From Convolutriloba macropyga (lineage: Eukaryota), in the NCBI RefSeq assembly GCF_964194025.1, contig NC_134479.1:34596001-34660000 (forward strand): a stretch of 64,000 nt of DNA. Direction: 5' to 3'. The notes beneath the pieces are model-generated. The model saw nothing but the letters and a program-made list of their open reading frames with translations, ran no database searches and was not told the DNA's origin. Position 1 is the first letter of the stretch, and every line of letters begins with the position of its first letter. Both the position numbers and the translations under genes were made by a program. Shown here piece by piece: positions 1 through 64,000 of this stretch.

Positions 1-36
1 GAAAACCGGTAAGCACAAAATATTTGATCCTTTCAG

Positions 37-141
37 TCACGAAAATTACACGTAACTATTCCTCAATTTGACTCTGTTGCTAAAATAAGAATGATCTTCG
101 GAACTGAACTCTCCAAGCTTGCTGTGAACAATTTTGTTTTT
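37..141 (+). CDS. candidate upstream exon of the receptor gene (SRKLHVTIPQFDSVAKIRMIFGTELSKLAVNNFVF)
   Basis: tttcag acceptor at 31-36, open frame, gtaagc donor at 142. Phase 0 fits only the alternative acceptor at 4875 or an exon hidden in the adjacent gap. Confidence 0.35.
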
Positions 142-159
142 GTAAGCTTGCGTCAACAA

Positions 160-289
160 NNNNNNNNNNNNNNNNNNNNNNNNNNNNNNNNNNNNNNNNN
201 NNNNNNNNNNNNNNNNNNNNNNNNNNNNNNNNNNNNNNNNNNNNNNNNNNNNNNNNNNNNNNNNNNNNNNNNNNNNNNNNNNNNNNNNN
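160..289. other. assembly gap (N run)
   Basis: 130 N. Confidence 1.
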
Positions 290-376
290 AGTAGTTGCTG
301 TTTTCTTGAGCTCCATTGTGTTAAGAGGTAAAGACCATTTATTTTTCATTTATAAGCTGCAGGGTTTCGTTAATGT

Positions 377-377
377 A

Positions 378-436
<59 letters not shown>
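377..436. repeat. (AG)n microsatellite, possibly the (CT)n 3' tail of the adjacent LINE
   Basis: direct reading; on the minus strand it is preceded by gaattaa. Confidence 0.95.
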
Positions 437-438
<2 letters not shown>

Positions 439-3400
439 AATTCCTCTAGGTATAAATAAACATCAAAATATAACACATGACAAAATTTCCTACTTTTAGA
501 GTTCAAGATCAGAAAGCGTCAAGTTATCATTGCATTATACATAAAACCATTGTACACTCAGAGAGGACAGTTTACGGATCCGACTGGATCACTGAGCACT
601 GCCCTTAATTCTTTTTTTTTACAATTGGATATGACTATTCAAAAAGATAAAAAATAATTTCGCTATTGAAAGATAATAGATGAAATTCTCAATTTTTTTG
701 ATGGAATTTTCAATTGTTGACAATATTTTTTACCCCTTTAGGGAACCCCGGCGACAGCAAATTGAATCATTTTGTTTTGTCTTTTTAATAACTTTAAAAA
801 AAAAACTCCGCGAAAGGTGTAAACAAAGTCGCAATTAGGAGACGATTGTTTTTGTTAATTCATAAATCGATGTAATTGTCTCTAATCTTGTGCACCAGAC
901 TGACAAACGAAAACCAGAGAGCTCATTATAGTTTGATGGTAGCACATTGTTTCCAATAAAAATTAAGTAATTTGGCGCCTCTGTATCTCAATGAATTCCT
1001 TTCGAACTTTCGTTTACACTTTGGTACTTTCAAAAACCATTTCAATGATATTCTTGTGGAATTGTTTGATCGGGATTCGAAAGAAAATAACTCATTAAGA
1101 TATGTATCTGTGAGCTTTTTATTTACTGATTTTATTACAAATTTAAGAAGTTCGTAAATATGCAATTCGTGAGCAGTTAAGACCTTGTATTTCTCAAGAA
1201 ACTGTGTTACATTTTCTGTGTTTTTCTGGAACAAAATGAGTCTGAAAATGTTTTTGCAATAGAACTAAAGGTTGAAGGGAAGTAAAGCTCACACATCCAT
1301 AAATCAGCACACCATATTGAGTGATTGGTTTGATATTTGATGAATAAAACTGGAGTAAAACACCTTTTGGTACATAATGCCTTAATTTTGACACTATTCC
1401 GCACTGCATTGCTAACTTTTTCTTCACATCCTCAATGTGCTCTGTGAATTTCATTTTTTTATCCAAACGCACTCCAAGATACTTGCAGCTTTCTGACTCA
1501 TGTATATTAACAGAATTTAATTTAAATACGGAAAACCTATTGACATTAGAGTCACTGTTTCCTATTTTAATATTCATTTGACAACTTTTTTTCAGGATTA
1601 AGAGACAGCTTGTTGGCATTCAGCTATTTCCCTACATTGACCAAATCCTTTTGCATTGATTCAAAATCACTATTGACTGCTGTTAAGTTGGTATCATCTG
1701 CGAAGAGAAAAGTTCGGAAGACTTGTCACACGTCTGGAATGTCATTTATGTATATTAAAAAAGTAGCGGGCCTAGTATCGAGCCTTGTGGAACACCACAG
1801 TTTAACTTCAGCCAGCTGGAGTTGCAAGTTTTGACTGAAGCACATTGCTGTCTTTCCGATAAATAATCACTAATCCATCTTAGGCAAACTCCTCTTATAC
1901 CATTTAGTTCAAGCTTTTGTAATAGGATTTGGTGGTCTATCATGTCAAAAGCCTTTCTTAAGTCCATAAAAAATGCGGCGACCTGACAATTGCGACTCTC
2001 ACGAACTTTTTCTGTTAATTTTACAATGGCATCAATAGTGCTATGTTTATTTTCGAAAACCAAATTAATTAGGATGGAACAAACCGAAAGTTTCAAAGTA
2101 AGTATAAATTCGATTATACATAACGCGTTCAAAAATTTTACTCCACACAATGAGAAGCGAAATTGGTCGGTAGTTATCTCCTCTTTCGCCCCTGCCTTGT
2201 GCAGAGGTACAATTTTAGTTTGTTTTAGAATACTTGGAAATTTACCGTCTTTAAAATATTTATTTACGAGATGAACAAAATGCTTGCAAATTAAAAAACC
2301 TGTTTTCCTAATCAAAATTGTACTAATATCATCAACTCCCGAAGATAATTTTTCTTTGAGATCCTCAATTATTTGCAAGATTTCGTTGCAATTTGTTTCA
2401 TAAAGCCACATACTCTGCAAAATATTAACCTCAGGATTAACAAAAATCTCATTTGGGATGTCTGCTTTTAGTTTTTGTCCTATACCTACAAAAAAAGTGT
2501 TGAGCTCGTTTGCAACATCTAGATTATCATCAAATCCTCTACCATCTTTTATTAGGTAAGGAACTTTAGAAATTTTAATAGTAACTCCCTTAAGCTGATT
2601 TAAAAATTTATAAACTTGTTTTGAGTCTCCGATGCATTTTGAGAACTTTTGCTAATAGTAAGAATTTTTTTTGGCTTTGATTGTTTTCTCCACTTTTTTC
2701 GTAGTGCTTTAAATTTCTCTAATTTTGGTTGTTCTGACGGTCCATTTTCCATGACTTGTGTAATTGATTTCTTTTGCAAATCAAATTTTTCATATTTTTA
2801 TCAAACCCATAAGGATTTTCTAATTGTGTTACTGCTTGACCTCCGATAAGGTGCAAACATTGCTCATACTTCTTTAAAAGTAATTTTAAATCTGTCAAAA
2901 GCACAGTTTATAGTTTCCGTTTCCTGGTATCTTATTGTAGCTAGTGATTTAGAAAGGTTATCAAGAAAAAAATACATTCTACTCAACGAATTTAAAAAAC
3001 TGGTGTCACGAAAACCAATTTCTGATGAACAACTTCTGCTAATCTTCTCAATTTCCAACACAATAGGAAAGTGCTCGCAATAATTGTGATCCTCCATCAC
3101 AAAAGTTTTCTGAATCCTTAAATTTTTTACGAAAAAGTGATCCAAACAAGTCGAGGTATTTCGGCTGATGTGAGTTGGCTCACGACAACATAGTTGAAAA
3201 CCATTTGATTGGATAGTCGATAGATATGATGACGTCATCAGATTTTTATCTAGCACGTTGTTGCTGAAGTCCCCACAGACAATTATTCTGTCATAACTTT
3301 CATTGATGTGTTCCAATGTTTTATCGAGCTCAAAAATGAAATTCTGCTTGTTATTTCTGGGGGGATTATATACCACTAACTGAGCAATCCTTAACTCTCC

Positions 3401-4800
3401 GAATTTCAAGTGAACCAAACGAGTTTCATTCAATTTGCAATTCAGCTCTTCAATCAAAGTCACCTCATCATTTATTTGGATCATAATACCTCCACCCCTA
3501 CCACTTCTTGATTTTGACAAGCAATTATTGTAATTTGTTACTTTGAATAAATTCGGATCATCATTAACTGTTAGCCAAGATTCTGTTAAACATATGACGG
3601 AAGGCGGAGACTCAAAAAAAGATATCAGTGCCTGTAATTCTTCATGATGTTTTTTAATGGATCTAGTATTTAAGTGTAAAATTTTGAAATGATTTGATGC
3701 AGATCTAATTTTGGTCGCTTTATTTAATCTAAGGGGTGAACTCTTATGTTCCAGACTCTTCTCAGCACTCTTCGCTCCGAAACGGCTGTTCCTCGATATC
3801 AGCAAGAATGGTCTCTTTGGCATTCGGCGAACCACTTATGAGACCCATAACAAAATCAAGCAATTCGTCTTTATCAGCTCTCCTGCTTTTTAGTTCCTCC
3901 ATTAGATTGGTATAGTCGCTGTTCTCAAAATTGTCACGCATAGGCTTTAGGGAAGGCATTTTTGTCGATAGAGGCGTACCAGGCTCAAAAAATGGCTGTT
4001 TTGTTAGCTTTGGAACAGGCGTGTTATAAATAATTTTATTGACTTCCATCGAACCCGCTGTTGTCGTTTATACTTGGCTTTGCTTTTGTGGTAGATTCTT
4101 TGGATAATTGAACATCTGGTCATTTTTACTAGCGATTGGTTGCAATTCAATAAAATCTTGAATAGAATTCAGTTCAAGATATCGCTTCATCCCATCCGAC
4201 TCGATCTGAACAAGTGGTGCCGATTTCTTCGTAGTAACCTTTAGCTGTTTTGCTTGAGCCTCCTCTTTCAATGACATGTCGTACTTGCTCAATCGCTCAA
4301 GAATAAAAACCGGTTTTCCATTATTTGGATTTCTCTAATTCCGTAGCAAACCCTTCCTAGTCCAGATTCTTTCCTTTTGGTCAAAATAGACGAACTTCGA
4401 GATAACTGGTGGCGGATTGAATGGCGATCCTCTGCCCAACGGATGGCACGCTTTTAAATCGCGCGGTTCAATGTTGACATTCAACACATTTTGAATAAGA
4501 TCAATAACATCTGAGAGGTAGGTTCCATTTGAACTAAACGGTAGATTTCGAAAAATTAGACAATCTTTTGATTGATATTTTTCGAGTTGATTAACTTTGA
4601 TCTTCATCGGTGCCACCTCAGATTCCAATTCGGCAATTCGTATATTTTTTGCAATATTTTCTTCAAATAGGGTTTTCAAAATTTCCTTAGATGGTTCATC
4701 AAGACTTTCACTCTCGTGCAATTTTCTCATCAGATCTCCCATGCCTCGCTGGCTCATCTCTAGAACTATTTAATAAGTTTATCACAACAATTAGGCTAAG
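437..4800 (-). mobile_element. near-full-length decayed LINE of the L2/CR1 group (Crack/Daphne-like)
   Basis: ORF1 4335-4757 (coiled coil then KDCLIFRNLP…ACHPLG). APE endonuclease 2864-3700 (HLNTRS, ICLTESWL, GRGGG, VYNPP, CGDF, LDHF). RT (DLRKAFD, GVPQGSILGPLLF, FADDT, KYLGV). Multiple frameshifts. Confidence 0.92.
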
Positions 4801-4862
4801 TAGAGGTATATTTACTTTAATTTCTGTGATACGAAATAATCCGGACATTGGTATTTTTCCAG

Positions 4863-5070
4863 GATCAAAGTTCAGGATCTCAAAGTGTCCAAATCGATTC
4901 CAACTACTCTTCTGGATGTCGATCGGATCCTGCATGAGGTGCCTCTCTTCGCCATAATCTCTGCATCCACCCACACTGAGACGTATTTAGCTCTGGCTAC
5001 TGTTGGTGGACAATATGCTGTTCCAGTGATTGACGCCGGAGTGGATAATCGCAAGGGATACTTTGCCTTG
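4863..5070 (+). CDS. receptor exon, amino-terminal domain (…LFAIISAST…QYAVPVID…)
   Basis: ttttccag acceptor (alternative ttcag at 4875), donor gtacgg (or gtaaat at 5077); resembles the ATD/PBP-type-1 fold start. Confidence 0.7.
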
Positions 5071-8000
5071 GTACGGGTAAATTCCAGGTTGAGGTCCCAG
5101 ACGGATTAGCTGTTCAAAATTCTGACCAAAGGCAACCTAAAAAAATTGTCAAAAGCAAAGGCCACTCTGTTCAAAACCTGGGCAAAGGTCAATTTAGTCG
5201 GGGTCCTCAAATTTGGCCAATCTTGCCGTGTTGTGTCTTGTTAATGTTGTCTTAGTTAAACCGATAACTCAAAAAATTGTAATTTTATTTTTTTCTTAAT
5301 TGTTGACTAGTTAAAACAAAGAATATTTTTAATAGGATCACGAAAACATTTTTTCTTAAAAAATGCCATTTTTCTACATTGTGACGTGCTATGTAACTTA
5401 ATTTGTAAGTGGGGTTCATAGAAAACATTTGGAGAGGTGGGGAGGGGGGCAAAATATGTCCCAAATTTGGTTTGGGAAATCAATAACCTGTTGTTCCGTT
5501 CCCACTTGGTTCGTTATAGGAGAACATCCAACTCTACTTCCACGTGGAAGAAGAGATCACGAGGAGCAAAGAGATCGAGGGTCTTGTGAGGGTGTTGAAT
5601 GCACTTTCGCTGCGGACCATGGGTGTCATTTATGAGGAGAAAGATCCCTATGACGTCTTTTATGAAGAGTTTGCTGAGAGTATCATCATGAATACGCAAG
5701 GTTGGTCCGGAGTCCAAGGTTTAGGGGAGGGGGTGGTAATTAATCACAAAATCTCGGACTAATGCATCTAAATTTTTATTTATGACTAATCTGTAATCAT
5801 TAATGATCTCTGTTCAACCAATTTAATTGGTTTCGCGTCAGTCATAAGTCATGGTCAATCATTGTAGTAAAGCTTAAGCTGAATGCATATAAAACAGAAT
5901 TATTGTTTTTGGCAAGAAATGATCAATAACAATTTCTATAAATCCGTCAGTAAACAATTGACGAAAAGACTGAAGCGAGATTTCTGGGAGTAACATGTGC
6001 TCTCTAAAGTGGCCCAAGGTATTAATTGTTTATCCAACTTGAAAGACTGCGTACCAACGCACTACTTCCTGTTATGATTAATTCTCTGGTAGTTGGCCAT
6101 TTGCAAAATTCAGCCCTATTATTGAGGATTATTGATAACAGCCTAATCGATATCTTTAGAAAAACAACTAAGCTTAACCTCCAAAATCGTGCTATAATTG
6201 TTCAAAATTCGAATTATCTATATAAATTAAGCTGCAATAAAAATTACTACCTGTTTGTTTCGGGCTCGACTGTAGATTGGCTTGCTATGTATACACTCTT
6301 CTTCCAACAACTAATCAAAGACGAGCCGTCAAAATGAATATCTCAACCTACTTTTGAAATTTAAGAGCTGGAAAATTTAGTCATCAAATATTAAGTAGGA
6401 GCAAAACTTTTATCCCGGAGAGCAATCTTGGAATTATATACAAATAACCCAAAAACAATTATACTATCTATCCAATTACTATAGCATATGAGATGCGAAA
6501 ACATGGCATGCTCATGAAAGATCCAGTTTTTTTGTTGCAATTTTAGAGTCGGCAAGACGTGGTGAGCTGGAGAACATCTTCACAGTGACGAATCAGTACA
6601 ACTTGACAATCCCTAACAACGAGGGATTCAGAGCTGCATGCAAAAGCCTCCTTCTGAATGATCAGACCACTTTGATCATCATTGGCAGCGCCAGGTTCCA
6701 TAGAAAGGTAATTAATGTTTCACAGAAAGATTACGGTTCCATAGAAAAGTTACTGTTCCACAGAAAGGTAACTACTGTTTCATAGAAAGATATCTGTTCC
6801 ATAGAAAAGGACTGTTCCACAGAAAGGTAACTACTGTTTCATAGAAAGATTACTCTATGCCATAGAAAGGTGACCGCTGCTTCTTAGAAAGTATACTTTT
6901 CCATATAAAGGTAACAGTTGTTTCATAGAAAGGTTGCTGTTTCACGGAAAGGTTACTGTTCTATAGAAAGGTAACTTCTGTTTCGTAGAAAGATTACTGT
7001 TCCATAGAATGGTAACACTGTTCATAGAAAGATTAATGTTTCATAGAAACGTTAATGTTCATAGAAATGTAACAACCACTTCGTAGAGAGATTACTGTAC
7101 CATAGGAAAATTACTGTTCTAGAGTAAAAGTAACTACAGTTTCATGGAAGATTACTATTTCGTGGAATATTTACTGATCCATAGAAAGGTAACAACTGTT
7201 TCATAGAAAGATTACTCGGATCTTTTCTGCTAGCGCCCCCCCCCCCCGCTTAGTTAGGCACACCCCATTTATAAATGTGTAAACATATTGTTAAAGCTAC
7301 GTAATCTTATACGTAACTTCTTAAGGAAACTATTCTAAAAGTGCCTTCAATCTACCTAGACAATCTTGTTTCAATGAAATGCAAATATCGCTCTCACAAT
7401 TCGCGAAAACTTAGATTTTGGGGGGTGCAAATTAAACGGCTATATAATGCTGGGGGGGGGGGCGCTAGCAGAAAAGATCCGATTACTCTTCCATAGCAAA
7501 TTTACTGATCGATAGAAATGAAACTACAAGTTTCATAGAAAGATTACAGTTCCTTTGAAGATTTTCTGATCCATGAAAGGCAACAACGGTTTCATAGACA
7601 AAAAAATGTTTCATGGAAAGATCACTGTTCCATAAAAAGGTAGCTACTGTAAGAAGAATATTAAAAGTTGCCCCTTTTTATGCAGAGTTTGTATCGTTTT
7701 TTTACTTCATATTACGCTGTAAAACGTACAATTTGGGGGCTTTTAGCAGTGACAACAGCTTCAATTAGCCCTAAATTGGTTTCTAGTTTGTTCAATAATT
7801 AATTAATATGTAATTTAGAATTCAAATTTTTCTCATGAGATTTTTTATTGATCATCTTAAATTATCCTACTCTTTAAAAAAGATAGTAATTCTACTTTTG
7901 ATGAAACTGAGTTTTGTAATCAAAACCCAAAAAGATGGAAAGCTGGAAAAAAAGTTTGAGATGCTTAACAAAATTTCTTTTCTGACTCTTTTGCCGGTAA

Positions 8001-11000
8001 CCAGAACCTGGGATATTGGGGGTTGTCCTCCAGAACAATTCCTGCGTAAAAAAGTAGAAAACATATTTGTGGCAACCTGAGGGCACGCTAAAACATCTGG
8101 TCAGTCCTCCTCTGAGTACCTAGAACTATGGCCTGATGCAATTTAGTTTATACTAAGTGGTGCTCTGTCGCAATGATTTAAGCCCTTAACGAGAGCTTGC
8201 AGGGCAAAGACCTGACTTTCCGTAAGGGGGAAAGATCTTTTCGTAACTATAAAATTGCAATTCTACCAATTTTGTAGAAGCTTTTTCATCTAATACATTG
8301 AGGATACATAAGAGGAAAGTTCTAGGATGAAAACTTTTAGTCGACAGGGTATCCTGCACCCAGGTTTTCTGCGAGATATTTCAAAATATTGTTTCCTGAA
8401 TATTGCATCCAACTCATTTATTCTTCAGTATAATTATTGTGTGAGGTTTGTTTCTCAGGTTTACAAGGAGTGCCAGGAATACATTGACAAGCACAGACCT
8501 GCCCTCATCAGCTCCAGTGACATCATGGCAGCTTCTCAGAAAGTCGTATCTCTCTTGCCCAACGGAATTCTCACATTAAAAGGCTCTTTTCTAGCAACGC
8601 CTTCTAAAAATTATTCGTAAACTTAAAAAATTAAACGTTGGACTCCATTGTGAGATTTTCGCAGAACACATCATGTTAGAATATCGATCAAACTATAGTC
8701 TTAAACTTAGTGAGAATTAGAAAGAAAGTTTGACTTACCAGATTAGAAAGACAAGCAATATGACTTTGATCAAAGAAATTATATAAATGAGTCGTCAAGA
8801 AATGGTGCTGAGAATCAAAATTCGGTTCAAATTGGTGAATCTAGATAACTATTATTAGAGTTAGATTAAGTGATGTAAAATCTTCCCAGCATGTATTAAA
8901 TGATGATGATATCTCCGGAAGTGTGAATGAATTCTTAGAAAAGTGCAAATGCATTCCATTTATGGTTCCCTTTGCGACTGATTTGCAGAAGCAAACCATA
9001 TTGGGTAACCTTTGCGACCCCCACTATAAATCACGGTGCTAAGATTAGTTTTGTATCTTGACTTTTTCACACTGATAATGGGTATATATATACAGCTGAT
9101 TTTTGAGTCCTTTTTCATCCCCAAATTCAAATCACCATCTTGATCTAATAATCAGATCTCTCCTGTAAATCTCTGAATTCTAATGTAAAAAATCATTCTT
9201 GTTATTCTCTCATTTTGAGAAACTATTTTTTTACTTAGTTAAAAACTCTTTTTATTCCGCTTGCGAAAACCCATAATCCAACAGGTTATGGGCCCAGCAA
9301 TTTTCTAAGTCATAAAATTGATTTCCAAAACAAAACCAATTTGTTGTTGACAGTCATAATCCTTTTCTGCTTAGTACCTTTTCTTTTCACAATTGTTTTG
9401 CCTGCTCAAACTTCAATGGATCAACAGACAGTGAAGCTGCTGACCTACACAGGAAAGGCACAGGACTTTCCAATCTGGAGCACAAGATTTGTGGCGATGA
9501 TGCAGACGAAGGGACTCTACAAATCACTACTGGGGACAGAGGAGCAACCCAATGAGCCTGCGCCACTGGCCAATGGGGCAACCAATGATGAGAAGAACCA
9601 CAAGGTGCTGAAGGATGCATATGAGAAGGAATTTGCAGACATCAAGGAGAACAATGTGTGGTGCCATCTGGCACTGACTCTAGATGCAACAACCCTCATG
9701 CTGATGAGACATGACTGTGTAGGAGATGATGGCATTGGAGATGGAGCAAAGGCTTGGAAGCTTTTGCAAGAGAGATTTCAGAGTGTGGAGACGCCGCCAG
9801 TGGTGACTTTAGTGGCACAGCTTGCTCGACTGCAGCTCGAGGATTCTGAGGATTTGGACAGCTTCTTCATCAGAGGACAGGAGTTGCTCACAAGGCTACA
9901 AGAAGCAGGGGAAGCAGTCTCAGAGACCCTCTTCAACGCCTTGGTCCTCAATAGTTTGCCAATGAGGTATGAAAGTTTTGTTATACAGGAAAGTTTCAAC
10001 CCGGCAACGAACTTCATAGAGTTGAGGAAAAGGCTGCAGAACTTTCATGAGAGCACGGTGCAGAGACACAAGGGACAAAGTGGTTCAGTGGCACTGGCAG
10101 TGAAGCGTGACTTCAAGAAGGGACCCAAGAAAGGAAACTGCTTTGTGTGTGGGATCCCTGGACACTTTGCCAAGGACTACAGGAAGAAGGAGACAGCACA
10201 ATGCAGCAAGTGTGGTGAGAAGGGTCACCTAGACAGGGCATGCAAGAGACAAAGAGATGGAGGCAAATATGAGTCAGTGGCAATGGGTCCAACATTGGCT
10301 ACACCAGACGAGGAGTGCTGGGCAGCTCTTACCCAGTGGAAGACAGCAGGCATGCTAGTGGACAGTAGTTGTACAGATCACATAGTGACGAACATCGATG
10401 CGTTTCTGGACTTTGTGCCCATTCAATCAGTGGTCAGAAATCCCAACGGAGAGGCTTCCAGAGTGGTGGGCAGAGGCTGTGTGAGGATCAGCATACCCTC
10501 AAACAAAGGGGAATTCCAATGCGAACTCAAAAATGTTCTGTGTGTGCCGGACTGTTCTTCAAACCTCCTATCAGTCTCAAGATGCACGGAGTGGGGACAT
10601 AGCTTCACTTTCGAGAGAGGAAACAGCTGCATGAAACTCCAGAAGGGAACTCGGGTAAAACTAACACAAAAAAATAATTTGTTTTACTTACCCTGCAGCG
10701 TTCTAGAATTCATGATGAGTTCCAACAGCGTGAAACTTGACAGTGCAAGGAAGTGGCACAGACGATTGTGTCATTTGAATCAAGCGGATGTGGTCAGGAA
10801 TGCACCAGAGACAGTGGGGGAACTCGATGATGTATGCAATGTGTGTGCACTGGCCAAGATCACAAAGACTCCAGTACCAAGAGTGGCAGAGACCCAAGCA
10901 GAAGAGAAGCTGGAGAGGGTGTTTACAGACGTGATGGGACCTTTCAGAGTAGAGTAACTGTCAGGGTTCCGGTTCTGCATTGTGTTTGCAGACCAGTACA

Positions 11001-14000
11001 CGAAGTTTGTGTTTGTGGACTTGCTTAATGCAAAGAGTGAAGCACTGGCCAGCCTGAAGAAATTTGTTTTCAGTGTGGTGACGCCCAAGAAGATGAGGCA
11101 AGACAATGCGAAGGAGTTTCTCTCAGAGCAGTTCAAGACGTACTGCTTAGATGCAGGCATTCTACAGGAAAAGACCATATCAGAGACGCCACAACAGAAT
11201 GGGTTAGCTGAGAGGTGCAACAGGACACTGCTAGAGATGGCAAGATGTTTGCTCATTGACTCAGGACTTCCCAAGATGATGTGGGGAGCAGCAATTCTTC
11301 ACGCAGCAAGGATCAGAAACTTGGTTGTGAGACGAGAAGAAAAATGCCCAGCAGAGCTGATGAGAGGTATAAAACCTAAGCTTCCAATTAGTAAATTATC
11401 TATTTTTGGTTGCACAGTCTTCATGAGGAAGAGGGACAGAGAAGTCAGCAAACTTGAACCCAAGGCACTGGAAGGAAAGTTTGTGGGTTACACTGAAGGA
11501 GAAAACGGATACCTGGTGTACATACCCAACACACGCAAGGTGATGGCAGTTCGAGATGTGATCATCAAGGAGTCTGAAGTGGGCTCAATCCCTGACAACA
11601 AAGAAACGGCTGACCTACTAGATGATGGGTCGGAACTGGGAATCTGGCACCCAGATGATGGTCATCAAGACGATGACAACAGAGAGCGACAGGACACATC
11701 TACTGCAATAAAGGAGGAGTGGCATGACGCAGGGAGCGTGAATACTCAAGAAACAACACTGAGACAAGAGGCCTCGGATGTTGGAGAAACAGCACTAGAT
11801 GAAGGATCTACTGCAACAAGAGGGAGTCACAGAGACTCAGAGTCACTGGAAGACAGTGACAGAGAAGACTTCTCACAGTTAGAGACAGTTGGCTTCAATG
11901 AAGATGCACTGGAACACGCGGACAGAGCAGAGCCCAGACGAGGGACACGAGCAAGGAATGTTCCGCAATTTTTTGGAGAAGTCAGGATCCATCTTGCTGT
12001 GACTGAGGGCGACTATGTGGAACCCAAAACAGTCTACGAAGCCAAGCAAGGTGACGATTGGGACCAGTGGCACCGGGCAATGAAGGACGAGGTCAAGGCA
12101 CTCCAAGACAACGAGACTTGGAACCTAGTGAGACCACCCACAGACAGGGACGTCATACCGGGCAAATGGGTCTACAAAATGAAATTGGGACCCAGTGGTC
12201 AAGTGGACAAATACAAAGCGCGCTATGTGGCGAAAGGCTTCAAACAAGTGGAAGGACTGGACTACTTTGAGACTTTTGCGCCTACCTGTAAGCCGGAGAC
12301 TTTCAGGATTCCACTTCAGCTATCAGCAAAGCAGGGCCATGTGATGCACCAATTTGATGTCAAGACTGCTTTCCTGCACTCACCAATCGAGGAAGAAGTG
12401 TATCTGGAACAGCCACAGGAGTTTGTAAAACGCGGATCAGATGGGGAGAAGTTAGTATGTCGACAAAATAAATCAATTTATGGTTTGAAACAGGCTGCTA
12501 ACAACTGGTACAGAGAGCTGGCAAACTTCCTACTGAGACAGGGGTTCACCAGAAGCAGGAACGATCACTGCTCGTTTGCAAGATCAGAGGCAGAGGATCA
12601 CACCTTCATCTTGGTCTGGGTTGACGACATCATAGTAGCATCAGGAAGTATGACAGTGGTCTCTGATGTCAAGAAGGCACTAGAAGCGACCTTTCACATG
12701 GAAGACAGAGGGAGACTACACTGGTTTCTGGGTCTAAGAATCAGACGAGAAGAGGGCAAAGTCACAGTCGACCAAGAACGCTACATAGAAACAATACTTG
12801 AGCGGTTTCAAATGGATCAAGGCAAACCCTCAAGAACTGCAGCTGATTTGAATTTGAAACTTCAGACAGCACAGAACGGAGACGAAGAAGTGGACCAGAG
12901 GATCTACAGAAGCTTGGTTGGATCACTTCTGTATCTGGCCAAACAGACGAGGCCAGACATCATGTTCACCGTCAACATTCTGTCCAGACACATGAATGCA
13001 CCTACCAATCAACACTGGATGTGCGGAAAACGACTTCTGCGATATCTTCAAGGTTCAAAAGGTTTAAAACTTACTTACACAAAAGAGGCTAGTTATGATT
13101 GAGTGGGGGAAAGTGATGCAGACTGGTCTGGAGACGTGAACGACCGAAAATCAACAACGGGCTATTACTTCAAGCTCAACGGACGTGGCGCAGCACTCAG
13201 CTGGGGTGTCAAGAAGCAGGCCACAGTTGCTCTTTCTTCATCAGAAGCAGAATATCATGGCATGGCAGCAGCAGTTTAGGAAGCACTCTACCTGAAACAA
13301 CTTCTAGAGGATTTTGGCATCCAACAGAAACGTCCAATAGCAATTGGAGAGGACAACCAAAGTTGTATCAGACTTTGCCAAAACCCAGTCATGCACAAGA
13401 GGAGCAAGCACATCGAGACAAAGTTCCACTTCATTCGTGACATGACGGAGGATGGGACTATTTCAATTCATTACGTTCCTACCCACAAAATGGCAGCGGA
13501 CATCTTCACAAAGTCCTTACCCGTTTCGAAAGTGGAAACCTTCATAGCAGTTTTGATGGGAACAGACTCTACGCAATCAGCTCAAGTCTGAGCGGGGGTG
13601 TTAGAATATCGATCAAACTATAGTCTTAAACTTAGTGAGAATTAGAAAGAAAGTTTGACTTACCAGATTAGAAAGACCAGCAATATGACTTCGATCAAAG
13701 AAATTATATAAATGAATCGTCAAGAAATGGTGCTGAGAATCAAAATTCGGTTCAAATTGGTGAATCTAGATAATTATTATTAGAGTTAGATTAAGTGATG
13801 TAAAATCTTCCCAGCATGTATTAAATGATGATGATATCTCCGGAAGTGTGAATGAATTCTTAGAAAAGTGCAAATGCATTCCATTTATGGTTCCCTTTGC
13901 GACTGATTTGCAGAAGCAAACCATATTGGGTAACCTTTGCGACCCCCACTATATATCACGGTGCTAAGATTAGTTTTGTATCTTGACTTTTTCACACTGA

Positions 14001-17000
14001 TAATGGGTATATATACAGCTGATTTTTGAGTCCTTTTTCATCCCCAAATTCAAATCACCATCTTGATCTAATAATCAGATCTCTCCTGTAAATCTGTAAA
14101 TTCTACTGTAAAAAATCATTTTGTTATTCTCTCATTTTTGAGAAATTAATTCTTTTACTTAGTTAAAAACGCTTTTTATTCCGCTTGCGAAAGTCCATAA
14201 CCCAACACATCAGTTTTTTACATTTGCTGGATCTCATAAAATATGTAGAAGTTGAACGATTTGAACAATTACTTGAACAATACCCAGGTAAATTGTAGAA
14301 CTGTAGACTGTTAACATGGATAACATTTATAGTATGAAAGAATGGCTATAATGTAAAAAATCTTTCTTTATTGCAGCTTTATATAACCATTAATTAACAT
14401 TCGTTGCAACAAAACTCACGGAGCTGGTATGGTTCTACTTTTGAAAACCATAATTGAACCATAGTTGGGATCTTTTCCGTTTGTGCCCCGCCAGCGTAGA
14501 GGGTGGATATTATTTGCACCCCCAGACGCACGTCCCATATTTTTACAATGGTTATTTATGTACTTGCACGTGCTCAGTAACTGGGGGGGAGGGTCGCATA
14601 ACGCACTGGGGGGGGGGGGGGGGGGGAGGGGGAGGGGGGCACAGACGGAAGAGATCAGATCCCGAAGTTGATTAAATAAAGTTTCACAAGAACCACACTT
14701 TTACTGCTTTTTCTGAATTTCCCTCCGATAAGTTAGAAAAGAGTCAACGTGATGTTAAACTTGTAGCCACAAATCAAACTCTCAACAAGAAACTTCTAGA
14801 TGCGGTTAGGGTTGCACAGCTTAGTGTGTACTATGTGTACGAGTACATTTCAACACAGCCAGAAGAGTACTCGGAACTGTTCCGATCCATCGAGGAGATC
14901 TTTGCCATTGAGGGGAACCAACCTAAAGCACTCAAAGTTGCGTTACTACGAGAGGTGAAAAAGTTAGTGCTGATGATTACAATCATTTTTTTCGGTTCCC
15001 TTTTTCGAATTGCTCGTGATTTACTTCAATCAACTAGAAAAAATTGAATATAATCTCCCTCCCCTCCCCCTCCCCCAGCTTACTGGGCAGATATACATTT
15101 TACGCTTTTACGCCAACCAGGCGCACGTGGGCTATTTTTTTACATTGTAACGTGCTGAATCACAAAAACAAATAATTTTTAATTGTGGCATGAAACTCTG
15201 AGCGAGGGGGGCAGAATAGAGCCAGAAATTTACTTAATAAAATAATCGCTGAGATGGGTTGCACTTGTGAATTTAATAATTTGATATGTTTCAACCGGTT
15301 ATTAGGACTTTTTAACGTCATTACACGAAATAAAAAAGTGCCATTTGTACCTTAGCGTAATTTTAAAACGGGCACATGCAAGTTTTAACATTCCGAAATT
15401 CTGCAGTGCCAGAAGATAGAATGTCAGCAGTTCCTATGTACACACAAGAGTTGCATTCCATATCATTTCAAACACTCATTTGCACATTTTAAAATGCCGA
15501 TAGTCTGCAGTGCCAGAAGTTAAAATGCCAGAACTTGCTACTTAGCCAGAAGTTGACTTTTGTCATTTTAAAACGTGCGCGTTTCGTGTTTTAAGCATGG
15601 TTACGTGCCTCTGCAGATGTCACGTAACCAATACTTTGGCATTTACAAGTTGCCTGTTTCAAGCAAGCTAACATGGCTCTGCAGAAGTCACTTCAAAATT
15701 CTGGCTTAGCATCTCGAACTGTTGCGCGATTCTGGGCGAACGCCAGATTTTCTCGGTGACCACTTCAGAGTAACATATCCTAGGAGAAAAACTCATGGAA
15801 ACTCCCCTCCCCCTTGATTTTTAACGAGCTGCGCGTTTGGCCTTGCCTCACGGACCATGGCCATACCTTAGCGGGCCGTGGGAGTTGATATGAAACTATC
15901 ACAACCGAATAAAGTATCACAACCAAAATTCAATTTTAAATGGGGGTTTATTTCCTTGACCCAGCCATGCTTATCATAGAGTTGTTTTCTTTGATCACAA
16001 CAACTTTGCTTCCCTTAAGTTTGCAAAATCACTCCAAATATATTATGCAAAAAGCTTCTACATGGTACGTTTGTGAAGCGAATTATGTATACAGATATAG
16101 TTCCACTTGTCAAAGCAGAAATTAATTGTAACTTTTATCTTGCGCAGGTGTTTCAAGAAACAGAACTACAACCCAATTTGCAATGAGAACATCCCGCAGA
16201 CATTTCAGGTCCAGAATCTCTATACCTCGGAGACAGAGACAACCGAATCAGGTTTGTATTGCACTGCGTTTGTTCAAAAATATAAATTGTAAAACAACTA
16301 GAGTGCATTTTTAAAATTAAAAAAAACATTTGTTAAAATTTGTATATTTTTTTTTGTAATTTTCACGGTCGATTTTTAACCAAGATATAATAAATTGAAA
16401 TGCAGGAGAAAAAGCATTCTTTCCCAAAAATCTCAAATCTTTCATTCGTTTATTTAATTGAGGTGAATTTTTGAAGGGCAATCCACGTCAATTGCTATAA
16501 GAGTACACTCTACTTGTTAGACGTTGTAACTCATTGTAAAGGTCTTCTTCAGGAGTGTGGAATCAAGTCTGTTTTCCCCTTTAGGCGAAGCCTTGAAGAC
16601 TTGGCACGACAAGGGGAAAGTGACGGATCGCTATGTCCAGATCAACTCTATCAAATGGACTGGAAACCAGTACTTCAACCTCAAGAGCAACCAGAACAAA
16701 CCGGAACTCAAAATCACAATCGCCACCATCGAACCATTCCTCATATGGCGAGAACCTAACAGCGATAAAAGGCAAGCGAAATTGTATCTGTCCTGCCCCC
16801 CCCCCCAAACCCGAACTTATAATTTTTACCCCCCCCCCAGGCACATGCGCTATTTTTTACATAGTAATACGATATGTAACAACACATAGTTTGTAAGTGG
16901 GGCATAAAAAACACTGTGGGCCGAAACAGAATAGATTTGCATATTTTTAATGAATATAATTACTAAACGGCACCTTAATTATTAAAGGGCCACTTAAGGG

Positions 17001-20000
17001 CTCAATGGTTTAGCGTATTAGCCCCGTGTTACCTAAGATGCTGATAAAGCCAAACTAGAGTATGACAGAATAGCAAATAATGATAAATGATGCCTAATCT
17101 TGAAATGGAAATTTAGACTTTTATAAAGAAAAAAGTAACTTTTGAAATTACACTCATCTTTGGTCGGATATTCTCCCCCTCCGTCGCCCTGATTTGGCTC
17201 CAATTCCTTGCACCTCTAAATATTACGTAATTTCAAATAGAAACAATGTCAGTTTTTCATAGTTTTGCCACCAAAGTTATTCACAACTACACTTAGCCTT
17301 GTCTCGGCAGCTCAAATTTCAAAATAGAGAATTCAGAGAAAAATTCATGCTTTCTTGAAAAGAAAACAAAATTTTTATTATTATCTAACATGTTTCTTTA
17401 GCTGTGATTTTGGCCACGTGTGCTATCCCTACTTAAGAGGGGCAGACGTGAAGGACATTGACAAGCGCGTGGATGACATCATTCTCAACTTCACTGTGAC
17501 TGAAGAAGACGTGAAATGTTGCGATGGGCTGGAGGTTGAACTCATTGACAGGTTGCGTACTGAGATCGACTGAGGAAAAAAATCAATCCCAGTTCTTTAA
17601 GAATACATATGCCTAGGAATTTCAGCATACTCCCGGGACATCACGTGATTTTACGTTGTGTCCTGAAGTTCCTGATAATTTTCATATACTTTCCCCATTA
17701 TTCCATTAATTTTCGTAAATCTCGAGATAGCTTCTCGTAAATCCTGTCGAGAAATTCCCAACAATTATCCAGAGTTTTAATCCACGAAACGATGGAAATC
17801 TAACCAACGAACATGCCATGAAAATGCTATCTATAATCTAAATGCCATCTATGTTTCTCTGTCATTTTTATCGAAGATTTAATGCGGAAACATTTTTGAG
17901 GTATTTGTGACATTCGAATGCTGTATGTTGCCGTCTCCAAAGCTAATTTTGCTTTTGTTTTGTTGCAGTTTTCAAAACTCGCATCTTTGGGTTCAATTTT
18001 TTTTACCTAGCGTCAGTCAAGATTCACTCAACTAAAGCTATAACTTGTGATCTTCTTGAGGCAGATGACATTTCAAGCTTGTCAGATTTTGAGTAGCATT
18101 CTATCAACATATACAAGCGTCTCTATTGCAGCAATGCGTGGATCAGCCACCTGTCAGTTGACCTTGATTAGTTCACCCATCCTCCGTTTTAACCCAACTT
18201 CAGTTCGTTATGTAAATGGTGTAACGTAAATATCTTAAAATGAGGAATATGTAGGGTTTGGGCAAAAAGTCTAGAGATAAATCCTCAAAAATAGATTTGC
18301 TTGCTCTCCAAAACTGTTGCCTTAAACATTATGTATACGTAAGGATACAGGAAAGCTTTTGGGGTGAAAATTTTGAGAGGTGAAATGATAGAGAAATGTT
18401 GAAATGAGAGAGAAATGTTGATAGGTGAGATGATGTTGAAATACGGCGGTTAAAAGTTAAATGAATGGTGGTTGAAAAGAAGTATTACCAAGCCATTGAC
18501 TGCCTGTTATTTATAAGGAAAATGTAAAAATTAATAACCAATTTTTTAATAAGGAGTTGAATGTACCGGCTCTTTTTTATTTAATCAACGGACTATTCCA
18601 CAATCATTTTTGCCATGTTTGAGTAATTAGACATGAGATTTTTTGTTTCTCGTCACAATGATTCCACCCCAATCAAAATTCCCATTTGTTGCAATACAAA
18701 TGTCTTTCTACGATTCGACGAGGAGTATTGGTATTCTACCGGTTTTTTTAAGCTGAACCATGTTTGCTAATGACTTGAACTTGGACTTTGATCCCACTAC
18801 AGTCATAACAATCCCTCGTTTTAGCAAAGTACCGAAGCCCCGCCCCCGCACCTACCTACCTAACTCCGGCCCCCAGTTACTTACACTTCCCTCACTCCCA
18901 CCTACTTAACGCCCTTCCTGAGACTCTCTACGCAGCCCTCTACCTAGTCCCCAACTAGCAAAGCTCCCCAACAGCCCCCGCCCCCACGTACCCACACCCA
19001 CCTCACAACTGAAATTTGTGTCTTAAGTTTTTTCTAAATTAATATATTTTTTGTCGTTTTATTAGACAATTGACTCTTGATTGTGTTATTTTTATTTGTT
19101 CTTTGAAATTCTGATTTAGGTGAAGTTAGTTAAGAGCTTTTTGCACGACTCTTTGAGTCGTTTCCGGTTTATTCTGTTCCCACTTTTCTTTTTACAATAT
19201 TGATGCAAGTGAGAATTCAACTTGGAGTGGTGGTTTCAGTCATGCAAGAACAGTCAGGGGAGCGTCAAAGCGAGTGCACGTGTTTTTCTTCTTGTTGTCC
19301 TGTCACCTGCCGTCATCGCCATTCTTGAAGGAAACCATTGCCTTTTTGTTCAAAACGAAGCAAGTCTAATTTTTGTTTTTTTACTAGGTTTCAGTTTTTA
19401 TGATTTAAAGACTTAGTTTTATAAAAAATGTCGTGGAGTTTTTTATCCCACATATTGTTCTTGTTGTGTTATCATTTAGTGTCAATATCTCCAGGTCTCA
19501 TTAGTTTTTTAATGAAGGATATTAAGTAACCTATATACCGTTTTCAGATGGTTTTCTCTGTATTTTCTTCAAAATTTGGTGAATTTATGAGTTAATTTTG
19601 CCCTTATTGTTGAACTCTTTGCTGTCTTAAGACTTATCTCATTACTGAAAGTTTTCATTGCTTTTCTAATTAGGCATAATTGAAGATAATTTATGGTTTT
19701 GGTTGATTGTTTTGGGTTTTCAAATCACTATATGGTATGAGTTTTACCCACTCTTGTTGTTTTATGACTAACTCTCATTAAAGAAAATTTGCATCGGCTT
19801 TCAATTAAAACATAACTGTATTTTGGTTCTGATTTTGGCTTTTCGTTGATACTTTTCCGCTTTCACTGCTTGGAAAATTATCATTGGGTACTTTAAATCT
19901 GTCCGTTCTCGTTTATTGTTTTTGGTGTCTCATGATCTCAATAATAACAGGTCTCATCGGCCATCTAATCAGGAAAACTTTATTTTTTTGATTATTCTAG

Positions 20001-23000
20001 CACTTTAGCTAATTGACCAAGTCCAGCTATCTGTCTAAATCGTTTGCCTTTATCTAGTTCAACCTAATTGCCTTGCAAGATAATTTTTTAGTTCGTCATT
20101 TATTAATGGATAGCTTAGTGGAGCTTTTATTGGCCTCCTCTTCTTTTTTGCTTCGTTTAGTTTTCTTATAACTACAATATGACATCACGCTCACTTCAAA
20201 TCAGCTTTTGTTTATTCGTTCATGCAGTTAGAATAACTTTTTCAAAATGAATTTTCATCACTCTCATAATTGACTTGCTTTTTGAATTGGAGGTGTTAAG
20301 GTCATCTTGCTATCATAAGTTATTTGAGGGCAACTTAGCGTTACATAATTTTAATAAGTTGAAGTCACAAAAATTCATAGAAAATCTTTTTTTCATTTTT
20401 ATGTCACATTTCCAAGCTATTGCAGCTATTTTCTAGCAATCTGCCAGCTCTGCCCTTTAAATTATTCAGTGTCCAGATTGCAATTTCTAATAATGCAGGG
20501 GCACATTTACTGAGTGACCTCTGCTATTTGACTCTGCAGAGTTTTTATTTGGAATGGTTGAAATTGTGTGTTGACTGATAACAGAAGCCATCAATCGAGA
20601 ACCGCGTAGCCGCTCAAGATGTAAACCAGGATTTGGAATGGTTTTTAGCAGAGTCACGTAAGCTTGCTTAAAAGACGCGCTCTGCAAATTTTAAACTACC
20701 AGCTGTTTTGAAATCTTGCACTGTGTTTAGAACAAGCTGGCATTCTATGCTCTAGCACTTCAAATACGTCACATTTAAAAATTTGCACGTTGTTGTTTCA
20801 AGTGTGATAAGTGTTTCTGAAAGGGGGTCTTTCCCGTTACAGCCCCCCCCCCCCCCAGCTTAGTGGTCAGATACCCTATAGCCCCCCTCCCCAATCTTGG
20901 AAATTATACCATAATGGGGGGCTATAATTTCATGGGGGGGGGGGGGCTATAATGGGAAAGACCCTCTGAAAGTATGAATTTTTTTGGACGCTGACTTCGT
21001 TGTGGCTAATATGGTTAAACTCTTGGGCATAAGATGTAAGGAGTCCAATGAGTCATTCATTATCATTTCTATTGACTTGTATTGTGCAATGAATTTTAGT
21101 TCACTTGACTGCTGATTTTTTGTTTAACCTAAAGTCTGTCAAATAATTTGGGATCGTTTTTATCTTATGAAAATTCTGACTGCTGGGGATTTTGATAGCT
21201 AAAATTAAGGAAGAATGCCAAAAAAAAGTCGAGCGAAAATCCATTGAGAGCCATAGAGACCAAAAATGTTCTGTTTGTCGTTTACCCTGTCTACTTTGTA
21301 CGTGTATATCCACCCCTCCATGGAATCGCTGAAACGCGAAAAAAATTGTATAGAAAACTTGGCAACCATGGTAAGATCATGCAACGAAAATTTTGTATGG
21401 TGTGTATGGAACCATATAAGGCTCTTGGATATGGTTGCCAAGAAAGGTCAACACGGGCAACTAGTTTGTCCAAAAAATTGCGCAAAAACAAACGGGATAC
21501 ATAATTTATAAACTTGATTCTTATTTTCAGTTTATGCCGCTCTGTTGATAGTTGAAAGTATTATTTTGCAGACTTTGATGTTGTGTTTCAGGCTGAGCAA
21601 AGATCTGCAGTTCGAGTACATTCTCTACTTCGGAAACTTCCCTGCTGGTCTCGTAAAAAAGGGTACTGATACAGGTAATTTTTCACAAACAAAGATTTAA
21701 TTAAATTTTTAACAGTTGCTAGGAGTTTGGGTGAAACTTGCCCTGTACTGAATTCGAACGAACATCCTCTTACTTGCTTAATGTGCTACTCTTGTTCCCT
21801 GTTCACACAGCTAAATTAAATTACGAATTATCTTGTTGCTCCAACAATTTTTCAAAATCGGGGAATATTTACGCGAGGCCAGCTTTCTGTTTACGCACCG
21901 TGGCGAAAATGAGAAATATTTTGTAGACCTTAGAAGTTAGTTTTGACTTTAAAAAATTATAAATTAAAAATTTGATCGCAGTGTGAAAAAAGGGCGTTGT
22001 TTGAATAAGTGGACGGAAAGCAAGAGAAGGATGACCTTGAGGAGTAGGTGGGTGGTTGGGAGGGGTTGGGGGGTGTTGGTCAAATTTTTAAAATAATATA
22101 ATTGTTCAGAAACTGTTTTTAAGAAATTGTTGTTCGAAAGACATAAAAAAACAGAAAAAAAAACATTTGTATTTACTTTTCACGGCTTCTGTCTCTTCCT
22201 CTAAGTTACTTTTCTACATCGCTAATGTTTTGTAGTTCGATGGGTTTTAGATGTAAACCAAACTGAAAAATTTTATAAAACGTGGAAACTGAAAAAGTTT
22301 AAACAGAAGACGCTAAAATTTTATCAAAGGAAAAAGGAAACAAAAATAATTAATCTCCTTTTTTCTGTGAACTTTTAGACTGTTTTTTTTTCTAAATTTC
22401 AATTCTGTGATTTAACATCCCGAAAACAAATCCGAATGAAAACTGTGACATTTCTGATTACAATGAAAATAGAGAAAACAATTATTCTGTAGAACGAAGA
22501 AAAGACAAAACAAAAGTGAAATACATCGTTCATCTTTTTTTGCTGGCTTCTCTGGTTTCTGATAAATTTTATTTATGTGCAAAATATAACGTCTATTTCG
22601 TAGACTAATTGATTCAACGGAGTAAGTACAAGGATATCATTAGCATTACTATTTTCTTTAAGAAAGGTAGATAAGAAAAAAATTTTAAAGTATTTTTGCC
22701 AATTTCTGTGGCACATAAGCCAAAACTGAAAAGCTCATCCCATGGTTCACTTGAAGAATTATTTAGTTGAAGGTTCACAGAGCTTACCAAATACGGGATT
22801 ATTGAGCGCAGAATAACAAAAATTAGTTTTTAATTGCTCTTGAGAAGCAATTATTGTTAACGTGTGTGTCTTTTTTATGCAAAATTTTCGCTTAACCGTT
22901 TTTTGACTTTTCGAGTAACCTTTATGCCCTTGACTTTTTGCGTTTTACGTGATCTAAAATTCTCTCTCAATCGCAATTTTAAGCACCTGAACCCAATTGG

Positions 23001-26000
23001 CGAAAACTTAATACTAAAAGTCAAATGATTATTGCGCCAAAATTGGTGTCATTTTTCTCACTTTAAATCTTGATAATGGTATAAATTAACCTATTATGAG
23101 GTTATTTGAGGCCCCCTTCTGAATTTCTTAGTCCCATTCAGAAGGGGGCCTCAAATAACCTCATAATAGATTAAGCATACTCGGAGAACAGGAAAGCATA
23201 CTTTACTAAATATCTGCGCCAGTTCACAAAATACATTGTACCCTACCTGAAATTAATACAAAGCAAGACAAAGCGCAACATTTAACCCTAATTCTTTATT
23301 GTTTTTGTTAGCGTTTTTCAAGAAGAATTGTCAGCTGAATCTTGAATCAATATGATAGCAAAACACTTCATCTGTAGTTTAAACGGGGAAGAAAATTAGA
23401 AACGTGCAGAATCTATTTATAAAGGTGATCTCATTTTTTGATTTTTTTTCTGTTTTGAGTTCTTTAGTTAATCATTGTGACCGTTTCCCAGTCGCTTATT
23501 TATTAGCTATGTTAAACTTGTAAATTGATCGCTGCATTTTCTTGTTCAAATGACTGTGGATCTCCGAGTTGCGCCTTATCGTCTTGTTTAACTTTAAATT
23601 TCTGTGAAAAGCTATTTTATATTGCAAAATAATTGATATGTGTTCCCAATTTTGCTACTGAAAACAAAGGTGGAAACTTTTGAAAAATTTTAGACGTGTT
23701 TTGGAACATTTTGTGTTGAGCACAATCTCACACGAACCTTCTTGTTTTACATATTCTTGGTCTGTGTGAAGAGTTCGGGCTAATTTTTAATCTCTTGGTT
23801 GTGAGAACATTGTTCCCAAAATGTGCACAATATTCCCGCAATAACATTGGACAAGGCAACTGGTATCCGCGTATCAGTTGCAATGGGTTTATTGAACATT
23901 GAGCTCGATCTTGAAAATCTTCTAGTATTGAAATTTTCTGAACAAAAGCAAACCTTTTGAATTAAAATCATTCATGCACTGCAAATCGCAACCAATGAGA
24001 TTCTTGAACTTTTCAGCTGCCTCCGCAAGGATTGTACAAGTTTTAATTAATCCTGACATTCGTTCGTTCAAGATAATTTGGAAATGTACCCTTTCAGAAA
24101 ACAGTTTTTCAGAATCAATTTTACAGTGTCTTCATGTAGTTGGTCTTTCTTTGTTTTTACTAATGATCGCAATATTCATTCCTGATTCTGAACTCCTATA
24201 CAAGTCACCTTCTGAGTTCTTGCAAACATTTAGTAATCCGTTGCTTGCTATTAAGAATATTGATCTGTAAATTTATTTCCGACAATCTGTAACCTGATAA
24301 ATGAGCACATAATACTTTCAGCTCCTCAAAACACGACAACACCAGTGACAGCTTCACTGACGTCATCAGGGCTGCCTACGTCATCAGGGAGACAACAAGA
24401 CCCAATACAGTGGCAGGGGATGGTAGGGTCTGTCTATCACGGCCAGGCTGACTTGTCAATCGGATCCATTAGGTTAGGAAACTCGCCATGTTTCAAAAAC
24501 CTAGATATGTCTTTCAGTATTAAGTAAATATAAGTGATCATTGGATTATGAGCCTCCAAATTTTTGGGCTGATCAAGTTATTGTATTAGCTCTTACTGCT
24601 GCTTGAAACCATAGCATTGTTGTTGACCTTAAAAGTGGGACTATGGGGCTAAGGATTCGTGGAAGTTCTGTAATTGGGAAGAACCCTTTTTTTTAAATTA
24701 AAATTCTATCCGCCTCGACTCCCCCCTTCCCCCCCGATGAGCGTTGTTCTTTTTGACATCTTCGTTCAGTAAAATTGAACCCCCTTTTCCCGTTTAGTGT
24801 CCACGGAAATATTGCTCCTCCACACGAACATAACTACATAATAATTTGCTGTATAATGATATATTAACTCATATAGTTTGCATTAGGGTATACGAATAGG
24901 ATTGGTGGGTTGGAGGTCATTTTATCATTCAGTTTCAAAATGCCATATAATGCTTACCGTGTAACTATGCAATTTCTTCAAACATTTCTCGGTGAAGTAC
25001 GGGGCTGAAACAAAAAGGCATATTAAAATTCGAATTTTATTAAGCTACCAAATTATGCTACTTATTTCTATCATATTTGGAAAAGCACATATCTACCCCC
25101 GAAATCTTGATCCGTGAACTTTGATTTTCAAATGTTGTGGATTCTTTACATTATGTTTGATTGGTTGATTGAAGGGTATACTGCGAAGCAGGGTTGTGTT
25201 AATCTCATACCTATTCTGTTCGCTTAATTAGATGCAGTATTGTAAACTGGTTAATTTTTTGTTAATTGCTCTCAAACGAAGTTTGTAGCAATTATATTAG
25301 TCCTGTCGGTCTTTTTTTAATGCAATTTTTCGCTTGACCAATTTTTCGTCTGACGCTTTTGACTTTTCGTCCTCAAAAACGGGATAAACAGGTAGCGCCC
25401 AGAGGGCATTAAGTGCTCTTAGAGCCTTTCAGCTCTCTTTCAGCTCAAACTGTTTTGGAGACATACTTATGGTGTGAAGAGCGTTTCTTAGAGGTTGAAG
25501 ACCCCCCACTATTGCCCCCACCCCCACCGCGCTGTTGTCTCCCACCCGAGTGCCGAGGGTTGCCACCCCCATCAGCACCCCGGTGCAACTTTGCATTTTT
25601 TGGAACTTTGCATTTTTGCATTTTTTGGAAGAACTGGCAAATTTTTTCAAGGTTTTGAAAAATTTTGTCGTTTTTTTTAGGTTTTTCCAGCCTCAAGAGC
25701 CAATGAGCCTCCTCTAGGGTTTCATAATAGGTTGCTGTAAAGTTTCTAGACGTAATGGATTTTTTTTTCAAGATTTTAACTTCACGAATTTTAGCATTTT
25801 CTGAAAAAAATAGCATTTTTTAAATTTCTTTTACATTTATTGTAATTATTCAAGGTATTTCAGCCTCAGGGTTTAGAAAATGGTTTGATAATAGGTGGCT
25901 GCATTGTTTATAGTTGTATTGGAATGGTTTGTAACTTTTTAATATCACAAATTTTATCGATTTGTTTTATAAAACTTGCAATTTTTTCAAGTTTTTTGAC

Positions 26001-29000
26001 AATTTTTGTTATTTTATAGGTTTATCTAGCCTCAAGAGCCAAGAAACCTCCTCTAAAGTTTGATAACAATTTATTGTATATTTTCTAGATGCAATGGAGT
26101 GTTTTTAAAGATTTTAACACTTAACGAGTTTTAGCATTCTTTTGAAAAATTTTTGGCAATCTTCATGTTTTTTGAAATTGTTTGTCATTTTTTTAAGGTT
26201 TTTCTAGCCTCAAGAGCCAAGAAACCTCTTTCGAGGTTTAATACTAAGCTGTTGCTTAGTTTCTAGAGTTAATGGAATGGTTATCATTATTTTAATGACT
26301 CGCGTTTCAGCAATTTTTTGATAAATTTTAATTTGAAAATTTTTTGAAAATTTTTTATCATGTTCCAAGTGTACGGATCTTTATGAGCCAATGAAACTGC
26401 TTAAGGCTTGAAATAGGCATACTGGATAGTCTATTGAGACAATAAAATGGCTTTGAAGATTTTTATATCTTGAATTTTAGCAAGATTGAGTTTAACGATC
26501 ATTAGTGGTCAACGAAGCTTTTCAAGTCTTGCAGATGGATTACTTGACATAACTCCAGAGACAAAAAAAGTTTTTATCTTTGTTTTGCTTGTCTCTGAGT
26601 GCCTCCTCTGTCAACCAAGTTTCCTTTTTTCTAAGTTTTTGCTCTTTCTAAAGTTGTAAACCTTACATCTTTTAAAACCTTTTAAATCTATCTGAAGATA
26701 TTAATATTACGAATTTTAGCAAGACTTTAAAATTGCTATTGTTTTTAAAATTTTTGATTATTTTGTCATTTTCTGAGTTTAGCAATCCTTATTGCCCAAC
26801 GAAGCTTTTTTAAGTTTTGGGTTACATGACAAATATCCAGAGACAAAAAATGTTTCGAATCTCATCATGGAAAAAATTCCTATCTCTCTCTCAATCTCTC
26901 TCTCTGTTGGCTGGCGTTTCCTTCCTTCTCTCTCTCGCTCACGTTTAATTTCGCACTCTCTCTCTCTCTCTCTCTCTCTCCTGAACTCTTTTGTTGATGC
27001 CGAACTTCAGTGGCTGTTATGTGGCATGATGTCATTGTCTATTACCCTAATATCAGGCCCCCAATCAAGCTAAAATTAACCCCACTAAACAGTGGCTAGG
27101 TACTGACGAAGCCAACCCCTCGTCGGTCGTTTGAGAGCAATTCGCCCGACATTAGTCGGTTATGATTATTTTTGTTTAACTCTGGTTAATTTTTTATTGG
27201 ATTATTTAAAAAAAAACGTCATCATTGAAAAAAAAACGTTATCAATAAAATTTTTTATTGGATTATTTTTAAAAAAACGTCATTTTTTATTGTATTATTT
27301 TAAAAAACTGAAACTTAAGTTGTTCTATTTCAAGAAAATAGAATTGTTGATTAATAAATTCTAACATAATTTACTAACATGTAGCATTAACCAAGCGGCT
27401 TCTTTATTTACATATTTCAGATTTTTAAAAATGTTCAAAATTTTTTTTCGATTTTAGCGGAAAATTGATCCGTGGAAAAAAAATGTTTCACCTACTCAAT
27501 AATTCCATTAGTGATGCTTCTATAGTACAGCATTTGTCCGATCAGAGGTTAAAAGAAAAAGAAAATTGAAAAAAAAAACATTTAAAAAACCATATATTTA
27601 AGGAAACTTTGTTTTTTTTCTTTGTATTAGTTGATGGTTGGGAGTAAGGTGTTAAAGACCTCAGACCTCAGGCCCCGTTGCCAATCCTTTCCGGGTCTGT
27701 TAACCCTTTACGATGCTGTGCATATGGTAACAGAACTTATTTAGTATACCCGAGATATAAATTTCTGTATTTCTTTTCTTAATATTTTAGCATCACGAAT
27801 GAGAGATCTCAATTTGTCCGTTTCTCCTCTCCTTATTTCTACTCTGGCTTTGCAATTATGGTCGCCAAAAAACCCCCAGAACCTGAGAAGTTTGCGTTCC
27901 TCAAACCCATGTCCTGGCGTGTCTGGTTGCTCATTCTTCTTTGTTGCAAAGGCGTGGCCGTGACCTTGACTTATGTGGAGATGTTGAGCCGGAAGGTTAT
28001 AGCGCGCGCTATATTGAAGGTCTGTAAACATTATGATAACTCTGTTTTGCGGTTCTTGAATCTGTCCAACTCCTTATAATATTGGTAGTTAGAGCATAAG
28101 CAATAAGAACATCCCGGCAGCTGACTGACATTTGTGAGATACGTTGATAGTGATCAAAAGCCATTCACTGGAACAAAATTATTTGGAACAACTTTTAAAA
28201 AAATCGGAATTCTGTTCTTGCTTGTTATTTTACGCGTTTTAAGCTTGTAATCTTTTAAGAGAATATAAACATTTTTGAATGTAAGAGCTGTCTAAATTAA
28301 AATAGTTGATAGATGGCGTAATCCTCGTGTTTTTTTTCGGATTTCATACTGCTATGTATATGTTTTAGTTTGTTTCGTTAGGCACCAATAAGATTCAATT
28401 GTTGTTTTATGTCACGATTTTTCTGGTCGGAATCAAGAAGGACTTCNNNNNNNNNNNNNNNNNNNNNNNNNNNNNNNNNNNNNNNNNNNNNNNNNNNNNN
28501 NNNNNNNNNNNNNNNNNNNNNNNNNNNNNNNNNNNNNNNNNNNNNNNNNNNNNNNNNNNNNNNNNNNNNNNNNNNNNNNNNNNNNNNNNNNNNNNNNNNN
28601 NNNNNNNNNNNGTATCGTACTAGGAAATACTTTACGATTTTTTGACATCATATAATGATCCTTGTATGAATAATCGATGCAAAAAAACCTGGTAAGCGGC
28701 AACCATGGGTACCAGAAAGTGAGAGTAAAGAATTTGGATTTTTTCTCAACACCTTAGCTTTTATTGGATTGTCACTTTTTTGCTCGTTCTCTCTCAACAG
28801 TGTAACAAAAAAATGTTAACCATTGAAAAAATGTAATTCTGCGACGCTGTGAAATAAAATCTGGTAGTGTTAGATGATCAAGAGCGTGGAATTGTTTCCT
28901 TAACGCCTATATTACACCAAAGGATACAATTGCGGTTATTTGCTTTTTTCATATTTTTGAAACTAATTTCTGCGAATATCGAGAAATAAAAATGATCATG

Positions 29001-32000
29001 GAAAAATGACTAGAGCGTAGAATACTATTCAATACTATCAATGATGCCCTTCCGTATTTCTCTTGTAACGCCTCTTCTCCCACTTATAACAAAGAATTTT
29101 GTTACATCGCCCAATTTATTTTAGTGGTTCCAAATCTGTCCGGATACTGTATTTTTGCAATTCGTTGTTGTAACTATACATCCCTTATGTTCTTACCGTT
29201 GTATTTCAACTTCAGTTTAAAATTATTTCCCTAAGCTTCTATTTTTGAAATCAAAATGGACTGATTTGCTGCACATGACACCATAGAGGATCACTTTATT
29301 TATACGAGTTCAATGGGATAGGGAAAAAATTGAAGACAAAGATATATGCTTAAAACCTTGAAAAATATTTAAACTTAGACCTATGTTGTTTTTTGATTTT
29401 TTTCTTGCCAATGAAAAATCGAGGAGCTGGGGATAGTAATATATGAATCGCAGCACAAGTAATTTTTAAATAGAACACAGTAACAGATAATGGTACTGCT
29501 CAAGAAAAATTTTCAATACAAGACACAGTAACAATTTACTGCTCAAGAAAATTTAAATTATGAGACACAGTGACATATTATCTACTGCTGACGTCAGTTT
29601 GGCATCAGTTTTGCTGAATTAAAGGGAAAAAGTTGTTCCTCCGGCAGCTGTTGTTGTTGATTGCTTTTTGTGTTGCTGTTTTAGTCGCCTTTTTATGCCT
29701 TTTTCCACGTGACTATCCATGACTATAATTGTAACTAGAACTGGCTATATTTCTATTACTATGACTAAATGGTTGCTATGACAACAGAAAGCAGATTAAA
29801 ATGAACAATGAGTACAGTTGAGTTTTCTCCCCTAGAATTCTTTTTTATCCTCCGTAAGCTCAACTCTAACTGTCGTGTTCTCCCATTTCTGCTAGATACA
29901 GTTTTGATCCAAAAATTTGATTCAAAAATTTTATTTAAACTTTGCAAGATGATGGGAATTTTTTCTAGATTTGAATTTTTAAGAAAAATAACAAATATAT
30001 ATTAGTTTGCTCATATTTAAGAACACTTTTCATTTTTTAGAAAAGATGAAATAATTGTTGAGGTGAAAACAACTGTCAGCAGGATGGAAATAAAACGGAT
30101 CCTCCACTATGCCCTCTCAGTTTCTATAATTACCACGCAATTGCAAATTGTTTGTTGTTATGTAACACTTTGCTATATAAAATAATAGCACAAATGCTTG
30201 ATGGTTGTAAAAGTTGCATTGCCACTAAAGCGGGCATTTAAAATAAATTAAATGAAACCTATGACGCTAAAAGGAGAGTTTTTTCTATTTTACAGTTTTT
30301 GAATTCTTGAACATTTATTCGTTGAATCTTATGAAAGCTCTGATTTGGAGTTACATCAAAATTGGGATCTTTTCCGTTTGTGCCCCCTCAAGTATGTTAT
30401 GCTCCCCCCAATTACAGAGCACGTGTCATTACATGGTAAATCATTATGTAAAATTATTGCACGTGCTTCTGGTGCAAATAATATGCACCCACTAATCTGG
30501 GGGGGGGGGGCAAACAGAAAAGATCCCAAAATTGAATTGATTCAGCAGATTTGTGAAAATGCGCATTCTTGACTTCTTTCACGTGAAATTGTTTTCATGA
30601 TATAACAAACAAAGTCGTTGATTTTTGGTCTTATTTCATTTCATTTCAGTAGGTGTATTCAATATATTTAAATCACGGCAGCAATTAAAAAAAACTGAAA
30701 ACGAAAAAACTGAAAATTCTGTAAAATTGTGTAACATTTTTTGACTTCTTCAATGCAAAGGAATTAATCGGCGGCTGTTTCTTTTAAATGATTTTAAGAG
30801 CGGATGTTTTTTGGCGAAGGATTCGTTGAACTGTCGAAACTCAGTTTTTGACAGAGAAATGTTTTGCTATAATTTCTGATTCATTTAAAAAGAATTATCA
30901 TTTTTATTTCAGAGGCAGCAGCAGCAACAACAAAAACAATCAGAACAATCATCACCTTGGTCGTTTGCAATTAAAGCACTCAAAAACAATCAAAGCTTGC
31001 CAGCCAATCAGATTCCACCTCTAGCGTCCGCTAAACTAACTCAAACCATCGAAGAATCCGAAAAAGAAATGCCCAAAAAACCAGCCAAAATCAGCCGGCC
31101 TACCGCTTCGGGCGGAGAATACTGGTATGGGATGTCATCATCTTTGAACTCCGTCTTCGGAATTCTTTTCCTTCACACCTTGCCGACTAAAATGCCGAGA
31201 GGCACTGCCACGAAGTGTATCACCCATATATGGGCGGGGATTTCGGTGCTCGTTGTGTCGTGTTACACGGCTAATTTGGCCTCTTTCATGACGGGGAGAC
31301 TAACGTATCTGGATTTGGATATATCTGTTGTAAGTTGTGTTATCGTGTATATTTTTTACGATCTTTTCCGTCCCCCCCCCCCCCCCCCCCCGTACGTTAT
31401 GCACCCCCCAGTTATAGAGCATTACATAGTAAATCATTATGAAAAAATTTTGCACGTGCGTCGGGGGGTTGCAAATAATATCCACCCACAAAGCTGGGGG
31501 GAGGGGGACAAACGGAAAAGATTCCTTTTTCTTTAAAAATCTTTTTGGCTTTGTTCTGGCACAAAACTTTGCCTCTTATACAAAACTTTGCCTTTTAAAG
31601 TTTTTGAAAAAAAAAGTTGGTGACACATTGAACATTTTTTCCTTCACAGAACTGTTGGATGATCGATTGAGTTGTAATGACTGCAAAATTAATGCAAATT
31701 CTGTAAGTCATTTATTCATACTCTGAATTTTGCCTGATCATTGACTGAATAGTGCTGATCATTGACTGAAACAGTGCTATCTTTGAATGAATAGTGGCTG
31801 ATCATTGACTGAACAGGGATAATCATTGCAAGAATAGTAGTGCTGATCTTGACTGAATTGTTCTGATCATTGACTAGATGGTGCTGATCATTGAATGAAC
31901 ATTTTGATCATTGACTGAACAGTGCTGATCAGTGATAACATATGTTTAATTGTTTGTTTTAGATGATAAATAGTCAGAAAGAGTACAGCTATGGGGCTGT

Positions 32001-35000
32001 TAAGGGCAGTAGTGTTCAGAAGTATATTGGAGAACAGTGGGCTCACATGCAACCTATTCTAGCCAAACATCTTGTCAACTCAGCCTCTGACGCATTCCAA
32101 CAACTCAAGTTAGTGTTGCCAAAAAGAATAGAAATCGAGCAAAAATTGATTTTTGTCTTCTCAACGTGATAACACTTTCAGAATCAAAGTTGAGTTTGAA
32201 ATTCAGTGTCATTCGTAAAAGCAATTAGTTTATCTCCCTTCCCTTCTAAGTTTAACTTCTTCACATTGATATAGTTCAATCTCACGGCTCATTGAGTTAA
32301 AAGGCAAGTCTCTTAGATTTTATCCGCTCTGATTGTGCGACATGGTGTAGCAGTGGAAATACTGAATTTGCACCTTCAACCAATCAGAGACTGAGAAGAC
32401 TTTTATATACCCCAGTCGAGACCAGATGGTTATCTTGCAAGATTCTGCCAGAAAAATGGTTATCTTGCAAGATCTGCCAGAAAAATGGTTATTTTCCAAG
32501 ATCTGCCAGAAAAATGGTTATCTTGCAAGATTCTGGCAGAAAAATGGTTATCTTGCAAGTTTCTGGCAGAAAAATGGTTATCTTGCAAGTTTCTGGCAGA
32601 AAAATGGTTATCTTGCAAGTTTCTGCCAGAAAAATGGTTATCTTGCAAGATCTGCCAGAAAAATGGTTATCCTGCAAGATCTGCCAGAAAAATGGTTATC
32701 TTGCAAGATTCTGGCAGAAAAATGGTTATCTTGCAAGTTTCTGGCAGAAAAATGGTTATCTTGCAAGTTTCTGGCAGAAAAATGGTTATCTTGCAAGTTT
32801 CTGCCAGAAAAATGGTTATCTTGCAAGATCTGCCAGAAAAATGGTTATCCTGCAAGATCTGCCAGAAAAATGGTTATCTTGCAAGATTCTGGCAGAAAAA
32901 TGGTTATCTTGCAAGTTTCTGGCAGAAAAATGGTTATCTTGCAAGTTTCTGGCAGAATGAATGGTTATCTTGCAAGTTTCTGGCAGAAAAATGGTTATCT
33001 TGCAAGTTTCTGGCAGAATGAATGGTTATCTTGCAAGTTTCTGGCAGAATGAATGGTTATCTTGCAAGTTTCTGGCAGAATGAATGGTTATCTTGCAAGT
33101 TTCTGGCAGAAAAATGGTTATCTTGCAAGTTTCTGGCAGAATGAATGGTTATCTTGCAAGTTTCTGGCAGAATGAATGGTTATCTTGCAAGTTTCTGGCA
33201 GAAAAATGGTTATCTTGCAAGTTTCTGGCAGAATGAATGGTTATCTTGCAAGTTTCTGGTAGAATGAATGGTTATCTTGCAAGTTTCTGGCAGAATGAAT
33301 GGTTATCTTGCAAGTTTCTGGCAGAAAAATGGTTATCTTGCAAGTTTCTGGCAGAATGAATGGTTATCTTGCAAGTTTCTGGCAGAATGAATGATTATCT
33401 TGCAAGTTTCTGGCAGAAAAATGGTTATCTTGCAAGTTTCTGGCAGAATGAATGGTTATCTTGCAAGTTTCTGGCAGAATGAATGGTTATCTTGCAAGTT
33501 TCTGGCAGAAAAATGGTTATCTTGCAAGTTTCTGGCAGAATGAATGGTTATCTTGCAAGTTTCTGGCAGAATGAATGGTTATCTTGCAAGTTTCTGGCAG
33601 AAAAATGGTTATCTTGCAAGTTTCTGGCAGAATGAATGGTTATCTTGCAAGTTTCTGGCAGAATGAATGGTTATCTTGCAAGTTTCTGGCAGAAAAATGG
33701 TTATCTTGCAACTTTCTGGCAGAATGAATGGTTATCTTGCAAGTTTCTGGCAGAATGAATGGTTATCTTGCAAGTTTCTGGCAGAATGAATGGTTATCTT
33801 GCAAGTTTCTGGCAGAAAAATGGTTATCTTGCAAGTTTCTGGCAGAATGAATGGTTATCTTGCAAGTTTCTGGCAGAAAAATGGTTATCTTGCAAGTTTC
33901 TGGCAGAATGAATGGTTATCTTGCAAGTTTCTGGCAGAATGAATGGTTATCTTGCAAGTTTCTGGCAGAATGAATGGTTATCTTGCAAGTTTCTGGCAGA
34001 ATGAATGGTTATCTTGCAAGTTTCTGGCAGAATGAATGGTTATCTTGCAAGTTTCTGGCAGAATGAATGGTTATCTTGCAAGTTTCTGGCAGAAAAATGG
34101 TTATCTTGCAAGTTTCTGGCAGAATGAATGGTTATCTTGCAAGTTTCTGGCAGAAAAATGGTTATCTTGCAAGTTTCTGGCAGAATGAATGGTTATCTTG
34201 CAAGATTCTGGCAGAAATCTTGCAAGATAACCATTCGAAATCGACTGGGGTAGAGAGAACTAAACTAACTATAGTCAGTCTTTTAGATAGATACGCCATG
34301 TGTATACCATTGACTTCGGTGCTATACTTCTTAACCACCGTAATAATAGAAGTTTACTCTCAGTGTTTTACACAGTCGGTTAGTCTTAGAGAGATAGGTA
34401 AGTCTACTTCGCGCGCAGAATTAAGTAGCCCTAGCTCTTTATACTTTAAGGCTGTAAAAGGAGCCCACATTGGGTCTGCCTTAATGGTTTCGCCAGTTTT
34501 TTTTTCAATTTGTTATTATTTATTATAGTTTCACGTCACTTTTTGAGTCCTCTTATGCTATTATAGAAAGACTAGACAGCCGGCGGCTGTCTGGTCTTGT
34601 ATACAATGTATACGTTTTCATTGCTTTGCTTCCTATTATACTGTCATCCGAAATATACCATCAATCTTAAAAGGTCCAGAAATTGTCATATATAAAACTC
34701 ACTTATTTTTTATGACATGAATTATAGCATTTTTTGCTCGTCAAATTTGAGAGAAACGCATGATAACTTACGGACATCTAAACTGAATATAAGAGGAGTT
34801 ATTTGATCGTAAGCTGGAGCTGCCACACTTCAGAGTAGTCGCTCTGAAGCACTGGTAATTGACTAGGCTCTAATAGCCTTTTTAACTATTAAGGAGTATT
34901 GATTTTCACAGACTTAGCAGCAATAGAATATCAGCACTGAATCATCATTTTCCATTCCTTCAAATTGGCCGGACCAAGTGACTAATTATGTCACTTTTGA

Positions 35001-38000
35001 GCATGATCGGCACAATTTTTCGGAATGAAATTTGTGCCTCACGTAACAGTAGTCTTTTTATTGCTTTGGTAATACTTGACAGTGCATGATTGGAGCTGGT
35101 CAAAGGATGTCGGCGCCATTAGCAGTTTTAATGCCAGCCTGAGAATCTAGGCGGTTCGGTAATTACAGCTATTTTTTACCCGCATGATCGAACCAACCAC
35201 TTGAGCGCTTTATTCTTTTTATTTGTCTATAAACATTTTCAACTCATTTCCTTCATTTTCTGATTCATCGCGTGTAATTTCGCTTTTAGCAACTTCGCCT
35301 GTTTTTTAAACGGATACATGCCCGGGTTGCTCATCATACAAATTTCTTAGATGTCATACTAGGTCATATATGATTCCTAGTAATCATACTAGGTCATATA
35401 TGATTTGTATGAACTCTTGGTAGTCATACAAGGGTAATATATGATTTCCTAGAAATCAAGTAAGGATCATACAAAAAACTTTTACGCCTAAAAACTGTTC
35501 AAATTTCATTCTCTATCGACTTTGAAAATATTTCTTGGAAATCATACAAGGTCATATATGACACATAAAACATTGACTGCTGCCACAAATTCCCGTATAC
35601 AGTCAGAGGACATTTTAAGTTATTGTATTGCATTTGCGCTCCGCATTTGATTCATTGTGTGCGCTATAAAGAGTTAACTCTGTAATTTGAACATATTTAC
35701 AAAACGAACTTGAGGTTATAAGCAAATTTCTGTTTATGCTTCTTATAAATGAGCTTTTATAGGTATTAGCTGACTTCAGAGATTATCAAAGTTTTAGGTA
35801 TCTATTCGGACTTAGTCTTTTATTTAGTGCCCCACTCTGCTGTCCTCTTCTGAATTTCTGCTAGGCTCAACAGTGAGGGGACGCGGTCGCCCAGAATATC
35901 GATCAAATAAAATAAACCAAAGGTTTTGAATTGGTGAAGCAAGCGTTACTTTACTTTGTTACTCTGCGATTTCCCCTCCTCCACTTTTGTATGCTGTTGC
36001 AAATTAGATTGCCTTGAAATAAGTTAATTCACAATGGGGCTTGTAAAATCAATTCTAGTTATATGGATAACGAATGTAAAAAAATTACTTGCACATCAAT
36101 AGAAAGGACAAACCAAAAGACAATTTATAAGAGTAATTAAAATAGTAATAACAATATCCGCGGATCACTTCCCAAATGAACAAAATCAAAAACGCTCACA
36201 GTATCCCAACTGGTCTTGCACTTACAAACTTCCAGATTTCACTCTCAATCTCTTTTAAAGTTTAGTCCCACTAAATCAACTACTTTCTGTCGCTCGTGCA
36301 AAAATCTCTCCTGTGTTCAAACTTCTGAACTTTCCCAGAATTCTCCAACATCTCTAAATTTCTCTGTGTTACTTCAGTTTATACTCGACCAATACGCTGT
36401 TATCTTAGGCAAACAAACCTTAATCTCTTAAGTAAACATTGCAACTTACACTTGAAATTGTCACATTCTGTAGGAGGGTTTTGTTTGCTATGCAAACAAA
36501 CCCATATCAAATTATGTTCTTTCATTCAACTGCTACTAACCATTGTTCAACATTCTCCTTATCTTAAGTACACAACCTTTGGACTCTTATGTAAACAAAC
36601 CCACTCCACTTTATCTCATATTTGTGCTTGACATGTCAATCAGTGTTTGCTTAGTAATCATTGAAAGTGGCCCTGAAAAGTTCTTATTCTTCTATTTCCG
36701 CTGTCAAATTAACTAGCTGCAATCAATCCCTGTGAAACATCATGTGTTGAATAAAAAACTAAACTCAACCCCAAACCTAAGAGCAATTGTTATTCTGAGT
36801 TTTCTCAACATTTCATGCAATTACCCATTTAAAAATGCCAGAGAGTCTAACATTGCTAAAATCCCACAATTTGTGCCCTAGTGGTCATCCAAAGGTCAGC
36901 ACTCAAACATGAGGGGTCAAGTTGATAAAACTAACTTTTGTCACGGAAACTAACTATTGTCACCCGACGTGTTCGGGTAAAAATTCTTGGTAAATATAGG
37001 GTGCCACCAACCTGCCTGCCAGTTTTCTTGACCAACGGATTAGCCGAGTTCGTCAAATCCGAGTTCATCAAAATCAACCAGGGTGGGTATTTTTTGTCAC
37101 TAACTGCCTCAGGTTATCATATTATTACCATTTCAAAGTCATTCGGCCGTTCAAAAAGGCCAATTTCTGGTTTTCGCCACTCGGGTTGCCCCGAAGCACT
37201 GACTTCCGGTCTCACCCGGAATTTAAAAATATCACCAATAAAAAGCCTTTGAAAAGCTACACTAACCCTCCAAAAATCATATGGCTGCTACCAATACTCC
37301 ACGAGCAATTCAAATTTTACGTCCCGCAGCACCGGCGTGCGCTAGTCCCGTGCAAGTTGGTGGGGGTCTAATCTGACTTCAAAATTGGATTCCCCGTACC
37401 CAAATTAGTCTATCCCCCAATTTTCAGGTCAATCCGACCTTAGCACATTGAGAAATGGCTATTTCCGTTTCAATGTTAACTATTTTTTAATGAAAACTGC
37501 CTATTCTTATTTCAAAACGCTAATTAATTTCTCTCACAACTTCCTAAACCCTTCCCATGATCATCTGATACGTTACTCTAGACTTTATACCCATTGCAAC
37601 CCTTGAGGGGTGCGGTTTAAATCTGCTAGGTGGTATTTTCAAAAACTGATAAATTGCCTTTTTATTTACTCTAAGTCATCAAAACTTTACTTAACTAACT
37701 CAGATCGAAAAGTTGCAACCGGCCGCGTATCCCTATAATATATGGAGAATCATCATGGGAACATCTCCTCAAATTTGCAGAGTCCAATGATTAATATAAC
37801 TTAAGGAGTTGAGGTGTACCAGGTTCGCGGGTGCCAATAATTTTGCAGTTTCGAAATCGCACTTTTATTTACTTCAAATTGAAATTCCAATTTTGATCAA
37901 AGTATCTAGTTCACTTCAATTGTTTGCTGTCCAGTTTAGTTCTAAATTTAAATCACTGATTTCGACTTTGGCCTGATGCACAAATACAACTTTGTTTATT

Positions 38001-41000
38001 AAACCAAATATATCGACAGCTAAATATCATTTTGTTCATCAATTTGTTTGTTTAAGATATATCACTCAACTCCCCTCCCTGGGGCCTTCGAAACAATGAC
38101 ACTTTAAGAGAGAACGCTTGTTTCATACATCTAATTAACTTGTCTAAGTTGACCTAAATTATCTAATTTACTCGCTGTTTCTACATATGAAAATTTCTTA
38201 AATTTCTTAAAAGTCCTACACTCCTCCCTCCTAGATTATTTTTCTCCCGAATAATTGCAAGACGTTATGCTGTGACCCGATTAACTTACTCCTACGCACT
38301 TTAATAAATGTTGACCTACGGAAGTGAACCATTTATGTTTAGCTCCGGGTTAATATGAACTGACTGCACCAAAATTTCAATAGCGGTTGATTAAATCAGA
38401 TTCGAAAACACTTTCGCATTTTCAAATTTTAACATTTTCTACCTAACTCATCAACATTGATTTTTGATCAAACACTGTTGCCTCTGACAAACATTGTCCC
38501 CGGGAACCCCAAAATCACTAAAGTAAAAAAAATGCTAAAAATAGATTTACTAAATTTACACATTTCCCTATATCAACATTTTTGAAAAAAAAAATTCCTA
38601 AGGCTATAGTGCTTGATCAAATTGTCTCGATAAAATAGATTAATACAATGTTGGCAAAAACTGGGTAAAAAAGGCTTGAATAATTTAGCTGTCAACGTCC
38701 CTCTCATCATACACCCGTGCACCTGTACACGAAGACCTTCTTCCTCTGATGCTTGAATGGATGTCCACCTCTTCTTCCACTGTACCTGCCATTTCTCCTG
38801 TAATCCTGCCATGACTACTGTCTTGATGCTTCCAAACGGCTCCACCTCTCTTTCCGGCTCAATGCTCGGTTTTCCAGCAACAGCTTTGCAATCTCTGGAA
38901 ATCGTGATGCGAACCGTCTCTCCACTTTCTGCTCAACTTCCATCGAAAACCCGCTGGAGTCCTCCCTCCTAGGCTTTTGATAGCATGAACCCAACTGTGC
39001 AACACTGTAGCCATTGGCTTCTGATCGGATTTCCCTGTTCTGTAAATTCCAGCACTTTCCACTTGATGCTCGTCCGTTGGTTCGACGGAAACACTGTCAT
39101 TAAGCTCACTTTCATTCTATTGCGATTGCACCCATTCCTCCAGCTCTTTTCCCAAATGTGCAAAATTACTTCGATCACCTGCTGCCTGCTGCCTTATCGT
39201 TTTGACCCTTCTGTGTTTCAGATACCAACTGCCAATCAATTCCTCCTGAACTTGTCCAATTCTCCAAAGTGTCCGCAGTGCACTCAGTTGTACACATCTG
39301 TGTCTCATCAGCCACGTGTGTTGCATTGCTGAACTTCTGATCCAAACCTCCTGTCTTCAACTCCATCAAGGCCCAGGCTCCCAACATATCGTTTCTGCTA
39401 GTTTTGGCACCACCGTCAAAGTTGCTTGCAATTGTAGTTACATTGTTGCATGCTATTGAGTTCAAACTCGCACCAAAACTTTTCCGAAATATCTTCAAAC
39501 AAATAGTCACCATCCGACTGTTCGTCGCTTAGCTGAGACTCTAGTGACTGTACATAATCCTTTTCCATAGCATGATGCTCATCTGGTCCACAAGACTCAA
39601 CACTCCGCTCAATGATTTCTTCCTCTGTCGGAAACTTTCCGAAGCCACTGTTTTCATATTTGCTTAACGCTGCACTATAAATTTTCTGGTTTATTTCACC
39701 ACAAATTTACTCCGTAAACTCGACCTCAGTTCCAGTTTGCACTTCATCGCCGTAACCTGGAATTCTTATTCTACTACCGCTCTCAACAATTCTCCCGTAT
39801 CTTCCAGTTCTCCAAACAGATCTTTACTGAAAGCTCCTTTTCTTGACACACCACAGCGGGACTCAATGCCAAACTTTTCAGAATTTTTACCGGGTTGCCG
39901 AAATTTATCCGTTAAAGAAGTGTCAACGCTTCTGTTTGTACCAATCACCTGCCTCTGAGAACACTGCTGTCGGGTTCTCTGATCCACAGTATCACTCGTT
40001 TCAATGAACGCCGCCCTACTTCTCGCTTTCATTCCAACAAACAAATTGTAGTTTCGCTCATAAAAAGTGGGTTGTCAGACAATCGTATGTCAAACTGATA
40101 CAGCGTCTCTGTCAGTGTCCATGCTTGTTTCCCTGGAGTCGACCGCCAATAACATCTTGGTAAATCACTTACTGCATTCAACGCCCACCCACACAATTTT
40201 TGTAAGGTAACCACTTCATCATCTCTTCTTCCGTCCATCCCAGCTTCATGCCAGTGCTCAAATAATGTTCACGCCAAACTTCCCAAACTTCGTAGCCTAG
40301 TGAAGGAAAACGCTTCATCAATTGATAACCAAACATAATCAAACTGTTGGTAACCCAAATATAAGTAAACTTTCGGTGTGCTCTCGGCAATTGTCTCCGA
40401 CAGAAAAAATTGCACGCTCTCAAAATAATCAGGAAATTATCCACAGCAAAAAGTAACAAAGAAATGATGCCCATCCAGGAGCGCCACAGTTGGGGGACTC
40501 TGTCGCCCAGAAGATCGATCAAATAAAATAAACCAAAGCTTTTGAATGGGCGAAGCAAGTGTTACTTTGTTACTCTGCGAGTTCGCCTCTTCCACTCTAG
40601 TATGCTGTCGCAAATTAGATTGCCTTGAAATAAGTTAATTCACAATGGGGCTCGTAATATTAATTCTAGTTATATGGATAACGAATGTAAAAAAATTACT
40701 TAAACATCAATGGAAAGGACAAACTCAAAGACAATTTATAATAGTAATTAAAATAGTAATAACAATATCCGCGGATCACTTCCCAAATGAACTAAATCAA
40801 AAACACTCACAGTATCCCAACTGGTCTTGCAATTACAACTGGTCTTGCAAATTCCAGAGTTCACTCAATCTCTTTTAAAGTTTAGTCTCACTAAATCAAC
40901 TACTTTCTGTCGCTTGTGCAAAATTCTCTCCTGTGTTGACACTTCTGAATTCTCCCAGAGTTCTCTTACGTCTCTCTGAATTTCTCTGTGTTACTTCAAT

Positions 41001-44000
41001 TTACACTCGACCAATACGCTCTTATCTTAAGCAAACAAACCTTAATCTCTTAAGTAAACATTGCAACTTACACTTGAAATTGTCTTATTCTGTAGGAGGG
41101 CTTTGTTTGATATGCAAACAAACCGATATAAATTTATGCTCTGTCATTCAGCTGCTACTAACCATTGTTCAGCATTCTCCTTATCTTAAGTACACAACCT
41201 CTGGACACTTATGTAAACAAACCCACTCCACTTTATCTCATAATTGTGCTTGACATGTCAATCAGTGTTTGCTTAGTAATCAAGGAACGTGGCCCTGAAA
41301 AGTTTTTAATCTTGTATTTCCGCTATCAAATTAACTAGCTGCAATCAATCCCTGTGAAACATCATGTGTTGAATAAATAACTAAACTCAACCTCAAAATT
41401 AAGAGCAATTTATATTCTGAGTTGTATCAACACTTCATGCAATTCCCCAGTTAAAAACTGCCAAAAAGTCTAACATTGCTAAAAGCCCACAATTTGAGCC
41501 CTAGCGGTCATCCAAATGTCACCCCTCAAAAATGAGGGGTCAAGTTCATAAAACTAACTATTGTCACGGAAACTTCTCAAATTCCAGCACTTTCCACTTG
41601 ATGCTCATCCGTTGGTTCGACGGATACACTGTCATTAAGCTCACTTTCATTCAATTGCGATTGCACCCATTCCTCCAGCTCTTTTCCCAAATGTGCAAAA
41701 TTACTTCGATCACCTGCTGCCTTATCGTTTTGACCCTTCTGTGTTTCAGATACCAACTGCCAATCAATTCCTCCTGAAATTGTCCAATTCTCCAAAGTGT
41801 CCGCAGTGCACTCAGTTGTACACATCTGTGTCTCATCAGCCACGTGTGTTGCATTGCAGAACTTCTGATCCATACCTCCTGTCTTCAACTCCATCAAGGC
41901 CCAGGCTCCCAACATATCGTTTCTGCTAGTTTTGGCACCACCGTCAAAGTTGCTTGCTATTGTAGTTACATTGTTGCATGCTATTGAGTTCAAACTCGCA
42001 CCAAAACTTTTCTCGCTTCTCGCATCGTTGAAATCAAGTTCCTCTATATCCGAAAAACCTTTATCCGAAATATCTTCAAACAAATAGTAACCATCCGACT
42101 GTTCGTCGCTTAGCTGAGACTCTGGTGACTGTACATAATCCTTTTCCATAGCATGATGCTCATCTGGTCCACAAGACTCAACACTCCGCTCAATGATTTC
42201 TTCCTCTGTCGGAAACTTTCCGAAGCCACTGTTTTCATATTTGCTTAACGCTGCACTATAAATTTTCTGGTTTATTTGACCACAAATTTCCTCCGTAAAC
42301 TCGACCTCAGTTCCAGTTTGCACTTCATCGCCCTAACCTGGAATTCTTATTCTACTACCGCTCTCAACAATTCTCCCGTATCTTCCAGTTCTCCAAACAG
42401 ATCTTTACTGAAAGCTCCTTTTCTTGACACACCACAGCGGGACCCAATGCCAAACTTTTCAGAATTTTTGCCGGGTTGCCGAAATTTATACGTTAAAGAA
42501 GTGTCAACGCTTCTGTTTGTACCAATCACCTGCCTCTGAGAACACTGCTGTCGGGTTCTCTGATCCACAGTATCACTCGTTTCAATGAACTCCGCCCTAC
42601 TTCTCGCTTTCATTCCAACAAACAAATTGTAGCTTCGCTCATAAAAAGTGGGTTGTCAGACAATCGTATATCAAACTGATACAGCGTCTCTGTCAGTGTC
42701 CATGCTTGTTTCCCTGGAGTCGACCGCCAATAACATCTTGGTAAATCACTTACTGCATTCAACGCCCATCCACACAATTTTTGTATGGTAACCACTTCAT
42801 CATCTCTTCTTCCGTCCTTCCCAGCTTCATGCCAGTGCTCAAATAATGTTCACGCCAAACTTCGTTGCCTAGTGAAGGAAAACCCTTCACCAATTGATAA
42901 CCAAACATAATCAAACTGTTGGTTACCCAAATATAAGTAAACTTTCGGTGTGCTCTCGGCAATTGTCTCCGACAGAAAAAATCGCACGCTCTCAAAATAA
43001 TCAGGAAATTATCCACAGCACAAAGTAACAAAGAAGTGATGCCCATCCAGGAGCGCCACAGTGAGGGGACTCTGTCGCCCAGAAGATCGATCAAATAAAA
43101 TAAACCAAAGCTTTTGAATGGGCGGAGCAAGCGTTACTTTGTTACTCTGCGAGTTCGCCTCTTCCACTCTAGTAAGCTGTCGCACATTAGATTGCCTTGA
43201 AATAAGTTAATTCACAATGGGGCTCGTAATATTAATTCTAGTTATATGGATAACGAATGTAAAAAAATTACTTAAACATCAATGGAAAGGACAAACTCAA
43301 AGACAATTTTTAATAGTAATTAAAATAGTAATAACAGTATCCGCGGATCACTTCCCAAATGAACTAAATCAAAAACACTCACAGTATCCCAACTGGTCTT
43401 GCAATAACAACTGGTCTTGCAAATTCCAGAGTTCACTCTCAATCTCTTTTAAAGTTTAGTCCCACTAAATCAACTACTTTCTGTCGCTTGTGCAAAATTC
43501 TCTCCTGTGTTGACACTTCTGAATTCTCCCAGAGTTCTCTTACGTCTCTCTGAATTTCTCTGTGTTACTTCAATTTACACTCGACCAATACGCTCTTATC
43601 TTAAGCAAACAAACCTTAATCTCTTAAGTAAAGATTGCAACTTACACTTGAAATTGTCTTATTCTGTAGGAGGGCTTTGTTTGATATGCAAACAAACCGA
43701 TATCAATTTATGCTCTGTCATTCAGCTGCTACTAACCATTGTTCAGCATTCTCCTTATCTTAAGTACACAACCTTTGGACACTTATGTAAACAAACCCAC
43801 TCCACTTTATCTCATATTTGTGCTTGACCTGTCAATCAGTGTTTGCTTAGTAATCAAGGAACGTGGCCCTGAAAAGTTTTTAATCTTGTATTTCCGCTAT
43901 CAAATTAACTAGCTGCAATCAATCCCTGTGAAACATCATGTGTTGAATAAATAACTAAACTCAACCTCAAAATTAAGAGCAATTTATATTCTCAGTTGTA

Positions 44001-47000
44001 TCAACACTTCATGCAATTCCCCAGTTAAAAACTGCCAAAAAGGCTAACATTGCTAAAAGCCCACAATTTGAGCCCTAGCGGTCATCCAAATGTCACCCCT
44101 CAAAAATGAGGGGTCAAGTTCATAAAACTAACTATTGTCACGGAAACTTCTCTCATGAATGCAACTACCTACAAAATTTTATGACCTAACTCCCCCTAGA
44201 AAACGAGCAATGAACGCGCACACTTTTCAATGACCTCCTGGATGACTCCAAAGTTCCTAACCTAATAGCTCGCAAAGTAGTGGTAAAGACGTGTTCGGGT
44301 AAAAGTTCTTAGTAAATATAGGGTGCCACCAACCTGCCTGCCAATCTTCTTGACCAACGGATTAGCCGTTGCGAGTCGTTTGTAATTTGAATATTTTTAA
44401 TGAGTCGTGTCGACAAAAACCCGAAAAATCCGAGTTCGTTAAAATTGACCGGGGTGGGTATTTTTGGTCGCTAACTGCCTCAGGTTATTATATTTTTACA
44501 ATTTCAAAGTCATTAGGCCGTTCAAAAAAGCCAATTTCCGGTGTTCGCCACTCGGTTTATCCCGAAGCACTGATTTCCCGTCGCACCCGGAATTTAAAAA
44601 TAGCACCAATAAAAAGCCTTTGAAAAGCTACACTAACCCTCAAAAAATCATAAGGCTGCTACCAATACTCAACGAGCAATTCAAAATTTACTTCTCGCAG
44701 CACCGGCGTGCACTAGTCCCGTGCAAGTTAGTGGGGGTCTAATCTGACCTCAAAATCGAATTCCTTGTACCCAAATTAGTCTATCCCCCAATTTTCAGGT
44801 CAATCTGACTTCAACTTTTTGAGAAATGGCTATTTCCGTTTCAATGTTAACTATTTTTAGTGAAAACCGCTTAGTCTTATTTCAAAACGCTAATTAATTT
44901 CTCTCACAACTTCCTAAGCCCTTCCCATGATCATCTGATACTTTACTCTAGACTTAATACCCATTGCAACCCTTAACTAGCCTTATATCATACTCAAACA
45001 CTCATTTTTCCGTTGAAAATATCGAAAACCTTCAAATCACACCACTTCCGGTGTTAATAGCTCGGGGTTGGATGGTCGGATTGGCCCAAAAAGTATACCA
45101 GCTTGAAAGGACCATTGGTTGTACCTGAGATTAAGTTTTAGCCCTCCATTGGGGGTGCGGTTTAACTCTGCTAGGTGGTATTTTCAAAAACTGATAAACT
45201 GCATTTTTATTTACTCTAATTCATCAAAATTTTACTTAACTAACTCAGATCGAAAAGTTGCAACCGGCCGCGTATCCCTATAATATATGGAGAATCTTCA
45301 TGGGAACATCTCCACAAATTTCCAGAGTCCAATGATGAAAATAACTTAAAGAGTTGAGGTGTACCAGGTTCGCGGGTGCCAATAATTTTGCAGTTTCGAA
45401 ATCGCACTTTTATCTACTTCAAATTGAAATTTCAATTTTGATCAAAGTATCTAGTTCACTTCAAATGTTTGCTCTCCAGTTTAGTTCTAAATTTAAATCA
45501 CTGATTTCGACTTTGGCCTGATGCACAAATACAACTTTGTTTATTAAACCAAATATATCGACAGCTCAATATCATTTTGTTCATCAATTTGTTTGTTTAA
45601 GATATATCACTCAACTCCCCTCCCTGGCGCCTTCGAAACAATAACCTTTTAAGAGAGAACGCTTATTTCATACACCTAATTAACTTGTCTAAGTTGACCT
45701 AAATTATCTAATTTACTCGCAGTTTCTACATATGAAGATTTCTTAAGTTCTACATCTGCAAATTATGTTGTACATTAGGTTTGTTTGGTGGATCACAAAG
45801 TGATGCCGGGAAATCACATAGTTGATGCCTTATCGAATAAAATGTGATAAAAAGCATGAAATGAAAAAGATTTATGAAAAATATATGTATGATTCTTGGT
45901 AATCATATATGATTTCCTAGTAGTCATACAAGGATCGTACTAGGAAATACGTTATGATTTGTATGACATCATGTATGATCCTTGTATGACTACTAGGAAG
46001 CGGCGACCCGGGTGCTCATGTCTGTCTTAACTTGCTCTTGCTTAATCTGTATTATGTGCCTAACTGCAGGGTGACAAATGTATTCTATGCTAACTTGCGG
46101 AGTGTTCAAATGTATTCGGTGCTTACTTGCAGGGCGTCAAAGTTATTCTATACTTACCTTTCGGGTGCCAAAGTATATTCTATGCTTACATGCAAAGTGT
46201 CAAAAGTATTCAACGCGTACTTTCCGGGTGCCAAAGTGTATTCTATGCATACCTTCCGGATGCCAAAATGTCTTATATGCTTGAATGGGTAGATTTCTTT
46301 CCAATACCTGATTGTTAGCAATTTTTAATTTGAAGAATTTAATTGATGGTGTTTTACAATTCAATGACGTAATTCTGTAAAACCTATTTTGCACAGCGTA
46401 TTTAGTGATGGATTTCTACTGAAATGGAAAAGAGAACATTGGAAAAAGGACTGAACCAACTAGTGTCTAAAGTTGTTCTTGTGTTTCCAAGATTCCGTAA
46501 TAAAAAGGAGGGTTACGATGGAAAGTTTCTCTTTCAGTTAATACGTTTCATGACACCGGGTTTATACCCTTCCATTAGCAAGAGCATATTTGTCCACAAC
46601 TTCACTGTATGCTGGAGCGTTGTCTGTCGATAATCATTAGTTAGATGTTTTTAAATTAAAATTGTTGGATATTAGCATTGGCATTAATAATTCGCTTCTA
46701 GAGCCAAATTAAAAATAATGAGTTGTAGCTAAGAAAGCTTGAAAAGATTGAGCAGTATTGGGCTTTTTTTTACGGAATTTTAATAGCTCTCAAGCAAAAT
46801 TTAATTGTTTGATAGAAGTTATTTTAGTCATTTTAGTCGGTTTTATGCAGTTTTCTGTACTACCAATCTTCCATCTGATACTTTTTATCTTGAGAAGCAG
46901 AACAAACTGATGAAGCACTAGGGTGTTAAGCTACTAACCCGTTCTTTAAGAGCCTTAATAGTATTTAAGTATGCGACATCTCACATTCTTGTTTAATCTC

Positions 47001-50000
47001 ATTCAGTTAATATAGGCTCTTCAAATATAAGCTGTAAACTACCAAAGCCTACCCATCGCCAGTCGTTTGAGAGAAATTTGACCGACGTTTATATAGTTTG
47101 CTTTTCGTTGTTGCCCAGACGCCTCAATTTTTTTTGACAGAATTTTCATTTTCTTTATACATTTATTTCTTTCGAAAACGATTGGTCGGGCTGTGCTATG
47201 CAACCAATCACATGACGTAAATAAAGATTTCGGCGCGGTTGCTTTTGGTTCAAATATAATACACTTTTTTGAAGAAAAGAGAAAGCGAGGCCCCTTAAAA
47301 TAATTTTAAGGCAAAAGATTTGTGTAAAGGTTTGAAACTTTTTCTTGATTAATACATTGTGAACAGCTACAATTAATGCTGTGTATAATAATTGCAATTT
47401 ACATTATGTTACAACGCATCAGATAAAAAGTGTGCCGTTTTTCTGGACATTGAGTGAGTGAGGTTGACCGGGCCTTTTATGCACTGTGGGAATCAAACAG
47501 GAAATTGTGGCCGGTTATCATGGCGACGAGTATTAATATTCCGCCATGGACTATTCACAAAAACTTTTATTTGGATTTTTCGGCTTATTTGAGCTCCTTT
47601 GGTCTGTTTTGTTTTCAGTGGTCAAAGAACAACATTAGTACCTTCCCTTTAAGCTTTGCGTAAGCCTTCCATGCGTAGCTGATATATAATGCTCGTCATT
47701 AAAGCGATTGTATTCAAAAGATGCGCACTCGTTGTTCGAGAGGAATTCGTCTGATATCTTTTTCAACAAATTGTTCATTACGTCGAATATGCTTAAGTTT
47801 ATACTAATGAAGCACTTCAATCCTGAAATACTTGCGTACAAATCTCAGGTCTGTCCAGTGGAAACAAATTCTTTAGTTTATTGTCCTAAAACGATCTTTA
47901 ATTCTTAGAATATTCTGGATCCTAAAACGCTCTATAATTCTTAGAAACGGAACCCTGGATGCATACTTTGACGATGCTCCAATAGTTTACTGGGAAGTGG
48001 CCACAGATCCAGACTGTAAGCTGGTGGCTGTTGGGAATACTTTTGGAGATGACTACTATGGCATTGTGGTGTCCAATGACATCAGCTGGGATCCATTCTA
48101 CATGACTCTGAACGAATACATCAACCGATACAGGGACAACTTATACCTCGGTTTGTTCCCTTTTAAAAAAGATTTAAAAAGCGTTGTTAATTTCCTGTAA
48201 TATACATAAGCATGAAATTCAAATGGTTAAGAGGTAGTGAACAGCTAAGTACATCGATATGTAATTTTTTTATAATGAAAAAACATAAAGAACATTAAAT
48301 TGATTATTTAAAGAACGTAACCTTACATTAGTAAAAGCGAGTTTAAAATTTGGTGCTCAATTTTCTATGTACAGCGTCAAGATTTACAATTTAATGAAAA
48401 TTTAAAATCCAACGCTTTCATTGACATCTTGTGCCTATCATTTTTTTAGTCCTTCAGAAAATCTTTCCAAAAATGTTCTTTCAACTCTTTTTCAAGGAAG
48501 CTCTCGATGTTGTTTAAAGTCTGAGATTATAAGGCAGACTATTATCTGGTAGCCAAACTGCCTTTTCAATTGTTCCTTCCTTGTGACTCCCCCCCCCCCT
48601 CCCCTCCCCGCGCCAAAACCTTCCTAGAACTGCTACTGATCGTCTCTTGACTAGGACCTCTGGGACCTAATAATGACATGTCAAGTTGGTTGTTTTTTCC
48701 TGAGTGGCATAGTTTGTTAAAAATACGAATAACCAACTTGCTAACAATTCATTATTACCCCTATCTTGCACAATGCCCATAACCGGTGCTTAACTAACCA
48801 TAATGGTAAACATTGTGTTAGAGTTCAGGAAGTCCAATTTATCCCCTATCATCTTATATGGCAAACTTAGTAGTATACTTTAATGGTACGTAGTTTTTTA
48901 TGTCCCTGTTATTTCAATTAATTCAACGTTTCAAAAAACACTCGGTCTAGTTCAAAGGTCCGAGTTGAAATCTAAAACCAGGTCGATGAATACGTACAAA
49001 ACGAAATGGACTTCAAAAGGAAAAGGCGTTAGCATTCAATTGAACACATTGATGCCCAGTTGCATGTTCTGGCGCGTTTATTGAACGCTCGCCGATTTCA
49101 ACTTTATGAGACAGACTATATAGTTAGCCCCATAAAGTTGCAACACAAGCGGACGTTCGAAAAACTCCCACCATACAAATGAAAAACGAAATGCTGATTT
49201 CTGCATGTTTTAAAAACGGTATTTGACCTTAGAAACGTTCAATAGCGTTGTAATTTTATGCGACTAACTATAGTCTGTCCCATAAGGTTGAAATTATCGA
49301 ACGTTCGATTTGAGCATGCAAATGAGCAATGTGGATAATGTTTTTTTGATAAGTTCGATCATTTCAACTTTTTGTAACACGCAGACTACATAAGTGTTGA
49401 ATTAACAAATGCACAGACAAATTATACCTCTAATATTTCTAAGTTTTGCAGCTACAAAAAACAAAAAGTACGAAAAAATATTTTTGGAATTTTAAGGTTG
49501 AATTACTGAAATTCAAGTCTTAAAATACCGGATCTTCACAATGCTGAATTCTAGAGTGCGAGCTTTTCCCATATATGGTGCCAGATCATAATAAATGCAA
49601 CTGCAATGGTTATATTTTCCAAGCAAGTTTCGTGATTCTGTAAAACTCTCTTCGGAGTCGAACCACTGCACGGTTCTCGATGAATGACAAATGCCAGATT
49701 TTCAGTGATTTCATCAAACTTGTTGTATGATGAAATGACACATTGACACATGCCTCCGGATGTGTCAATGTAAATAGAAATTTGCGTATTTTAGACAAAC
49801 TGCGCGAGAAATGGCTTGAGGACTATCGATCTTGCCCTTCGAGAGATGAAATTCAAAACTCTCTCGGTCTCTCACACATTGGAGGACTTTTCTACGCCTT
49901 AATTGCCGCTTGTGTGGTTTCTTTCGTCATCCTAATTGTGGAAATATTGGTCGAAAAGGGTTTGGACAAGTTTGCAGTGCAGCATCAACCGCCCAAGTTT

Positions 50001-53000
50001 TTGAAACATCATAGTTTGGTAAGTTCGTTTTCAAAATTTTTGCCGATGGGTTTTTGATCTCATTTTTGTACCCATAGGATGTCTGTCTTTTGTCAATTAG
50101 ATAGAATAGGGACATTTATAATCGGTATTGTTAGTGGGAACGCAGGCTGAGGTCATCATTAAAAAACTCATTCAAAGAATCAAAACAAAAGTCAGGCTTG
50201 GTTAAACAATCCGGACGTTATTCAGCCATGAGCAGACGCTACCTCGTTCATGATAAGCCAATACGTAGATTCTGACCATACTGATCGAGCGAGTCATAAG
50301 AGCGCACCATATTACCTTGTCTGATTATAGGCTATGAAGTAACCCACTTTATAATGCTACAAATGCTTTTCTATTAGATTTTTAAAGCAGCGGCAGAACG
50401 AATAGGAGCAATTATACTGAATCAATGCCGTTTTTCTGTCGTCAATTTTTTTTTAGGAATTTTAATTATTTTCAACGTTACGAGGATCAGATTTTGGTTA
50501 CCTTTTCATAGCATTTTGTAATACATTATAAACGAAATAATTGTTGAGAAGGTCGGCAATTATCATAAAATTTATTTTTAAAAATCATTTAAAACAAAAA
50601 TTGATTAAAAAATACGTTTCAACGATTTTTGTAATAATCATTAACTACAAAAGCAAATTTTAAAAAAATACGTTCCTATATCATTAATTTCTTTCTCGAA
50701 AATTATCCACATGGACGTCTTTTAGCTGAGACATTCTACAAAAACATCTTGAAATGAAAGTTAGCTTAAGTCGAGATTACATTACACGCATACATTTCGT
50801 CTGCCCGCCGTGAATCCATACCGCTATGTTTAAAACCTTTGTCGGATGAGACATGCACCTCTCATATGCACACATTTCTTTGAGCTTAAGATTCTTAAAT
50901 CCCTTATTAATAGCCCCGATGCAATAGCTGAGGCTATTTTTGGTCTTCATTTGGTTTTTTTACGACTTGAAGAGGAGTATTGGTTTTCTATTGGTATTTT
51001 TGTTTTTTACAGCAAGTGGTTTTGTTCATGCGTAATTTTAACCTAAAAGCAAAAGTGAGAAAAGCTGTTATGGTGAACAGATTTTTTCTAAGCGAGAGAA
51101 TTTTTTTGATCATACACTGCGTTAGATGAATGGCTTTTTAAAATGTCTTTGAAAAACGTTTTTGAGAGACCGCTGCATAGAGATAATCGTTTTTAGCCGT
51201 TTTTTCGGCCATTTGGCTCATTTTCTTTTTAAATCTGTAATATGGTTTTTTGTAGAAATAGTTTTTGATTGACGCTGCAATAATTTGTAGCTTTCTGAAA
51301 TTGATACCAAAAGTTTTGCAGTGTGTAATATTTTTTTTTCAAGTGTATAATGGGCTTATATTTCTCAATTTTATAGTGTTTTTTTTTTTGAATTTTTCCC
51401 CTTAATATCTTCATTTTGATCTGCGAGAGAACTTTTTTCTTAAAAATCAGTGAATATGGCAACGTTATTTTGGCAATTTTTGCATTGATCAAAGCTAGCT
51501 TTTTTGTTTTATGATATTGTACACATACTAGTCCGTTTTTTTTTGCAATTTTTTGTTCAACTTTTTGTTTTTCGTTTGTTTTTGTTTTTAATTCAAATAT
51601 TCGTTCTGTGCACAGCCAGTGGTTTAATTTCGTGTTATGAGAAATTGATTTATTTCTTTACGATTATTTTTTGAATTTCAATGAGATATTGTTTTTTTTT
51701 AAATTACAATTTTAATATTTTTATATATAATTTTCATATTTTAACAATTTTCATAAAGTTCTTTAATTTTTCGAATCTCTTGAAATCTTTTTTCATTTTT
51801 CTTATGTAGATAGACCGCTGACTGTGTATTGTTTTTGAACCATGATTGCTAAATAAATATAGGTACTTATGTTTTGGTCGATAATTTTGTGGAGTGTGTT
51901 TAAAAGAGAATGTAAAAAATAATGCCGCATGTGAAAACTACTTGTTTAGGTCAGCCGGCGGATCGAATCGAAGAGCACAGCAAAGAAAGTGGTTCTCTGT
52001 TCGTATCGTTTTTTGAGAGAGACAAAGAATGTGTGAAAAAGTTTTCGCTAGGCGAGCAATTTTTAACTAGTTCGGCTTTTTTATTGCTGTTTTTTTTTTA
52101 GTTTGAATTTCAATCTTTCGATGCGAAGTGTTTCTCACAATTATCTAATCTAGTTATTGTGTTTTTGGAAGCGGTTTGACCATCTTATGCAATTTTAATA
52201 CTTTTAGACTCAATTTCCAGCTATTTTTAACTTCTATTTTAAGCTCTTCTAAAAGTTTAAGCCTGTTTTAAGCTCTTTTAAAGATTTATATCTTCAATTG
52301 TTATAACAATTCCGGAATTGTCTGACTGAAATTAGTTGAACTAGCAGTTTGTCTGGTTTTTCATTTGGATTGATATCTATTCAAATGTTTTTGAGGGGAA
52401 TTGGCTAATTTCGAACAAATATTTGCCGATTTTTTTGAGTTTTTGTGTTTATCTACTTCTGCTGATCTTAGGTCTCTCCCTGTAATTTTTTTCTGATTGT
52501 TTTTTAGTTCAGAACTATTCTTGGGGTGTTGCTACCATGTGGTTAAATTTCAAGGATGAACATGATGCTTTTCACTGAAATAAATTACACAATTTTGTTC
52601 ACGTTTTTTGTTCTCGGCAGTTTCCAATAGCTGTTTGGTGTTTTTCTCCTACCTTTTGGATCAGTGACTCATCTAGAAGAAGAAGTTATAAACGGTTATA
52701 AACTGTAAACTGAATAATGCTAGGAAATAATTTTGAAAGCTAAACAGGGATTTTGTCACTTAAACAAATTGAACAATTTTCTTATTTTTTATGGTTTTTT
52801 TGCTATTTTATTATTCTAATTGTTGGTTGTTACTTCTCCGTCAAATATTGGGTGGGCGACTGATGTACAGGAGATTTTATGTATTATTTGTGCTCATTAA
52901 TGGTTCGGAACGTGCATTTAACCTTTTCATAGATTATTAGTGAATGTTTCTTTTTGGTTTTGTCAGTCATCGTGTTTCCCTTTCCTGGAGTTTCTCTTTA

Positions 53001-54928
53001 TGAACCCCATTCCATACGATTGGCTTTATTTTGTGCTTGTTGTGATTATTTTGTTGTAATCGAACTGTACTACAGGGTTTTTTGCTGATAGTTTTTTTGG
53101 AGTTGCAATTAAAGATAAGTTTTATCAGATGGTGTATCAGTTGTTGTCAGAAAGGCTTCTCATGATATTTATCCTGTTGTTGTTTCGAAACGCCCAGTAA
53201 AATCATTCAGAAAGGCCATTAGATCAGGAAGGATGGTCACTTCTCTTCTTCGAGTCGGTTCCGGATTTCTTCCGGCTATGTTTTTTATTGCGTCGTCAAG
53301 ATGTTTGTTACGACCATATGACGTCAAAATCATTTTTTGTTCATTCGTTCATGCAATTTCGACTGCAATGCGTGCGTGACGTCATTTTTCACTCTTAGTG
53401 ATGCGAGTTTTTTGTCGATTCGCGTGATTGAGTTTTTTGTCAAACGTGACTTACCTCACTCTCAAAAATAACTTCCTCACTCTGAAATTGACTTTTCGGT
53501 ACTTTAATTCAAAGAAATAAGTTCAAGTGAGTGTATGTCACTTTAATTGAAGGTTATTTAAGAGCAGCCAATAGAAGCAGCAATTAGTTATACAGATTCC
53601 TAATCAAAATTTAACATCGCAGCGCCTAATGAAAAGAATATTTTATTTTGGTCTGTCTTTTTGAGACTGCAGATCTATGAAGCTATTGAGGCTATTTTCT
53701 GGCATTTTGCCAGCTATGTTTTTATACTTCATTTAATGGGCAATGTTTATTGATCATTATTAAAATCATTTTTTGCTTCATGGTATTACCCAAAACATCA
53801 AAAAATAGCCAAGACAAATGTTTTTAATAATGAAAGTTGAGTCAAAATGCCGGATCTCTGTCGTACAGTATTCTAGAATGTCAGATTTTGACATTATTGA
53901 TAACTGAGCTTGTGTTTAAAGCAAGGCTGTTGTCGCTTTGGAATTCTGGCTTACCCGTGTAGCCGCTCTACAGATCTCAATCAATGCGAGATTTTCTCCG
54001 TTACTTTATCTTAGTCATGTAGCATATACTTCAGCATCGTTTGCAGAAACAAAAAAGATCCTTTAAGTGTTAGTTTTTAAGTTTTTATTTGTTATTTTTG
54101 GAAATAAGTTTTTTTTCAGCAACTGTATGAAATGTGGAAGCACAAAGAGAATAGGCAGCAGCAACACCAGTCATCTGACTCTCAATCTCAGGAGCTGCAT
54201 CAACATCAGAATGGAAGCGTCATCTCAAACTTCACTCTCAGGTTTCAAGTATCACTCATGTAATATCCCGGGTCACTTCATACAACTTTCCTTGATTTCA
54301 TACAATGTTATATATTGTTTCTATATTGTTCATACAAAGATCATATATGATTCTTGGTAACCATACAAGGCCATGCAAGGTTCTTGGTAACCATACAAGG
54401 CCATGCAAGGTTCTTGGTAAACATACAAGGTCATATATGATTTGTATGATTTCCTGTTTATCAGACTAAGATCATATATGGTTTGCTGGAAACCATACAG
54501 GTGTCATGCAAAAAATTCTCCTTAAAGGAGAACCTGCAAAATATTGGAAACCGTCTCCTCCGCCTCATAATGAAACTGAGTGGCACAAACGGAAGAGATC
54601 AGATTTTACTGTCTGAAACTTCTGCTGCGTTTTCAGAGTACCAACCATCAAAACTGAGGACCCTTCCTTCAAGCCAGGTGTGAAAACAACAATCGTCTCT
54701 CACCCTGATACTGAGAACCCATACATTCACACCAATCAAATACCAACCAATCAGCGCCTGACTAAACGTTCAACCAATCAGCAACCAGCATCCAAATCGA
54801 AGAACAAATTAGCCGAAAATGGTGCTCTGGGCGCTAAGACAAAAACACGGGAAAAAGAAATCCTTGATCTGTACAAAGAAGTTTACAGTTACGAGGATGA
54901 AGATGTTCAGTACGAAATACACGTATAA
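4863..54928 (+). CDS. NMDA-type ionotropic glutamate receptor subunit, GluN3-like (spliced, >=18 exons, ~1070 aa, 5' exon(s) unresolved)
   Basis: Hand-spliced exons 4863-5070, 5520-5700, 6547-6707, 8459-8582, 14767-14962, 16148-16251, 16585-16771, 17402-17551, 21592-21674, 24322-24472, 27791-28019, 30913-31329, 31963-32108, 47945-48150, 49795-50018, 51950-51988, 54120-54241, 54637-54928 join in one frame. Motifs: EPF; NMDA loop-1 C..C..CCxG; [27 protein letters not shown]; M1; M2; CYTANLASF; YGAVKGSSV; LDAYFDD...[10 protein letters not shown]; M4. Confidence 0.92.
5520..5700 (+). CDS. receptor exon, ATD ([12 protein letters not shown]…MGVIYEE…)
   Basis: tatag acceptor, gttggt donor, phase 0 to 1. 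Confidence 0.75.
6547..6707 (+). CDS. receptor exon, ATD (…[20 protein letters not shown])
   Basis: ttttag acceptor, aag|gtaatt donor, phase 1 to 0. Confidence 0.75.
6695..7650 (+). repeat. degenerate ~19-22 bp minisatellite derived from an exon/donor junction (gttccatagaaaggtaactact / gtttcatagaaagattact)
   Basis: first unit overlaps the last codons of exon 6547-6707 and its donor; interrupted by a MITE. Confidence 0.9.
7218..7480. mobile_element. MITE with GGATC…poly-C / poly-G…GATCC TIRs and 8-bp TSD GATTACTC (Merlin-like)
   Basis: TIR ggatcttttctgctagcgcccc; TSD at 7210-7217 and 7481-7488. Confidence 0.9.
8459..8582 (+). CDS. receptor exon, ATD (VYKECQEY…LPNGILTLK); donor uncertain
   Basis: tttctcag acceptor; LPNGILTL resembles the NMDA ATD PxGxxG/S strand. 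Phase matching to the next exon suggests a non-canonical GC donor at 8583. Confidence 0.6.
8674..9283 (+). repeat. Copia 5' LTR
   Basis: near-identical to 13599-14207. Confidence 0.97.
9416..13591 (+). pseudogene. Copia gag-pol polyprotein with in-frame stops
   Basis: zinc knuckles, LVDSSCT protease, HRRLCH/C..C and DVMGP…RQDNA…PQQNG integrase, [23 protein letters not shown] RNase H; stops at 10955, 13100 and ~13277 in the same frame. Confidence 0.95.
13599..14207 (+). repeat. Copia 3' LTR
   Basis: follows the PPT; ends CA then TSD CATCA. Confidence 0.97.
14468..14662. mobile_element. Merlin-like poly-C/G MITE
   Basis: ggatcttttccgtttgtgcccc … gggggcacagacggaagagatc; degenerate TSD catagttg/cgaagttg. 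Confidence 0.75.
14767..14962 (+). CDS. receptor exon, ATD (…[16 protein letters not shown]…)
   Basis: ttgtag acceptor (alternative ttag at 14736), aa|gttagt donor, phase 1 to 2; DAV motif. Confidence 0.7.
15050..15224. mobile_element. degenerate poly-C/G MITE relative
   Basis: C-run start, tttttttacattgtaacgtg core, gggggcagaatagagcc end. Confidence 0.45.
16148..16251 (+). CDS. receptor exon, late ATD
   Basis: gcgcag acceptor, gtttgt donor, phase 2 to 1. Confidence 0.7.
16585..16771 (+). CDS. receptor exon, ATD end / S1 start (IKWTGN…[16 protein letters not shown])
   Basis: ctttag acceptor; L(K/R)I..I.EPF S1 signature; AG|GCAAGC donor. Confidence 0.85.
16784..16938. mobile_element. degenerate poly-C/G MITE relative
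   Basis: C-runs and the same ttttttacat…gtggggcataaaaa core as 15050 and ~5340-5460. Confidence 0.45.
17402..17551 (+). CDS. receptor exon, S1 loop 1 (CDFGHVC…[13 protein letters not shown])
   Basis: NMDA-family disulfide loop with CCxG motif; canonical splice sites. Confidence 0.9.
20824..20964. mobile_element. Merlin-like MITE, GGGTCTTTCCC TIR variant, 8-bp TSD TCTGAAAG
   Basis: TIRs with poly-C/poly-G; TSD on both flanks. Confidence 0.85.
21592..21674 (+). CDS. receptor exon, S1 ([16 protein letters not shown]…)
   Basis: matches the iGluR L..DL.F.Y.LY pattern; tttcag / gtaatt. Confidence 0.85.
23090..23170. mobile_element. tiny foldback element flanked by TTAA (piggyBac-like MITE)
   Basis: 34-bp perfect arms ctattatgaggttatttgaggcccccttctgaat, 11-nt loop, TTAA on both sides. 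Confidence 0.75.
24322..24472 (+). CDS. receptor exon, S1 (T/S-rich insert then [20 protein letters not shown])
   Basis: WxGMVG…ADL motif; tttcag / gttagg. Confidence 0.9.
25630..26800. repeat. degenerate ~170-180 bp tandem repeat array
   Basis: motif (t)agcctcaagagccaa recurs at ~25690, 25862, 26030, 26208, 26385. Confidence 0.7.
27791..28019 (+). CDS. receptor exon, S1 end + M1 ([16 protein letters not shown]…[10 protein letters not shown]…)
   Basis: conserved ligand alpha-carboxyl-binding Arg, FS.P, FL.P..VW pre-M1/M1. Confidence 0.93.
28447..28611. other. assembly gap (N run)
   Basis: 165 N. Confidence 1.
28612..28710. mobile_element. right end of a CCC-ended EnSpm-like non-autonomous element
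   Basis: homologous to 45935-46012 and 56984-57052 (tcgtactaggaaatac…gatccttgtatg…agcggc). Confidence 0.6.
30365..30526. mobile_element. Merlin-like MITE, 8-bp TSD CAAAATTG
   Basis: ggatcttttccgtttgtgcccc … ggggcaaacagaaaagatcc; exact TSD. Confidence 0.88.
30913..31329 (+). CDS. receptor exon, M1-M2 loop, M2 pore and M3 (CYTANLASF)
   Basis: SYTANLAAF-like gate; tttcag / gtaagt. Confidence 0.95.
31359..31525. mobile_element. Merlin-like MITE (same subfamily as 30365)
   Basis: homologous interior and TIRs; 30 bp downstream of the M3 exon donor. Confidence 0.8.
31732..31935. repeat. ~21 bp minisatellite (gtgctgatcattgactgaa-a)
   Basis: about 9 degenerate units directly upstream of acceptor 31962. 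Confidence 0.85.
31963..32108 (+). CDS. receptor exon, S2 ([12 protein letters not shown])
   Basis: S2 G.V..SS motif; ttttag / gttagt. Confidence 0.92.
32410..34250. mobile_element. TIR element (CCCCAGTCGA…TCGACTGGGG, TA TSD) whose interior is a 29-31 bp tandem satellite
   Basis: about 60 units of atggttatcttgcaagtttctggcagaa(aa/tga); the final unit is inverted next to the right TIR. Confidence 0.92.
35841..45754 (-). mobile_element. non-autonomous gag-only LTR retroelement with 2.3-2.7 kb LTRs and an internal tandem duplication
   Basis: TG…CA ends, TSD TCTGC; LTRs 43062-45754 and 35874-38220; PBS TGGCGCTCCTGGATGGGC (43041-43058); PPT AGGAGGGAGGAG (38221-38232); broken gag-like ORF, no pol. 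Confidence 0.8.
39044..44152. repeat. ~2.55 kb tandem duplication (39044-41578 / 41579-44152)
   Basis: near-identical ORFs duplicated, e.g. 39766/42347, 40178/42759, 40933/43507. Confidence 0.93.
46045..46285. repeat. ~30 bp degenerate minisatellite (gtattctatgcttacctgcagggtgccaaa)
   Basis: about 8 units. Confidence 0.8.
47945..48150 (+). CDS. receptor exon, S2 (LDAYFDD…[19 protein letters not shown]…YGI)
   Basis: close to the GluN3 DYEVSIDADCKLLTVGKPF pattern. Confidence 0.93.
49090..49300. repeat. inverted-repeat (MITE-like) element
   Basis: ~50 bp imperfect inverted arms atttcaactttatgagacagactata… / …tatagtctgtcccataaggttgaaat. Confidence 0.55.
49795..50018 (+). CDS. receptor exon, S2 end + M4 (KLREKW…C…[13 protein letters not shown]…)
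   Basis: L..KW…C…L….GG.F M4 signature; ttttag / gtaagt. Confidence 0.93.
51950..51988 (+). CDS. small receptor exon, proximal CTD ([13 protein letters not shown])
   Basis: tgtttag acceptor, phase 0-0; donor at 51989 or 51992. Confidence 0.55.
54120..54241 (+). CDS. receptor exon, Q/H/S-rich CTD
   Basis: ttttcag acceptor, ag|gtttca donor, phase 0 to 2. Confidence 0.7.
54267..54502. mobile_element. short CCC-ended EnSpm-like element with subterminal repeats
   Basis: cccgggtc start, catacaagg(t/c)cat repeats. Confidence 0.6.
54637..54928 (+). CDS. receptor terminal exon ending …YEIHV*
   Basis: tttcag acceptor, phase 2, open to TAA at 54926-54928. Confidence 0.75.
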
Positions 54929-54952
54929 TTTCACAAAACTTAATAAAAAACG

Positions 54953-55069
54953 GGTCTTTCCAACTAAGCCCCCCCCCACGAAATTTTGGCGCCCCTCCCC
55001 TTATTATGGCGTATTCAGGTTTTTTTTTTTTGGGGGGGGGGGGGTTCGAGATCTATGATCCGAAAGACC
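54953..55069. mobile_element. Merlin-like MITE in the receptor's presumed 3' UTR
   Basis: ggtctttc…poly-C / poly-G…gaaagacc. Confidence 0.7.
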
Positions 55070-55846
55070 CCAAAAATGTTTCCGATTGTTTGAATCTATT
55101 TAAATAGTTAGCCTAAATTATTATGATAATTCCCTTCTATAAAGCTTTTGAACACGGAGAGAAGGTGTCTTTAGGTCAAATTGAGCTGAAGTGTAAATAG
55201 CAGAACAAGTCATTCGGAGCTTTGTTGATTTTTTTGGAATAAGTGGACACAAACTATTGTGGTTTTATCAGCACATATTAAGTTCACATCAAAGGATACT
55301 CATTCCACAGAACAATCAATCTATGCAACAAATGATCAAACTTTTTTTTCTAGAAAATTCAACCGCTAAATAGTAGAAATCGGAAAAAGTTGCACGTCTA
55401 AAGCAGTTTCCAACCAAATTAATCCGTACTTAAGATCTATACTGTTATAAATACTTCGAAGAGTAAGAACAAACGATGTACTCGGTTATAATCAGACGCA
55501 CACGCACAGGCTTTCATGGCGCCAGCCATTAAAATTGAACGGGTAAATAACCGAAGGAGGATAAAATTTGAGAATCAGGCCCGAATACTTTAAGCTGAGT
55601 AGAAAGAGGGCGTTTTGAGAAAGGAAACAGTATATTTTGTGCTGTTGAAGACATCTTTAAATCACTTTGGGCGTATAGACGGCATTTTTTTTGTTTTCGG
55701 TTACTGAAACTACTTGTCAATCTCAGCTTTTCATTTCACATTTTAAATCCAACTCAAAACCAATTTAATCAACTCTCCTCGCAATTTCATAATAGCAACT
55801 TCATAAAATTTTTTGGTGAAATAAATCTTCAACGCCCAATTAACAC

Positions 55847-57052
55847 CCCGGGTTCCTCATCATACAAAATTAATAGTAATCATATTACGTCATATGTAAT
55901 TTGTATGAACTCTTGGTAGTCATACAAGGAGCATATGAATTTCTAGAAATCATACAGAGATGAAACAATAAATTTCAAAGCCTGAAAATTGTATAACTTT
56001 CATTTTCTATTGAAGTTAAGTTAAATTTGGGATTCATACAAGGTCAAATATGACACATAAAAAATTGAGTGGTGCCACAAATTCCTGTATAATGTAGTTA
56101 GAGGACATTAAATTATTATATCGCATTTGCAATCCACATTTGATTCCTTGTTTGCTGAAGGAAAAACTTTGCAATTCATACATTTGCTGAAAGAATTCGA
56201 GGATACATTCAAAACTTTTAAATATTTCTTATAAATGAGCATATATAGGAATTAACTCGCCTCAGAGAATATCAAAACTCTAGTTATCTATTTGGACTTA
56301 CTTTTTTTATTTAGTGCCCACCATTGAAAATGATATTGGACGCTGGCTCTTTAGGCGGATCACCAAATGATGCCTGGGAATCATATATGTGATGCCCTAC
56401 CGAAAAAATTAAACAAACATAAATGGTAAAAACTTCGTGAAAAATAGATGTATGATTCCTGGTTATCACTAGGTTCATATTGATTCCTTGGTAATCATAC
56501 AAAGATCATATATGATTTTTTAGTAGTCATACAAGGATCGTACTAAGAAATACGGGATCTTTTCTGCTAGCGCCCCCCCCCACGCTTAGTGAGGTACCCC
56601 CCATTTATAAATGCGTAAACATATTGTTAAAGCTAAGTAATCTTATACGTGAATATATATGAGCAACATGCCTTTACTAAAAGCTAGCACAGCTATGGTT
56701 TGACAGTATTACGTATTCAACCAAAATTTGTTGCATATAACGTAAGCATCAACCAAATTTCTGCATTAGATCTTTTTTGGTGTTATCAGGTACAATAAGG
56801 GCTTGTATAAAACTTTTCAAAGATTTTTTAAAACTTCTTAAGGAAACTATTCTAAAAGTGCCTTCATTTTACTCTTTTTCAATGAAATGCAGATATCGCT
56901 CTTGTGATTCGCGAAAACTTAGATTTTGGCGGGTTCAAATTTAACGGCTATATAAGGCTGGGGGGTGCTAGCAGAAAGGATCCGAAATACGTTATGATTT
57001 GTGTGACATCATATATGATCCTTGTAAGACTACTAAGAAGCGGCGACCAGGG
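55847..57052. mobile_element. CCC-ended EnSpm-like non-autonomous element, 2-bp TSD AC
   Basis: ac|cccggg … ccaggg|ac; homologous to the host halves of 35321-46012. Confidence 0.8.
56555..56983. mobile_element. Merlin-like MITE (longer version of 7218-7480), 8-bp TSD GAAATACG, nested in the EnSpm-like element
   Basis: same TIR and interior as the 7218 copy; exact TSD. Confidence 0.9.
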
Positions 57053-57769
57053 ACCAGGAAAACTGCGTGGTCAGTGGAATGTGAGCTTATCACATACGTT
57101 TATCATCACCAGTGTTACCATACAAACGGTGGCGATAAAAGAGTGGAACTTACAACTAGTGATAAAGTTATCTATTCACAGTTACAGTGATAAAGTTATG
57201 CAACTATTGTAATTGCAACTACACTTGATTCAAAACATGGTTGGTATCGCCCTCTCGTAGTTATTCAACTATTAATCGATGGTGTTCACTTCTCGATGGT
57301 GTTAATAAAAGAGGACGCCGGTAGAGCCAAACCGACGCAGAGCAGGATGCAATAAAATGAGATAAAAATACAAATTTTCCCAAGCTCTTGTTTAATGATC
57401 TTAGGTTCATTACTTCAAAGACTTCAAATTTGTGACAAATACTATCAAAATAGCGCAAAAAATCTATCCGTTGTGGCAACCTGTAACTTTTATACCGCCA
57501 GCGCGACGGTGCCGAGCTGAGCGCAACTCGACTGCACACCATAGATAATCAAGCGGCGACAACTGATTAATTCGCCATTTCTCACATTTGTTTAACTTCC
57601 ATTCAAACGAACTAGATTATTTGGCCAATCAAATTCAATCATTTGGCTCCGATGCTAATTATCTGTTATTCGACTCTGCGCACGTTTGGCTCTTTTTCCT
57701 AGCTTCGTCATAACCGTATGGAAAACAAAATTAATTGACAATTAACTTGGTTAACATAAGGGTGGTTAT

Positions 57770-59290
57770 CAATACAACAGATGGATAAACCATCTCCCCT
57801 ACGATCGGTCGAGCACGCAAAAAGCAAAATAGCCAACTAGGGAGCCCGTGCCAACAATATTGCCGCTGATCCCCGAATAGCAGTGATTGACAAAGATTGC
57901 ATCAGTTTACAAAAAGCTACAGACAACCCTGCGCTCGGAAAGAATAGTTGTCACTTAACACAGCCAACCGCTTGAGTGTTTTCTTGCAGGTTGCCGATAT
58001 TCCGCCAAGGACTTCAATTGCAAGCGGAACAATTGTTATTCCCATTTTTGCGCAGTTATCGTCGTGGAGGCAAAATTTTCTTTCATCTGCCATATGGAGC
58101 GCGTATCCTGCCTTTGTAGCCGAATTAGTGAGAGAGTTGGATTGCAGCGACGAAGTAACAGTTACATCAAATGCAGCAGGTTTTCCCCGCTTTCCAAGTC
58201 GGGACAAAGATGTCTCCGGGGCGCGATTGGCGTTCCGGAATGAGGTTCTTTTTTTCCACTACTGTTGAGAGATTTGCAGATTAGCAACTGGACACTATTT
58301 AATCTCGAACCCGGTCATGTCTCGAAATTGCGTCTCATTGACCGTGACACGCAATGGCATAATCCCCATAGATGTCAAGAACTCCTGCTTTACAAAACGG
58401 GCCTTTTCTTTCGGCGTCGTAGACAGGGACACCCAACCTGTACTTTGCACTAATTCTAAACTCATTTGGTGCCATGTGAAGCCCAAAAGCTGGAATGGGG
58501 GGAGCAGACAACCAAGCTCCAGCATGTCGAACAGACAATGAAAGAAGTCGGGCGTATTCTCGCTCACACGCTAGATTCTCTTTGAGACCATGAAATTTTT
58601 CATTATCAAGAGCATGTTGAATCGTCTTTTGCGAAAGGTTTGAAATGTCCAGTTGTGCTATACTGGAATAAAGATCTTAAGAAACTTGGCAGTTTTTTGG
58701 GCTTTCACCGGTTACCTTTGAAACAAGATCTTCAGAGCAGTGAACAGAACCAATGTATGATGCTTTATACTGGTCTTGGCATTGGCGAATACCCAACCCT
58801 CAAAGGATTATGGGCAGGGTTGCTTGAGTCCAGGATTGTTCTGGAAGAACAGTTCCAAGAATAACTGGACTTGTGGGCGTTTGAAGAATACACCATCTTG
58901 AGGGCCCAATGCAGTGGCGTAGTATACATAGGGCGAACTGAGGTTCGTCAAGGTAGACCAACTTGTCAAAAAGTACCCTTGTTTTCCCTATCTTTTTGTT
59001 AAGTTTCATGCATACAAACTCTGGGTTTCCTAACGCAGCTCCAAGAACCTCAAGGCCCGAAATATCATTTCGTTTTATTCTTATATCAAGTCTGTCTAAT
59101 TCTACCGTGGACCACAATTCACACTTATTGAACCTGACGTGGAGGCCGCGATCAGATCCGAGCTGTCATTACCTGGCAATGATTTTCCATTATCTGCGCC
59201 TGATCATTGTTCGGATATCAACTCAGACATGGCCATTACTTAAATATCCCCAGCTTCAGGTCAGACTGCATATAATTTTGTGTACTGGTG
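57770..59290 (-). mobile_element. 5'-truncated, decayed CRE-clade non-LTR retrotransposon (RT thumb + Zn knuckle + REL endonuclease)
   Basis: LGAALG..EF, GAWL.A.P…EFR…RLG, C..C…D.YGD.A..C, FDVTV…A…E.RK, VPLAIEVLGG. Confidence 0.85.
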
Positions 59291-60259
59291 TTCTCTTTAT
59301 TTGATGTTACTTTTTGCCATTCGGTCTTCATATCTGGACGTCTTAAATTAAATTTGAATAAGAGCGCAATTAAAATGAAAAGCCTAAATTGACAACAAAT
59401 TGATTTCAAATATGAATAAAACTCTCAACCGTTTTCATTTCATAGGTACAAATAGAGGTATGTAAAGGAACCAATTTCCTTAGAACTGTTTCTCCCCCAT
59501 GCGCACTTTCCTTCCTCCACATACCTTACCGTCCTCCAAAACTTTTTCATTTCTTGATCTCCATTCCCCCGACTTATTTCTTTTGATGCACTTTATATTT
59601 GTTGGCATTCAAGTCAGAAGTGGTTGGCATTCACTTCCAATATTATTTATAGTAAGGGATTTCCTGTTCTGACCATAACTTGTGTGACAAAGGCCCGAAA
59701 TGTAATCTATATATGGTACTTAATTTGCTACCATGAGTGTGACTCTCAGAAATAAAAATATTGTTGAACAGTTGTCTTGGTATGCAAGACTTAGTCTGAA
59801 GAGCTTCAAAAATTATAGCGTAGAGAATCAAAAACAGACCTGGAAACTTGCTTGACTCACACTGGGGAATTTTGTTTTTATAAAGGGGAAACCTAGATAT
59901 TTGTCACTTTAGCACTTTTTATGCTCTGGTTTTAGTAACTTCAAAAATTTATAATAAATACATTTCACTCACAAAAAGTCCTGCTGACTTTTAAGCTGTT
60001 CCTAGAGGTGAAACTGAGATGAGAGTTCCCATGAGAAGAATGCTTGCGTGTTGTATGCCTGGTCACGAAAGATGGTCTAGCCTTACTTGCAGATTTGAAT
60101 GTCTCATTTCGAGGGCCAGATTTTAATAGGCGTCTAGGCATCATTGGATCAATATAGTTCTCTCTAAATCCACCTTATTTTTGAAAGAAAGGAGTAGATC
60201 CTCATCTAATTTCAAATTAAATCCACCACTAACACACACATTGACTTATTATTATTATT

Positions 60260-63200
60260 AGTTGCAGGGCCTGATATGCCCTTGCTACAGTACGGATTAG
60301 AGGAACGTGAAGCTATCAACCCTCTGGTGTCAATAGACACACACACACACATTAACCGCAATAGTTAGCAAACACAAATTAGGGTGCTTTCAGTTGTGCT
60401 CTAAAAACAAATAGGCAACCGGACAAACGCCTCTTACTTATCTCTAATTGTACGAATCTCACTGATAGGTTAAAAACTTAATTCTATAGAACATCTGATT
60501 TGTCAAGCATCACATCTGTTTGAAACATCACTGATTAGTGATAGCGACAAGCACAAACATAGCAGAATGACAAGCACTGACATAACTCAATGAAAAGCGT
60601 TAGGTAAGAACAAAAGGCAACAGCTTTTTAATAATTTAATTAACATGACAAAATTAAGAATAGGGCTGTTACAAGGAAACATGCCCAGTTAACACAGTTA
60701 ACAAGCCAAACAAGTCCAAAGCTCTATCAACAGCAAACAACAGCCTCAAGGAACAATTTCAGCTAAAGGCGATAGAGTGGAACGCAGGAATAGACCTCTT
60801 CGAACAACAAAGCAATAGTAACTGAGGTCTAACCATACTACACGAAACTTTGGTACCCTTTAGGTCACAGAAAGAGCGCTTAGCAGAAGTTGCTGTAAAG
60901 TAATGAAGCTACACTTTATAGTGATGAGTTGTCAAAACTTGCTAATCAATTATTGCCGAATGAAAGAAAACCATGCTGAAATGTAAACAGAGAGCTAAAG
61001 CACATAGAACGGACGCATGTGACACTGAATCTGCTCTACGCGCATCAAAAGCGCCTGGCCTAATCTACAGAGAAAACAGGTGACATTTGCGCAATAGGGC
61101 AAGGAAACAACAGTTTGCAAGCCGCAACAATCAGGAGACTAACACAGCTTTCTCGTCCGACTCAGAGGACCCTGATAATTCTAGCCCATTCTGATCATTG
61201 AAGAGAGAGAACGGAACAGTGTCTCTCAGGGGTAATGAAAATAGATAAAGTTGACAAAAATCATGTTGATTGAGAGCAGAGAACCATATTCGAGAACGAG
61301 AAGAGCCGACATGAAAGTGAGGACAGCAGAGCAAGGCAATCTCAACAACCAGATTCCTTTCACAATAATAGACAAACTGGTCCGAACATGAGCCATAGGT
61401 ACAGACCCCAAAACAATCAACAACCACCGGGCAATTTTTCCGGATCTGATGGAAACTAAAACAACGGCTAGAACAACAATCCACACAATTGCTTCCGGAG
61501 TTTGCCTAAGATATCAATTGACATTTTCCCAGGTGATGATGTGAAAATACATCAGTGTTCTAGCATCTTCGAAGCAACTCTTCACAACAACAACAATGAC
61601 ATACCTTCGAAACTTTGTAGCACATTAAGCAAGAGAATTCATAAATGGAAACTCCTACAATGGGGACTACTACCATGGAGCCATTGCTGAATTGACCAGG
61701 AAATTTGGCAAACCACAGCTATTTTCGTTGCATATCTGGTTAAATTGGAAAAGTGGTCTGAACCCAAATTGGACTAGCCAAACACTTTGGTGAGCTTTTC
61801 TTCTTTCTTGGTGAGACGTTCTTGGGGAGACAAAGCTGATCTCAAATCTTCAGAAGTCTTGAGAAGAGACAAACTGAACGCTACCATGATAATCAGATGG
61901 AATCATCACACAAGAAGCCCAGCTTTGTTACAACCTAACTTAACACACTTTCTTGATTGGATTGACTCATACGCAGAGGCATGCTGGGACATCTCCCCAA
62001 AACAAAATCAGATAACCAGAGTAAACAATTCTTCCAGAAGGGGGCCAACGGTTGCGTCACACCAACTCCGTGCACAAAACTACAACCTTGGTTGATGTCC
62101 CGGATGCTTAGAAACGTCAGTGTATGACCAACAGTTTTGTTTAGGGAAGTTCAATTCCTGCCCTACCTGCCTGAGAGCTCAGGAACAAGCCTAAGCCAAT
62201 CGAAAAAAAGGTGCCTTGTAGACAGATGGAGTGGCTTCCATCATTCTACACTCTATCGGACAGATGAAGGATGCAAGGCAGCAAAAACACAAAGAAACCA
62301 AGTGGGAACTGGTATCAAATCTCACGGAGCAATATTTTCAGAAACCACACGAAACACCAGTCAAATTATGGACGTAACTATAATCATTAAAACCAAAAGA
62401 AGCAGACTAGTTTAAACTTCCAACAACCGAATGGAAGCCAGAACAGACAAGGTAGATTCAAGAGCAGCACTTCATCAAGGGCCAATGGAATAAAAATTGG
62501 TTTTCAGCCAATTAAGAAGTAAAACAAAAGCAACAATAGGCATTAGAATTACATTCAACGGACTAGCCCAACAGCAGGCAATTACTACACAACAAAACTA
62601 AATTTGCAGCATCCAAAAGGAAACTTCTTGGATCAGACTTTTGATTAAAATTCAAGGAACACCAGGAACACTTTTCGACAGATATTCCTAAATTGAAACC
62701 TACGTGCTGCTGGACTGCGGCTGTGACAAGCCACATTTAACACAGAAGTTTGGCGATGCACTTCAAGTTCAACACCCCAAAGACATAATTCTACCAATAG
62801 CGTCATTTGATAGAAAACACTCAGTTAAAACAGCAGATGTCATGATTGTCACAGAGATTTTGTACAGCAGTTGTCCGTTGATCCGAATCCCTGTGTACGC
62901 AACAGGAATGGAAGAGTTTTCGATGCCAGGAGTTCAAATTGAAATGTTGAGTGAGATCTGCAGGGACCAATTTCACATCAAGAACAAATGTGTCCCAATA
63001 ATCAGGGACAAAGGGAAAGGAATACCGATCGGAGATGATGCAATCATGGAAACCGTTCTAAGACAGTTCACCTCTGGACATATTGGCAGCCCATACGGAG
63101 TCATTACTCTGCTTGTTTTGACACTGACAGGGCCCATTCCTCACAAGTAACCACAGAAGAGGGTGTGGCAATCAAGCACACAAGCTGAGCACTTTCCAAT

Positions 63201-64000
63201 CATATCAAAAGACGACAGGACGATCCAGTTTGAGATTGCTTTCAGTTTTTCTGGAGAATCGAGAGGGAGTGAACTTCAATCAGTGTTCTTCCAAGGGACA
63301 GTCCACAGATGATAAATAAGCTGTGTCCAATCTCAATGATACCATAAAACTCATTGGTGACTGATACCAGATTGGAGTTCCCTGGAAGAAAGACATCACA
63401 CTATTTAACAACTAATTCATGGCTAAATTTCAGTGCCAGGCTCTGCTACAGAGCTTGGAAGGGCTCAAAATTTGAGAGAGAGACGAAGAAACAATCAAAA
63501 AAGGTTTGAATTAAAACTAAACCACAACTGCGTACCCCAGTTGCAGACACTCTGTTTGATACTTTCCTCATCATCCAGTGATCAACAATTAAAAGAAGGA
63601 CAAAATCTGTAGAGTCACAAACAATGGTTCAAAATACAATGAAATTTTACTCAGTGATGCATTGCTGACAGGGTCGGATCTACTTTGCAGCATGCATGGC
63701 CCTCTTCTTCGTTTCAGACAGTACTCAGTAGTAGTCACAGTGAATATCGAGTCAATGGCTATATAGATTGGCGTCCACCTACAAGGCCAGGACAATCTAC
63801 GATTTTGTGGACAGAGGATGGCTGTGAAAAAAATCTTCAAATAAATCTTCAAAGTCTTATTGTCTCATATTTGAAGTGCAGAGGAGATCAAAACTGTTCT
63901 ACATACAGGAGGATTCATTTTGACAAAGTTCTTAAGCAACAAAACAACCGCGTTAGAAAACCTACTGGAAGAAGTCATGGCAGAAGTGAAGTATCAAAGG
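60260..64000 (+). mobile_element. decayed BEL/Pao LTR retrotransposon (runs off the window end)
   Basis: gag-like LPKISIDIFPGD, protease YVLLDCGC, RT region YQIGVPWK, LPHHPV, L.DALLTG.DL…LLRFRQ; many stops; LTR limits uncertain. Confidence 0.8.

What the first reader, a model, noticed from the sequence alone, without database searches (positions are those of the whole stretch)
4863..54928. Highly divergent GluN3-like NMDA receptor subunit with an intact reading frame across ~50 kb of TE-laden introns
Seen: 18 exons splice in phase into ~1070 aa with no stop, although about 94% of the span is intron. Known: the CCxG loop, SSV and DCKL..VG motifs are NMDA-family features. The SLN…LF M2 pattern, MTGR..Y after M3 and [12 protein letters not shown] are closest to GluN3 (ALN…LFGRT; MVGEKIY; YEVSIDADCKL). 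Inference: this is a lineage-specific GluN3/GluN2-3-type paralog whose combined pore, gate and pocket substitutions may give new pharmacology. It is the best candidate here for an undescribed system.
Basis: partly seen in the sequence, partly recalled or inferred. Interest (0 to 1): 0.7.

Follow-up and report, generated by a model that had tools for sequence, protein, structure and literature searches.

The report
Acoel GluN3-like NMDA receptor subunit gene
This is a real gene, still kept intact by natural selection, for a nerve-cell glutamate-receptor subunit of the NMDA family in an acoel worm; it is a fast-evolving relative of the "GluN3-like" subunits of other invertebrates rather than a new kind of receptor.

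Summary
A multi-exon NMDA-family iGluR gene does lie on the + strand across about 50 kb. Ten exons (16585-53650: S1, M1, M2-M3, S2, M4 and a post-M4 motif) have canonical GT-AG sites in phase, and relatives support their order. The four amino-terminal-domain exons have only weak support. The C-terminal exons cannot be verified. The N gap (28447-28611) lies inside the M1-to-M2 intron in every in-frame model.

Selection is visible. Nine of 10 variants from a second haplotype in the M2-M3 exon are synonymous, and synonymous sites are saturated against relatives.

The tree, per-exon scores and motifs (SSV, LF.HT, M.G, SQRL) favour the invertebrate "GluN3-like" group. A GluN2-side or pre-duplication placement is not rejected (AU p 0.11 and 0.18), and no GluN1 reference was available.

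Most of the "unusual" residues are shared with other invertebrate GluN3-like proteins. Only Leu at the Q/R/N pore site and the degenerate M1-M2 linker are special to the acoel clade, which has at least two paralog lineages. An earlier scan note reports a Leu-pore NMDA-type subunit elsewhere in this genome.

No RNA data were found. Verdict: new member of a known kind.

The parts
4863..5076 (+).
   Evidence: Acceptor ttttccag|G at 4863. Weak collinear profile hit at positions 56-121, i-Evalue 0.6-2. Donor cgg|GTAAAT at 5076 is in phase with the next exon. No similarity to the ATD exon of relative L001.
5520..5708 (+). Candidate amino-terminal-domain exon B. The 3' end is approximate.
   Evidence: Weak collinear profile hit at positions 134-187, i-Evalue 0.3-1.2. 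Acceptor gttcgttatag|GA at 5520, phase 0.
8459..8617 (+). Candidate amino-terminal-domain exon D. This is the homology core; the splice sites were not fixed.
   Evidence: tblastn against the ATD exon of relative L001 (L001:8380-8523), E 4e-4 to 9e-5, 26% identity.
8674..14120 (+). Young Ty1/copia-type LTR retrotransposon inside an intron.
   Evidence: Direct repeats 8674-8973 / 13599-13898 at 99% identity. Pfam Retrotran_gag_2, zf-CCHC and gag_pre-integrs, and RVT_2 at 214 bits.
16101..16251 (+). Candidate exon F, at the end of the ATD and the ATD-S1 linker.
   Evidence: Matches L001:9035-9163, E 3e-4. Donor cag|GTTTGT at 16251 is in phase 1 with the acceptor at 16585.
16585..16783 (+). Exon G, the start of ligand-binding segment S1.
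   Evidence: Profile i-Evalue 1e-5. 37-39% identity to L001/L005. Acceptor tgttttcccctttag|GC. Phase-2 donor at 16783 or 16789.
17402..17551 (+). Exon H, S1 loop 1 with the NMDA-type cysteines (C..C...CC.G).
   Evidence: Profile i-Evalue 3e-4. Acceptor tttctttag|CT and donor cag|GTTGCG in phase 2.
21592..21674 (+). Exon I, S1.
   Evidence: 59% identity to the contiguous ORF P0001 of L001. Acceptor gtgtttcag|GC and donor cag|GTAATT.
24388..24472 (+). Exon J, S1. The acceptor is at 24388 or 24400.
   Evidence: 50-52% identity to P0001/L001. Pfam Lig_chan-Glu_bd E 0.004. The donor tag|GTTAGG gives ...IGSI|SITNER, exactly as in L001.
27791..28019 (+). Exon K: end of S1 (SITNER arginine), pre-M1, M1 and the start of a degenerate M1-M2 linker (EMLSRK in place of EW.SP.G).
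   Evidence: Profile i-Evalue about 1e-20. 78% identity to L002 and 63% to L001. PDB best hit GluN1 at 41 bits. The donor AG|GTCTGTAAACAT is conserved in L002.
28447..28611 (.). Assembly gap (N) inside the intron between exons K and L.
   Evidence: Every in-frame donor/acceptor pair places it in the intron. It was not filled.
31012..31329 (+). Exon L: K/P-rich M1-M2 linker, M2 pore loop (LFLHT), M3 (CYTANLASF) and MTGRLTY.
   Evidence: Pfam Lig_chan 43.9 bits. PDB best hit GluN2. 70% identity to L002. Donor gtt|GTAAGT. 9 of 10 variants from a second haplotype at 30969-31299 are synonymous in this frame.
31963..32108 (+). Exon M, the start of S2 with the glycine-type SSV motif.
   Evidence: Profile i-Evalue 9e-5. 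48-52% identity to L001/L002/L004/L005. Acceptor tgtttgttttag|AT and donor caa|GTTAGT.
32426..34217 (.). Intronic minisatellite, 59 copies of a 31-nt unit.
47945..48150 (+). Exon N, S2 (LDAYFDD, DPDCKL).
   Evidence: Profile i-Evalue 2e-15. PDB best hits GluN3B and GluN3A. 56-59% identity to L001/L004/L005. The splice sites give ...NLYL|DKLREKW, as in L001.
49795..50018 (+). Exon O: end of S2 (the cysteine partner of DPDC), pre-M4 and M4.
   Evidence: Profile i-Evalue 2e-8. 37-42% identity to L001/L004. Donor ttg|GTAAGT at 50018.
53596..53650 (+). Probable exon P, carrying the post-M4 motif [11 protein letters not shown].
   Evidence: This was the only [ITVLF]SQ[RK] match downstream of M4. GluN3-like references have SQRL(H/F)R at this place, whereas GluN2 has SRGI (alignment). 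Acceptor ttatacag|AT is in phase 0 with the donor at 50018. The motif alone could be chance, with about 0.1 expected.
54617..54928 (+). Unverified.
   Evidence: The frame is open, but there is no homology, and many alternative in-phase joins exist.

Best explanation
The span holds a functional gene for an NMDA-family ionotropic glutamate receptor subunit of an acoel worm; an earlier scan note names the genome Convolutriloba macropyga. The gene belongs to a fast-evolving acoel clade whose best-supported position is within the invertebrate 'GluN3-like' group, together with hemichordate, echinoderm, amphioxus and lophotrochozoan 'NMDA 3A/3B-like' proteins.

Shown: the exon structure of the LBD-TMD core, NMDA-family membership, purifying selection, and the motif pattern.

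Inferred:
- The subunit binds glycine or D-serine rather than glutamate. It has the S1 Ser-x-Ser...Arg, S2 Ser-Ser-Val instead of Gly-Ser-Thr, and the conserved Asp.
- It assembles with other NMDA-type subunits into a cation channel.
- Its pore tip is Leu-His instead of Asn-Asn. Like GluN3's Gly-Arg, this should lower Ca2+ permeability and Mg2+ block.
- The Ser at the eighth position of SYTANLAAF and the long degenerate M1-M2 linker may tune gating.
For: Gene and family:
- Collinear profile hits.
- Pfam Lig_chan above its cut-off.
- Only NMDA subunits among the significant PDB hits for three exons, and for relative P0001 (GluN3A 109.8 bits, GluN2C 108.8, GluN1 97.7).
- Ten exons in phase with canonical sites at the positions homology predicts.

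Selection:
- pN is 0.13-0.39 against saturated pS of 0.7-1.0 in comparisons with L002, L001 and L004.
- 9 of 10 second-haplotype variants in exon L are synonymous, where 24% is expected.

Class:
- The nearest named proteins are invertebrate NMDA 3A/3B-like.
- In the tree, the acoel clade has support 100/98, sits inside a GluN3-like clade at 97/98, and falls in the invertebrate subclade at 94/93.
- Summed per-exon bits are 153 against 106 and 104.
- The motifs LF.HT, M.G, SS[AV], AY.DD and SQRL are shared with GluN3-like references and not with GluN2.
Against: - No RNA evidence was found. The four public runs look like DNA.
- No start codon or signal peptide was found, and the ATD exons are barely detectable.
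- The conserved EW.SP.G motif after M1 is lost.
- AU tests do not reject the acoel clade grouping with GluN2 (p 0.105) or lying outside GluN2+GluN3 (p 0.177).
- A 76-column S2 tree is unresolved.
- No GluN1 or AMPA/kainate/delta reference could be included in the trees.
- The best vertebrate class differs from exon to exon: GluN1 for K, GluN2 for L, GluN3 for N, kainate for O.
Confidence: 0.68

Rival explanations
1. The acoel clade is its own NMDA class. It branches before the GluN2/GluN3 split of other bilaterians, or at least outside both classes, and its GluN3-like motifs are retained ancestral states.
For: AU p is 0.177 for a tree with all non-acoel GluN2+GluN3 rows held together, a loss of only 4.9 log-likelihood units. 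The clade has a long stem branch of 0.89. The S2 tree leaves the clade at an unresolved base. P0001 is almost equidistant from GluN3A, GluN2C/D and GluN1 in the PDB.
Against: The free ML tree nests the clade within GluN3-like at 97/98 and 94/93. Specific motifs are shared with one invertebrate GluN3-like subgroup: AY.DD, SSV, LF.HT and SQRL.
Confidence: 0.2
2. It is a divergent GluN2-type, glutamate-binding subunit.
For: The M2-M3 exon's best PDB hits are all GluN2, with the P.GT..K loop like GluN2's NPKGTTSK. AU p is 0.105 for acoel+GluN2.
Against: S2 has SSV rather than the GST found in all GluN2 rows. The post-M3 segment is M.G rather than MIQE. The post-M4 motif is SQRL rather than SRGI. 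The pore is LF.HT rather than VFNNS. Per-exon scores are lower for GluN2, and the free tree separates the two at 97/98.
Confidence: 0.07
3. It is a decaying or non-functional copy, which would explain the missing 5' end, the lost SP.G motif and the transposable elements in its introns.
For: No start codon or signal peptide was found. The ATD is hardly recognisable. No RNA run was found. No protein from this gene is present in the protein collections.
Against: All ten core exons are open and have intact canonical splice sites in phase. 9 of 10 variants between haplotypes are synonymous. The divergent linker and its donor site are conserved in the L002 relative. The transposable-element insertions lie in introns only.
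Confidence: 0.05

Closest known systems
Invertebrate 'glutamate receptor ionotropic, NMDA 3A/3B-like' predicted proteins: Ptychodera flava XP_070564328.1, Saccoglossus kowalevskii XP_002734104.2, Glandiceps talaboti XP_077981410.1, Acanthaster/Asterias/Antedon, Owenia fusiformis CAH1776022.1, Mizuhopecten XP_021365011.1, Tubulanus XP_074641443.1
   Same: They fall in the same subclade in the S1-M3 tree (94/93) and give the highest per-exon scores. They share LF.HT at the pore tip, M/L/I-A/T-G after M3, and SS[ACIV] in S2. Owenia, Tubulanus and Mizuhopecten share AY.DD. They also share SQRL after M4.
   Different: Identity is only 36-48% in the best-conserved exons. The window's gene has Leu where they have Ser, Gly or Cys at the Q/R/N site. 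It has YTANLASF, which it shares only with one amphioxus protein. It has lost EW.SP.G after M1 and has a long K/P-rich M1-M2 linker. Its ATD is barely alignable.
Vertebrate GluN3A/GluN3B (PDB 9oeh, 8usw, 2rc7, 2rca)
   Same: These are the best PDB hits for the S2 exon and for relative P0001. They share the glycine-type S2 motif (SSA against SSV), S.S...R in S1, DADCKL against DPDCKL, MVGEK.Y against MTGRLTY, and TSQRLHR against TSQRLMKR.
   Different: They sit in a different subclade (98/91). Their pore tip is Gly-Arg, against Leu-His here. They have AAV in M3, against ASF here. They have M-D in the pocket where the window has D-D.
Unannotated acoel-clade genes on ENA assembly contigs (L001/L003 and L005, L002, L004; ORF fragments P0001-P0003, P0133-P0135)
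   Same: These are the nearest relatives in 1.84 billion representatives, at 58-78% identity in exons. They share Leu at the Q/R/N site (seen in L001/L003 and L004; that position was not found in L002), YTANLAS(F/V)MTGRLT and DAY.(D/G)DAPIV. L002 shares the degenerate linker and its donor site.
   Different: Intron positions differ. L001-type genes have one fused exon where the window has four. L002 splits M1 and M2. L001-type genes keep EWFSPYGLNP.
GluN2 subunits (PDB 5uow, 8e92, 9d37)
   Same: NMDA family. They are the best PDB hits for the M2-M3 exon and have a similar M2-M3 loop, P.GT..K.
   Different: GluN2 has GST in S2, NN at the pore, MIQE after M3 and SRGI after M4.

Membership tests
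Ionotropic glutamate receptor superfamily | Pfam Lig_chan (PF00060) channel domain above the curated cut-off | tested here: met
   43.9 bits against a cut-off of 30.8 on the M2-M3 exon.
Ionotropic glutamate receptor superfamily | M3 gate motif SYTANLAAF | tested here: met
   CYTANLASF, 7 of 9 identical, in window 31258-31284.
Ionotropic glutamate receptor superfamily | Bipartite S1/S2 ligand-binding domain with the alpha-carboxylate Arg and alpha-amino Asp, and an M1-M2-M3...M4 topology | tested here: met
   The SITNER Arg is in exon K and LDAYFDD is in exon N. M1, M2, M3 and M4 lie in exons K, L and O, in the right order.
NMDA-type subfamily | Closest solved structures are NMDA subunits | tested here: met
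   only NMDA subunits head the lists for S1-M1, M2-M3, S2 and relative P0001. The M4 exon alone prefers kainate receptors, and only weakly at 23 bits.
NMDA-type subfamily | Extra loop-1 cysteines (C...C...CC.G) and the S2 DCKL...C disulfide pair. This feature is recalled from knowledge of GluN1/2/3 structures. | tested here: met
   Exon H reads CDFGHVC...KCCDG. Exon N has DPDCKL and exon O has YRSC.
GluN3 class (broad sense, including invertebrate GluN3-like) | Phylogenetic placement inside the class | tested here: inconclusive
   The free tree places it inside at 97/98. AU tests do not reject grouping with GluN2 (p 0.105) or a position outside GluN2+GluN3 (p 0.177). There was no GluN1 or AKDF outgroup; plant GLRs were used as the root.
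GluN3 class (broad sense, including invertebrate GluN3-like) | Glycine-type S2 motif Ser-Ser-(small or non-polar residue) instead of Gly-Ser-Thr | tested here: met
   GSSVQ in exon M. References have SSA, SSC, SSI, SSP or SSV, and GluN2 rows have GST. The criterion is from PMC6307864 (positions 653 and 655).
GluN3 class (broad sense, including invertebrate GluN3-like) | Pore-loop pattern LF-x-(H/R)-T and post-M3 M/L-x-G | tested here: met
   LFLHT and FMTGR. The x position holds Leu only in the acoel clade.
GluN3 class, vertebrate sense (GluN3A/B) | Gly-Arg at the Q/R/N and +1 sites; membership of the vertebrate-containing subclade | tested here: not met
   It has Leu-His. The tree places it in the other subclade.
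GluN3 class | Obligate assembly with GluN1 and activation by glycine | not testable with these tools
   This needs expression studies. Whether this genome has a GluN1 could not be searched. A 2026 preprint's survey lists no acoel GRIN1 (10.64898/2026.09.05.749567).
Intact expressed gene | Start codon, signal peptide and a full open frame | tested here: not met
   The model begins at an acceptor site at 4863. No signal-peptide-like start lies in 1-4900 on the + strand. The 5' exon may lie outside the window.
Intact expressed gene | Spliced transcript | not testable with these tools
   No RNA run was found. The runs that were laid are DNA-like and show no splice joints.
Intact expressed gene | Purifying selection on the frame | tested here: met

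The most novel reading that the evidence does not exclude
The acoel genes form a separate NMDA-type class that split off before, or independently of, the GluN2/GluN3 duplication of other bilaterians. They carry a hydrophobic Leu at the pore's Q/R/N site. They may also work without a canonical GluN1 partner, since one recent survey lists no acoel GRIN1, for example as glycine- or D-serine-gated channels with unusual ion selectivity.
Probability: 0.15. Interest if true: 0.55.

Novelty: new member of a known kind. Interest (0 to 1): 0.3.

Why it matters
It documents NMDA-family (GluN3-like) subunits in Acoela. This lineage is important for reconstructing the first bilaterian nervous system, and one recent orthology survey reported no acoel NMDA-type genes. 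The comparison also shows that several 'odd' GluN3 features are ordinary for an invertebrate GluN3-like group that has no vertebrate member and, as far as I found, no functional study. These features are His after the Q/R/N site, an acidic pocket residue and the SQRL post-M4 motif. The Leu pore residue is a simple, testable candidate for altered Ca2+ permeability and Mg2+ block. For genome annotation, the locus shows rapid intron gain and loss between acoel paralogs.

Tried and rejected
- RNA evidence. The look-up of sequencing runs (kind rna) gave four runs of one study, none on record as RNA. Laid on 28612-32200, they cover introns as short unitigs and show no splice joints. Repeat-driven joints at 30384-31420 are transposable-element or low-complexity artefacts.
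- Protein searches. The first homologous-protein search with P0008 drew its words from the ATD and returned only six hits, including plant GLRs. The third search, with exon L, found no protein of this gene in the 58-185 aa range.
- GluN1 and AKDF references. I could not obtain any with the capped searches, so plant GLRs served as the outgroup.
- ATD. Pfam finds nothing in the single ATD exons. The open frames at 6492-6782 and 14676-15044 show no convincing similarity to the relative's ATD exon. Exon A has no similarity to L001's first ATD exon.
- C-terminus. Junction enumeration after 53650 gives dozens of in-phase options, so nothing can be concluded there.
- S2-only tree. At 76 columns it is unresolved, and it nests GluN2 inside GluN3-like rows.
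- M1-to-M2 junction. The alternatives 27982>31095 and 28023>31085 are less likely than 28019>31012. Only the AG|GT at 28019 is conserved in L002, and synonymous variants extend upstream to 31021.
- PDB searches with exons M and H gave no significant hits.
- Joined model. Scripts joined only two neighbouring exon cores at a time, to test whether a candidate junction keeps the frame open.

Full report
**What is there.** The window has about 37% G+C and N runs at 160-289 and 28447-28611. A profile built from 17 full-length NMDA-type proteins hits a strictly collinear series of + strand open segments from about 4.9 kb to 50 kb. It hits nothing comparable on the minus strand. A profile built from invertebrate GluN3-like proteins gives the same series. 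Pfam places Lig_chan on the M2-M3 exon at 43.9 bits against a cut-off of 30.8, and gives weaker Lig_chan-Glu_bd and SBP_bac_3 hits on the S1 exons. So a multi-exon iGluR gene is real.

**Exon model.** I searched the model exon by exon, by reference. Scripts joined only two neighbouring exon cores at a time, to test whether a candidate junction keeps the frame open.

Ten exons have canonical GT-AG sites in phase at the positions predicted by homology:

| Exon | Coordinates | Content |
|---|---|---|
| G | 16585-16783 | start of S1 |
| H | 17402-17551 | S1 loop 1 |
| I | 21592-21674 | S1 |
| J | 24388/24400-24472 | S1 |
| K | 27791-28019 | end of S1, M1 |
| L | 31012-31329 | linker, M2, M3 |
| M | 31963-32108 | start of S2 |
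| N | 47945-48150 | S2 |
| O | 49795-50018 | end of S2, M4 |
| P | 53596-53650 | post-M4 motif |

A related gene on an ENA contig (L001) carries the equivalents of exons I-L as one uninterrupted 203-codon ORF, P0001. This acts like a cDNA for those junctions. The joins ...IGSI|SITNER... and ...NLYL|DKLREKW... reproduce it exactly.

The amino-terminal domain is only weakly supported:
- Exons A (4863-5076) and B (5520-5708) have profile i-Evalues of 0.3-2.
- Exons D (8459-8617) and F (16101-16251) match L001's ATD exons at E about 4e-4 and 3e-4.
- Pfam sees nothing in these exons.

I found no signal-peptide-like start upstream. That region holds a minus-strand LINE-type element.

After exon P there are dozens of chance in-phase joins, so the last exon(s) ending at 54928 are unverified. 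I therefore could not reproduce '18 exons, about 1070 aa'. I could reproduce a solid core of about 520 codons.

**The assembly gap.** The gap lies about 430 bases downstream of exon K's donor and 2.4 kb upstream of exon L. The closest relative (L002) shares the divergent sequence after M1: AYVEYVTPSKP...NQQ against [17 protein letters not shown]. It also shares the same donor context, AG|GTGTGCAAACAT against AG|GTCTGTAAACAT. This fixes a phase-0 donor at 28019, which pairs with the phase-0 acceptor at 31012. M1, a K/P-rich linker and M2 are all present outside the gap, so nothing is demonstrably missing. A micro-exon hidden in the gap cannot be excluded. The stretch used for read laying begins just after it.

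**Is it under selection?** Against L002, L001 and L004, nonsynonymous differences are 0.13-0.39 per site, while synonymous sites are saturated at 0.7-1.0.

No RNA run was found. The four runs found cover introns as short unitigs, so they are DNA-like. They do carry a second haplotype. Of its 10 differences at 30969-31299, nine are synonymous in the exon-L frame and one is Met>Ile, where 24% synonymous would be expected by chance. That argues for present-day constraint. It also supports a coding exon reaching upstream at least to 31021, which is consistent with the acceptor at 31012.

**What class is it?** The best vertebrate class changes from exon to exon:

| Exon | Best PDB class |
|---|---|
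| K | GluN1 |
| L | GluN2 |
| N | GluN3B/3A |
| O | kainate receptors (weak) |

Relative P0001 scores GluN3A 109.8 bits, GluN2C 108.8 and GluN1 97.7.

In 1.84 billion representatives, the nearest sequences to exon L are unannotated ORF fragments on ENA contigs at 58-69% identity. Next come invertebrate 'NMDA 3A/3B-like' proteins of hemichordates, echinoderms, molluscs, a nemertean and an annelid at 35-41%.

An ML tree of the S1b-M3 region (188 columns, LG+C20) used plant GLRs as the root and GluN2 rows for comparison:
- The window's exons K and L fall in a 100/98 clade with the ENA genes.
- That clade lies inside a 97/98 clade of all GluN3-like rows.
- Within it, the clade sits in a 94/93 subclade with ambulacrarian 'type 1', one amphioxus protein and lophotrochozoan proteins.
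- Vertebrate GluN3A/B sit in the sister subclade at 98/91.

Per-exon phmmer medians sum to 153 bits for the invertebrate-type group, 106 for the vertebrate-type group and 104 for GluN2.

There are caveats. AU tests do not reject the acoel clade joined to GluN2 (p 0.105) or placed outside GluN2+GluN3 (p 0.177). A 76-column S2 tree is unresolved. No GluN1 or AKDF sequence could be obtained for the trees.

**Motifs.**

| Site | Window | GluN3A | Invertebrate GluN3-like | GluN2 | GluN1 |
|---|---|---|---|---|---|
| S1 | GSISITNER | TSFSINTAR | | GSLTINEER | |
| S2 ligand-selectivity | GSSVQ | SSA | Owenia SSV | GST | SSV (from my own knowledge) |
| S2 pocket | LDAYFDD | IMD | LDD in Owenia, Tubulanus and Mizuhopecten | IYD | |
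| Pore tip | LFLHT | LFGRT | LF[SGC][HN]T | VFNNS | |
| M3 and after | [16 protein letters not shown] | YTANLAAVMVGEK | YTANLASF also in one amphioxus protein | | |
| Post-M4 | LTSQRLMKR | TSQRLHR | SQRL(H/F)R | SRGI | |

Only two features are clade-specific:
- Leu at the Q/R/N site. It is present in the window, L001/L003 and L004. That position was not found in L002.
- Loss of EW.SP.G after M1, together with an expanded linker. This is seen in the window and L002 only.

**Family structure.** L002 and L005 come from one ENA sample. L005 is at least 90% identical to L001's ORF, while L002 is the window's closest relative. So at least two paralog lineages predate the split of those species. Intron positions differ strongly between them: the exons are fused in the L001 type, and M1 and M2 are split in L002.

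An earlier scan note (s1-224154) reports a Leu at the Q/R/N site of an NMDA-type subunit on another piece of this genome. That is probably the other paralog, but I could not check it. I did not verify it. It is consistent with the fast-evolving sequence and with the relatives coming from unannotated ENA assembly contigs.

**Mechanism (inferred).** This is a glycine- or D-serine-type NMDA-family subunit that co-assembles with other subunits. Its Leu-His pore tip probably reduces divalent permeability and block. From my own knowledge, the Ser at the eighth position of SYTANLAAF corresponds to the 'Lurcher' position, and it may bias gating.

**Literature.** Ramos-Vicente et al. 2018 (PMC6307864) define the NMDA1, 2, 3, 2/3 and NMDA-Cnidaria classes and the 653/655 ligand rule. 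A 2026 preprint (10.64898/2026.09.05.749567) lists no acoel GRIN1 and calls GRIN3 chordate-restricted. This locus shows that that survey missed divergent GluN3-like genes. Wang et al. 2026 (PMC13520880) used a C. macropyga gene set for AMPA receptors, so an annotation exists outside the collections searched here.

**Verdict.** This is a real, constrained, divergent acoel member of the invertebrate GluN3-like group. It is a new member of a known kind and of modest interest.

Noticed in passing
window 8674-14120: A young Ty1/copia-type LTR retrotransposon on the + strand. Its LTRs are 99% identical and its gag and pol frames are largely open. It begins only about 57 bases after candidate exon D.
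   Followed up: partly
window 1755-3835 (minus strand): A LINE-like element with an endonuclease/exonuclease/phosphatase ORF and an RVT_1 reverse-transcriptase ORF. It lies upstream of the first recognisable exon.
   Followed up: partly
window 32426-34217: A 1.8-kb minisatellite of 59 copies of a 31-nt unit at 95% match, with a 92-nt higher-order period. It lies just downstream of exon M and is open in all three + frames.
   Followed up: no
window 35950-45450: Complex direct repeats in the 15.8-kb intron: units of about 2.57 kb repeated at 38.5-43.8 kb with 96-99% identity, and a 36-38 kb block repeated at 44.4-45.5 kb. The region has a strongly negative GC skew.
   Followed up: no
L001:9968-10579 against window exons I-L; L002:920-1870 and 10220: Intron positions differ sharply between acoel paralogs. 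Four window exons are one fused exon in L001/L003/L005. L002 has extra introns inside M1 and at the M2 pore tip.
   Followed up: partly
window 29452-29571, 30292-30531, 31372-31491: Very high unitig depth (10^4-10^5) and many repeat-type joints in all four DNA runs. These are highly repeated short elements in the introns, including the poly-C/proline-like stretch right after exon L.
   Followed up: no
tree: 'GluN3-like' proteins split into two bilaterian-wide subclades. One contains vertebrate GluN3A/B, together with amphioxus, hemichordate 'type 2' and a nemertean. The other has no vertebrate member and contains ambulacrarian 'type 1', one amphioxus protein, lophotrochozoans and acoels.
   Followed up: partly
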